From IMG/VR virus record IMGVR_UViG_3300045988_090152, positions 1-29,263 of that record: a stretch of 29,263 nucleotides of DNA; one strand, given 5' to 3'. Of this stretch, positions 1 to 29,263 are shown in pieces. Below the pieces are notes generated by a model. It had not been told where the DNA came from. It did not search any database and was given only the letters and a program-made list of their open reading frames with translations. Position numbers and translations under genes: made by a program. Source of the stretch: a virus. Every line of letters begins with the position of its first letter. Within the stretch, counting starts at the first letter, position 1.

Positions 1-254
1 CCATCATCAAATATAATGACTAATATAGAGTTACATTTACTAAGTATATCAAACTTATCCCTATTTATAATTGTAGTTGGATATTTATCGGATTTAAATC
101 TTCTCCTTTTAACTTCAATTATATAATCTATATTATTCCAAGTAAATGTTCCATCATATCTGGAATAATCGTCTTTACATCATTCTATTTCTATATTATA
201 TTTATCTTTAAATAGATTCTTTATAAAGACTAAGCTTCTTATATCTGTTTTCAT
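1..254 (-). CDS. hypothetical protein, possible PD-(D/E)xK-type nuclease (C-terminus beyond window edge)
   Basis: ATG 254-252 overlaps the TAA of the upstream gene (TAATG). The frame is open to position 1 only if TGA at 180-182 is sense. Own translation: MKTDIRSLVFIKNLFKDKYNIEIE-W-CKDDYSRYDGTFTWNNIDYIIEVKRRRFKSDKYPTTIINRDKFDILSK... The D...E-V-K spacing resembles a PD-(D/E)xK core (motif level only). Not in the ORF track. Confidence 0.45.
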
Positions 255-493
255 TATCTTACATTATGAATTTTTAAGGTTACATCACAATACTGTTCAT
301 ATAATTCAGATACTTCTGAACTTCCAGGATTATGCCACATTACAGAGTCTAATTTATGCTGGAGTTCTGCCTGTTCTAATCTAAGCTCAAATGTTTTAGT
401 TTGGTAGTCTCCATAAGCATTATATACTCTAATACCAGCTATTCCCATTAAAATAATCGTTGCAATAATTGCATATTTAAATATATTTTTCAT
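254..493 (-). CDS. small membrane-anchored protein, function unknown
   Basis: 79-aa track ORF, ATG 493-491, TAA 254-256. N-terminal hydrophobic helix (YAIIATIILMGIAGI). First gene behind the leftward promoter at 539-570. Confidence 0.6.
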   Translation of the reverse strand: MKNIFKYAIIATIILMGIAGIRVYNAYGDYQTKTFELRLEQAELQHKLDSVMWHNPGSSEVSELYEQYCDVTLKIHNVR

Positions 494-538
494 AATTTAT
501 AAAGTTTAATTGTTAATATTATGTCTTTTATTGTAATA

Positions 539-570
539 CAAAGATAATACATTTTTATCCAATCTCCAAA
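539..570 (-). promoter_or_regulatory. Bacteroidota-type promoter, leftward
   Basis: On the minus strand: TTTG (570-567), 20-nt spacer, TATCTTTG (546-539), i.e. -33 TTTG / -7 TAnnTTTG. About 45 nt upstream of ATG 493. The 16-mer ATGTATTATCTTTGTA (552-537, minus) is identical to 726-741 (plus). Confidence 0.6.
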
Positions 571-618
571 TTTTTTAACAACTTTTTCAAAAAAAATTTA
601 AAATTTTTCATAAAAATA

Positions 619-650
619 TTTGGAGATTTAAAAATAATGTTGTATATTTG
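619..650 (+). promoter_or_regulatory. Bacteroidota-type promoter P1, rightward
   Basis: TTTG 619-622, 20-nt spacer, TATATTTG 643-650. Part of a ~47-nt module (611-657) repeated at 700-746 and, inverted, at 576-530. Confidence 0.6.
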
Positions 651-707
651 TACTATGAAAGTAAGAGATAATAAATAAAAAATTTATTAAAAATAATTGC
701 AAAAATA

Positions 708-739
708 TTTGGAAATTGAAATTTTATGTATTATCTTTG
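708..739 (+). promoter_or_regulatory. Bacteroidota-type promoter P2, rightward
   Basis: TTTG 708-711, 20-nt spacer, TATCTTTG 732-739. Tandem copy 89 nt downstream of P1. Confidence 0.6.
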
Positions 740-776
740 TACTATCAAACTAAAACTACTTCCATATTGAAAATTG

Positions 777-805
777 AGCTGGGATTAATTCCCAGTTTAA
801 TTTTA
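777..805 (+). terminator. short hairpin plus T-tract (weak terminator/attenuator candidate) between P2 and the helicase gene
   Basis: CTGGGA (779-784) / TCCCAG (790-795) with loop TTAAT. Extendable by G-T and A-T pairs (777/778 with 796/797). Followed by TTTAATTTTA. Confidence 0.35.
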
Positions 806-814
806 ACCTTTACT

Positions 815-862
815 GTAACTTTTTTACTAATATTTTGTAGTAAGATAAATAAAAAAAGTTAC
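815..862 (+). repeat. 48-nt conserved intergenic element, copy A
   Basis: GTAACTTTTTTACTAATATTTTGTAGTAAGATAAATAAAAAAAGTTAC. The 11-nt terminal inverted repeat is GTAACTTTTTT / AAAAAAGTTAC. Near-identical copies lie at 16834-16881 (+) and 25483-25436 (-). Sits 36 nt upstream of ATG 898. Confidence 0.7.
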
Positions 863-897
863 ATATAAAATTTATTAACTTATTAAAAATTACTATT

Positions 898-2616
898 ATG
901 AAAACTTATTTAAATAATTTAATCAATGAATTACCTACTAACTGCTTATTTGACAAAGGTAAAGTAGGATGTGGTGGAACTTCAATGGCTTTAGAGTGTG
1001 ATAAGCCTTATGTTATATGTGTTCCATTTGTAAGTTTAGTTGAGAATAAACTTGCTCAATATCCTAATGAAAGACGTAAAGAGCCTATTTTTGGAGTTTA
1101 TCAAGGTGTTACTAAGACAGATATTGAAGCTTATATATCTTCAGTTAAATGCCCTAAAATCATTGTTACTTATAATTCTCTTTATAAAGTAATAGAAGCA
1201 GTAAATCCTAAAGATTATAGCCTATTAATTGATGAATATCATATACTATTTAATCAATATAGTCTTAGAAGAGATGCAATTAAAGATGTATTAAAGACAT
1301 ATAGCTTATTTAAAGAATATACATTTATGACTGCTACTCCCTTAGAAGATGAATTTGTTTTAGATGAATTGTCTAAATTGCCATTAGTAAGACAAGAATG
1401 GGATGATGTTATTGAGACTAAAGTTCAGACTGTTAAATGCAAGAATGTAGAAGCTTCCACAATTAAGCTTATAAATGGATTTTTAAGTGGAAATGTTGAA
1501 GGTAATGCTTATATATTTGTTAACTCTGTTGACTTTATAAAGAATCTTATTTTAAAGGCTAAACTTACAGCAGATAACACAAGAGTAGTATATTCTAAGA
1601 ATAATAGAACTAAACTGCCAATTCAGAATTCTTCAGTAAATGATGAACCTAAGAAGATTAATTTATTGACTTCTACTGTATTTGAAGGTTCTGATATTTA
1701 TGATGAAAATGGAAGAATTATTGTAGTTAGTGATTCCTCTAAAGCTCAGACTCTTTTAGATATATCTACTTCAATTCAACAGATTGCTGGTAGAATTAGA
1801 AATAGTAAATATTTAAATTGGATTACTCATCTTTATTCAGCCACAAGATATGCAGAGATAGATTATGATACATTTAAAAATAATACATTAAAGAATATTG
1901 AAGAAACAAAGATTGCAGTTGAATCATACAATCAGCTTCCAGAAGTAGCTCGTAAGAAGATTACAGACTTTACAAGTGACACATATATTCAAATTAATGA
2001 GGATTATACCTTTGAATTTGACCCAAATATGGCTAAAGTAGATATATTCAATTTTAAGGTTGCAAGAGGTTTATACTCTGTAAGAGTTAATCTTACTAAT
2101 GAATATCTAAAGAATGGCTTTATAAAGGTTGCTGAATGTGAAGATAAATCTATTAAGATAGACCTTGAAGCTCCTAGTAAGTCATTTCAGGAGCTTATTA
2201 AAGATGTAAGAGCTGAATGGGAAACTAAATTTAAAGTTGGAACTCCTATATTAAATGAAGCTCTAATTAAATATCCTTGGTTAAATGATGCAATTAATAA
2301 ACTGGGATTTGAAAGAATGGCAACTTTGGGTTATTGCATTAAAGATATTAAAGAGGAACTTGTTAAAATATCAGATAAAAATATGCCAAATAAGGTTGCC
2401 AAATTACTTACAAGAGATATTCAGAATGGTATGTTCTACAATTTAGCTTTATTAAAGAATAGGATTGCTGATGTATATAAGACTTTAGGTATAAAGAAAA
2501 CTGCAAAGGCAACAGATATTGAACACTATTTTGAAGTTAGAAAATCAACTAAAACTGAAAAGGATGTTAGAAGCAAAGGATACATTATTATTAGACCAAG
2601 ATTCATATTTAAATAG
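898..2616 (+). CDS. SF2 (DExH-type) helicase-like protein with atypical Walker A
   Basis: 572-aa uninterrupted ORF with TAG stop. Motifs read from the translation: GKVGCGGTS (P-loop-like but lacking the Lys), LLIDEYH (motif II, DExH), FMTATP (motif III), QIAGRIRN (motif VI, QxxGRxxR). All four Trp are TGG and there is no TGA. Confidence 0.6.
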   Translation: MKTYLNNLINELPTNCLFDKGKVGCGGTSMALECDKPYVICVPFVSLVENKLAQYPNERRKEPIFGVYQGVTKTDIEAYISSVKCPKIIVTYNSLYKVIEAVNPKDYSLLIDEYHILFNQYSLRRDAIKDVLKTYSLFKEYTFMTATPLEDEFVLDELSKLPLVRQEWDDVIETKVQTVKCKNVEASTIKLINGFLSGNVEGNAYIFVNSVDFIKNLILKAKLTADNTRVVYSKNNRTKLPIQNSSVNDEPKKINLLTSTVFEGSDIYDENGRIIVVSDSSKAQTLLDISTSIQQIAGRIRNSKYLNWITHLYSATRYAEIDYDTFKNNTLKNIEETKIAVESYNQLPEVARKKITDFTSDTYIQINEDYTFEFDPNMAKVDIFNFKVARGLYSVRVNLTNEYLKNGFIKVAECEDKSIKIDLEAPSKSFQELIKDVRAEWETKFKVGTPILNEALIKYPWLNDAINKLGFERMATLGYCIKDIKEELVKISDKNMPNKVAKLLTRDIQNGMFYNLALLKNRIADVYKTLGIKKTAKATDIEHYFEVRKSTKTEKDVRSKGYIIIRPRFIFK

Positions 2617-2776
2617 AATTGCGGATATTAAAGAAACTCTTAAAAAGTCAGAAGATACTATTAAAGAGTTTGATAAGTGAATGAATGAATTTAAAGAGAA
2701 TTCTAAGAAATTAGGAGATATTATAGATAGAGTATTAGCACAAAGAGATTTTACATTTATTTCAAAATTTGATTAA
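2564..2776 (+). CDS. hypothetical coiled-coil mini-protein (70 aa if TGA 2678-2680 is Trp)
   Basis: Hand-translated: MLEAKDTLLLDQDSYLNRIADIKETLKKSEDTIKEFDK-W-MNEFKENSKKLGDIIDRVLAQRDFTFISKFD, TAA 2774-2776. Overlaps the helicase 3' end by 53 nt in another frame. TTG starts further upstream are possible. Alternatively two tiny ORFs split at TGA-ATG. Confidence 0.3.
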
Positions 2777-2778
2777 TT

Positions 2779-2913
2779 ATGGATGATTTTTTATTTAAAA
2801 AGCTTAAAGAACTAGAATATAGAATAGTTCAATTAGAAAACCAAAACAAAGGGTTAGTTTGGGAAGAAGTAGAAGAAAAACCAGAGATTCCTAACGCAAC
2901 ATATATTGACTAA
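2779..2913 (+). CDS. hypothetical mini-protein (44 aa)
   Basis: ATG 2779, MDDFLFKKLKELEYRIVQLENQNKGLVWEEVEEKPEIPNATYID, TAA 2911-2913. Starts 2 nt after the previous stop. Below the track length cut-off. Confidence 0.35.
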   Translation: MDDFLFKKLKELEYRIVQLENQNKGLVWEEVEEKPEIPNATYID

Positions 2914-2914
2914 T

Positions 2915-3055
2915 ATGAAGTACTTTACATATAAATTATGCTTAAATGGAATAAATTACGTTTATGTAATTCCTGAAAATAGTAAATTCTTAGTAGATTT
3001 ACAAACTGGAGAATTAATACCTAAAGATGAGAAATTATTTGAGATAATGGAATAA
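2915..3055 (+). CDS. hypothetical mini-protein (46 aa)
   Basis: ATG 2915 lies 1 nt after the previous TAA. MKYFTYKLCLNGINYVYVIPENSKFLVDLQTGELIPKDEKLFEIME, TAA 3053-3055, directly followed by the terminator. Confidence 0.35.
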   Translation: MKYFTYKLCLNGINYVYVIPENSKFLVDLQTGELIPKDEKLFEIME

Positions 3056-3057
3056 AC

Positions 3058-3095
3058 AAAAAGGAGGGTTATTTGCCCTCCTTTTCTTTTTTATT
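3058..3095. terminator. bidirectional rho-independent terminator between convergent units
   Basis: 10-bp stem AAAAGGAGGG (3059-3068) / CCCTCCTTTT (3076-3085), 7-nt loop, with T-runs following on both strands. The minus-strand HNH stop codon (3069-3071) lies in the loop. Confidence 0.75.
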
Positions 3096-3407
3096 AAACC
3101 TCTGATAATTACTTACTGCCGAATGTATAGCTTTATGACATACTGAACATAATGTTATCAAATCTTCCAAATGGTCTTGCTCCTCATATAAATTATCATA
3201 CCTCTTATGATGTACCGATAATGACCTGTTTCCGCCTTCCTCAACGCACCAATTACAAGTTTGGCAGTGGTAGTTATCTCGCAACAAAACTTGCTCTCTA
3301 ATCACCTTAAATTCCTTTGAGCGGATATATCTCTGGTACTTTAAATATTCTTCACTTCTTACTTTCCTCTTAGTCTTATGAAGCAATTTACTTGATTTGG
3401 AATCCAT
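3069..3407 (-). CDS. HNH endonuclease
   Basis: 112-aa ORF with CQTCNWC ... SVHHKRYDN ... LCSVCHKAIH (Cys pairs flanking an HH...N...H core). Basic N-terminus. Last gene of the minus-strand unit. Confidence 0.8.
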   Translation of the reverse strand: MDSKSSKLLHKTKRKVRSEEYLKYQRYIRSKEFKVIREQVLLRDNYHCQTCNWCVEEGGNRSLSVHHKRYDNLYEEQDHLEDLITLCSVCHKAIHSAVSNYQRFNKKEKEGK

Positions 3408-3409
3408 AA

Positions 3410-3862
3410 TTATATAATAGTAAATTTCTGTCGTCTTTGCATCCCGTCTTTATTCTTTAATCCCAAGTGTATTCAACTTGCTATACCATTCTTAGGCTTT
3501 TCATATATCAACTGGTCTCAATTTAATTCTTCGATAGCTTCAGCAATCCAACTTTGGAATACTTTCATATTACCATTAATTGGAGATATATCTGCTGCAT
3601 ACCCTGTTAAATGAGCAGAAGTTGAAGATCCTCCTACTGCTTTATTAAGCTCCTTATTTCTAAAACCAGAGGAAATCCTGATGCCTGCGTTACCAAGCTG
3701 ATTGTCATCACAATACTTTGCCCATCTCTCTCTTATTGGGTCTAAAAGCTTCTCGACCAACTCTATCAGGTGCTCTGTTATACTCTCATCTGGAGTGTTA
3801 TCTATATGCTTAATTGAAGCAGTATCAGATCTTGTTAATTCTTCGAGTGTGAAATACTTCAT
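3410..3862 (-). CDS. endolysin, M15-family (Peptidase_M15_3/VanY-like) zinc cell-wall peptidase, 150 aa with two TGA-Trp
   Basis: The track ORF (3518-3862) carries SGFRNKELNKAVGGSSTSAHLTGYAADI (H-x6-D). Reading through TGA 3518-3520 and 3473-3475 adds W-DQLIYEKPKNGIAS-W-IHLGLKNKDGMQRRQKFTII, then TAA 3410-3412, 2 nt before the HNH ATG. This supplies the expected C-terminal His. Confidence 0.8.
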
Positions 3863-4023
3863 TATTTAAGTATATCTTTAATCATAACATATCTATAAAA
3901 TAGATGTGAAGCCACACCTATTACAAGTAATACTACAGTAATCCAAAAAGGAATTACTTTGATTAGTAAACATATCAGCAGAATAATAACTACTGCAATT
4001 ACATATTTTAACCAATATTTCAT
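3862..4023 (-). CDS. holin-like protein (53 aa, two predicted TM helices)
   Basis: Hand-translated MKYWLKYVIAVVIILLICLLIKVIPFWITVVLLVIGVASHLFYRYVMIKDILK. The TAA overlaps the endolysin ATG (TAATG). Not in the track (too short). Confidence 0.55.
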   Translation of the reverse strand: MKYWLKYVIAVVIILLICLLIKVIPFWITVVLLVIGVASHLFYRYVMIKDILK

Positions 4024-4024
4024 A

Positions 4025-4681
4025 TTATATTTTATTTAAAATTATACTTATCTGTATTCCAGCTCTTCTTAGATGTACTCAAGTATCATAAGGCATAGGT
4101 GTATCACAGAATGATAAACCTAAAATGCCAATATCTTTATCCTCAGTCTTTAAATAAAATACTGCTATTTCATTCACTCTGTTGGATTTAAATGCATAAT
4201 ATAATCTTGGATCATCTGCTTCTAAACTATCTATATTACCAAACCATCCATCATTCTTAGAAAACTCTATAATTGAAGTATAGTCAGATAACAGGAAGTC
4301 TTTATAATGGCTACTTACAGATCTTATTCCTGGTTTTACTTCCTCTGCATTCATTACTCCATAAGTAAATGGAAGTCCTCCTAATCCAGTAGTTCCATTA
4401 TGATATTCAATAACCCAAGCTCTATCAGCATTGGTACTTTGAAGCAATTCTTTAAGCTTATATTTAATCTTCAAAGTTGCTTCATTTCTTGCAATAGTTT
4501 TAGAATTGTGAGTTTGTTCAATATAGGTTACAACCTTATTATAAACAATAGAGGGATTAAGTGTAATAACCATTACATAGGATATAAATATTAATCCAAT
4601 CCCTGCTTTAAATATCTTTAGTAATCCATATTTATCTACTCATTCTAATACCTTTCCAAACCAGTTTAATTTATTTTCCAT
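4025..4681 (-). CDS. membrane-anchored protein of the lysis cassette, function unknown (218 aa, two TGA-Trp)
   Basis: ATG 4681-4679 overlaps the upstream TAA (TAATG). N-terminus MENKLNWFGKVLE-W-VDKYGLLKIFKAGIGLIFISYVMVITL... with TGA at 4640-4642. The track ORF ends at TGA 4079-4081. Read-through adds WVHLRRAGIQISIILNKI and TAA 4025-4027, 1 nt before the holin ATG. Confidence 0.65.
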
Positions 4682-5106
4682 TACATATCATCAGTACAAG
4701 TACCCAGTGTGTTGTCAACTTGGAAATCAGCTCTAACAAACACTCCGCAGGTAATATCTTTGAACTTTTGATAGAATGGAGTATAAATTAAAGGATAAGC
4801 TATTTCAACTTCTGGATATAGGTTATTAAAACGATTAATTATATTTTGCAGTGCAAGCATACCTGCTGACTGTTCCTCCAATTGGTTGTTATCAGTCTCA
4901 TCCCATCTTGATACGAAGTATAGGTTTAAAGAGTAAGTAATAGTATCTTCATCTACACTAAAAGTATTAGGTGTTATATAGAACACATTATACTCAATAG
5001 TTGGTAAGCTATTTAACTCATAAATGTCTTTACTTCCTACAAAATTGATGTTTGGCTCTTCTAATGCACAAGCTTTTAAATTGCTAATTATCTCATAGTA
5101 GGTCAT
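4681..5106 (-). CDS. hypothetical virion (neck/connector-region) protein
   Basis: 141-aa uninterrupted ORF, ATG 5106, TAA 4681-4683. The call rests on position after the connector-like gene only. Confidence 0.5.
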   Translation of the reverse strand: MTYYEIISNLKACALEEPNINFVGSKDIYELNSLPTIEYNVFYITPNTFSVDEDTITYSLNLYFVSRWDETDNNQLEEQSAGMLALQNIINRFNNLYPEVEIAYPLIYTPFYQKFKDITCGVFVRADFQVDNTLGTCTDDM

Positions 5107-5108
5107 AA

Positions 5109-5795
5109 TTACTTACTCTTTTTATTATTACTTGAAGGGAAATCATAAGCTCTTTGAAGAGGTCCCTCTCCAGGTTTAATGCTCCATCCTTTACCTCTTG
5201 CTCCACCAAGCCAAATATTGCAAGATGAGCTAGAATAAAGATTGGGAAACATATCCTTTAATGGCTTATATGTATAAAGCTCAGGGAATTCATTATAATA
5301 TGTAATTATAAAGTCCTGTAAACGAGTCTTAAAGAAATCCGCCTTATCTCTATAATACTTCTTAATTTGATTTACTTGACTTGCTTCAGCAGCAATATCC
5401 TTCTCATCATCAGTTCTCATAACTCCAAAATTACCAAGCTTATAAGATATAGGAATTACTATCTCGCTAAGTACTTGATAAAGTAAATAAGGCTGAACAT
5501 AATAGTCTAATAGCTCTTTATATCTGTAGTTATCAGAATCATCAATAGAATCACTTGGAAGTGGCTCAGGAGGCTCTATTGGATGAACTGGAGTATGAGG
5601 ATCAATCCAATTAATACATTTCTTTTGTAATGCTTCCAATAGCTTAGTACCAATAGTTGACTGAAGTTCTACATCCTGAGCCAACTTAATTGCTGATTGA
5701 AGATACTTGCCAGAAACATTATTATCTAAGTTAGATTCAGATTTGATATAATCTTCACTAATTAGAAGTACATTTCTAAAATCCATTTGTTCCAT
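5109..5795 (-). CDS. head-tail connector/adaptor-like protein
   Basis: The track ORF starts at a TTG. The first ATG (5795) lies 1 nt after the upstream TAA (5797-5799). The N-terminal pattern ISEDYIKSESNLDNNVSGKYLQSAIKLAQDVELQSTIGTKLL resembles gp6-like connector N-termini (recollection only). Confidence 0.45.
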   Translation of the reverse strand: MEQMDFRNVLLISEDYIKSESNLDNNVSGKYLQSAIKLAQDVELQSTIGTKLLEALQKKCINWIDPHTPVHPIEPPEPLPSDSIDDSDNYRYKELLDYYVQPYLLYQVLSEIVIPISYKLGNFGVMRTDDEKDIAAEASQVNQIKKYYRDKADFFKTRLQDFIITYYNEFPELYTYKPLKDMFPNLYSSSSCNIWLGGARGKGWSIKPGEGPLQRAYDFPSSNNKKSK

Positions 5796-5796
5796 A

Positions 5797-6879
5797 TTAT
5801 TCAACTATTTTAGAATCAGCTGTATCTAAGCTAAATGGTGTAATTGTGATAGAATTCTTCATACCAAAGATTTTGTCAAATGTATCACAAATCTCTTTTT
5901 GCATAGGTTTAATCATCGTTCTATTATAGAGTTTAAATGATGAATTAAACTCTTGCTCATTAAATCCAGTAGAATCAGAGTTTATTCCAAATAAGTTAGG
6001 ATTAGCTCTAAATGCGCAGAATATCTGTTCTCTTGTCCTATCAGATAAAGCACTATATTTCTCATCAAAATCATCAGAGTCTAAACGTTCAATAGTAGTC
6101 TTATTTGTTTCATCATCATTATATGAAATAAGAACTCTACCAGCATTTTGAAATCCTGAGAATTTCTCATTAATATTCATCTCAATCTCTTCTTTAACTT
6201 CGTCTGTAGGCTGTCCATTATTAAAGTTAATGATAAGATTGCCCATAAATCCGTTATGAAGAGAATTTAGATGGAACTCATTAATATTCTTCTCAGTTTC
6301 GCAAGATAAGATAGCTGCACCATAAACAGGGACTGGATATACCTTTCTTGTTATATAGCCCTTATTATAAACAACGCTTGTAGGATTATCGTCTGAATAA
6401 TTAAATTTTGGATATTTGATAGCTTTAATAGACCAAGCAGACCAATCATCGGCATAATAGAATACTTCATTCTTTTCATCAGAACGAATCTTCATAAAGT
6501 CAAGATGATATATTTCTGAAACTCTACCTAACATATCTCTAATTATTTGTAAAGCATATCCTCCAAAAATCATCTTATCTTTAGATACTTTACGCATAAT
6601 ATCCATAATAGTCTCACCTTTCTTATTTACAGTTACTTCAAATCCTGGTGCATTACATATAACATCATTACCAACAATAAAGTCAGCAGTCCCATTAATG
6701 ATAGATTGAAGAGTAGCTACATTTAAATATAGATCCCATAAATATACAGGATAGCGATTATCTTCACCCCAAGAAATATAGTCCTTACCTCTAACTTTAC
6801 CTTCTACTGGCAATACGATGTTTGATACAATTACTGGATCAATTGCACTTAATTGTACTTTTGTTTTATTTTCGCTCAT
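5797..6879 (-). CDS. portal-like protein (360 aa)
   Basis: I start it at ATG 6879 (MSENKTKVQL...), a 14-nt overlap with the upstream gene end. The track start at 6936 lies inside the upstream CDS. The motif SWGEDNRYPVYLWDLYLNVATLQSIINGTADFIVG resembles small portal proteins (recollection only). Its placement far from terL is atypical. Confidence 0.5.
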   Translation of the reverse strand: MSENKTKVQLSAIDPVIVSNIVLPVEGKVRGKDYISWGEDNRYPVYLWDLYLNVATLQSIINGTADFIVGNDVICNAPGFEVTVNKKGETIMDIMRKVSKDKMIFGGYALQIIRDMLGRVSEIYHLDFMKIRSDEKNEVFYYADDWSAWSIKAIKYPKFNYSDDNPTSVVYNKGYITRKVYPVPVYGAAILSCETEKNINEFHLNSLHNGFMGNLIINFNNGQPTDEVKEEIEMNINEKFSGFQNAGRVLISYNDDETNKTTIERLDSDDFDEKYSALSDRTREQIFCAFRANPNLFGINSDSTGFNEQEFNSSFKLYNRTMIKPMQKEICDTFDKIFGMKNSITITPFSLDTADSKIVE

Positions 6880-7258
6880 AAGCCGTATATTTATTTTGTT
6901 TATCGTATTGGTATTTATTATTCTGATAATCTCCAACTCTTATTAGTCCTGAACTCAATACAGGTATAGGTTTACCAGCAACTAATATCTGTGTTCCTGT
7001 AGTAAGAGTATTTTCATAAGTTACCAGAATAACTGGATTACCATATAGCTCTGACTGCATAGGATTATTTACATCTACAATTACTTCAAGTTTATTTGGA
7101 TTACTAAACAGAATATACTGATATTCACCATCAGGCATATCATCAGATAATGTAATATCAAACTTATAGTAGATATTTTCAGCATAATTCTGATTTTCAA
7201 GGTCAAATAAATAAACTTCTTTTGTAATCGTATTCTGCATTAACAAAGTATAGTTCAT
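6866..7258 (-). CDS. hypothetical protein (130 aa)
   Basis: The track ORF starts at TTG 7267; the first ATG is at 7258 (MNYTLLMQNTITKEVY...). TAA 6866-6868. First gene after the terminator at 7330-7359. Confidence 0.55.
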   Translation of the reverse strand: MNYTLLMQNTITKEVYLFDLENQNYAENIYYKFDITLSDDMPDGEYQYILFSNPNKLEVIVDVNNPMQSELYGNPVILVTYENTLTTGTQILVAGKPIPVLSSGLIRVGDYQNNKYQYDKQNKYTAYERK

Positions 7259-7329
7259 ATTTTGCAATGGTTTTACGTTAATTTACATATCTTTTTCTTA
7301 AAATATAAAAGACTATGTATATGTATTAA

Positions 7330-7359
7330 CATAAAAATAGGGAGAATAGAATCTCCCTA
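7330..7359 (-). terminator. rho-independent terminator after the receptor-binding cassette
   Basis: 8-bp stem 7338-7345 / 7352-7359 (TAGGGAGA / TCTCCCTA), 6-nt loop. On the minus strand it is followed by TTTTTATGTT. It begins 7 nt after the TAG stop at 7366-7368. Confidence 0.65.
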
Positions 7360-7365
7360 AATTTA

Positions 7366-8319
7366 CTATGCAGAAGCTAATGTCCAGTTCTTAGATGTAG
7401 CTAAAGCTTTTTGCTCTTCTGTAATAGTATTAAAGATAGTAGAATGGAATGTTATAGTTTGAGGATCTTTACCAGTTAAGTCAAGAACTCCATTAATAAT
7501 ATCTGTTATTGATTCGCTATTTAATGCTCTAAAATTAAATAAACTAAAACTTTTATCTGCACCTTCAATGCCTCCAAAATATGTAACATAACTATTTGCT
7601 GTACCACAAATAGCAGTATTACCTAAATTTCCAGATAAAGTAGCATTTGTTAATTTAATTTTCTCAACTCTAGTAATATAATCATAACTACTACTAAAAT
7701 AGTAATATAAACTTAATTGCCCATTAACTACTTCAACTTCAGGAATAATGCCATTTTCATTATTAGTTGAATAAAAAAAGAATTGCAAACTTGTAGTACC
7801 ATCTTCCTGTATATTAGTTATTTTTACTGAACTTGGAATACTTGTAGCTGAAAAAAATGTACGAGTTGAATACCCTCAGCTTGGACTATATTGATTAACT
7901 AACTCTATATTTCCTATAGTTCCTTTAAAATAAGAAAATGAATAGCTATTGCTTGCATCAAATTTTATATTATCAATTTTTACGTTAGTAGCATTTTCAA
8001 ATGCATAGTCTCCAGAATAGATAGTATCTAAGTTAATTTTATTTGATATATCAATAGGTTCTGGAAACTTAGCATCTCTAAAGAACGAAGGCATATTATT
8101 TGGAAGAGTATATTCAATATTACTATATTGTTCTACAGTAGTAGTAGCATTAGCAAATGTAAGTCCATAATCATTCAAATTAACCTTACCTCCTCCAGAT
8201 ATTTCTCCAATCTTTTCTGCATAACTTCTAAAGGTTGCAGTATCCTCAACAGCTGCATCTTTAATAGCACTCTTAGTGCCTTCAAGATACTCTAATTTAT
8301 CACTTATAGTATTTGCCAT
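7366..8319 (-). CDS. receptor-binding/tail-fibre-associated protein, LRR-like, paralogue 3 (317 aa, one TGA-Trp)
   Basis: Track ORFs 7876-8319 and 7366-7788 are in the same frame. The gap translates without TAA/TAG (W-GYSTRTFFSATSIPSSVKITNIQEDGTTS). C-terminal tail SITDIINGVLDLTGKDPQTITFHSTIFNTITEEQKALATSKNWTLASA is shared with 9220-10059 and 12809-13996. TAG stop. Confidence 0.7.
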
Positions 8320-8320
8320 A

Positions 8321-8989
8321 TTAGATTACCTCACCATTAATTGTATCAAGAGTAGTTGAGATAGTTCCGATTTGTGCCTGTAAAGCTTGAATAGCAGCTT
8401 CTAATTCTGAAACCTTAGCATTATATACTTCTAATGTTACATAATTAGATAGTTCCGATTTGTCTGCTTTATTTGCATCTAATGCCCCAACTTCCTTATC
8501 TAATGCATCAATCTTTAGTTCATCCTCTTCTTGCTTGCTTTCAATAGCTGTAATCTTAGAAGAATTGTTTCCAACTTCACTTTCAACAGATGCAAGTTCT
8601 TCTTTAGTAGCAAAATCCTCAGTACTTGGAATATCTGATTTGAGAGCATAGTTAGAAAGATCAATAGATAGATGTAAATCTTCACCCTCTCTATTAAATG
8701 ACATAGGAGAGTTTACTTGAAATACCTCCATCTTAGATGTTTCTAATTCAGTAATATCATTCTTAATTGGCTCTAACTTAGGTTCAAGTATAACATCCAA
8801 CTGAGAATTAATTTGCTCATCAATTATTTCAACAGCCTTATCTTCGGAAATGTAATTACCTTTAGGTTGAAATCTCGCATCTGCTTCAATCTTTGTATAA
8901 GAACCAACTGGAAGCTGAGCTGTCTCAATACCACATTTCTTACTAACATAGAAGGTCTGAGTATTCTTAGTATTCTTTAATATAATCAT
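8321..8989 (-). CDS. short tail fibre, coiled-coil (222 aa)
   Basis: The track start at 9016 is a TTG inside the upstream gene. The first ATG (8989) lies 7 nt after the upstream TAA. Contains LSIDLSNYALKSDIPS and heptad-like ELASVESEV...LEAAIQALQAQIG, a motif shared with the long fibre. Confidence 0.65.
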   Translation of the reverse strand: MIILKNTKNTQTFYVSKKCGIETAQLPVGSYTKIEADARFQPKGNYISEDKAVEIIDEQINSQLDVILEPKLEPIKNDITELETSKMEVFQVNSPMSFNREGEDLHLSIDLSNYALKSDIPSTEDFATKEELASVESEVGNNSSKITAIESKQEEDELKIDALDKEVGALDANKADKSELSNYVTLEVYNAKVSELEAAIQALQAQIGTISTTLDTINGEVI

Positions 8990-8996
8990 AGTTTTA

Positions 8997-9218
8997 TTAT
9001 TTAAGAGATTCTTCAATAGCCTTCTCAGCTTGTTCTTTATAAACCCTGTCTTGTTCCAGAGATATTTCTCTTAGATGAGTTAAATCGCAATCTAATGGAC
9101 AAATACACTCTTTAAATGAGTTATACCCTTTAATATCCATTTCGTCTTTATAGTTAGTCAGAAGCATACTATCTTCAGGCTTAACTACTTGATACTTTTC
9201 TTTAATTTCAACTTTCAT
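8997..9218 (-). CDS. 73-aa protein, paralogue of 12588-12809 (fibre chaperone/adaptor candidate)
   Basis: Shares with its paralogue [LI]T[NS]YK[DE]..DIK.Y.......CPL..D.......I..E....Y.KEQ.E. Same length and same position between an LRR gene and a fibre gene. Confidence 0.6.
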   Translation of the reverse strand: MKVEIKEKYQVVKPEDSMLLTNYKDEMDIKGYNSFKECICPLDCDLTHLREISLEQDRVYKEQAEKAIEESLK

Positions 9219-9219
9219 A

Positions 9220-10059
9220 TTAGTATGTTACTGACCAGCCTTTACTGGTGATTTGTGATTTTTGTTCCTCTGTTAATGAATTGTAAACAGTTTCATTCAA
9301 CTGAATTATTAAGTTATTATCTGTAGGATATAACCCATTTATAATATTATCTACAGACTGAGTAGTTAATGCAGGTAATTGAGATAAATCTAAGTTAAAA
9401 TCACTAGACTTTCCAATATTTAAAAAACCTCCCATATCAGTTAAATAGTTAAAAGGACCTGATGCAAATATATTCCTATAATCCTGTCACTTTTCTGCAT
9501 CGTATTGTGGTACTGATTCTAAAGATATACAACCTCTAAACATATAGTCTGTGGTTAATGCATTACTCGTATTTATATTTGGTGCGTTTTTTAAAGCACT
9601 ACAACCACTAAACATATAATGATATACATTAGCTATCTGATTATTAATATCTGGCACAGAAACTAAAGAGGAGCAGTTTTGAAACATTTGACTAAATTGA
9701 GTAAATCCAGACAATATATCAGGAACAATTTTTAAGTTACTACACCCATAAAATAAACCATTACCATTATTAATGTTTGCATTTGAAAAATAGGTCATAT
9801 CGGATACATCCTCAATAGAAGTGCTTTCGAATATACTATTATTACCTTTATACCAACTATTTACTGTACTTGCATCGCAATCAGTAATTTCATCTTGTCC
9901 AGGAAACAGATTATCTATAACTAACTGTTTAAACTCCAAACTTTTAAATACTATTGGAGTACAAATATTACTAGGCCAGACTTTGGTACTGCCCACATAA
10001 ATGGCAGTACCTTGTCTGTTACCTACATAAAAAGCTTTTAAATTATCTCGAATATTCAT
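9220..10059 (-). CDS. BspA/DUF285-type leucine-rich-repeat protein, paralogue 2 (279 aa, one TGA-Trp)
   Basis: Repeats LFYGCSNLKIVP / MFQNCSSLVSVP / MFSGCSALKNAP / MFRGCISLESVP. TGA 9487-9489 joins in frame to 9220-9435 (gap: W-QDYRNIFASGPFNYLTD). C-terminal SVDNIINGL...TEEQKSQITSKGWSVTY. Confidence 0.75.
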
Positions 10060-10060
10060 A

Positions 10061-12586
10061 TTACTCTACAATTAAATATTGAGTATTTGGATCTTTACTT
10101 GAAATAGCATCATATTCAGACTGAGTTACCACAAGAATAGTATGAACTTGTGGTTGAGTTCCACTTCCATAAGTAACTGGATTAGAAACACTCTCAATAT
10201 CTATATTTCCACTACCTAACAAGCTTTCTCCATTAACTGTCTTGATATTCGTACCACTAACTAATTGTTCCTGATAATTATGGTAACTCTTATCTACAGA
10301 AACTCCAGTTGGAGTAATCTGAGCAGTAACTAAAGTATGATTAGTTGTACCAGATTCAAAATGGAATGTAGCTTGAATATTAGAACCACTGGCAAATACT
10401 ACTTCTGGAGTACATAAATCATTATAACCCAGAATATTGACATAATATAGATTAAATGGAGTTTTATTACTAATTGCATTAAATACAGCATTAAAGTCTC
10501 CACTTAAATGAGTCGTATCATTTATAACTAAATAAGGAATAGATGAACCTCCATCTATAACTATATTACCTTCTCCTAATATATCTTGGTCATTAATAGT
10601 CTTAATATTTGTTCCAGATACTAGTTTCTCTTGGTAGTCAAATGTTAAATCTTGAGTAGTTACAGATGTAGAGCTAATTGTTGCTATATGCAGTCTATGT
10701 ATTCCAGAAGCTTCTGAATGAAAAGCTGCACTAATATTAGCACCTGAGATACCAAACATTTCAGCAGCTATAAAGTAGAAACTTAACTCTCCATATAAAT
10801 ATATATTGCAGGGTTTATTTTCTTGAATACTCTTATATACTGCGTCAAAGTCTCCATAAGCAATTCTACTTGGATAGATTACTAAATAAGGTATTTCTGC
10901 ATCAATAGTAATATTTCCCTCTCCAAGTAAAGATTCATTATTGATAGTCTTGATGTTAGTGCCACTAACAAGAGTATCTTGTTTAGTAGCTATCTCTTTA
11001 TCAAGAGAATCAATCTTTTCGCCATTCTCTGCAACTGTACTCTTTAAAGTACTAATATCTGTACTATTAGTAGCTACTTCTCCAGATAAAGATTCAACTG
11101 TAGTAGAATCGGCTTTAAGAGCTAATTGTTCATCTACATATTGCTTATCTGCTTTATTTGCTAAATCTCCAGATACTTCAGCTTCAGTTACAAACTGGGA
11201 ATCATTCTCTAATTCACTAACTTTAGTTGGAAGTTCACTCTTTAAAGCATAAGTAGATAAATCTACAGATAATTGGGATTTATCTTCATTAAAAGCTAAT
11301 GGAGCTTGTGGAGTAAATACTCCTTGTTTTTCCTCAAGTTTGGCATCTACTTCTTCTTTAGTATATCCTTTATTAGTAAGATCAACCTCAGTAACTTTAA
11401 CAGTCATATTACCATTATTTACTAAGATTGCATTAATAACTACTAATACACCATTATCTTGGAAATAATAACCATATAAATCAATAGTTTCAGGATGTTC
11501 AATAGTTGCAACAGGAATAACTATAATATCACCTTTATATGTAATCTGGCAGAATAAATAGAAGTCCAGATTAGTTCTAATAAAGTCATAGATATGTTTC
11601 TGTCTTACAGGATCATTCTCATCTAAATTAAGTAAGAAATGATTCTCAAAAGCAGAGATTACATTATCTATAATAGATATATTCTTTCCTGCTGTAAGCG
11701 TTTCCTGTTTTGAAGCTATCTCTTTATTAATAGCTGTATTTAAAGCATCAATTTCAGCTTTGGTATATTTATCTGTTAATTGTGCATATAGAGGACCATT
11801 AACCATACCAGCTTGATTAGTCTCTGTATTATATATTGGAAGTTCAACTGCTTCTCCAGTTTGATTACCAAATACAGGAGCTAAAGTAACTTTAGATGGG
11901 ACTGATTGAATATTAATGGCAGGTACTATTGAAGCTGCTCCAGATAATTCAGTTCCATTTAAAGATGGTTTGTTACGAATAGTATTATAATCTGCAGAAA
12001 CAGTATTCTCTTCAATTACTATACCATCACCTTGGTTTAATTTATTCTGTTTAGAATTTAATGCACTTTCAGTAGCTTCTTTTGTAAGATAATTATCTTC
12101 AACTCATTTTTCAGTAGCATATCCATCTAAGCTGCTAATAAACCCACTATCATTAGTTAATTGTGAAGTCTTTGTAGGTATCTCAGATTTATCGGCTTTA
12201 TTGGCAACTGCATCTGAAATTTCAGTTGTAACCTCTTCTTTAGTTGGATAATCAGCTAATCGTTCAGTTATCTGATTATCAATATTTTCAGCACTTGGAA
12301 TAGTACTCTTTATTTGCTCTAACTCAGAATTAATAGTAACAATATCTTCAGATGACGCTAATCCCAACTCTTCTGAAGTCATATTACCATTTAACTCAAT
12401 ACTATTGATCTCAGGTTTATCCTGAAGATCAAAATAGCTATTAGTAGCTAACTGAGAACCATCCATAACCTTAACTTCATCATCCTTGTCAATAACAATA
12501 ACTTTAGTCACATTTGACTTATCTATTGTTTCAACTTCAAGGACATTAAGATAAGGAAGAATTGTCTTTTCAGTTTCGTTTGCCAT
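10061..12586 (-). CDS. long tail fibre (841 aa, one TGA-Trp)
   Basis: Track ORFs 12104-12586 and 10061-11806 are in the same frame. I translated the 297-nt gap and found no TAA/TAG (W-VEDNYLTKEATESALNSKQNKLNQGDGIVIEENTVSADYNTIRNKPSLNGTELSG...). Coiled-coil-like ANKADK segments and three LVSGTNIKT[IV]N..[SD][LI]LG.GNI motifs. Confidence 0.8.
10193..10972 (-). repeat. tandem ~116-120-aa protein modules inside the long fibre
   Basis: LVSGTNIKTINNESLLGEGNITID, LVSGTNIKTINDQDILGEGNIVID and LVSGTNIKTVNGESLLGSGNIDIE bracket two homologous modules (IPYLVIYPS...GDFDAVYKSI... and IPYLVINDT...GDFNAVFNAI...). They are diverged at the nucleotide level. Confidence 0.7.
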
Positions 12587-12587
12587 A

Positions 12588-12809
12588 TTATTTATTTTTA
12601 TAAGATTCCTCTTGTTCTTTTAAATATCTTTCATTTGTTTCTGCATCAATAACCCTATAAATAGATATATCAAAGGTTAAAGGGCAATATAAAATAGTTG
12701 ATGCACTATACTCTTTAATATCATCACCTTCTTTATATGAGGTGATAAAATATCCTTCATCAGAGTATAACTTTATAAATATGCTAGTCTCAATATGTAA
12801 ATGTTCCAT
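12588..12809 (-). CDS. 73-aa protein, paralogue of 8997-9218
   Basis: ATG 12809-12807 overlaps the upstream TAA (TAATG). See the paralogue motif under 8997-9218. Confidence 0.6.
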   Translation of the reverse strand: MEHLHIETSIFIKLYSDEGYFITSYKEGDDIKEYSASTILYCPLTFDISIYRVIDAETNERYLKEQEESYKNK

Positions 12810-13996
12810 TATGCTAATATCCAGTTTTTATTAGTAGCTATTGCTTTCTGTTCATCTGATAATTTTGCCAGATTGGTAGCTCCTAATGTTAAAGTTTTGC
12901 TATTCTCCCCTGTTAAATCAACTAATGCATTAATAACAGACATTAAAGAATCAGTAGTAAGATTGGTACTTGCTGATAGATATAATCCTGCTCTAAGTTC
13001 ACCGTTTACTGTAATATTAGTAATTCCACTACATTTTGAAAATATAGGATTTATTGAACTTTCTTGAGATGTGTATGATGGAATGTTTAATGTTACATCT
13101 GTTAATCTAATGCAATCTCCAAACATATTAGTAGTAGTTACTAATTTAGGAGCGTCTAAATTAAGTGTTTTCAGGCTATTATATCCAGATAAGGTACCTC
13201 TGCTAAACATATTAGACCCATCTGTTAATTCAGGCATTGGAATAGTGAATGATGTTAAATCAGCACATTCTGTAAACATATATCTGCCATCTTCTAATTT
13301 AGGCAATTGCATAGTGAACTCCTTAATTTTTGATCTTTGACATTTATATCTTCCATCAACTAAATTTTCTCAACCTACAACATTTGCAGGAACAGATGTT
13401 CCCGTAAACCTATATAAATTAACTACAGCTTGTGTAATATCATAGGTATTCATTGGATTCGTAACATTAACAGTTACATCAATAAACTCCATATAATCAT
13501 ATCCATCTGCAGGATGAATCATTGTAGTTCCATTCTCTGTAATAGTAACTTCTCTATGCTCCTCAACTGGAATCTCCACATCTACTTCAATACTTGATAA
13601 ACCTTGATAGCCAGCATCAGGTTTAACTTCAGTCATTGATAGGTTTTTATCTATTGTTATATGTTTCTCTTGTAAAGTTGGAGTTGGTACTGGAACATTT
13701 ATTTGTGCAGAAACCTTCTCCATAACATCATAGTCTGGATCAGGTAAAATATCTATTAATCCGTTAGATGTAATTGTAATCTCTTTAGTAGCTTGTACTG
13801 TAGGAACAACAACATCAACAGATACATTTACTTTCGACATACCATCATAACCCTCATCTGGAGTTACAACGAACTCAGCATTCTGAGTATATTCTACAGA
13901 CTTCTCCTGTAATTTACATTCTTGAGCAGCTAAAGCTTCAATATCTCTTGAAGTTGTATTCTTTGCTACTTCTGGTGTTGTATATTTAATAGCCAT
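12809..13996 (-). CDS. receptor-binding protein: four Ig-like tandem repeats plus BspA-type LRR, paralogue 1 (395 aa, one TGA-Trp)
   Basis: Track ORFs 13370-13996 and 12809-13312 are in the same frame (gap: W-ENLVDGRYKCQRSKIKEFT). LRR-like MFTECADLTSFTIP / MFSRGT...LKTLNL / MFGDCIRLTDVTL. C-terminal SLMSVINALVDLTGENSKTLTLGATNLAKLSDEQKAIATNKNWILA. Confidence 0.75.
13463..13912 (-). repeat. four tandem ~38-40-aa protein repeats
   Basis: LQEKSVEYTQNAEFVVTPDEGYDGMSKVNVSVDVVVP / TVQATKEITITSNGLIDILPDPDYDVMEKVSAQINVPVP / LQEKHITIDKNLSMTEVKPDAGYQGLSSIEVDVEIP / EHREVTITENGTTMIHPADGYDYMEFIDVTVNV. Confidence 0.75.
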
Positions 13997-14030
13997 TTTC
14001 TATAAAATATAAATAGTTAATTATCTGTCC

Positions 14031-14070
14031 ATAAACAAAATAAGGGGCAAGTAAATTAATACTCGCCCCT
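14031..14070 (-). terminator. rho-independent terminator after the capsid/tail-tube-like genes
   Basis: On the minus-strand RNA: 11-bp stem (AGGGGCGAGTA / TACTTGCCCCT, one G-U), 6-nt loop, then TTATTTTGTTTA. Starts 10 nt after TAA 14080-14082. Confidence 0.7.
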
Positions 14071-14079
14071 CTTCTGTTG

Positions 14080-14604
14080 TTAAGCACCTACAACACTTTG
14101 AATAGCTTCAGCACTCAACTCATAAGGATATGATTCAGAGTCAGTAGCTAAAGTCAGCGTATAAGCGTTCTGATCACCTTTTGCAGTACCAGTAACACCC
14201 GTACCAGCGGAAGCGCTTACATAGTCATCTTTTCCTAAGAACCAGTATTTGCCATTAGAATCTTCTACAACAACTACAAGTTGTCCAATAGAAAGAGCAG
14301 CAATCTCGATTCTTTTCTTAGTCTCCATCTTTGTAAATACAAGAGCAAGCTCATTACTTACATAGTTGGTTCCTGCAGTTTCGTCAACGTTCAATGTTGA
14401 GGTTAGAGAACCAGTACCTTTGCGGAATTGGTAATTATACCATTTAGCATCTGATTCAAGAGTAATAGCTGAGATTTGATTAGTCTCATCATCTACAGTT
14501 ACACTCTTAACATTATCGTACTGAGTAATTCATACCTGTTTGATACCACCAAGCGAAGATTCGCAATCCAGGGTAATACCAGCGATAGTTATTAAACAAG
14601 CCAT
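14080..14604 (-). CDS. abundant virion protein, tail-tube/major-tail-like (174 aa, one TGA-Trp)
   Basis: ATG 14604: MACLITIAGITLDCESSLGGIKQV-W-ITQYDNVKSVTVDDETNQISAITLESDAKWYNYQFRKGTGSLTSTLNVDETAG..., joining the track ORF 14080-14394 (whose M is a TTG). TGA 14530-14532 is codon 25. Lies directly after the capsid gene and before a strong terminator. The function call is tentative. Confidence 0.6.
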
Positions 14605-14642
14605 ATAATTTCAATCTTATTTAAAGTTAAACTCTATTGAAA

Positions 14643-15548
14643 TTAGGCTTTGGCACCAAGAACTACCTCATCAGGGAATGCAACCTGTACACCAGCGTTA
14701 AATTCAATAGCTAATCTAAATTCGCGGAAATCTTGTGAATACCACAATTCAAACTTCTCTTCATCGTTCATCATATCGCAACCATAGAAGAAGTTCTTAT
14801 CTAACTGACCAGCAACAATCTTATCAGTTCCATTAAGACCATTAACAGCGATTACTTTAACCTGCGAACCAGGAAGCATAATCTCACCATTAAGATTCTC
14901 ACCACTATAGTGGTAGTAGTTCTTAGCAACTAACTCCTGGATAAATTTACGGAAAGTATCACTGCCAACTAAGATAGAAGCACCATCCAGAACCTTCTCA
15001 GGAATAGCGTTATAAACAGCCATAATGTCATCATAAGCAGATGCTCCAGTAATTACTACATCAACAACCCCATCAGCAGCACCAAGGATCTTTAACAGAC
15101 CATCAAAATACTTCAGGTTATTTGTTTCAGAAGCAGTATCACCCTGCCAAATAGCAGTCTCAATAGCAGCCTTAACATTCTCAACTACTGCATTTACGAA
15201 ATCCTCTTCAAAAGGAAGCGTCTTCTGACCAGCAGCTACTCGTACTTGATACTGAGTCCAGTATTTAAGCATCTCTTTATCACAATATGCCATATTGATC
15301 TTAATATTACCAGTAGCTAGAATTCTCTGAGAAAGAGTCTGAGTTCCAGCTTCATCCCAACCACAAGCTAGGCCATCGCCAAACTGAATAGCAGTTGATA
15401 ACAGGTTAAGAGCAGCACTAGTTTTGATGTCAGTTTGAAGATTGAACAACGAAGCACTCTTAGCCTTTAATACAGCCTCTTTAATAAGAGGAAGACGTCT
15501 CTGCTCTACATAAGCAGTAAGACTAGTCATTACAGGACTATTTGCCAT
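14643..15548 (-). CDS. major capsid protein (HK97-fold type, 301 aa)
   Basis: Uninterrupted ORF directly downstream of the protease-like and scaffold-like genes. Size and overall sequence character fit small major capsid proteins. No TGA. Confidence 0.65.
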   Translation of the reverse strand: MANSPVMTSLTAYVEQRRLPLIKEAVLKAKSASLFNLQTDIKTSAALNLLSTAIQFGDGLACGWDEAGTQTLSQRILATGNIKINMAYCDKEMLKYWTQYQVRVAAGQKTLPFEEDFVNAVVENVKAAIETAIWQGDTASETNNLKYFDGLLKILGAADGVVDVVITGASAYDDIMAVYNAIPEKVLDGASILVGSDTFRKFIQELVAKNYYHYSGENLNGEIMLPGSQVKVIAVNGLNGTDKIVAGQLDKNFFYGCDMMNDEEKFELWYSQDFREFRLAIEFNAGVQVAFPDEVVLGAKA

Positions 15549-15570
15549 AATTTTATAAATAATTTAATAA

Positions 15571-16173
15571 TTAACCAATAAAGTTTTTAAGCTTTTTATC
15601 AATAACAGGATTGCCAGTCATTATTGAAGCTTTACCTTCTATCTGTTCCTCAGCTGAAAATGCAGCACTCATTTTGCTCATCTTTTCAACCGTCTTTTCT
15701 GTAGCTTCAGATTTACCCTCTAATTCAGCTACTTTCTTAACAAGCTTATCAACAATGTCATAAAGCTCATTAATTTCGCGATGAATTGCATCAATTGCAT
15801 CAGTTACAGTTTCTTTATCTCCATCAGTAGCTACTTCAGGATCAACTGGCTCTTCAGCAGTTTCTACCTTGCGTTTTCCACAAGCAGCATCAACTTCTGC
15901 TTTAGCTGCTTCTTCTGGATCAACCTCAGCTTTAGGATCAGTTACAGACTCTACTTTACCGTCTTTAACAACAATCGTCTTTCCATCCTCAGTTACATAC
16001 TCACCATCCTCAGCAGGTTTGTATTCTCCGTTCTCATCCTGAACATATACATCCATACCAGCGCGTAAGTCTTCATCTGAATCCCAAGTAAGTACTGCCT
16101 TATCAGTTTTAATATCACTGAACTTTGCAAGCATTTTAGCCAATTCAAGCTTGATTCTTGTGAATTTGCTCAT
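15571..16173 (-). CDS. scaffolding-like protein (200 aa, acidic, helical)
   Basis: Highly acidic and Lys/Glu-rich with coiled-coil-like C-terminus. Lies between the protease-like and capsid genes. Confidence 0.55.
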   Translation of the reverse strand: MSKFTRIKLELAKMLAKFSDIKTDKAVLTWDSDEDLRAGMDVYVQDENGEYKPAEDGEYVTEDGKTIVVKDGKVESVTDPKAEVDPEEAAKAEVDAACGKRKVETAEEPVDPEVATDGDKETVTDAIDAIHREINELYDIVDKLVKKVAELEGKSEATEKTVEKMSKMSAAFSAEEQIEGKASIMTGNPVIDKKLKNFIG

Positions 16174-16186
16174 TTAATTAATAATT

Positions 16187-16780
16187 TTAATGTTTAACTC
16201 TTTTTATCTTCTTAATCATATTAAGGATCTCTTTTATTTCGTCATATTCATCAGACTTTCTCTCTAAAGTAAATAAACCTTCAATTGAGAACCCTTTAAA
16301 CTTACCAGCTTTAATTGCATCCCAAATAACTTGATTATCTACTTTATAAGTGGCAAATAAAGAACCATCAGGAACATCCTGGAATTCAACTGGAGATATT
16401 CCTCTATTAATATCCTTTACATAGATTTCTTGTAGAGTAATTCCATTTAAATCAGAATCTTCTAAATGTTCAATATTTACATCTGTAGTTCTCTTATCAT
16501 ACAGCATCTTCTCTGCCATTTTACGAAGAGTTTCCTTATCATACTGTATGTAGTATTCTCCGAGTTTCTCATCTCGTCTGAAAATTGGAGTATCACTTAA
16601 CATTAAGCAAGATGTTACTAAATGCTTATCTTCATCCATCGAGAACTTCTGAGAATTACTAAAAGCAACCCAGTTAACTTGTGTAGCTGGTTTGCTTGTT
16701 AAAGCAACATATTCTATTCCATCACAATCATCAGTAATCACTGCCTGAAATAATGGAAGATCATTATAAGTAATTTCCAT
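16187..16780 (-). CDS. putative prohead protease (XkdF/Peptidase_S78_2-like)
   Basis: 197-aa ORF immediately upstream of scaffold and capsid. The VNIEHLEDSD...QEIYV and SIEG segments recall XkdF-like proteins (recollection only). Confidence 0.45.
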   Translation of the reverse strand: MEITYNDLPLFQAVITDDCDGIEYVALTSKPATQVNWVAFSNSQKFSMDEDKHLVTSCLMLSDTPIFRRDEKLGEYYIQYDKETLRKMAEKMLYDKRTTDVNIEHLEDSDLNGITLQEIYVKDINRGISPVEFQDVPDGSLFATYKVDNQVIWDAIKAGKFKGFSIEGLFTLERKSDEYDEIKEILNMIKKIKRVKH

Positions 16781-16833
16781 TTTTATTAATATATAGCACT
16801 TTATAAATTTGTAATATTTTTAGAATATCTAAT

Positions 16834-16881
16834 GTAACCTTTTTACTCATATTTTGTAGTTAATAAGAATAAAAAAGTTAC
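16834..16881 (+). repeat. 48-nt conserved intergenic element, copy B
   Basis: GTAACCTTTTTACTCATATTTTGTAGTTAATAAGAATAAAAAAGTTAC, located between the TAG stop of the tape-measure-like gene (16893) and ATG 16780. Confidence 0.7.
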
Positions 16882-16892
16882 ATTAAACATTT

Positions 16893-19226
16893 CTAGAATG
16901 AAGCATTAGATTCAGTAACTGCTACCTTAGTTTGAGCTGAAGTAATATCAGATTCAACAACATAACACTTAACTGGATTATTAAGTTCATCAGTCTCTTT
17001 ATTTCCAAGTAAGTTTCGAGTATACTCAACAGGAGCTTGTGTGAGTGCAGATGGTGCTGCTGTTGCAGCTTCACTGCTAGCTCCTCCAGAAGAAGGCAAT
17101 TGTTCATTCTGGATAGCCTTAACATTAGCAAGACCTGCAATAACTGCTGTAGCTGCTGCAATAGGTGCCAGAATAGGACCAACAAACGGAATACCTACCA
17201 TAGACTTATATGCAGATTGAGCAGATGAAATCGTATCAATAATAGCTTGAGTAGTAGCTAATGCTTTATAAGCTTTAAATGATCTTTCTCTTTGTTTCTC
17301 AGATTTAGAATCATCACTTGCTTCTTGTTTAAATACATTTGCTAAAGCTCCAGATAAAGATGATGCAACATTCATTGTAGCTTGTATAGCTTGCTGTTTC
17401 TTTGCTTGTCTATCTTTAAATGCTTGTAAATCTGCTTCTTCTCGCTCATTTCTAGCTTGGTCTATTGCAATGTTATTTGCTTCCTGTTGAAGTTTAATAG
17501 CCTGAGATTGATTTGCATACTCCTGTTCTGTAATAAGCTTATTGTTATACTGCTCATTAAGAATCTGCTGTTGCTGATTCATCAACTCATTCTCTCTATC
17601 AATTCTTTCTTTAGTGAGATTATAGATTTGCTCATTATATGCAATAGTGTCTTGGAATTGTTTATTTACATCTTCTCCAGACTGATAGAAATCAGTAGAA
17701 CGAAATTGTCTAACTTGAGTTTCATAACTTCCAGACATTCCTGCATTTAAAGCAGCTTCTTTATTTGCAAATAACTGAGACTCTCTAGATTGCATCTCTT
17801 GTAAAGCTGCAAGTCTATTTTCTAAATCAGTACGATAACGTTCATTATTGTTATCTAACCATTCTTTATCATAGGCATCATTTATTTGCTTTAATCTCTT
17901 TCTATATTCCTCAACTGTTATAAGCTCTTTATCTTTAGCTGTTTTAAGAGCATCTAATTGATTTTGATATTTGGTATTTAATTCATCTAACTCTCTAGCT
18001 TCATCATCTAATAGCAGTTTTCTATTCTCTTCATAGAAATCATTGATAACCTTCAGTAAATCAGCGTTACGTTTCTTTGCATCTTCAATATTCTTTAGAT
18101 AGTTAGCCTTAGCCTCTTCTCTGGCTTTACGCTCTGCAGAGATTTCCATCAGTTTAATCTTTTCATAAGTTTCTGAAGTTTTCTGCATTAAACTATTTCT
18201 CTTCTCTATATATGCATTGTAGATACCAGAAGCTTCGTCGTAAGCAGCTCTTTGATCATCATTTAACTTACTTAAAAAGAAATCAACTTCATTAGAACTA
18301 GTTTTTAATCCTCATTGTATAGCTTGTGAATACTCCTCCCAAGTGTCATATCCAGATTTCTTAAACTCTTTTCTGAAGTATTTATTACTCTTAAGTATAT
18401 CTGTAAATGAATCATTATATGCTTTAGTTACACTTCCAAATTGCTGGAATAATTTAGCATCTAATTCACCTAATGCTTGAGCATAATCCTTTCAGATTTG
18501 TATTTCATTCTTTTTACCTTCAGCTAAATCTCTTTCTCTCTGTCTTTCTAATCCTGCAATTTCTGTATTAGCTTGTGCATAGCTAGTTCCTCATTGGTCT
18601 GTTATGTCTTTTAACCCTGAAATACTAATTTTTAAATCATCAACTCCAGATGCTGCTTTGATTGCAAAGTCTACTAACATTCCTAATGCTACTACTAATG
18701 CTCCAATACCTGTTGATATAATAGCAGTTCGTAGCACTCCCATCGCAACAGATAAACCTCCAGTAGCAGTCGTAGCACCAGCCATCGCAACAGATAAAGC
18801 CTTAAATGATTTTACTCCATTAAGAATACCTTCACCTAAACCCTTTAATCCTCCAATTCCTTGAACTATAGCAATAGCTGCTTGAAGCTTAACCATAGTT
18901 TTCTGGAGATTCTCTGTATCTCTTCCAAATAAAGTAAATGCAGCACTTACAGCCGAAACTCCACCTGCAAGACCGCCAGCTACTTGGTTAATACTATCAA
19001 AAGCTTTAACTGCATTTACAGTCTTACCTTGCATAGATTCAGTAGCTACATTAAGCTTGTTTTGTGCACTTACAAGCTCTTCAAGTTTTTTGGAATAGTC
19101 AGAACTACCAATTTCCAATGATTCAAGTTCGTCAGTCAAGCCAGCTACTTGTTCTCGTAGCTGCTTGATTGACTTTGTACTTTTAGTAGTATCTATATCT
19201 ATTACCTTTTTAATTTCTTCAGCCAT
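16893..19226 (-). CDS. tape-measure-like protein (777 aa, three TGA-Trp)
   Basis: Track ORFs 18591-19226 and 16893-18188 are in the same frame. The 402-nt gap translates cleanly with TGA at 18591, 18492 and 18312. Long coiled-coil stretches plus Gly/Ala-rich hydrophobic segments (GGLAGGVSAVSAAFTLFG, ISTGIGALVVALGMLV, VGIPFVGPILAPIAAATAVIAGLANV). TAG stop. Confidence 0.7.
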
Positions 19227-19228
19227 AT

Positions 19229-22200
19229 TTAAATAGTAATATTTTTAATAGTATCTGCATTTAAAGTAAGTTCTTCCTCATATTTAACAACACTTGATAA
19301 TTGTACTTCAAAATGGAATGGAACTCCTTTTTGAACATATAAATAGTACTCTCCAGTTGTTGCATCACAATATGTACTATCTACAAAGTTGTCATTATCT
19401 ACATAGATATAAGGTTGTACATCTAATACTTTACCATCTGCATCTGTTACTTTTCCAGAAAGCTTTACTGATTTAGATGGATCAGGAGTTTGATAAAAAT
19501 ATACTTGTCCTAATCTTTCATAAATATCAGATTGAGCTACTAAACTTAAATAGAAGTTATCTTCAATATATTTAGGATTTTCATTATATTCAATAGTCAT
19601 AGTACTAATTCCAGGTAATCCTTCCATTGGTGAAATATTTGTAATCTTCAAATTATTATACCAACTAACTTTCCAAGGAACATTAGATTCTATAGTTACA
19701 ACTTTACTTCCAGCTTCATACCCTACAGTAACTTCTGGGTCACTTACTTCTATGTATTTACCTAAAGTAGATACTCCTCCTATATAATTATTGATGTCTT
19801 GAACTCTTATAAATTCACATCTGGTAGTTGCATCAGAATTAACATCATAAGCATCTATTTTATTTAATACCCAATAACTATCTTCAAAATAATAAAATTG
19901 TCTTAACATATCAAAGTTTACTTGTAAATCATTTAATTTTACAAAACAAGTAACTTTCTTAGTATTAACATCAAATTGATCAGTATAGAACTCTTTCCAG
20001 AATTGAGAATAAATAACACTTTGTTCTGGATATGCAATTTTATCTATATAAATTTCTCTTGGTAATCCAAAATCCCAACTAGATATTACATAATTACTTG
20101 ATATATTATATCTTATGAATTGTGGTAAAGAGGTTCTTTTAATTGCAATCTTAGCACCAGCTTCATTAGTTTCTCTAGTAGTATATAAATAGCAAGGTTC
20201 AGAATCATTTAATACAGACATTTCTGTAACATCATCAGTAATCCAATATGTAATAGGATTTCCATCAATATCTTTCATCTCTACATTGCCATTATAGAAC
20301 AGTAATGTCGATTTAATTTCTTCTAAACTTTGCTCATCATTATCTAATGAATAGAAACAAGTCTTTGCAAATATATCATTACCAGGAACATCCCACCACT
20401 CTGTAGTCTTAGATGAATCAATGAAATTTACTCCATAAAGATCCTGATCGTTTGTTTTTCTTTCAGTAGATGTAGAATGGAATAATTGATAAGTAATATT
20501 ATCATTTAAGAAGCAAGGAACAGGTGAACTTGAACTATTAAAATAGTTTCTATAATACTTATCTACATCTCTTGCAGATATTACATTTTCATATAAGTTA
20601 TCTGAGTATAAATCTGTATTATCACTATTAAAATTATATCCTGTATCTAATCTCTGTTGCCCATAAGTTATATCATACTGTTTATTATATTTCTTTGCAT
20701 AATACGTCTCAGGAGCTTCTTGTTTCATAGTATATCACTTCTTATCAAATAATAATGGATTAACTGAAAAATCTTTTGAATAATCAATTCGTTTAGACCA
20801 ATCTGTTATCTTATTTTTAAAGAAGTTGTTTCTGGTAAATATTCTAATGGTTTTGGAATCTATATCTTTAATAAAATATAATCCAAACATTTTAGCATAG
20901 CTAAGTAAATAATCCGCAGGTGTAGATTCTGTCTTTAAAAGCTTCTGCTTAGTAATAAGAGCATCAGATGTTACAGCCGATGGCCAACTTGCAATTAATG
21001 TATATTGATCTGAATCATATAAAAATTCAGATCATCCTGCTACTCTTGATGCAGTAACATTATTTGGGTTCATATTATCTGAAATCCATAAAGCATCTTG
21101 ATTATAGAGACTTTCTGTTCTTCTGGCAAATTGAATTGACACCCTTATCTTATTTACTTTTGGCATATCTTTAACTACAAATCTAAAGGTATTGCTTCCC
21201 GTATCACTTTTAAAATAGTACCTCTGCCCACTATCTTTAACAAAATGGCCATAAATAGCCTCAACAGGAGCATCAGTAAGAGGATAATAATTAAACCAAG
21301 TAGATGGTCCAGCTTGAACTTGAGTATTAATCTTATTTGTAAAATTATACAATGGAGAATATGCTATAGGTTTAGATGGAACAGATTCATCATCGGCATT
21401 ATATACAAGTATCTGAACAGTTAAAGATGTTCTATACGGATCATTATGATACTCAGTATTTCCCATTTTTCCATTGCGTACATATGATAAATAAAGATTA
21501 TTTGCAGAGGAACTAGCATTAGCATTGAAGAACACCTGAAAATCCATTGAGATATTTACTAAAGTATTAGCAGGTGTTGCAGATAAATCAATAATATTTC
21601 CTTCTCCAGGAACTATTACCTCGCTGCCATCAACAGAAGTATATCCTCAATTATATGAAGTTGTTGTTCCTCCAGGTTTTAATCCTACCCACCAGTTATC
21701 TGCTCCATATTTAATAAGCTTTGCGTTCTCTTTAATAGAATCTGATTCTTCATCTTCACTACTTCCAAGCAAGGGAAGAGCTACAAATGATTTACTCCAA
21801 TAAGGATTTGCATAATTAAAGAAGTAATCATCAAATATTACATCATATCCAGAATTCTCTTTTCTACAAATAGTTTCTATAAGCTTAGAAAGTTTTAACA
21901 CTGGTCTTTGCATATAACTGCGTAAGTCTCTTATTTCCCATTCTGTATAAGCTCTATTTAATTGTGCTAAAGCATAACCATTATATGGAGTATATGTTGT
22001 TCCTCCATCGCTTGCAGATTTGGGAAATAGAGTGTCTCCTGCTGTATTTATTAAACAAGTTTCATTGTCAAAATTCTCATATAAACCATTATATGCAGGA
22101 ATAAATCCAACAAAGCTATCTAATGTAGTAAAGTCGCTATTCCAATAATTATTAAATGATTTATTTACAAAATCTTTATTAATATAAAAATCCATTTCAG

Positions 22201-22678
22201 TATCAGCAGGTAAAACATTACCTTCCTCATCTGTAATAAAGTATTGTAAATCAGCAAGAGTTCTTAATGATCCATCTTCTTTATATTTAAGCCCATAGAA
22301 GAAATCTCCTAAGCCTCCATATAAAGTAATGTTATATGTAATGACCTTCTGTTTAATTTGTATGGTATTTAATTGCATATAACCAGATTCTATTAAATCT
22401 CCATTATCATAGATTCCAAAACCAACTCGTTTTGAAGGATTGAAATTAATACCGCTAAACTGACCGTCTTCAATATGTTGTAATCTATCTAATTTATAGA
22501 TTTCTCCAAATATCTTATTATTATTTTTGGTACCAGGTATAGAAATCGTCTTACTAAACGAGTTCTTGACTATAGTGGGGTTTTGGAAATCCTCAACTGT
22601 ATAAGTTATAGGAAGACTAATTCCCTCACTACAGTCAACCTCTTTATTTGCAATAAATAGTTTTATATTCTTTCTCAT
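19229..22678 (-). CDS. very large virion protein, tail-tip/baseplate candidate (1149 aa, three TGA-Trp)
   Basis: Track ORFs 21647-22678, 21032-21547 and 19229-20728 are all in one frame. Both gaps were translated by hand with no TAA/TAG. TGA at 21647, 21032 and 20735. N-terminus MRKNIKLFIANKEVDCSEGISLPITYTVEDFQNPTIVKNSFSKTISIPGT. Confidence 0.6.
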
Positions 22679-22679
22679 T

Positions 22680-24884
22680 TTATTTTCTATATTTATCTTG
22701 AGAACTTTGTACTTCTATAGTATAATAAAACATATTTTTACCCTGATTACTATATGTCTTATACTCACAACTATTATTAGTAATTATTACAGGAATAATC
22801 TTATTATCCTCCAGATTATGTAAATATACCATAGTAGATTCTAATAAATGGTGCATCTTTGATGCTTGAGTATTTGTAAGATAATTAGTATATAAAGTCC
22901 ATTCTGGAACTATAGTGTTTAAATACTTATTTTTACTAAACTGAGAAGTGGTATTTAATACCTTTCTTACATAAGTCTGAGATTCAATTTGATCCGTTTG
23001 TTTAACATTACCTTGTACTAATAAACTATCCCATCCTCCATAAGCATTAGTATAATATAATACATAATTCTTATTAGTAGTATCAATCTGATAATTAATA
23101 GTTGTAGTAAAAGAGCCAGATTCAACAAATCCTATTTCATATTTACTCTTGCATTCCAAAAGTAAATTACCTAAAGGTTCTGCATAAGTATAACCATTAA
23201 TTCCTTGTCTTAATGTAATATCTACAGTAGTTGCTACTCCTTCAGGTGTAGTATAACGTCTATTAAGCACACCTTCACCAGTTGGGAATATCCAACTACA
23301 TAATACATACTGTCTTGAATCAACTAAAGTGTCAATAGGATCACTTAAGAAATAAGGCTTAGTTAAATCTGTATCTTTATAAGACCAATCATTAAAGAAT
23401 GTTACAGGCTTTTCACTACCGCTTGAAGTTATTAATGTAAAGGTTTTTAAATAGTTAGGTATAATTTCTGTCTTTCCAAAAGATGGAAATATAATGCCGT
23501 TATCTAAAAAGTCTTCAGATACATCATTAAGTAAAAATTGTACTCCTGTAGTATCAGGATATTTATAAGCTTTACCAGCATAAATAGTATCTCCTGCATA
23601 ATCAAGATGATATTCTATAAAATCATTTAAAGTTTCCTCTTCTCATATATAATCTTTCCATATTGGAGATATATCTGCTTTAACCTCTTGTACAATATTA
23701 AATGAAGTATTTATAACACTAGAGCCATTTTTTACTACTGTAACTCCGACTGTTGCTTTTCTTGAAGCATTACCTGTATTTTCTGTAGCATCAAAATTGA
23801 TACTTACAATATTCATACCTCCTGGAGTTCCTCTTTCTATTACTAACTCCATTTTACTTAACCAAGTCTGAGCATCTGCTGGAATTGCAAATACTACATC
23901 ATCTAAATTATCTGAGCCTGTACCATCTATCTTATATCTTCCTGCTGTATATCCAATACTAACACTGGACTTTAAAGATAAAGAAGTAGCTAACTTAGTA
24001 ATTGGAACTGTAGCATTTAATGTATATCCTCCAGAAGTTGTTGCAGTAACTAATGCAGCATAATTTTTAATACTGGTTGTAGCATTATCAGGAAAGCTAA
24101 TATTAAAGGTATTTAATGCAGTATTTTTTCCTATTCCAATACTTCCTGGACAATTAATATCAAATTCAGTAATTGCTTCATCTGTTACTGTAGTTGACAA
24201 TTGAAATTGTCCTGTAGTATTAGATGCAGCTCCATAAGTTCCAGATGATGGATTAACTATTAACTTCAAATCTTCTGGAATATCACTCTTTTCAATAGTA
24301 AAGCCATAACTATAAGAAATAAACTTATTAGTTTCATAATAAGCTCCTAATTGAATAGTTCCAGTAAGATTAGTATTTCATTGAGTATTAGCATCTACTG
24401 TAATCTTAAACTTAATAGAGCAGGAATCCCATTCTAATACCTCAACACTTACTAAAGCAGTAGCATTTACTACATCACAAGTTCATTTAATAATATCTGT
24501 TCTACTTAATATATATTCAACAGTATAAGTACCTCCAGTATTGGGCACTGTTATACTGCCATTTGCAGGATAATATCCAGGGGCTTTACTATGAAGATAA
24601 ACTGGCATAGTATCTTCCAATAAAGCAGTAGTATGTCCTCTTGGATAGAATCTGAATATTGTAGAAGAGTCTGTTGTAATCGTTGAGGGATTTCTAAAGT
24701 TAATAGTACAACCACTTGTACTTGCATTAGAAATAGTAACATCTAATGGACCCTCTTCTGAATAGTCATCTCCTCATAACCAATAATCATATACTCCTGT
24801 AAGACCCCATCCTGGATTTTCCCATTTAACAGGATATGTTCCTGTACTTCTTGGTATTCCTAATTTACTTGGTATAAATGTCAT
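22680..24884 (-). CDS. large virion protein with BACON/Ig-like central domain (734 aa, four TGA-Trp)
   Basis: ATG 24884 (MTFIPSKLGIPRSTGTYPVKWENPGWGLTGVYDYWL-W-GDDY...). TGA at 24774, 24483, 24378 and 23643. Joins track ORFs 23643-24269 and 22680-23270 in frame. The segment ...QTWLSKMELVIERGTPGGMNIVSINFDATENTGNASRKATVGVTVVKNGSS...IVQE resembles the BACON signature (W.L ... N.g..sR.a.v.v ... Q). Confidence 0.65.
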
Positions 24885-24886
24885 TT

Positions 24887-25366
24887 TTAAAAGTCTTTAA
24901 ATACATTATTAACTTGCGTTTCTAAATCTTTTGTAATTGCATCATCTAACAATGCAACAGCCGAAAGCTCATCTAAAGATTCTTCTAATATACGCTTTCC
25001 TTGTGTTCCTTGTAAATGAATCTTTCTTGCAACTAAGTATGCAAGTTGATCTGTAGATGGAAGTTTACCTCCATAAGGTCTTGGTAATACAGGTTTAGTT
25101 CTTACCCAATTCTTTATTTCACTAATAGGTGGAAATTTACCTGGAGATCTACCTTCTTCCAAATACTTTCAGTAATCTTGAATTTGTAAGCTGACTTCAT
25201 AAGATCCATCTTGATCCTCAACAATATAGTTTAAAGTATTACCTAATGTACCTGTATCATCAGCATTATTCTGTAATAACTTCTGTCTATATATTGAAGT
25301 CAATTGACTTCCATATTGTCTTAGTACTCCTTCAAGATTAGGGAATTTTAAATCTTGACTTGTCAT
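24887..25366 (-). CDS. virion morphogenesis/tail-completion-like protein (159 aa, one TGA-Trp)
   Basis: Track ORFs 25169-25366 and 24887-25162 are in the same frame: ...SLQIQDY-W-KYLEEGRSPGKFPPISEIKNWV... Loosely reminiscent of HK97 gp10-type proteins (Y..E.G). First gene after the terminator and element C. Confidence 0.55.
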
Positions 25367-25406
25367 TTTTTATAAAATATATTGTTCTGAATATTAGTAG
25401 CTATAC

Positions 25407-25446
25407 AAAAAAGCAAGGGAGATTTTTACTCCCTTGCAACTTTTTT
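25407..25446. terminator. rho-independent terminator (hairpin flanked by A6 and T6)
   Basis: 9-bp stem GCAAGGGAG (25413-25421) / CTCCCTTGC (25429-25437), 7-nt loop. On the minus strand it is followed directly by TTTTTT (25412-25407). Confidence 0.7.
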
Positions 25447-25483
25447 ATATTATCTTAGTACCAAATATGAGTAAAAAGGTTAC
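25436..25483 (-). repeat. 48-nt conserved intergenic element, copy C
   Basis: Minus strand: GTAACCTTTTTACTCATATTTGGTACTAAGATAATATAAAAAAGTTGC. Its distal arm runs into the terminator stem. The TAA of the -1 frame ORF (25486-25488) sits 2 nt upstream. Confidence 0.7.
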
Positions 25484-25485
25484 AG

Positions 25486-25803
25486 TTAGTGTCTCCTCTT
25501 TCACTCTTCTATTTGTCTTTTTTCTTCATTTCCTTTATCTATTAGATAACATATAATATTAAGAAACTCTTGAATATACATATCATAGACTTGATGCCAA
25601 TTTAATCTTGTAACTTCACTAACTCTGTCTATTCAACAAACCCAGTTCCATTTTGCACCAAACTCACTGTTTTCCGAGACTGAACGATCATCTTCCTTAA
25701 TTGATACTTCTTCACTGGATCTTTCTCCTTCTTCAGCATCTTCTTCATCTCCCTTATTGAAGAGATTAGGGTACTGACTGTTAATGCTGCTAATAGATTG
25801 CAA
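25486..25803 (-). CDS. -1 frame extension ORF (105 codons, no start codon), candidate frameshift product C-terminus
   Basis: Open from the T9 run to TAA 25486-25488 when TGA 25633 and 25501 are read as Trp. Upstream, the -1 frame has TAA twice within about 20 codons and no ATG. Translation: LQSISSINSQYPNLFNKGDEEDAEEGERSSEEVSIKEDDRSVSENSEFGAKWNWVCWIDRVSEVTRLNWHQVYDMYIQEFLNIICYLIDKGNEEKRQIEEWKRRH. Confidence 0.5.
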
Positions 25804-26288
25804 AAAAAAACCATAATGTCATTTATGACAGTAATTGGAATTTTATCATATAACTTATCTGCCAATTCAATTAAATCATAGCCTTCATTATATTTCTTAC
25901 CTTTTGGAATTAAGAAGCATAAAAAGATATATTTAAAATTCTTTTGGTAGTCTTTATAAAAGTTCTGAAAATCTATATATTGAGCAGCAGTCATCTGCCT
26001 AATATTTAATTGTACAGTATATTTATCTCCAGCAATAGTATATTCAGTTTCTGGAGCCTTAGCTTTGTATTTATTGATTATAAATTGAACTTTATTAAGT
26101 TCTACAGCTAGTTCATCTAACCCTATACTCAAAAGAGTATCTCTTGTTTTATCTGGATCATCTGAAAGTAATGCACATATCTCAATACTTCTATCTAAAT
26201 CAGTCATCTTTGCATTACTGTTTATAAACTCCATTAGAGCTTCATATTGTTTAAGACTTACGTCTTCCCATTTAGTTGCTATATTCAT
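25629..26288 (-). CDS. chaperone-like protein, zero-frame product (219 aa)
   Basis: ATG 26288-26286 overlaps the terL TAA (TAATG). TAG stop at 25629-25631. The segment LNIRQMTAAQYIDFQNFYKD loosely recalls tail-assembly-chaperone families (recollection only). Contains the T9 run at 25810-25802. Confidence 0.55.
   Translation of the reverse strand: MNIATKWEDVSLKQYEALMEFINSNAKMTDLDRSIEICALLSDDPDKTRDTLLSIGLDELAVELNKVQFIINKYKAKAPETEYTIAGDKYTVQLNIRQMTAAQYIDFQNFYKDYQKNFKYIFLCFLIPKGKKYNEGYDLIELADKLYDKIPITVINDIMVFFCNLLAALTVSTLISSIREMKKMLKKEKDPVKKYQLRKMIVQSRKTVSLVQNGTGFVE
25802..25811 (-). other. slippery homopolymer (G TTT TTT TTT, U9) in X XXY YYZ register
   Basis: Plus-strand A9 at 25802-25810. 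Zero-frame codons are GTT TTT TTT TGC. Confidence 0.6.
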
Positions 26289-27535
26289 TATTTAATTGCA
26301 ATATTATAAGTTCCTTTATTTGTATTTAAAGCATCATAAGCTAACATTAAAGATATACAAGTATCATCATTAAATCCAGATGGAGCATTATATGATACAT
26401 TTCCAGTCTTTGGATTATAACTGGCTTCATATAGTCTTAATTCATTTAATAGTTTATCATCCTTTAAAATACCAATCTTTTCATTTTCTAATGCAGCTTG
26501 TAGCTTATTTACAATAGCTGCCTTAGACTTATTAGTAGTTAAAAACTTAACTATCCGTAATTTAGGATTCCTTTTTACAAGAATATCATAAAACACTGAA
26601 CCTATTGAGTTTTGTTCGACTTGAACTATCTTTATAAATCCCTGATACTCAGTAAATATATTTGTCAGTAAATCAACTTGTTCTGTTGGAGTTTTGTCGT
26701 TAAAATACTTTATAAAGACCATCTGCCCATTTTCATTTAAAGCTGTAATACAAGTATAGTCTTTACCAGAACCAGTAGCCCAGTCAACTCCAATATAAAG
26801 ATTATGATATTCAGGTTTTTTATCAATTATGCAGTTAGATATATTATTAAAGAGACAACCATCATCATCTGCAAACTCCCCAAGATATTCAGTTCTAAAT
26901 TTATTTTTAGAGGTTGTAAGGCGATACATTTCAAGTTTATCCTCACTCAATAGCATAGAGGTATCTTCTAATGCTCAATCAAAGGATTGATAATATTTGC
27001 TAAAATTGCCATCAAAGCCTTTTTTAAAGCATTCATAAAAGAATCCTTCTCTAAACCTTGGAGTACTAATTATAAGTATCGGAGCATTCCATACATCAGT
27101 GGTAGGCTTAATAATTTCAAATACTTCATCTTTAAGATAAGCTGCCTCATCAAGTACTAATAATCCACTAACGGAGAATCCTCGTAATGAATCCATTTGT
27201 TCTCCAGATCTAAATAGTATAGAACTGCCATTATTAAACTCTAATTCTAATAAGGTTTCATTCTTTCTTCTTAATATATCAGAGTCTATAACAGCTTGTA
27301 CAAGTTCTTTAAATACCTTTCTAGATTGTCCAAGAGTTGGTTCAACTATACAATTAACACTCCCAGGATAATTTATAGCGAATCTCAATAATTCATTTTC
27401 TGCCAAGAACGATTTACCTACCTGCCTCTTTGCTTTAATTGTAAAGATTTTACCAGACCTATATGAGTCATTCATAGCAGTATGTACCTTTAATTGATAG
27501 ATAAATGGGCTATATCCTTTATATATTTTTGTCAT
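26288..27535 (-). CDS. terL: terminase large subunit (one TGA-Trp at the ATPase/nuclease junction)
   Basis: Track ORF 26975-27571 has Walker A KAKRQVGKS and Walker B LLVLDEAAY. Track ORF 26288-26956 has nuclease-type IGVDWATGSGKDYT ... SGFNDDTC. The two are in the same frame and joined by TGA 26975-26977 (...YYQSFD-W-ALEDTSMLLSEDK...). Start taken at ATG 27535 (MTKIYKGY, 17-nt overlap with terS); ATG 27571 is an alternative. Confidence 0.85.
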
Positions 27536-27962
27536 TGTTAATTGGATCTCCAAATTTAAACTGGACTTCATTATTCTGAATAGCTACAATAGTCTCAGGT
27601 TGATTTAATCCAAACATACTATTTATAGTCTTAATAATCTCATTTGCAGCTCTAATATCTCCCTTACTAATAGCAGTATCCAGTAATGATTCCAATCTTG
27701 ATAATTGTATATGTCTAAGATTTTTTATAAGGTTATCATTCTTTTCAGCAATTATCTTATAAGCTTCTCCAATATATCTTGCAGCCGTTGATTGGCTTAC
27801 ATTATATTTACTTTGAAGTTCTTCACTTACTTTATTCCTTGACCATCCTTTGTTAAATAACCTTGCAGCATAAAGATATTTAGTCTTTACTTCGTCTATT
27901 TGTTCCTTTTCTACCTCTGCCTTTTTCGGTCTCCCTACTTTCTTCTTTATTTGCTCCTTCAT
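27519..27962 (-). CDS. terS: terminase small subunit-like DNA-binding protein
   Basis: The track start at 27968 is a TTG; the first ATG is at 27962 (MKEQIKKKVGRPKK...). Basic N-terminus plus HTH-like WSRNKVSEELQSKYNVSQSTAARYI. Immediately upstream of terL. Confidence 0.6.
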   Translation of the reverse strand: MKEQIKKKVGRPKKAEVEKEQIDEVKTKYLYAARLFNKGWSRNKVSEELQSKYNVSQSTAARYIGEAYKIIAEKNDNLIKNLRHIQLSRLESLLDTAISKGDIRAANEIIKTINSMFGLNQPETIVAIQNNEVQFKFGDPINNDKNI

Positions 27963-28212
27963 CCTCAATAGTTTTTAGTTTTTCAACATATTCAAAGTAG
28001 TAAACTCCAAGTCTCTTTATAAGGTTAAGAACACAAGTTCCACAGTTTATATTCATTTTATATGGCTGCTCTATTAGTTCCTCATAAATAGCTCTCATCC
28101 TTTCAGTATCTTCTTTTTGGATGTTACGACAATAGTTAGCTCTAACAGCACATTTAAACCTATTATCGAATTTACTTAAATATTCATACTGTTCTTTTGT
28201 TAATTCTTTCAT
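27880..28212 (-). CDS. hypothetical Cys-rich protein (110 aa)
   Basis: ATG 28212. Cys at 21, 28, 57 and 60 (C-x6-C ... C-x2-C, possible zinc site). The last ~28 codons overlap terS out of frame and are low-complexity (EESRETEKGRGRKGTNRRSKD). Confidence 0.5.
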   Translation of the reverse strand: MKELTKEQYEYLSKFDNRFKCAVRANYCRNIQKEDTERMRAIYEELIEQPYKMNINCGTCVLNLIKRLGVYYFEYVEKLKTIEDEGANKEESRETEKGRGRKGTNRRSKD

Positions 28213-28234
28213 TTTTATTTAAAATATATTATTT

Positions 28235-28561
28235 TTAATCCAAGTATTTATAAACTATATCTATTAGTTTGGTAATCATATCTTTAATTAGAATCATACA
28301 ATCCTTTATAACTGGAGTCATAAATGCAATTAAAGCAATATATGCAATCATTAAGAAGCTTAATTGTCCAGTTACTAAGATATATAGTAAACTTGCCCAC
28401 CAAGTGCAGCATAGAGAACATCCAAATAAAGGTATAGACCAATCAGTATATTTAACTCCAGGATATAGTTTACTTCATACCCATCTATTTGCCTTGTCCA
28501 TAGCTCCAGATAAATCAATGCAGAAGACAAGAATAATAGCTATAAAAAGTATGCTTAACAT
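28235..28561 (-). CDS. integral membrane protein (108 aa, about 3 TM, one TGA-Trp), not in the ORF track
   Basis: Hand-translated MLSILFIAIILVFCIDLSGAMDKANRWV-W-SKLYPGVKYTDWSIPLFGCSLCCTWWASLLYILVTGQLSFLMIAYIALIAFMTPVIKDCMILIKDMITKLIDIVYKYLD. TGA 28475-28477, TAA 28235-28237. The ATG overlaps the upstream stop by 7 nt. The CxxC..WW membrane motif recalls DUF1360-type proteins (weak). Confidence 0.6.
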
Positions 28562-28800
28562 AATCTCTCTCTTATTTGTTTAATAAATCTCTGAATAGTC
28601 GTATGACTAATTCCCAGAATCTTCCCAACTTCTCTATAACTTCGATATTCAGCATATAAGATAATTATAGTCTTATCTGCTCTATTTAATGCCTCTCATT
28701 TCGGATAAATTGCAAGTAATCTATCATCCATCTCTGTAAAGGTATCTATTTCAAAGTTATACTCAATTAATAAATCATCAATATTAATCTTCTGCTTCAT
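28555..28800 (-). CDS. sigma-70 region-4-like HTH protein (81 aa, one TGA-Trp), not in the ORF track
   Basis: Hand-translated MKQKINIDDLLIEYNFEIDTFTEMDDRLLAIYPK-W-EALNRADKTIIILYAEYRSYREVGKILGISHTTIQRFIKQIRERLC. TGA 28696-28698, TAA 28555-28557. The pattern L...r.iiiL.....sY.EiakiLGiS..Ti is typical of sigma region 4 / LuxR-type HTH. Confidence 0.65.
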
Positions 28801-29092
28801 TTAACCAATCCTCTAAATTATCCGTTTGTTGTTCTAATGGCTCTTTAAATATTTCATAGTACTTTTTATATTGGTAATAGTATCTACTATTCTTAGAAAA
28901 CCAATTATTCTTAAATACTCTTGTAATCCAATACTTCAGCTCATTCTTACTATCTAATGACTGAAGCTTGGAATTAGATGTTTCCAGAAGTGCAATTAAA
29001 CACATCTGGAAACAATCGTCATCCATCCCAAATTTAACCTTTAGTTCTAAGCAGAATTCATAATATTTGGTAAGTATTTCATTATTCGTCAT
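28784..29092 (-). CDS. sigma-70 region-2-like protein (102 aa)
   Basis: Track ORF. DDDCFQMCLIALLE ... LKYWITRVFKNNWFSKNSR resembles ECF-type region 2 (AeD..Qe..i.l. ... .W...ia.N...d..R). Its 3' end overlaps the region-4-like ORF by 17 nt in another frame. Confidence 0.5.
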   Translation of the reverse strand: MTNNEILTKYYEFCLELKVKFGMDDDCFQMCLIALLETSNSKLQSLDSKNELKYWITRVFKNNWFSKNSRYYYQYKKYYEIFKEPLEQQTDNLEDWLNEAED

Positions 29093-29263
29093 TTCTTATA
29101 TAATTACTAAAAGTTGTGTCTATTTCTAATTTAATTGCTTTCTTTAAAGATAACTCTGTTTTTAAAGAGTATTTATATTCTCCTCCAAAATCAGTTGTAC
29201 TTCTTCCATATTTCATTGAATCTTTAATAAAAGCTCTTTTTACATCTTTATAAATATAAACTC
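29082..29263 (-). CDS. hypothetical protein, 3' part only (N-terminus beyond window edge)
   Basis: Open frame from the window edge: ...VYIYKDVKRAFIKDSMKYGRSTTDFGGEYKYSLKTELSLKKAIKLEIDTTFSNYIRNDE, TAA 29082-29084. Overlaps the next ATG (29092) by 11 nt. Confidence 0.4.
   Translation of the reverse strand, partial: VYIYKDVKRAFIKDSMKYGRSTTDFGGEYKYSLKTELSLKKAIKLEIDTTFSNYIRNDE

Follow-up and report, generated by a model that had tools for sequence, protein, structure and literature searches.

The 29,263-nt stretch of viral DNA analysed in this study (the window) is the complete, circularly permuted genome of a small tailed phage and not a fragment, and comparison with related phages showed that UGA specifies tryptophan (translation table 4) in its predicted proteins. 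Taken together, the data probably describe a tRNA-less phage that reads UGA as Trp in a Bacteroidota host with the standard code, i.e. a mismatch between the codes of phage and host. How TGA is decoded without a suppressor tRNA in a seemingly standard-code Bacteroidales host is the puzzle posed by this phage, and its small, complete genome offers a compact model for the decoding question in TGA-recoded phages. TGA-to-Trp gut phages, many of them without a detectable suppressor tRNA, have already been published, the first reportedly by Ivanova et al. in 2014 and Yutin et al. in 2021. Public gene calls also already translate the clade of the window with TGA as a sense codon.

Genome completeness and organisation

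The comparison covered about 60 close relatives in IMG/VR and about 130 fetched loci. In relatives L002, L003, L013, L017, L021 and L029, position 29263 directly adjoins position 1, and the reading frame of g32 crosses the circular junction and closes with TAA; thus, no further genome lies outside the window. The phage lacks an integrase and was seen in well over 100 assemblies, its clade being widespread in the human gut. The features discussed below are listed in Table 1.

Table 1. Features of the phage genome and positions of in-frame TGA codons (plus-strand numbering).
Feature	Coordinates	Strand	Description	In-frame TGA
Whole genome	1..29263		GC 30.7%; 36 genes, 32 on the minus strand and 4 not
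g32	1..254 + 29263..29248	-	89 aa, PD-(D/E)xK-like motif	180-182 (codon 25)
g31	254..493	-	79-aa membrane protein; first gene after the minus-strand host-type promoter
Promoter facing g31	539..570	-	Bacteroidota-type, TTTG -33, TAnnTTTG -7
Promoter facing g30, copy 1	619..650	+	Bacteroidota-type; repeats D4, I1, I3
Promoter facing g30, copy 2	708..739	+	Bacteroidota-type
g30	898..2616	+	572 aa, SF2-helicase-like replication protein	none
sA	2564..2776	+	Conserved, about 70 aa, start uncertain	2678-2680
sB	2779-2913	+	Small gene after sA
sC	2915-3055	+	Small gene after sB
g29	3069..3407	-	HNH endonuclease	none in window
g28	3410..3862	-	Peptidase_M15_3 endolysin	3518-3520 (codon 115), 3473-3475 (codon 130)
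Holin-like membrane protein	3862..4022	-	About 52 aa; TAATG overlap with endolysin start	none
g27	4025..4681	-	218 aa, N-terminal transmembrane segment	4640-4642, 4079-4081
g24	5797..6879	-	Portal protein	none in window
g22	7366..8319	-	Tail-fibre or receptor-binding-like protein	7876-7878
g19	9220..10059	-	BspA-type LRR / DUF285 tail protein	9487-9489
g18	10061..12586	-	841-aa tail fibre	12104-12106
g16	12809..13996	-	LRR_5 tail protein	13370-13372
g15	14080..14604	-	Virion protein	14530-14532
g14	14643..15548	-	Major capsid protein (MCP)	none
g13	15571-16173	-	Scaffold-like protein	none
g12	16187-16780	-	S78_2 prohead protease	none
g11	16893..19226	-	Tape measure protein	18591, 18492, 18312
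g10	19229..22678	-	1149-aa tail protein	21647, 21032, 20735
g09	22680..24884	-	734-aa tail protein, weak BACON-like segment	24774, 24483, 24378, 23643
g08	24887..25366	-	159 aa	25169-25171
g06	26288..27571	-	Large terminase (TerL); start at 27571, or 27535 per most public gene calls	26975-26977 (codon 199)
g03	28235-28561	-	Membrane protein	28475
g02	28555-28800	-	Sigma region-4-like HTH protein	28696

TGA as a sense codon

All 24 plus-strand TCA triplets noted in the initial annotation proved to be in-frame TGA codons inside minus-strand frames bounded by TAA or TAG only; the sole addition was a 25th, on the plus strand (2678-2680), in sA. The 25 codons are spread over 16 of the 36 genes (44%). 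While the frames themselves held 24 TGA and no TAA or TAG codons, the two off-frames held 94 and 577 TGA and 636 and 899 TAA/TAG. As had been claimed, no coding sequence ends in TGA: TAA and TAG terminate 27 and four of the 32 genes tallied, the 32nd (g32) ends with TAA across the junction, and the four small genes added later all stop at TAA. The five TAATG stop-start overlaps described earlier (254, 3862, 4681, 12809 and 26288) were all real. Gene calling under both codes gave the expected gain, the coding fraction rising from 0.84-0.87 under table 11 to 0.957 (95.7%) under table 4. On read-through, 59 table-11 fragments merged into 36 genes, the median gene length increased from 339 to 502 nt, and the longest frames grew from 681, 502 and 473 aa to 1162, 853 and 784 aa.

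Read-through also restored TerL, the endolysin and the tape measure protein to full length. The endolysin regained the His residue predicted for it, since the third zinc ligand, His132, lies beyond both TGA codons and is invariant in 25 homologues. The read-through of terL was likewise confirmed, but not the accompanying idea that it joins ATPase and nuclease halves, because the Terminase_6N domain spans residues 49-243 and codon 199 is thus within the ATPase domain.

Assignment of TGA to tryptophan

The codons of relatives at the 24 sites, counted in distinct contexts, were TGA (128), TGG (79), Phe (9), Leu (5), Tyr (3), Thr (2) and Arg (1); none was Gly, TAA or TAG. Conversely, a TGA of a relative stood opposite TGG of the window in 154 of the 172 contexts in which the window codon was not TGA, covering 44 distinct Trp sites, and opposite a Gly codon in four. 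At column 130 of the endolysin, Trp was invariant in 25 homologues, including standard-code ones, among which P0232 and P0198 translate correctly under table 11; column 115 was F/Y, with W in two rows. The column of TerL codon 199 contained Phe in distant homologues and TGA (9) or TGG (2) in relatives, and the g15 site was TGG (15), Leu, Tyr or Phe. The g32 codon was TGA in 12 of 12 distinct relative contexts, and the sA position was W in every relative aligned at the protein level (ELDKW followed by M or I). These results agree with the initial choice of Trp (table 4) over Gly and with its expectation that Trp and aromatic residues would dominate the TGA columns.

A Gly reading would imply a code-25 host of the Absconditabacteria or Gracilibacteria. 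Code-25 phages do exist in human microbiomes, and a distant TerL relative (L142, 28% identity) is found in a Gracilibacteria genome. However, none of the 99 codons other than TGA that relatives carry at the 24 sites specified Gly, and both the 154 to 4 ratio of TGG to Gly and the invariant endolysin Trp contradict it. If TGA were a true stop and the genome degraded or frame-split, 25 of 25 frames would not be expected to run on without TAA or TAG into complete proteins, nor would the recoded frames be conserved across about 60 diverged genomes. The readings of TGA as Gly, selenocysteine or a true stop are, thus, effectively refuted already.

Usage of TGA

TGA/(TGA+TGG) was 0.24 in the window (about 25% of Trp codons) and 12-60% across relatives, whereas the A-ending share in the Lys, Glu, Gln, Leu and Arg pairs was 0.60-0.88. 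Among the distinct Trp-codon contexts of the clade, TGA accounted for 1/102 in MCP, 0/56 in g15, 0/11 in the scaffold, 2/23 in the protease, 1/38 in the helicase g30 and 0/9 in g31, and consistent avoidance was limited to these genes. The list of TGA-free genes in the initial annotation, thus, holds clade-wide for capsid, scaffold, protease and helicase, but not for the portal (19% TGA) and the HNH endonuclease (78%), the latter being variable, with other sequence in its place in close relatives. TGA decoding appears to work yet to be costlier than TGG, because TGA is a minority Trp codon despite the strong A-bias elsewhere and is all but missing from the genes with the highest expression. Its low share and near-absence from MCP, g15, scaffold, protease, helicase and g31 support a code mismatch, as do the TGA-bearing 44% of genes and the standard-code sister phage described below. 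No +4 context bias marking competition with RF2 was detected across the clade.

Host

Promoters, translation signals and homologues point strongly to a host within the Bacteroidota, most probably of the Bacteroidales, and not to one of the Mollicutes, as the initial annotation had also concluded. Perfect TTTG-N17-23-TAnnTTTG sites (3/3) lie in the single divergent intergenic region of the genome in the right orientations, and in 17 distinct relatives the density of this motif was 3.87 per kb inside the region and 0.046 per kb outside (84-fold). Shine-Dalgarno-like motifs stand upstream of 2 of 32 genes, no more often than the background rate. Homologues of the endolysin and the helicase occur in Bacteroidota genomes: the closest cellular homologues of the endolysin (51-54% identity) belong to contractile-injection loci that also contain Mfa_like_1 and HU-HIG genes, and g30, which had no Pfam or PHROG match, has homologues at 44-50% identity that include one in a Hymenobacter chromosome (45%) and one in a TAG-recoded prophage. 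TerL homologues (39-41% identity) are present in long Bacteroides MAG contigs, and the roughly 80 species-representative genomes in which TerL homologues were found included no Mollicute. In addition, one subclade of the small phage has tail-fibre DNA in common with TGA-recoded crAss-like phages. Since the phage encodes a peptidoglycan peptidase, its host has a cell wall. No CRISPR spacer, integrated copy or isolate providing a direct host link was found. We infer, less firmly, that the host uses the standard code, which would produce a phage-host mismatch like those already described in other gut phages.

Search for decoding machinery

The initial annotation had anticipated that the phage carries its own tRNA(UCA) or release-factor machinery elsewhere in its genome. 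This did not hold, as the genome is complete, no tRNA was found in the window by ARAGORN or Rfam (E <= 5), and the genome has no gene for RF1, TrpRS or a tRNA; about 130 loci of related phages likewise yielded no suppressor tRNA with ARAGORN. Because the genome is demonstrably complete, the missing tRNA is not attributable to partial assembly. A cryptic, highly divergent tRNA-like suppressor overlooked by standard tools is very improbable. Such an escape from detection has been suggested for divergent suppressors (Borges et al., 10.1101/2021.08.26.457843; PMC12386605), and one candidate with a tca anticodon (24556-24630) reached 80% of the ARAGORN threshold. This candidate, however, is inside the coding sequence of g09, has mismatched acceptor pairs, lacks the T-loop consensus and belongs to a set of 15 noise-level calls obtained at this setting (92 at the next lower threshold). 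Rfam gave no tRNA-like match at E <= 5, and the 4.3% of the genome that is non-coding is already filled by promoters, terminators and a repeated palindrome.

Possible routes of UGA reading

Since the phage has no tRNA, the reading of UGA must presumably depend on an element that cannot be recognised as a tRNA gene. We consider it most likely that a host Trp-tRNA would read UGA, and an early-module product may weaken termination by RF2. The early module (g30, g31, sB, sC and neighbours) sets the window phage apart from a standard-code sister phage, whose structural genes follow the same order, and the promoter-proximal g30 and g31 are virtually TGA-free throughout the clade; the early module is, thus, a conceivable source. 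No candidate code-switch gene could be named, and g30 and g31 are no universal switch because a recoded distant relative (L034) lacks both. The sister also has almost all other genes in common with the window phage, which counts against a code switch.

The main competitor, to which we give a clearly smaller though real chance, is that the host itself belongs to an unrecognised code-4 lineage mirrored by the phage, with no phage machinery needed. TGA is already present in g32 and sA, which lie close behind the host-type promoters, so UGA reading is seemingly needed from the start of infection, and this fits a native UGA-reading host better than a late code switch. The absence of tRNAs from all clade members, the nearly identical gene set of the standard-code sister and the TGA recoding of the unrelated crAss-like lineage with common tail-fibre DNA point the same way, and many table-4 phages simply have the code of their host (Cook et al., PMC11210395). 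On the other hand, promoter, ribosome-binding-site and homologue evidence all indicate Bacteroidota, and the peptidoglycan peptidase a walled host. TGA is known to dominate among the Trp codons of native code-4 organisms, whereas in this phage it is the minority codon at 31% GC and avoided in highly expressed genes. According to the abstract of a 2026 preprint (10.64898/2025.12.01.691617), bacterial UGA-to-Trp reassignment had been known solely from Bacillota, Pseudomonadota and Verrucomicrobiota, to which the preprint adds Actinomycetota; Bacteroidota is missing from that list.

Suppression in trans by a co-resident element is unlikely, the leading candidate being a persistent opal-suppressing crAss-like phage with tRNA-Sup(UCA). 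Sup-TCA tRNAs have been described in Zeta crAss-like phages (PMC12386605). The small-phage contigs 133025, 105798, 140557 and 082853 match fibre DNA of TGA-recoded crAss-like phages (contigs of 85-170 kb) over 0.4-2.3 kb at 90-97% identity, and in one sample small and crAss-like phages co-assemble into chimeric contigs. Against this, the fibre g18 of the window shares only about 36% identity with its crAss-like counterpart, and a phage with all its structural genes that occurs in so many assemblies would pay heavily for strict dependence on co-infection.

Comparison with known recoded phages

Like the code-4 gut phages of Borges et al. and Cook et al., the window phage has in-frame TGA at Trp, mainly in structural, lysis and packaging genes, and close relatives with the standard code. 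Many of those phages also lack a detectable suppressor tRNA, which was present in only 35% (Borges et al., 10.1101/2021.08.26.457843) or 15% (Cook et al. 2024, PMC11210395) of code-4 genomes. It differs from them in its very small (29 kb), demonstrably complete genome and in having TGA in promoter-proximal early genes too, and from Jade phages in lacking RF1, TrpRS and tRNA. Zeta crAss-like phages (proposed Echekviridae) resemble it in TGA-to-Trp recoding of structural and lysis genes, predicted Bacteroidales hosts and GC content (30-37%), but are podovirus-like Crassvirales of 155-177 kb with 17-26 tRNAs, sometimes including Sup-TCA (PMC12386605); the window phage has a tape measure (siphovirus-like) and an unrelated Terminase_6-type TerL. 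In Mycoplasma and Spiroplasma phages, whose code 4 is native to the host, TGA likewise means Trp without need of a suppressor tRNA, and GC is low. Their hosts, however, have no peptidoglycan, while the window phage codes for an M15 endolysin and a holin and has Bacteroidota-type promoters, no Shine-Dalgarno sequences and TGA in the minority.

Garnet and Amethyst are clades of small (34 +/- 5 kb) recoded phages, with Garnet prophages in Prevotella (Borges et al., 10.1101/2021.08.26.457843). Judged by published description, they share with the window phage a similar size, a Bacteroidetes host, a single recoded block of structural and lysis genes and a genome with most of its genes on one strand. 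Unlike the TGA-recoded window phage, which has neither integrase nor tRNA, their published representatives are TAG-recoded and temperate, with suppressor tRNAs on their maps. The TAG-recoded prophage with the g30 homologue (L224) resembles Garnet in its integrase, tRNA attachment site and standard-code host.

Reading frames across TGA codons

All 24 plus-strand TCA triplets listed in the initial annotation are present in the window (29,263 bp, GC 30.7%), and each is an in-frame TGA in a minus-strand frame bounded by TAA or TAG only. A 25th in-frame TGA, overlooked in that annotation, lies on the plus strand in the small gene sA, and its position is W in all aligned relatives. The 25 codons are spread over 16 of the 36 genes (44%). 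Neither TAA nor TAG was found in frame, the two off-frames having 636 and 899 of them; for TGA the counts were 24 in frame and 94 and 577 off frame. The observation of 24 in-frame TGAs is correct and statistically overwhelming. TGA never terminates a gene in the window: 27 of the 32 tallied genes end at TAA, as does g32 across the circular junction, and the other four end at TAG, while the four small genes added after the tally all have TAA stops. The five TAATG stop-start overlaps described earlier were also found.

The two translation tables were compared using a curated gene set. Under table 4, 95.7% of the window was covered by 36 genes with a median length of 502 nt, whereas table 11 gave 59 fragments covering 84-87%, with a median of 339 nt; the expected gain in coding density was thus obtained. 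The longest frames grew from 681, 502 and 473 aa to 1162, 853 and 784 aa once TGA was taken as sense, and TerL (g06), the endolysin and the tape measure protein aligned with their homologues over the full length across the TGA sites.

Identity of the residue encoded by TGA

The window proteins were aligned with ca. 60 related IMG/VR contigs of about 29-33 kb and the codons of the relatives were read, each distinct sequence context being counted once. At the 24 TGA sites of the window, the relatives carried TGA (128), TGG (79) and codons for Phe (9), Leu (5), Tyr (3), Thr (2) and Arg (1), so that TGG made up 79 of the 99 non-TGA codons; Gly, TAA and TAG did not occur at these sites among the aligned relatives. 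Where relatives had TGA opposite a different codon of the window, that codon was TGG in 154 of 172 contexts, representing 44 different Trp sites. In the Peptidase_M15_3 endolysin (g28), every aligned homologue, standard-code ones included, has Trp in the column of TGA-130, and His132, the third zinc ligand located 3' of this codon, is invariant too. At TGA-115 the aligned residue is Phe or Tyr, except for Trp in two rows, and at the TGA of TerL it is Phe in homologues of ca. 50% identity. On these comparative sequence grounds, the codons of the relatives together with the columns of the standard-code homologues, the table-4 assignment made initially holds: TGA is a sense codon for Trp in the window phage, and the comparison excludes Gly (code 25), selenocysteine and genuine termination. 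A code-25 phage of Absconditabacteria or Gracilibacteria, in which UGA is read as Gly, was rejected on the lack of Gly at the 24 sites and on the share of genes with TGA, which is 44% as compared with about 90% expected.

Full-length TerL, g09 and endolysin of the clade are present in public protein collections, with truncated table-11 versions beside them; automated gene callers therefore already treat TGA of this clade as sense. In practice, annotation with table 11 yields a shortened endolysin and breaks up TerL and the tail genes.

Completeness of the genome and search for decoding machinery

Most published code-4 phage genomes show no suppressor tRNA, a lack commonly put down to incomplete assembly or to tRNAs that escaped detection. 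The window, however, is a complete, circularly permuted genome, because its position 29263 is directly joined to position 1 in a 98%-identical relative (L002) and in many others, and because g32, which runs past the left end, has its TAA stop five codons inside the right end. With ARAGORN, the window gave neither a tRNA nor a tmRNA, whether treated as linear or as circularised; ca. 130 loci of relatives were likewise free of suppressor tRNAs, the sole tRNA being a tRNA-Leu in a distant phage of 56% GC. In Rfam searches of the window at E <= 5, nothing tRNA-like was found among the matches, which were attributable to chance, one of them being the bidirectional terminator between g29 and g30. 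Domains of release factors or aminoacyl-tRNA synthetases were likewise not found with Pfam and PHROGs in 31 proteins, a set that leaves out g17, g20, sA-sC and the holin-like ORF. The initial annotation had placed the decoding machinery elsewhere in the genome; since the genome is complete, there is no elsewhere, and this expectation was wrong.

A cryptic suppressor RNA would keep UGA decoding within the phage genome, and in view of the ARAGORN and Rfam results it is considered highly improbable. Relaxed ARAGORN runs, also in its mitochondrial and intron modes, returned noise-level calls only (15 at 80% of the threshold and 92 at 70%), and the single call with a tca anticodon was rejected because it is malformed and situated within the coding sequence of g09.

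The window phage bears on how a stop codon is decoded as sense in standard-code hosts, and it removes the explanation by incomplete assembly. It is complete, small (29 kb, 36 genes) and highly prevalent, its sequenced relatives number in the dozens, and a sister phage with the same structural genes uses the standard code; clear host-type promoters and a short list of candidate early genes make the question experimentally tractable.

Relation to known recoded phages

Recoding of TGA to Trp and of TAG to Gln is established in gut phages of standard-code hosts. A suppressor tRNA(UCA), RF1 or TrpRS encoded by the phage is frequent, though not universal, in published code-4 phages: TGA suppressor tRNAs were present in only 35% of code-4 genomes in Borges et al. 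(10.1101/2021.08.26.457843), and Sup-TCA was present in 15% of table-4 phages in Cook et al. (PMC11210395), who counted 46 table-4 vOTUs in UHGV. Eight recoded clades were described by Borges et al. (10.1101/2021.08.26.457843), including small ones of about 34 kb such as Garnet and Amethyst, which the window phage resembles in genome size, host phylum and layout. The recoding in the window is hence not a novel phenomenon; the phage is an unusually clean and compact instance of recoded phages without a suppressor tRNA. When 24.9 kb of the window was compared with GenBank phages at the nucleotide level, no match was obtained, and the best cultured matches of its TerL were Thermus and Halorubrum phages (25-28% identity). 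Unlike Crassvirales, which have crAss-type TerL, portal and MCP and genomes of about 100-190 kb, the window phage has a 29-kb genome, a Terminase_6N/6C TerL and a tape measure protein, and membership in Crassvirales was ruled out by these features.

Distribution of TGA among genes

TGA accounts for 24 of the 99 Trp codons (ca. 24%) in the 32 tallied window genes, the TGA of sA being extra, while the other A/G-ending codon pairs of the window are 60-88% A-ending. The close relatives are all recoded, with TGA making up 12-60% of their Trp codons. When distinct contexts were counted clade-wide, TGA was nearly absent from the genes for the major capsid protein (1/102), g15 (0/56), the scaffold (0/11) and the protease (2/23), as well as from the helicase-like gene g30 (1/38) and the small membrane protein gene g31 (0/9), the last two each being the first gene after a host-type promoter. 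Of the Trp codons in genes for tail, lysis and terminase proteins and in small regulatory genes, 30-97% were TGA on the same count. Among the genes initially listed as TGA-free, avoidance was borne out in relatives for the helicase, capsid, scaffold and protease genes, whereas the portal and HNH genes use TGA there (19% and 78%), so that the lack of TGA from these two genes of the window is incidental. The stable intermediate fraction of TGA and its exclusion from the most highly expressed genes suggest that TGA is decodable yet costlier than TGG.

Leaky read-through in competition with RF2 was considered and rejected: a weak signal at the +4 nucleotide in the window alone (T depleted, p = 0.04) was gone clade-wide, where no preference was found (T 25% vs 26%; chi-square p = 0.07).

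Host of the window phage

The promoter motif TTTG-N17-23-TAnnTTTG (-33 TTTG / -7 TAnnTTTG) has three matches in the whole genome, all correctly oriented and all in its one divergent region, the 404 nt that separate g31 from g30, where 0.03 would be expected. It is kept in 17 of 17 distinct relatives at 3.87 per kb in this region and 0.046 elsewhere (84-fold). An SD-like 4-mer precedes only two of 32 window genes, and A is found at -3 in 26 of 32; the phage family as a whole is without SD sites, as compared with ca. 40% in the Bacillota controls L101 and L102 (a crude measure throughout). The closest cellular homologues of the endolysin (51-54% identity) belong to contractile-injection loci with Mfa_like_1 and HU-HIG genes at their flanks, which we take to be hallmarks of Bacteroidales. 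Furthermore, a full-length homologue of g30 (45% identity) lies in a Hymenobacter chromosome, and TerL homologues of 39-41% identity are found in Bacteroides MAG contigs of 189 kb and 587 kb (Bacteroides prophages). No integrated copy of the window phage was found, the longest contigs with an identical TerL being ca. 33 kb. Together with the tail-fibre sharing described below and the presence of a peptidoglycan peptidase and a holin, these features, of which the TerL, endolysin and fibre links are indirect, strongly indicate that the host is a member of Bacteroidota, as had been proposed, rather than a Mollicute.

A Mollicute phage using code 4 natively was rejected since the M15_3 endolysin (with an intact H-D-H triad) and the holin are present, TGA is the minority Trp codon, and no Mollicute relatives were found among 80 GTDB loci with TerL homologues. 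Relatives at 48-49% TerL identity were found in GTDB bins of Bacteroidia (60% GC), Acutalibacteraceae and Clostridia, leaving host assignment from bins ambiguous; the Acutalibacteraceae and Clostridia bins are probably mis-binned phage contigs, because these relatives, in common with the other family members, have no SD sites.

M15 homologues in the contractile-injection loci (L219-L223 and L230-L232) are located between PAAR/gp25 and Mfa_like_1, beside sheath, tube and baseplate genes, and this placement suggests that the M15 peptidase may be a conserved component or cargo of such systems.

If the host itself read UGA natively, no phage function would be called for. We infer instead that the host uses the standard code, because only a minority of Trp codons are TGA, highly expressed genes avoid this codon, the share of genes containing it (44%) agrees with published mismatch cases, and the group of the crAss-like partner has published members with their own suppressor tRNA. 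Moreover, Bacteroidota are not among the phyla with reported UGA-to-Trp in bacteria that are listed in 10.64898/2025.12.01.691617. Native UGA reading by the host is therefore regarded as unlikely.

Tail-fibre DNA shared with crAss-like phages

In four contigs of the small-phage clade, 0.4-2.3 kb of tail-fibre DNA is 90-97% identical to that of a family of TGA-recoded phages on contigs of 85-170 kb. TerL of the latter family has its matches among the Crassvirales of Bacteroides, Flavobacterium and Cellulophaga, and opal-suppressing Zeta crAss-like phages of Bacteroidales have been described (PMC12386605). This link was unexpected, and it would imply that unrelated TGA-recoded phages have recently exchanged DNA while in the same host cells. 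The tail fibre of the window itself (g18) is about 36% identical in protein to the crAss-like fibre, and a search for g18 that was aimed at large phages found it in the small-phage clade only. No GenBank record matched the crAss-like partner. Suppression borrowed from a co-resident opal-suppressing crAss-like phage would fit the exchange of fibre DNA; as the source of UGA decoding in the window phage, we consider it distinctly improbable.

A 148.6-kb contig, IMGVR_UViG_3300045988_175865 (L233/L184/L013/L053), was considered as a prophage that would reveal the host. It consists of a TGA-recoded crAss-like phage and a complete small-phage genome joined at the 3' end of the shared tail-fibre gene. 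The 193-kb ENA LIJU14 scaffold_39 (L226) is 100% identical in both parts with a different join and a 2.1-kb difference; the two contigs are therefore chimeras from one sample, not prophages, and the candidate was rejected as an assembly chimera.

Candidate mechanisms of UGA decoding

A standard-code sister, IMGVR_UViG_3300029905_000019 (L225 and L072; 30,128 bp, 27% GC), has no in-frame TGA, uses TGA as a stop twice and carries no tRNA. Orthologues of g01-g27 are kept in the same order, while the early/replication module and the lysin differ, making this phage a useful comparator for a code-switch gene. The differing part comprises the early module (g29-g32, g30 and sA-sC). Our best guess is that an early phage product weakens RF2 and that the Trp-tRNA of the host would then read UGA. 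The TGA-free state of g30 and g31 throughout the clade is consistent with this. Against RF2 weakening, the next downstream genes, g32 and sA, already hold TGA, the distant TGA-recoded relative L034 is recoded yet lacks g30 and g31, and no candidate early gene has a recognisable function. No gene was singled out as present in all recoded members and absent from the standard-code ones; no universal switch gene emerged because L034 lacks g30 and g31 and g32 contains TGA.

The other reading is that the phage has no code-switch machinery and borrows UGA decoding, either from some gut Bacteroidales that would read UGA efficiently as Trp or from cells in which a persistent opal-suppressing crAss-like phage has recoded translation beforehand. 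The swapping of tail-fibre DNA with crAss-like phages of the opal-suppressing type bears on this reading. We know of no report of efficient UGA-as-Trp reading by gut Bacteroidales, and borrowed decoding, taking both sources together, is held to be possible though doubtful. If crAss-recoded cells were the source, the in-frame TGAs would act as a sensor limiting late-gene expression to cells already recoded.

L034 is temperate and encodes a Bacteroidota-style tyrosine integrase that is TGA-free from its likely start (MRTTFNIGF...), a parallel to the TAG-recoded prophages of Borges et al., whose integrases are reported to avoid the recoded codon; the GH108-type lysin of L034 contains six TGAs. 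A homologue of g30 (46% identity) is present in a TAG-recoded prophage on the 132-kb ENA LEMO22 scaffold_71 (L224), with 13 in-frame TAGs in TerL, three in the portal gene and none in the integrase gene. This prophage is integrated at a tRNA-Thr(CGT) gene and adjoins glnA and terC of a standard-code host.

Gene organisation and small elements

The gene order and the minor features are listed in the table. No integrase was found in the window.

Gene order, small elements and related features of the window phage and its relatives
Feature	Position	Strand	Remarks
g31, g32, g01 and g02 (sigma-factor-like pieces), g03-g05, TerL, g07, g08		-	start of the transcription order
Two large tail proteins, tape measure, S78_2 protease, scaffold-like, major capsid, g15		-	middle
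LRR/BspA-type and fibre proteins, portal, g25-g27, holin-like, M15 endolysin, HNH endonuclease		-	end
g30 (SF2-helicase-like), then sA, sB, sC		+
sA, sB, sC	2564-3055	+	three small genes 3' of the helicase-like gene; kept in relatives; fill an apparent gap of ~450 nt
In-frame TGA of sA	2678-2680	+
g29/g30 terminator	about 3051-3118		bidirectional
HNH gene g29	3069-3407	-	unrelated sequence instead in L002
g01, g02	28555-29092	-	17-nt overlap
~50-nt motif, copy 1	813-862		upstream of g30
~50-nt motif, copy 2	16833-16882		upstream of g12
~50-nt motif, copy 3	25435-25484		upstream of g08; opposite orientation
Call with tca anticodon	24556-24630
Integrase of L034	6217-7404 of L034	-
Shared tail-fibre DNA	16360-18615 of L234		with L058, L207/L051/L027, L211/L065 and L050; subclade TerL 81-84% identical to that of the window
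Truncated endolysin entries			P0147, P0160, P0170, P0171, P0217, P0230, P0239, P0364/P0365

The products of g01, with a region-2-like W/F-rich segment, and g02, with a Sigma70_r4-like HTH, look like a split or two-piece sigma factor; orthologues of both genes are also present in standard-code relatives. The motif of ~50 nt, which has inverted ends (TGTAACyTTTTTAC ... TAAAAAnGTTrCA), might serve in regulation or as a late-promoter element, or might form a hairpin. Besides g29, extra HNH_3/NUMOD and GIY-YIG homing-endonuclease genes occur in relatives (L213-L218 and L226-L229) at several positions, including inside the portal region, which points to active homing-endonuclease traffic in the clade. 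The truncated endolysins of 127-129 aa in public databases, labelled 'putative chitinase' or 'YcbK (DUF882)', end at the TGA without the catalytic His and are annotation artefacts of table-11 gene calling.

Follow-up and report, generated by a model that had tools for sequence, protein, structure and literature searches.

Recoded Gut Phages

The reassignment of stop codons has been described for several clades of gut phages using genetic code 4 or code 15, including the small Garnet and Amethyst phages of approximately 34 kb (Borges et al., bioRxiv 10.1101/2021.08.26.457843). In phages of standard-code hosts, 26-71% of the genes were found to carry a recoded codon, with a bias towards lysis genes in crAss-like and Agate phages; suppressors were detected in only 35% of the code-4 genomes, the rest being put down to missed detection (Borges et al., bioRxiv 10.1101/2021.08.26.457843). 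The idea that recoding could serve for timing, together with the presence of recoded stops in lysis genes, was thus already published in the same work.

Here we analyse a stretch of viral DNA of 29,263 nt (IMGVR_UViG_3300045988_090152, hereafter the window), which is a complete circular genome of ~29.26 kb with a GC content of 31%. The virus is probably a tailed phage of virulent appearance, having a long minus-strand transcription unit. An earlier note on this DNA had drawn attention to an endolysin whose last metal ligand lies behind two TGA codons, and had proposed that competence for lysis would depend on the capacity to decode TGA being established. What it reported on the genes and the protein has stood up well; its proposal of lysis timing has not, and we consider it likely that the late operon of a code-4 phage ends here in an ordinary set of lysis genes.

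The Lysis End of the Late Operon

The late operon ends, on the minus strand, with the genes for a 218-aa membrane protein (4681-4025), a 53-aa holin-like protein (4023-3862), an endolysin of the Peptidase M15A family (3862-3410) and an HNH endonuclease (3407-3069). The tight packing of the first three genes, which had been noticed earlier, is correct to the base: a single nucleotide separates the 218-aa ORF from the 53-aa ORF, the latter is joined to the endolysin start by a TAATG overlap, and the TAA of the endolysin (3412-3410) precedes the ATG of the HNH gene at 3407. This last gene of the operon, which matches PHROG 119 and 144, is swapped for a NUMOD1-type gene in two relatives, L021 and L022, the latter assembled from the gut sample ZEEV15 (SAMEA3665146). 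A bidirectional intrinsic terminator (3058-3086), formed by an 11-bp stem with five G-C pairs and flanked by T-runs on both strands, marks the end of both the late operon and the plus-strand unit that converges on it.

The 53-aa protein is called holin-like by its position and topology, since two hydrophobic segments are visible in its translation; it has no Pfam match, and its similarity to PHROG 4929, a family without assigned function, is weak (E = 0.006). Its gene contains no TGA, as previously remarked, and this extends to its relatives, for 10 distinct orthologues have 19 TGG and 0 TGA codons. The 218-aa protein has an N-terminal membrane anchor and, again as previously read, two TGAs in its gene, at codons 14 (4642-4640) and 201 (4081-4079). 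Its W201 is encoded by TGA in 25 of 25 relatives while the other four Trp sites are polymorphic for TGA and TGG. Homologues of this protein occur only in the lineage of ~30-kb phages (14 clusters, none annotated), and its AF2 model is unusable (pLDDT 47). No spanin was recognised, despite the probably Gram-negative host; a 79-aa protein encoded at 254-493, which has a membrane segment as well as a region resembling a coiled coil, is a possible candidate.

An Intact Endolysin with Two In-Frame TGA Codons

The assignment of the endolysin to the small M15 peptidases, which the earlier note had suggested and proposed to verify by HMM alignment, is borne out by Pfam PF08291 (Peptidase_M15_3), whose score of 52.4 bits lies well above the cut-off of 23.2 (E = 6.5e-14; residues 2-104 aligned with profile positions 1-86 of 108), and by PHROG 894 (endolysin), which covers residues 1-145 (E = 4e-29). 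The full-length protein of 150 aa is modelled by AF2 with a pLDDT of 95.8. Foldseek recognises in this model the LAS fold, its first match being 1LBU (E = 1.5e-5), the Zn D-Ala-D-Ala carboxypeptidase of Streptomyces albus that serves as structural reference for that fold, followed by VanY, LdcB, ChiX and hedgehog N-terminal domains; in BFVD, proteins labelled 'Peptidase M15A' match with E = 1e-11 and a TM-score of up to 0.80.

With respect to the catalytic residues, the H-x6-D motif of zinc ligands (SAHLTGYAAD, 3590-3613) comprises H84 (3613-3611) and D91 (3592-3590), which are invariant in 121 of 121 sequences and whose counterparts in 1LBU are, by alignment, residues 154 and 161. The C-terminal His, H132 (3469-3467), does lie only beyond both TGA codons, as claimed; it is conserved in all 80 homologues that reach this column and sits on the β-strand 131-134 of the AF2 model. 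We infer from the LAS fold that H132 is the third zinc ligand, even if the alignment obtained by searching PDB sequences with a profile was confined to the H-x6-D region and paired H132 with no residue of 1LBU. The first 114 residues would not hold a complete catalytic centre, for the invariant E121, W130 and H132 are all encoded after the codon-115 TGA, and three of the five β-strands in the model (117-120, 131-134 and 145-148) follow codon 114. No homologue was found that naturally ends at residue 114. A ribosome terminating at TGA would consequently yield a dead fragment of 114 aa: having lost three strands and the putative third ligand, this product is almost certainly inactive, as had been surmised.

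The two TGA codons are in the endolysin frame, at codons 115 (3520-3518) and 130 (3475-3473), and their columns are aromatic as the earlier note had stated. Read through, the protein has EELN-W-DQLIYEK around codon 115, with N114 just before it, and NGIAS-W-IHLGLK around codon 130, with S129 just before it. Column 115 contains F in 97, W in 16 and Y in 7 of 120 homologues, whereas column 130, within the W-[IV]-H motif, contains W in all of the 80 homologues that extend so far. The other 40 end exactly at column 129, which indicates that they are standard-code gene calls cut at the codon-130 TGA. Gene callers that follow the standard code truncate the endolysin at 114, 127 or 129 residues, and the truncated pieces are labelled 'putative chitinase' or 'YcbK' in some sources; some caution is warranted, therefore, with the annotation of such proteins.

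The comparison of these positions among relatives, which had also been suggested, gives a divided answer. At codon 130, TGA is present in 25 of 25 related low-GC contigs, while standard-code relatives have TGG; at codon 115, instead, only 10 of the 25 have TGA and 15 have a Phe codon, TTC or TTT. The TGA of W130 is found even in the low-GC relative with the lowest protein identity (L028, 53%) and with either of two alternative C-terminal modules, and a second recoded lineage (L047) has TGA at both columns, as it does for every Trp codon of its endolysin. Hence W130 is steadier as TGA than the average Trp site, and selection, rather than mutational stickiness, could account for this. Such constancy of W130 in every low-GC relative and with both C-terminal modules is a point that counts against our preferred reading of an ordinary lysis region. 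The conservation that continues in frame after the TGA codons indicates that the continuation is real coding sequence and not due to chance. We thus regard the endolysin as a full-length, intact LAS-fold zinc peptidase of 150 aa, a likely reading under which both TGAs would be decoded as Trp, at an aromatic column (115) and at an invariant Trp column (130); its zinc binding and muralytic activity are predicted.

TGA as a Minority Codon for Tryptophan across the Genome

At the level of codon and frame comparisons, the genome as a whole demonstrates the use of TGA for Trp, as a minority codon (genetic code 4). TGA accounts for 24 of the 101 Trp codons, spread over 15 of 31 genes, and is never used as terminator, stop codons being TAA in 26 and TAG in 4 cases. 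Under code 4, ORFs of at least 100 aa increase from 8,554 to 11,424 aa in total and their coverage from 0.72 to 0.84. Among the 25 relatives, more than 25 Trp sites have TGA in some genomes and TGG in others. The base following TGA is G in 13 of 24 instances and C in just one, so there is no sign of the classically leaky UGA-C context for read-through. TGA is strongly under-used, since its share of Trp codons is ~23% compared with ~71% for the A-ending members of the other R-ending pairs (p = 3e-22), and its decoding therefore looks costly.

The genes containing TGA include those for TerL, the tape measure protein and fibre-like proteins, as well as g145, HTH81 and memb108, with which the long operon begins; those for MCP, portal, protease and scaffold have none within the window. 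Across the lineage, the TGA fraction of Trp codons is 0.43 for the endolysin, 0.42 for TerL and 0.47 for memb108, compared with 0.30 for all genes, and rises to 0.91 for both HTH81 and g841 and to 1.00 for g317. That the endolysin exceeds the mean is a second observation on the side opposed to an ordinary lysis region. Besides W130, other sites are fixed as TGA: W199 of TerL (13/13), W161 of g841 (11/11), W134 of tail734 (10/10) and W29 of memb108 (12/12).

The plus-strand unit (898-3055) contains no TGA in any relative. It consists of three small ORFs and the only large gene of that strand (898-2616), the 572-aa product of which resembles SF2 helicases by DExH-like motifs read by eye in its translation (LLIDEYH, MTATP and QIAGRIRN), although it has no match in PHROG, Pfam or PDB sequences. 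Its four Trp sites give 76 site-by-relative cells, of which 73 are TGG, 3 are TAT and none is TGA. A TGA-free plus-strand unit fits an early/late partition of the code, a third observation that does not favour our reading.

Such a partition is the essence of the model of Borges et al., according to which a phage infecting a standard-code host would express the TGA-free plus-strand unit first, after which a factor would render UGA readable; the endolysin would then be one of many gated genes. Of the alternatives to our reading this is the most serious, and we consider it possible, though clearly the less probable account. It agrees with the helicase-like gene, with the disfavour of TGA, with its lack in the genes for MCP, portal, protease and scaffold, with the proportion of genes carrying it (48%, within the published range), and also with the hints on the host and the different codes of two members of the clade that we discuss below. 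However, the complete genome encodes neither a suppressor tRNA nor a release factor or TrpRS, TGA decoding is already required by g145, HTH81 and memb108, the first genes of the long operon, a mere four Trp sites make the helicase result a weak one, and the switch factor is purely hypothetical.

How TGA Is Decoded, and in Which Host

No tRNA gene was found by ARAGORN in the complete genome, nor by Rfam, whether with gathering thresholds or with a limit of E <= 1; the intergenic DNA (1,484 nt) contains no UCA anticodon stem-loop, and those parts of 29 related loci that were fetched likewise have no tRNA. The output of relaxed ARAGORN searches (-ps80, -mt) was noise, and its sole intronless UCA candidate, c[24556-24630], was rejected on account of a mismatched acceptor stem, the lack of T- and D-loop consensus, a non-cloverleaf MFE fold and a position inside coding sequence. 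Among those window proteins that were scanned with PHROGs, some of them also with Pfam, none matches RF1 or TrpRS.

Clues to the host point weakly to standard-code Bacteroidota, and the host is probably Gram-negative. Relatives of the endolysin are found in Bacteroides and Prevotella phages and those of the portal in Nonlabens and Bacteroides phages, while Shine-Dalgarno motifs are nearly absent (2 of 32 genes). Neither megablast of 25 kb nor tblastn of the major capsid protein produced a match among GenBank phages. When genome contigs were scanned for the capsid protein, the sole matches were two binned phage contigs of 48% MCP identity, one TAG-recoded (L104) and the other with the standard code (L103); neither is integrated and neither has an endolysin homologue, and hence the scan gave no firm host.

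This combination creates a puzzle: How would a phage of probably standard-code Bacteroidota read UGA as Trp with no machinery of its own? The later literature offers no explanation for recoded phages lacking suppressors. A speculative answer, to which we attach a rather low probability, is an unrecognised route of reassignment: either a small early protein neutralising RF2, so that the tRNA-Trp(CCA) of the host would read UGA, or a suppressor provided by the host or a helper. If a factor neutralising RF2 existed, the plus-strand unit, being free of TGA, would be the most natural place for its gene.

Another possibility is that the host is a walled bacterium with native code 4, in which UGA would always mean Trp and nothing would be gated. 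A complete genome devoid of decoding machinery, relatives whose fetched parts have no tRNA, the disuse of TGA as stop and its presence in operon-head genes would all be natural in such a host. Nevertheless we deem it improbable: neutral TGA should dominate at 31% GC, yet it constitutes only 23% of the Trp codons, the clues indicate Bacteroidota and one relative in the clade is TAG-recoded. To our knowledge, code-4 bacteria such as Mycoplasmatales, Entomoplasmatales and some insect endosymbionts either have no peptidoglycan or do not dwell in the gut. The phage has retained a highly conserved peptidoglycan peptidase.

The Endolysin and the Timing of Lysis

The proposal of the earlier note may be sharpened as follows: TGA would be selectively kept upstream of the codon for the endolysin's last metal ligand, thereby restricting muralytic activity to the peak of decoding capacity. 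The constancy of W130 in 25 of 25 relatives with either C-terminal module speaks for it, as do the two TGAs of lineage L047 and the bias of lysis genes in other recoded phages. Against it, the dependence on TGA is common to at least 14 other genes and thus represents a genome-wide property, not a switch specific for lysis. The lysis cassette is not enriched, having TGA at 4 of 11 Trp codons versus 20 of 90 elsewhere (Fisher p = 0.29), and at least five sites outside lysis genes are equally fixed. The holin-like gene, normally the setter of lysis timing, has no TGA at any of its 19 Trp codons across relatives, and the complete genome contains no suppressor tRNA or code-switch gene by which decoding would be established later. 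Furthermore, column 115 is Phe in 15 of the 25 relatives, the position is not special in L047 given that all its endolysin Trp codons are TGA, and AT-biased mutation alone would render a TGA 'sticky' once arisen. A dedicated lysis timer consequently seems improbable. As to the notion of a decaying pseudogene or assembly error with TGAs as genuine stops, to which the calls of 129 and 127 aa produced by standard-code callers might lend some appearance, we reject it as vanishingly improbable given the conservation in frame after each TGA, with E121, W130 and H132 invariant, the same TGA in 25 independent assemblies and the confidently modelled full-length fold.

Comparison with Known Systems

Our preferred reading, an ordinary lysis end in a code-4 phage, can finally be placed beside the systems already described. 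The endolysin shares the H-x6-D motif, the C-terminal His and the LAS fold with the Peptidase M15A endolysins of other phages, showing 41-46% identity to those of Bacteroides, Prevotella, Moraxella and Achromobacter phages; it differs from them in having TGA for two of its four Trp residues, while the protein is otherwise ordinary. As in canonical holin-endolysin cassettes, the gene directly upstream of the endolysin overlaps it and encodes a small protein in which two hydrophobic segments are found, the pair stands at the end of the late operon, and the endolysin is cytoplasmic, without a signal sequence; unlike in those cassettes, there is also an upstream 218-aa membrane protein that has no known counterpart.

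In contrast with the recoded gut phages of Borges et al., the genome studied here is demonstrably complete while lacking suppressor tRNA, release factor and TrpRS, and its lysis genes are not preferentially recoded. It resembles those phages in its low GC content, the reading of TGA as Trp and the loss of TGA as terminator, as well as in its recoded structural and lysis genes, its size and its relatives with other codes, and possibly also in having a standard-code host. The endolysin and its recoding constitute, then, a clean and unsurprising example of a published phenomenon. With respect to the ~65% of code-4 phages that have no detectable suppressor, this small and complete genome could make tRNA-free decoding of TGA tractable to experiment.

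The lysis cassette and its endolysin

The lysis cassette lies on the minus strand at 3410-4681, and its gene layout proved on re-reading to be exactly that of the earlier note, including the absence of TGA from the holin-like gene and its double occurrence in the membrane protein upstream. The 218-aa protein encoded first (4681-4025, TGA at codons 14 and 201), which has a hydrophobic anchor at its N-terminus, is separated by a 1-nt gap from a 53-aa holin-like protein with two hydrophobic segments (4023-3862), which is joined by a TAATG overlap to the 150-codon endolysin frame (3862-3410), having TGA at codon 115 (3520-3518) and codon 130 (3475-3473). The endolysin ends with a TAA 2 bases ahead of the ATG of an HNH endonuclease on the same strand (3407-3069; PHROG 119 and 144). 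The 218-aa protein is found in this phage lineage alone (14 clusters) and has a strongly conserved core, NADRAWVIEYHNGT-GLGGLPFTYG, with no recognisable family and no confident fold. In two lineage relatives, L021 and L022, the HNH gene is swapped for a NUMOD1-type gene, and both also have a NUMOD3-type gene that separates portal from DUF6712 and an I-HmuI-like gene that separates the 145-aa gene from the 102-aa gene, none of these three being present in the window; homing endonucleases thus turn over at window 3069-3407 and at L021 7367-7960, 4350-5003 and 11888-12382.

With TGA read as Trp, the 150-aa product scores 52.4 bits against Pfam Peptidase_M15_3 (cut-off 23.2), and its residues 1-145 align to the endolysin family PHROG 894 (E = 4e-29). 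An AlphaFold2 model, built from an alignment of 34 homologues with a 93%-identical relative of the window endolysin as first row, has a mean pLDDT of 95.8 and five strands (61-65, 89-94, 117-120, 131-134 and 145-148). Foldseek places this model closest to the Zn DD-peptidase 1LBU (E = 1.5e-5), followed by VanY, LdcB, ChiX and the hedgehog N-terminal domain, while among predicted viral structures it matches 'Peptidase M15A' proteins with TM-scores up to 0.80. The predicted fold is therefore that of LAS zinc peptidases, and the original identification as a small M15 peptidase stands. H84 and D91, proposed as zinc ligands, are invariant in 120 database homologues and pair in the alignment with 1LBU residues 154 and 161, which we take to be two of the three zinc ligands of that enzyme.

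The earlier note had further claimed that both TGA codons fall on aromatic or Trp positions, with the His acting as third ligand encoded behind them. Throughout the 120 homologues column 115 is aromatic (97 F, 16 W and 7 Y) and D116 varies very little, and the alignment of 34 sequences shows no variation at E121. The 80 homologues long enough to include columns 130 and 132 all have W at the former and H at the latter. The placing of the putative third ligand behind the TGAs is well supported. Another 40 homologues stop precisely at column 129; rather than being naturally short proteins, these are standard-code gene calls that break off at the TGA of codon 130. Because these conserved residues lie beyond codon 114, the catalytic centre is incomplete within 114 residues, and no homologue naturally ends there. 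A 114-aa product would miss three of the five model strands together with the His of column 132, which strongly suggests that it would be inactive, as had been proposed. Public databases label the 127- and 129-aa calls (P0027, P0040, P0050, P0097 and others) 'putative chitinase' or 'YcbK (DUF882 family)', which are annotation artefacts of standard-code gene calling.

TGA as a tryptophan codon

The whole genome is affected by this recoding. Moving from the standard code to code 4, in which TGA is Trp, increases the content of ORFs of at least 100 aa from 8,554 to 11,424 aa and long-ORF coverage of the window from 0.72 to 0.84, leaving a tightly packed gene map. The 30 complete genes stop at TAA (26) or TAG (4), never at TGA. 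Of the 101 Trp codons, 24 are in-frame TGAs, spread over 15 of 31 genes. These include the large terminase subunit and the tape-measure protein (PHROG matches), two large unannotated virion-module proteins, several fibre-like proteins and, at the operon head, the genes for a small HTH protein and for a membrane protein. When all Trp codons of the window were located in 25 related low-GC contigs, taken from IMG/VR and metagenomes, TGA and TGG proved to be swapped at more than 25 sites; portal W37, for example, is TGA in 10 of 24 relatives. Such interchange is direct evidence for the synonymy of TGA and TGG within the lineage. The base after the in-frame TGAs shows a mild preference for G (13/24, with C in 1/24; G follows 34% of TGG codons).

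The best explanation for the endolysin TGAs is, with good probability, that a code-4 phage uses them as ordinary codons for Trp. The TGA at the invariant Trp is retained in both C-terminal modules of the endolysin, which is a mosaic of a near-identical N-terminal part of about 110 residues and one of two diverged modules, ...DQLIYEKPKNGIAS-W-IHLGLKN... or ...DECFIEKSSTSQ-W-VHIALYS... (L016-L018, L026 and L028). W130 is TGA in 25/25 relatives, including those with the alternative module (DECFIEKSSTSQ-W-VHIALYS) and L028, with 53% identity. Equally fixed sites are found in the 218-aa protein (25/25), TerL (13/13), the fibre-like g841 (11/11), the 734-aa protein (10/10) and memb108 (12/12). At 31% GC, mutation bias shields a TGA once it has arisen, and old conversions consequently look conserved. 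Fifteen of 25 relatives simply have Phe at column 115. In the separate and more heavily recoded lineage of L047 (long-ORF coverage 0.39 under code 11 vs 0.86 under code 4), the endolysin (JAEIGA010015759.1, 2120-2530) has TGA for all four of its Trp codons, hence columns 115 and 130 are not special there. Standard-code relatives (GC 0.40-0.55, with contigs reaching 1 Mb in some cases) have TGG at column 130.

The lysis cassette is not special in its use of TGA, which represents 4 of its 11 Trp codons vs 20 of 90 in the other genes (Fisher p = 0.29). When distinct orthologues are compared, the endolysin has a TGA fraction of 0.43 and the 218-aa protein one of 0.35, next to 0.42 for TerL, 0.47 for memb108, 0.91 for both HTH81 and g841, and 1.00 for g317. 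In canonical cassettes it is the holin that sets lysis time, and the holin-like gene has TGA in 0/19. The suggestion that the two endolysin TGAs time lysis thus finds no support beyond the generic idea already published.

Complete genome and transcription units

The last and first bases of the window fall on one same base in seven related contigs (for instance, L008 at 14118, L013 at 9560 and L024 at 14306), and once the ends are overlapped by 1 nt, the 145-aa gene that they split reads in frame again. It follows that the window covers a complete, circularly permuted genome with a circular map of about 29,262 bp. This genome has two convergent transcription units. The plus-strand unit (898-3055) encodes a 572-aa protein with SF2-helicase-like motifs, having no sequence match in PHROG, Pfam or PDB, and then closely spaced ORFs (44 and 46 aa); the long minus-strand unit starts near 493, crosses the junction and ends with the HNH gene. 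They meet between this gene and the plus-strand unit at a strong bidirectional intrinsic terminator (3058-3086) with an 11-bp stem and a T-run on either strand. A 79-aa protein encoded at the head of the minus-strand operon (254-493, minus strand) starts with a membrane segment and has a coiled-coil-like tail; its role may be spanin-like or regulatory.

Decoding of TGA, host and cost

ARAGORN at default settings found no tRNA in the window, and neither did Rfam at gathering thresholds or at E <= 1. A single UCA candidate from relaxed ARAGORN was rejected as unconvincing, lying within coding sequence. The 1,484 nt of intergenic DNA of the window contain no UCA anticodon-type stem-loop, the fetched parts of 29 related loci contain no tRNA, and family scans of window proteins gave no release factor or tRNA synthetase. 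Given that the genome is complete, the absence of tRNA cannot be attributed to a missing fragment. The interest of the case is mechanistic: 15 of 31 genes need UGA to be read as Trp in a 29-kb phage without tRNA.

Regarding the host, cultured relatives of the endolysin (41-46% identity) are phages of Bacteroides, Prevotella, Moraxella and Achromobacter, and those of the portal are phages of Nonlabens and Bacteroides. Shine-Dalgarno motifs are near-absent (2/32 genes vs 9% background) and the leaders of these 32 genes are A-rich (83% A+T), a combination typical of Bacteroidota. The nearest two capsid relatives in genome bins, both with 48% identity, are L103 (CAVEXR010000032.1, GC 0.46), with standard code, and L104 (CAVCAD010000156.1, Bacteroidaceae bin, GC 0.30), which is recoded at TAG: its large genes contain as many as 8 in-frame TAG codons each, its capsid gene none. 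These several weak lines suggest that the host may belong to the Bacteroidota, whose code is the standard one.

TGA is usable yet disfavoured, for its share of Trp codons is 23% vs 60-89% (71% pooled) of A-ending codons in other A/G-ending pairs (p = 3e-22), and the capsid, portal, protease and scaffold genes of the window have none. A decoding that is costly or recently acquired fits these data better than a fully code-4 environment. A genome-wide gate separating early from late code is a rather doubtful alternative: the helicase-like gene is TGA-free in all relatives (TGG in 73 of 76 cells for four Trp sites in 19 relatives, TAT in 3, TGA in 0), which is compatible with an early unit in standard code, even if four sites constitute weak evidence, but the switch of such a gate is hypothetical. 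A native code-4 host, which would read every TGA as Trp, is quite improbable, being hard to reconcile with both the code plasticity of L103 and L104 and the disfavoured status of TGA.

Comparison with recoded gut phages

Borges et al. (bioRxiv 10.1101/2021.08.26.457843) found recoded stops of gut phages concentrated in structural and lysis genes, hypothesised that recoding blocks premature lysis, recorded small recoded clades of about 34 kb and could detect TGA suppressors in no more than 35% of the genomes with code 4. The window phage differs from those phages in having no lysis-gene bias and in constituting a demonstrably complete genome without tRNA; it is otherwise of the kind that these authors described, and its endolysin is an ordinary Peptidase M15A.

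Follow-up and report, generated by a model that had tools for sequence, protein, structure and literature searches.

The gene that directly follows terL in a phage of about 30 kb, hereafter gene X, is almost certainly recoded. Standard decoding gives a product of 219 aa; a -1 shift on a run of nine T's would join 162 residues to an extension of 105 and give a product of 267 aa. A sequence-only reading of the same DNA had proposed that one gene yields products of 219 and about 267 aa by a programmed -1 shift, and comparison with relatives bears this out, since both the slip site and the two downstream frames are conserved. The overall account that we consider likely combines a recoded gene, a ribosomal shift with a contribution of RNA polymerase, and a chaperone-like pair of products.

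Genetic code and operon around gene X

The window analysed here is the whole 29,263-nt stretch of IMG/VR virus record IMGVR_UViG_3300045988_090152. The phage decodes TGA as Trp: 25 in-frame TGAs lie inside otherwise unbroken genes of the window and no gene terminates in TGA, which justifies this decoding. The following features surround the slip site:

26288..27571, minus strand: terL, 427 aa with one TGA read as Trp (phrog_2, E 2.3e-38; Terminase_6N and Terminase_6C)
25629..26288, minus strand: gene X, zero frame, short form, 219 aa, stop TAG 25631-25629
25407..25437, minus strand: terminator-like hairpin followed by U6 (9 bp, 6 of them GC; -16.9 kcal/mol, z -4.6)
24887..25366, minus strand: neighbour of gene X, a weakly HK97-gp10-like tail component, 159 aa here and about 160 aa in the family
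16893..19226, minus strand: tape-measure-like gene, 777 aa (six tape-measure PHROGs match, best E 3.5e-11)

The terL stop overlaps the ATG of gene X (TAATG), and gene X is translationally coupled to terL, which adjoins it upstream in at least 43 of 78 loci. The neighbour of about 160 aa follows gene X at a distance of 700 nt or less in 78 of 79 distinct loci; PF04883 matched two of eight members of this neighbour family (E 0.021). Three genes (159, 734 and 1149 aa) lie between gene X and the tape-measure-like gene, and relatives share this layout. The terminator-like hairpin stands 48 nt past the stop of the -1 ORF. When this ORF is left out, a gap of 262 nt remains, the largest in the minus-strand operon.

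A slip site in the zero-frame register

The elements of the putative recoding site are:

25802..25810, minus strand: run of nine T's (U9 in the mRNA, A9 on the plus strand), the longest homopolymer of the window
25803..25809, minus strand: in-register X_XXY_YYZ heptamer T_TTT_TTT, at Phe161 and Phe162
25486..25803, minus strand: -1-frame extension, 105 codons, ending in TAA 25488-25486
25633..25635, minus strand: first in-frame TGA of the extension (Trp57 of the -1 ORF)
25501..25503, minus strand: second TGA of the extension (Trp101 of the -1 ORF), aligned with a Trp conserved in standard-code relatives
25629..25803, minus strand: dual-coding overlap, about 58 codons, the same purine-rich tract serving both frames

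On the coding (minus) strand the run reads ATG GTT TTT TTT TGC, with the heptamer in the zero-frame register at 25803-25809. The first codon after a -1 shift is TTG (25803-25801), and the zero frame (26288-25629) reaches its TAG 57 codons past the shift site. Upstream of the run the -1 frame is closed by TAA 25845-25843 and TAA 25857-25855, the nearest 14 codons away, and no ATG, GTG or TTG lies between the upstream -1-frame stop and the run. The positions of the run, the stops and the -1 ORF given by the sequence-only reading all held, and its statement that the frame is shut by two TAAs and lacks an ATG could be extended to GTG and TTG. It had also judged a 105-codon ORF unlikely to have arisen by chance. 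In agreement with this, the -1 frame of gene X is stop-free over about 115 codons, as compared with a mean of 9.1 and a maximum of 58 codons for the stop-free -1-frame stretches of the other 29 genes (n = 830). In the overlap, the zero frame is Lys-rich and the -1 frame is Glu/Asp-rich.

The -1 ORF is open only if TGA is read as Trp, because of its two in-frame TGAs (25635-25633 and 25503-25501); the short-form ORF is free of TGA codons. In the window, the long form requires both a frameshift and TGA-as-Trp decoding, and the short form requires neither. The earlier reading had left this decoding requirement implicit, and RNA-polymerase slippage had not been considered there.

Two predicted products with alternative C-termini

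The short form consists of a shared N-domain (residues 1-162) and a 57-residue tail, a hydrophobic helix and then a Lys-rich helix. Because the shift site lies 57 codons before the zero-frame stop, the long form loses this conserved and structured tail. The structures of the short form and of the extension were predicted separately. AlphaFold modelled the short form with a pLDDT of 90.8 and a pTM of 0.80, and the tail was predicted with high confidence as a helical hairpin. The sequence-only reading had thought that the tail could be a mere out-of-frame shadow of the -1 frame; its conservation as protein in distant relatives and its modelled helical hairpin show that it is more than this. We also considered the hydrophobic zero-frame helix as a family-wide membrane anchor and discarded the idea: as read from the sequences, distant relatives are charged or polar at this place.

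The extension is composed of a short conserved motif (I..N..YPNLF), an acidic disordered linker and a three-helix domain with the motif W.W..ID.VSE.T..W..V..M.I.EF.NI..Y..DK..EK..IE.WK..H, in this order. The junction peptide of the long form would be ...DIMVFFLQSISS..., with the same sequence whether the ribosome or the RNA polymerase slips; its detection would thus prove recoding but not the mechanism.

Conservation of both frames across the family

We compared gene X with 74 distinct relatives (hereafter contexts), at identities down to about 25 %. Among them are phages with the standard code and phages with recoded TGA or TAG, prophages from genome bins of Alistipes, Bacteroidales and Acutalibacteraceae, and a cultured phage of Nonlabens, P12024S. 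At E <= 1e-3 the family as a whole has 4,217 cluster representatives, and its clusters at 50 % identity number more than 4,000. It ranges over prophages of gut Bacteroidota and Firmicutes, phages of marine Flavobacteriia and phages in which TGA or TAG is reassigned. A joint MAFFT alignment of the fused sequence, the N-domains and the extensions misplaced the distant N-domains and was discarded.

In 69 of the 74 contexts the extension is in frame -1 with respect to the N-domain, and the other five are indel variants. Across the compared relatives, both frames are conserved as protein down to about 25 % identity, and conservation of the -1 frame starts directly at the run. In the N-domain, variable sites most frequently fall on the third position of the zero frame (97 of 171), and in the part coding for the extension only, third codon positions of the -1 frame hold most of them (30 of 46). 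The overlap has fewer variable sites (29 %) and a flattened codon-position bias; judged from this pattern of substitution, it is under dual constraint.

Searches with Pfam and PHROGs against the window proteins found no family for the zero frame, the -1 frame or the fused product, and tblastn found no counterpart of the window's fused product, or of a central family member, among 50,697 phage records. A sequence profile search of the PDB returned nothing significant, Foldseek against the PDB retrieved generic helical hairpins only, and a Foldseek search of BFVD with the extension brought up uncharacterised proteins only. A literature search found no published description of a frameshift in the gene X family.

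Phage P12024S of Nonlabens (Persicivirga; JQ823122, genus Inhavirus), presumably of siphovirus morphology, has a fold homolog of the short form (genes 38/39, Foldseek E 1.6e-7). As in the window, the gene comes after terL, carries a T9 run in the same register and is followed by a -1 ORF with the family pattern. Genes 38 and 39 are annotated as two unrelated hypothetical proteins, "gene 39" being the tail of the -1 ORF. P12024S differs from the window phage in its standard genetic code, and its sequence similarity is below the reach of the gene X-family HMMs. With the P12024S gene as query, tblastn of the 50,697 phage records matched only Nonlabens phages.

These data bear on three rival explanations. 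The sequence-only reading had raised the possibility that the length of the homopolymer is wrong and that the gene is in truth a single 267-aa ORF; the error would lie in assembly or sequencing, and the correct run would be T10. Homopolymers are error-prone and rare T10 entries do exist; nevertheless, T9 recurs across dozens of independent assemblies, including loci with 55-63 % GC, which excludes such an error. Moreover, 69 of the 74 distinct contexts, which come from many studies and many assemblers, have the -1 arrangement, the zero-frame tail is structured as well as conserved, and the overlap is dually constrained; we regard the chance of an error as practically nil. It is extremely improbable that the -1 ORF is a separate gene starting at its own TTG (25803-25801), even though an ORF listing gives a 105-aa ORF from this codon and GenBank annotates the tail of the homologous P12024S ORF as a gene apart. 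The relatives were inspected for an own start, and none is conserved: the homologous first codon changes by lineage (TTG, TAC, TCT, TGC or TTT). In addition, -1-frame conservation begins at the run itself, and the frame is shut 14 codons upstream with no start codon ahead of the run.

Run-length variation at the DNA level (T9 to T10, T8 or T7) could also act as a heritable switch between alleles giving mainly the short and mainly the long form, which we hold to be very improbable. The five indel variants among the 74 contexts (T10 in L040, L041 and L093, T7 in L001, T8 in L002) are compatible with it, and four of them (L001, L002, L040 and L041) have both downstream frames intact despite the indel. 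On the tree, however, they are rare singletons nested among T9 sequences, sequencing or assembly errors or transient mutants would look alike, and a switch would bring no gain to a phage that needs both products in each infection.

Ribosome and RNA polymerase as candidate agents of the shift

We looked for relatives without a slippery run, but T_TTT_TTN stands in register in each of the 69 contexts that have the -1 arrangement. Exactly nine T's are present in 58 of them, in phases 0, 1 and 2 (20, 8 and 30 contexts, respectively). The shorter runs of the other 11 (eight T7, two T6C and one T8) all stand in the ribosomal register, and shortening occurred in at least eight independent lineages on the tree, T's being lost only outside the heptamer. 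T9 contexts keep flanking T's that are dispensable to the heptamer, though the amino acids at these places are variable in other members of the family, and at the loci with 55-63 % GC the T9 is the sole homopolymer of eight or more.

Because the in-register heptamer is the sole invariant and survives at least eight shortenings, the ribosomal shift emerges as the common denominator, and ribosomal -1 frameshifting is probably the mechanism common to the family. The T9 excess is unexplained by the heptamer requirement alone: exactly nine T's predominate whichever of the three registers the run is in, which suggests that RNA-polymerase slippage also contributes in T9 lineages such as that of the window. 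A -1 frame change on the U9, at the in-register U_UUU_UUU (Phe161-Phe162), would produce the long form, and in U9 lineages the polymerase would raise its yield by adding one extra U.

Transcriptional slippage, with one U added at the nine-T tract, might instead be the main or only mechanism and the heptamer register incidental. Runs of 9 A or T make bacterial RNA polymerase slip efficiently, its RNA:DNA hybrid measures 9-10 bp, and E. coli ribosomes shift weakly on U_UUU_UUU (PMC5009743). Programmed transcriptional slippage at A/T runs is known from Shigella mxiE and Thermus thermophilus dnaX (PMC5009743). Gene X resembles these genes in that its coding-strand T9 has the length of the hybrid, a length seen in all three registers and in 58 of the 69 contexts, and in that a search for a conserved downstream stimulatory RNA structure in 19 diverse relatives found none (z from -1.9 to +1.2). 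The poor shifting on U_UUU_UUU in E. coli and this negative search also speak against a classical ribosomal site, whose stimulator would be a stem-loop or pseudoknot 5-9 nt downstream or an SD-like sequence upstream. T10 alleles with intact frames also fit, as bidirectional slippage would still give both products. Nevertheless, we find it unlikely that the polymerase is the main or only agent. The 11 contexts with T6C, T7 or T8 are short for efficient polymerase slippage, yet they keep the two-frame arrangement, always in the X_XXY_YYZ register, which sets them apart from mxiE and dnaX. Polymerase slippage is independent of register and would therefore not predict that at least eight shortenings spared the heptamer.

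A possible tail-assembly-chaperone role

We give about even chances that the gene X pair is tail-assembly-chaperone-like. The two products would then act as a fixed-ratio pair in virion assembly, the shared N-domain holding one partner and the alternative C-termini engaging different partners. Levin in 1993 and Xu, Hendrix and Duda in 2004 reportedly described lambda gpG/gpGT and the conserved chaperone frameshift. Like lambda gpG/gpGT, gene X would make a short product and a rarer -1 long product with the N-terminal part in common, from two overlapping ORFs joined by a conserved -1 shift at a slippery sequence; the arrangement is kept across highly divergent phages, the extension is a separate small domain, and a tape-measure-like gene is present. 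The -1 frameshift in tail assembly chaperone genes is conserved among long-tailed phages, lambda gpG/gpGT included (PMC5009743). In the lambda-type pair the tape measure is bound by the short form and the tube protein by the extension, and both products stay out of the virion. In contrast to the lambda-type gene, found between the major tail (tube) and tape-measure genes, gene X comes directly after terL. A U9 homopolymer is its slip site, and a shift at codon 162 of 219, 57 codons before the stop, gives alternative C-termini, each conserved, with about 58 dual-coding codons, the 57-residue zero-frame tail being absent from the long form. Gene X also differs in lacking detectable sequence or fold similarity to solved structures.

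The only recurrent Pfam match in the family was PF10109 (Phage_TAC_7), the chaperone type of P2 gpE/gpE+E' (17 of 88 members, 4 of 28 in a smaller set; best E 3.7e-4). All of these family matches were sub-threshold, and the window protein itself had no match to PF10109. The P2 gene has a T-rich in-register slip site as well (GGT TTT TTG, as compared with xxT TTT TTN), and its motif tEDEvl-L-l-E---L-----FL aligns with the gene X family. In P2 the motif ends a 91-aa protein and is directly next to the slip site, whereas in gene X it occupies residues 47-72 of the 162-residue N-domain; P2 E, too, sits between the tube and tape-measure genes. By hhalign, the gene X family was compared with P2 gpE, once with its single sequence and once with a profile that is shallow because the retrieved gpE homologs are all at least 79 % identical; neither comparison was significant (probability 1.2-3.7 %), and the alignment spans only the 26-residue motif. 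The tail-assembly-chaperone reading had been put forward from the sequence together with the remark that the position is atypical; the remark stands, the profile check against chaperone families stayed below threshold, and we keep the label in its conditional form.

The frameshift may be real and the gene product a different accessory protein with two isoforms, coupled to terL and serving morphogenesis or packaging, such as a head-completion, terminase-associated or tail-initiation factor, a possibility that we take seriously while placing it somewhat short of even. Translational coupling to terL and its frequent adjacency, the position away from the tube and tape-measure genes, the mid-gene shift with its alternative C-termini and the lack of a significant sequence or fold link with known chaperones all agree with such a protein. 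On the other hand, PF10109 is the sole recurrent family signal, the constant neighbour is weakly HK97-gp10-like, a tail component, and a -1 gene with two products in fixed ratio is the hallmark of long-tailed phage tail chaperones (PMC5009743). The phage also has a tape-measure-like gene, and no second two-frame gene pair and no other candidate chaperone pair was found ahead of it in the window.

Returning to the chaperone-like pair, we tentatively raise the less probable idea that gene X represents an undescribed class of phage assembly chaperones that Pfam, PHROGs and the PDB do not represent, coupled to terL instead of the tape-measure gene, with alternative C-terminal modules and a dual signal: an in-register U_UUU_UUN for the ribosome and nine T's for the polymerase. 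Under this dual-signal reading, T7 and T6C lineages would rely on the ribosome alone.

Implications

The gene X family is mis-annotated throughout: its members appear as one short hypothetical gene together with either a gap or a small orphan ORF. Once the frameshift is recognised, a conserved protein of 260-270 aa is regained across the family. The family is also a natural experiment: since T9 spans three registers and the shorter T7, T6C and T8 runs occur in the ribosomal register only, the roles of ribosome and polymerase could be separated with few reporters. If the chaperone role is true, two textbook rules would be relaxed: one places the chaperone gene beside that of the tape measure, and the other has the long form contain all of the short form and an extension.

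A second reading frame opens at the T9 run of gene X

The gene directly after terL (gene X, minus strand, 25629-26288) carries the longest homopolymer of the 29.3-kb window. The coding-strand sequence and both ORFs confirmed the T9 run and open -1 frame claimed in the sequence-only reading:

25810-25802, minus strand: T9 run (plus-strand A9, 25802-25810), coding strand ATG GTT TTT TTT TGC
ATG 26288 to TAG 25631-25629, minus strand: zero frame, 219 aa (short form), by ORF reading
TAA 25845-25843 and TAA 25857-25855, minus strand: stops closing the -1 frame upstream of the run
25803 to TAA 25488-25486, minus strand: -1 extension, open for 105 codons, by ORF reading

No start codon for the -1 frame was found between the closing stops and the run. 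Judged from the sequence, the openness of this frame is not due to chance: stop-free -1-frame stretches in the other 29 genes (n = 830) averaged 9.1 codons and never exceeded 58, whereas that of gene X spans about 115 codons. Left without the -1 ORF, the gap would be the largest of the operon (262 nt); a strong terminator-like hairpin lies 48 nt 3' of the -1 ORF stop.

The -1 frame is open only if two TGA codons (25635-25633 and 25503-25501) are decoded as Trp, a requirement on which the sequence-only reading was silent. Read with table 11, the operon falls into fragments; with table 4, these merge into genes that are packed closely together (terL of 427 aa; others of 734, 1149 and 777 aa). 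Because a Trp conserved in standard-code relatives, whose ORF ends in a TGA stop, lines up with the extension's second TGA, and because the window holds 25 in-frame TGAs and none of its 30 genes ends in TGA, the sequence indicates that TGA decodes as Trp in this phage. No tRNA genes were found in the 29.3-kb window. The short form contains no TGA codon, against two in the extension. The long form (267 aa) thus needs the frameshift and TGA-as-Trp decoding together.

The -1 arrangement is conserved among relatives

A word-based search with the fused query returned about 30 homologs, mostly of 200-220 aa, which matched the query over its N-terminal two thirds only, and their zero-frame tails were conserved down to about 30 % identity. 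Searched by profile, 1.84 billion representatives yielded 4,217 family members (E <= 1e-3), almost all about as long as the short form; two of the best 150 (P0070 and P0161) were in-frame long forms with T10. In one database protein, P0022 (184 aa), N-domain residues from about 56 to 148 (97 % identical) are fused to a protein of the unrelated HTH_3 type (PF01381); this is probably a chimeric contig.

HMMs of the N-domain (shared residues 1-162) and the extension were run on DNA of relatives from Logan/ENA contigs, IMG/VR and GTDB genomes. An extension homolog followed the N-domain in every locus. Of the 74 distinct sequence contexts, 69 place it in the -1 frame. The remaining five, with T10 (L040, L041, L093), T7 (L001) or T8 (L002), were nested among T9 sequences in the N-domain tree:

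L040:2981-2990: T10 run
L041:2974-2983: T10 run
L001:2240-2246: T7 run
L002:2496-2503: T8 run

Both downstream frames are intact in these four loci. In all five, the deviant run length is rare and may reflect sequencing error, a transient mutant or an allele that still makes both products by slippage. At L033:2938-3216, the -1 extension is interrupted by three TAG codons only; this apparent exception fits the family once TAG is read as sense, and the locus probably belongs to a TAG-recoded phage. Alistipes, Bacteroidales and Acutalibacteraceae genome bins contribute members to the family, as do loci of 55-63 % GC in which no homopolymer other than the T9 reaches 8. No published description of this frameshift was found in the literature searched.

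The cultured Nonlabens phage P12024S is a fold-level family member (BFVD) whose homolog also follows terL, with T9 in the same register as in the window:

L039 (JQ823122) 23136-23830: P12024S genes 38 and 39, annotated as two separate hypothetical proteins; T9 at 23578-23586

Gene 38 is the short form, and gene 39 merely the -1 ORF tail. The structural gene order of the window (minus strand, 5797-27968) is unusual: terS-like, terL, X, gp10-like, a 734-aa gene (weak BACON-domain match), a 1149-aa gene, tape-measure-like, protease, scaffold-like, major capsid and, far downstream of the latter after further genes, portal. The structural layout of P12024S resembles it.

Selection and structure at the junction

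The comparison of variable sites covers nine sequences, all collinear, from the clade to which the window belongs.

Variable sites by region
Region; variable sites; distribution
N-domain only; 171/477; 97 at zero-frame codon position 3
Overlap; 50/174 (29 %); flat (16, 11, 23)
Extension only; 46/140; 30 at -1-frame third position

On this sequence evidence, coding periodicity passes from one frame to the other in just the way a genuine frameshift demands, and the overlap is under constraint in both frames. There, the zero frame encodes a Lys-rich helix and the -1 frame an acidic, disordered linker; the zero frame ends where the structured part of the extension starts. The confident short-form model (pLDDT 90.8, pTM 0.80) has the shift site within a long helix (152-187), paired with helix 191-212. 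In the modelled extension, an acidic disordered linker (residues 17-45) precedes three helices that form a confidently predicted domain (47-104). Common residues 1-162 are thus followed by a different C-terminal module in each product. Neither model had a sequence or fold match in the PDB. In BFVD, the fold matches comprised about 30 phage proteins, all uncharacterised, among them A0A6J7WJY4, which fits both models and is probably another single-ORF long form.

Probable roles of ribosome and polymerase at the slip site

Two signals, register and length, appear from the sequences to coexist at the slip site. T_TTT_TTN stood in the zero-frame X_XXY_YYZ register in 69 of 69 contexts with the -1 arrangement, shorter runs included (T7, 8/8; T6C, 2/2; T8, 1/1). 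Short runs represent at least eight separate lineages in the N-domain tree. Where the surrounding relatives have T9 in phase 0, the T's lost were 5' ones, and where they have it in phase 2, 3' ones; the heptamer is spared every time. Since polymerase slippage is blind to register, this rule points to the ribosome. As for length, nine T's predominate without being a strict rule: T9 occurs in 58 of 69 contexts (phases 0, 1 and 2 in 20, 8 and 30), and T's outside the heptamer persist though the encoded residues vary freely in the family. Bacterial RNA polymerase slippage is efficient at 9 A or T, the polymerase hybrid being 9-10 bp, and E. coli ribosomes shift weakly on U_UUU_UUU (PMC5009743). 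No conserved downstream stimulatory structure was found among 19 diverse relatives. We infer that the family has ribosomal -1 frameshifting as its common mechanism, probably supplemented by polymerase slippage in T9 lineages such as the window: the ribosome would shift -1 on in-register U_UUU_UUN, and slippage at T9 would add long form. The junction peptide …VFFLQS… is identical for both routes. At the homologous site, L097 and L098, from different metagenomes, have T_TCT_TTT (GGT TCT TTT CTC, junction about 1940-1975), the only context without the full heptamer, with just a U_UUU tetramer left.

A possible chaperone-like role and the spread of the family

Relatives, selection and register support the two-product -1 interpretation first proposed; its function and exact mechanism we infer. 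By analogy, gene X would work like a G/GT pair. The two-product -1 logic speaks for this chaperone-like role, as do a tape-measure-like gene in an operon with no other chaperone-pair candidate and PF10109 (P2 gpE type), the only recurrent Pfam signal among family members; the P2 slip site, GGT TTT TTG, is likewise T-rich. Against membership stand the position after terL and a shift in the middle of the gene, which leaves the short form with a conserved alternative tail; Pfam scores also stay below threshold, and the hhalign comparisons were not significant. The tail-assembly-chaperone claim thus holds as a likeness in logic, and we do not file gene X in a known chaperone family. In 78 of 79 distinct loci, gene X is followed by a gene of about 160 aa (24887-25366 in the window; motif ATG.L..SL.Y...DYWKYVE.GR..GKFPP), its constant partner. 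The weak likeness of this neighbour to HK97 gp10 also speaks for the chaperone-like role. All together, this frameshift gene family occurs in TGA-recoded (the window), probably TAG-recoded and standard-code phages.
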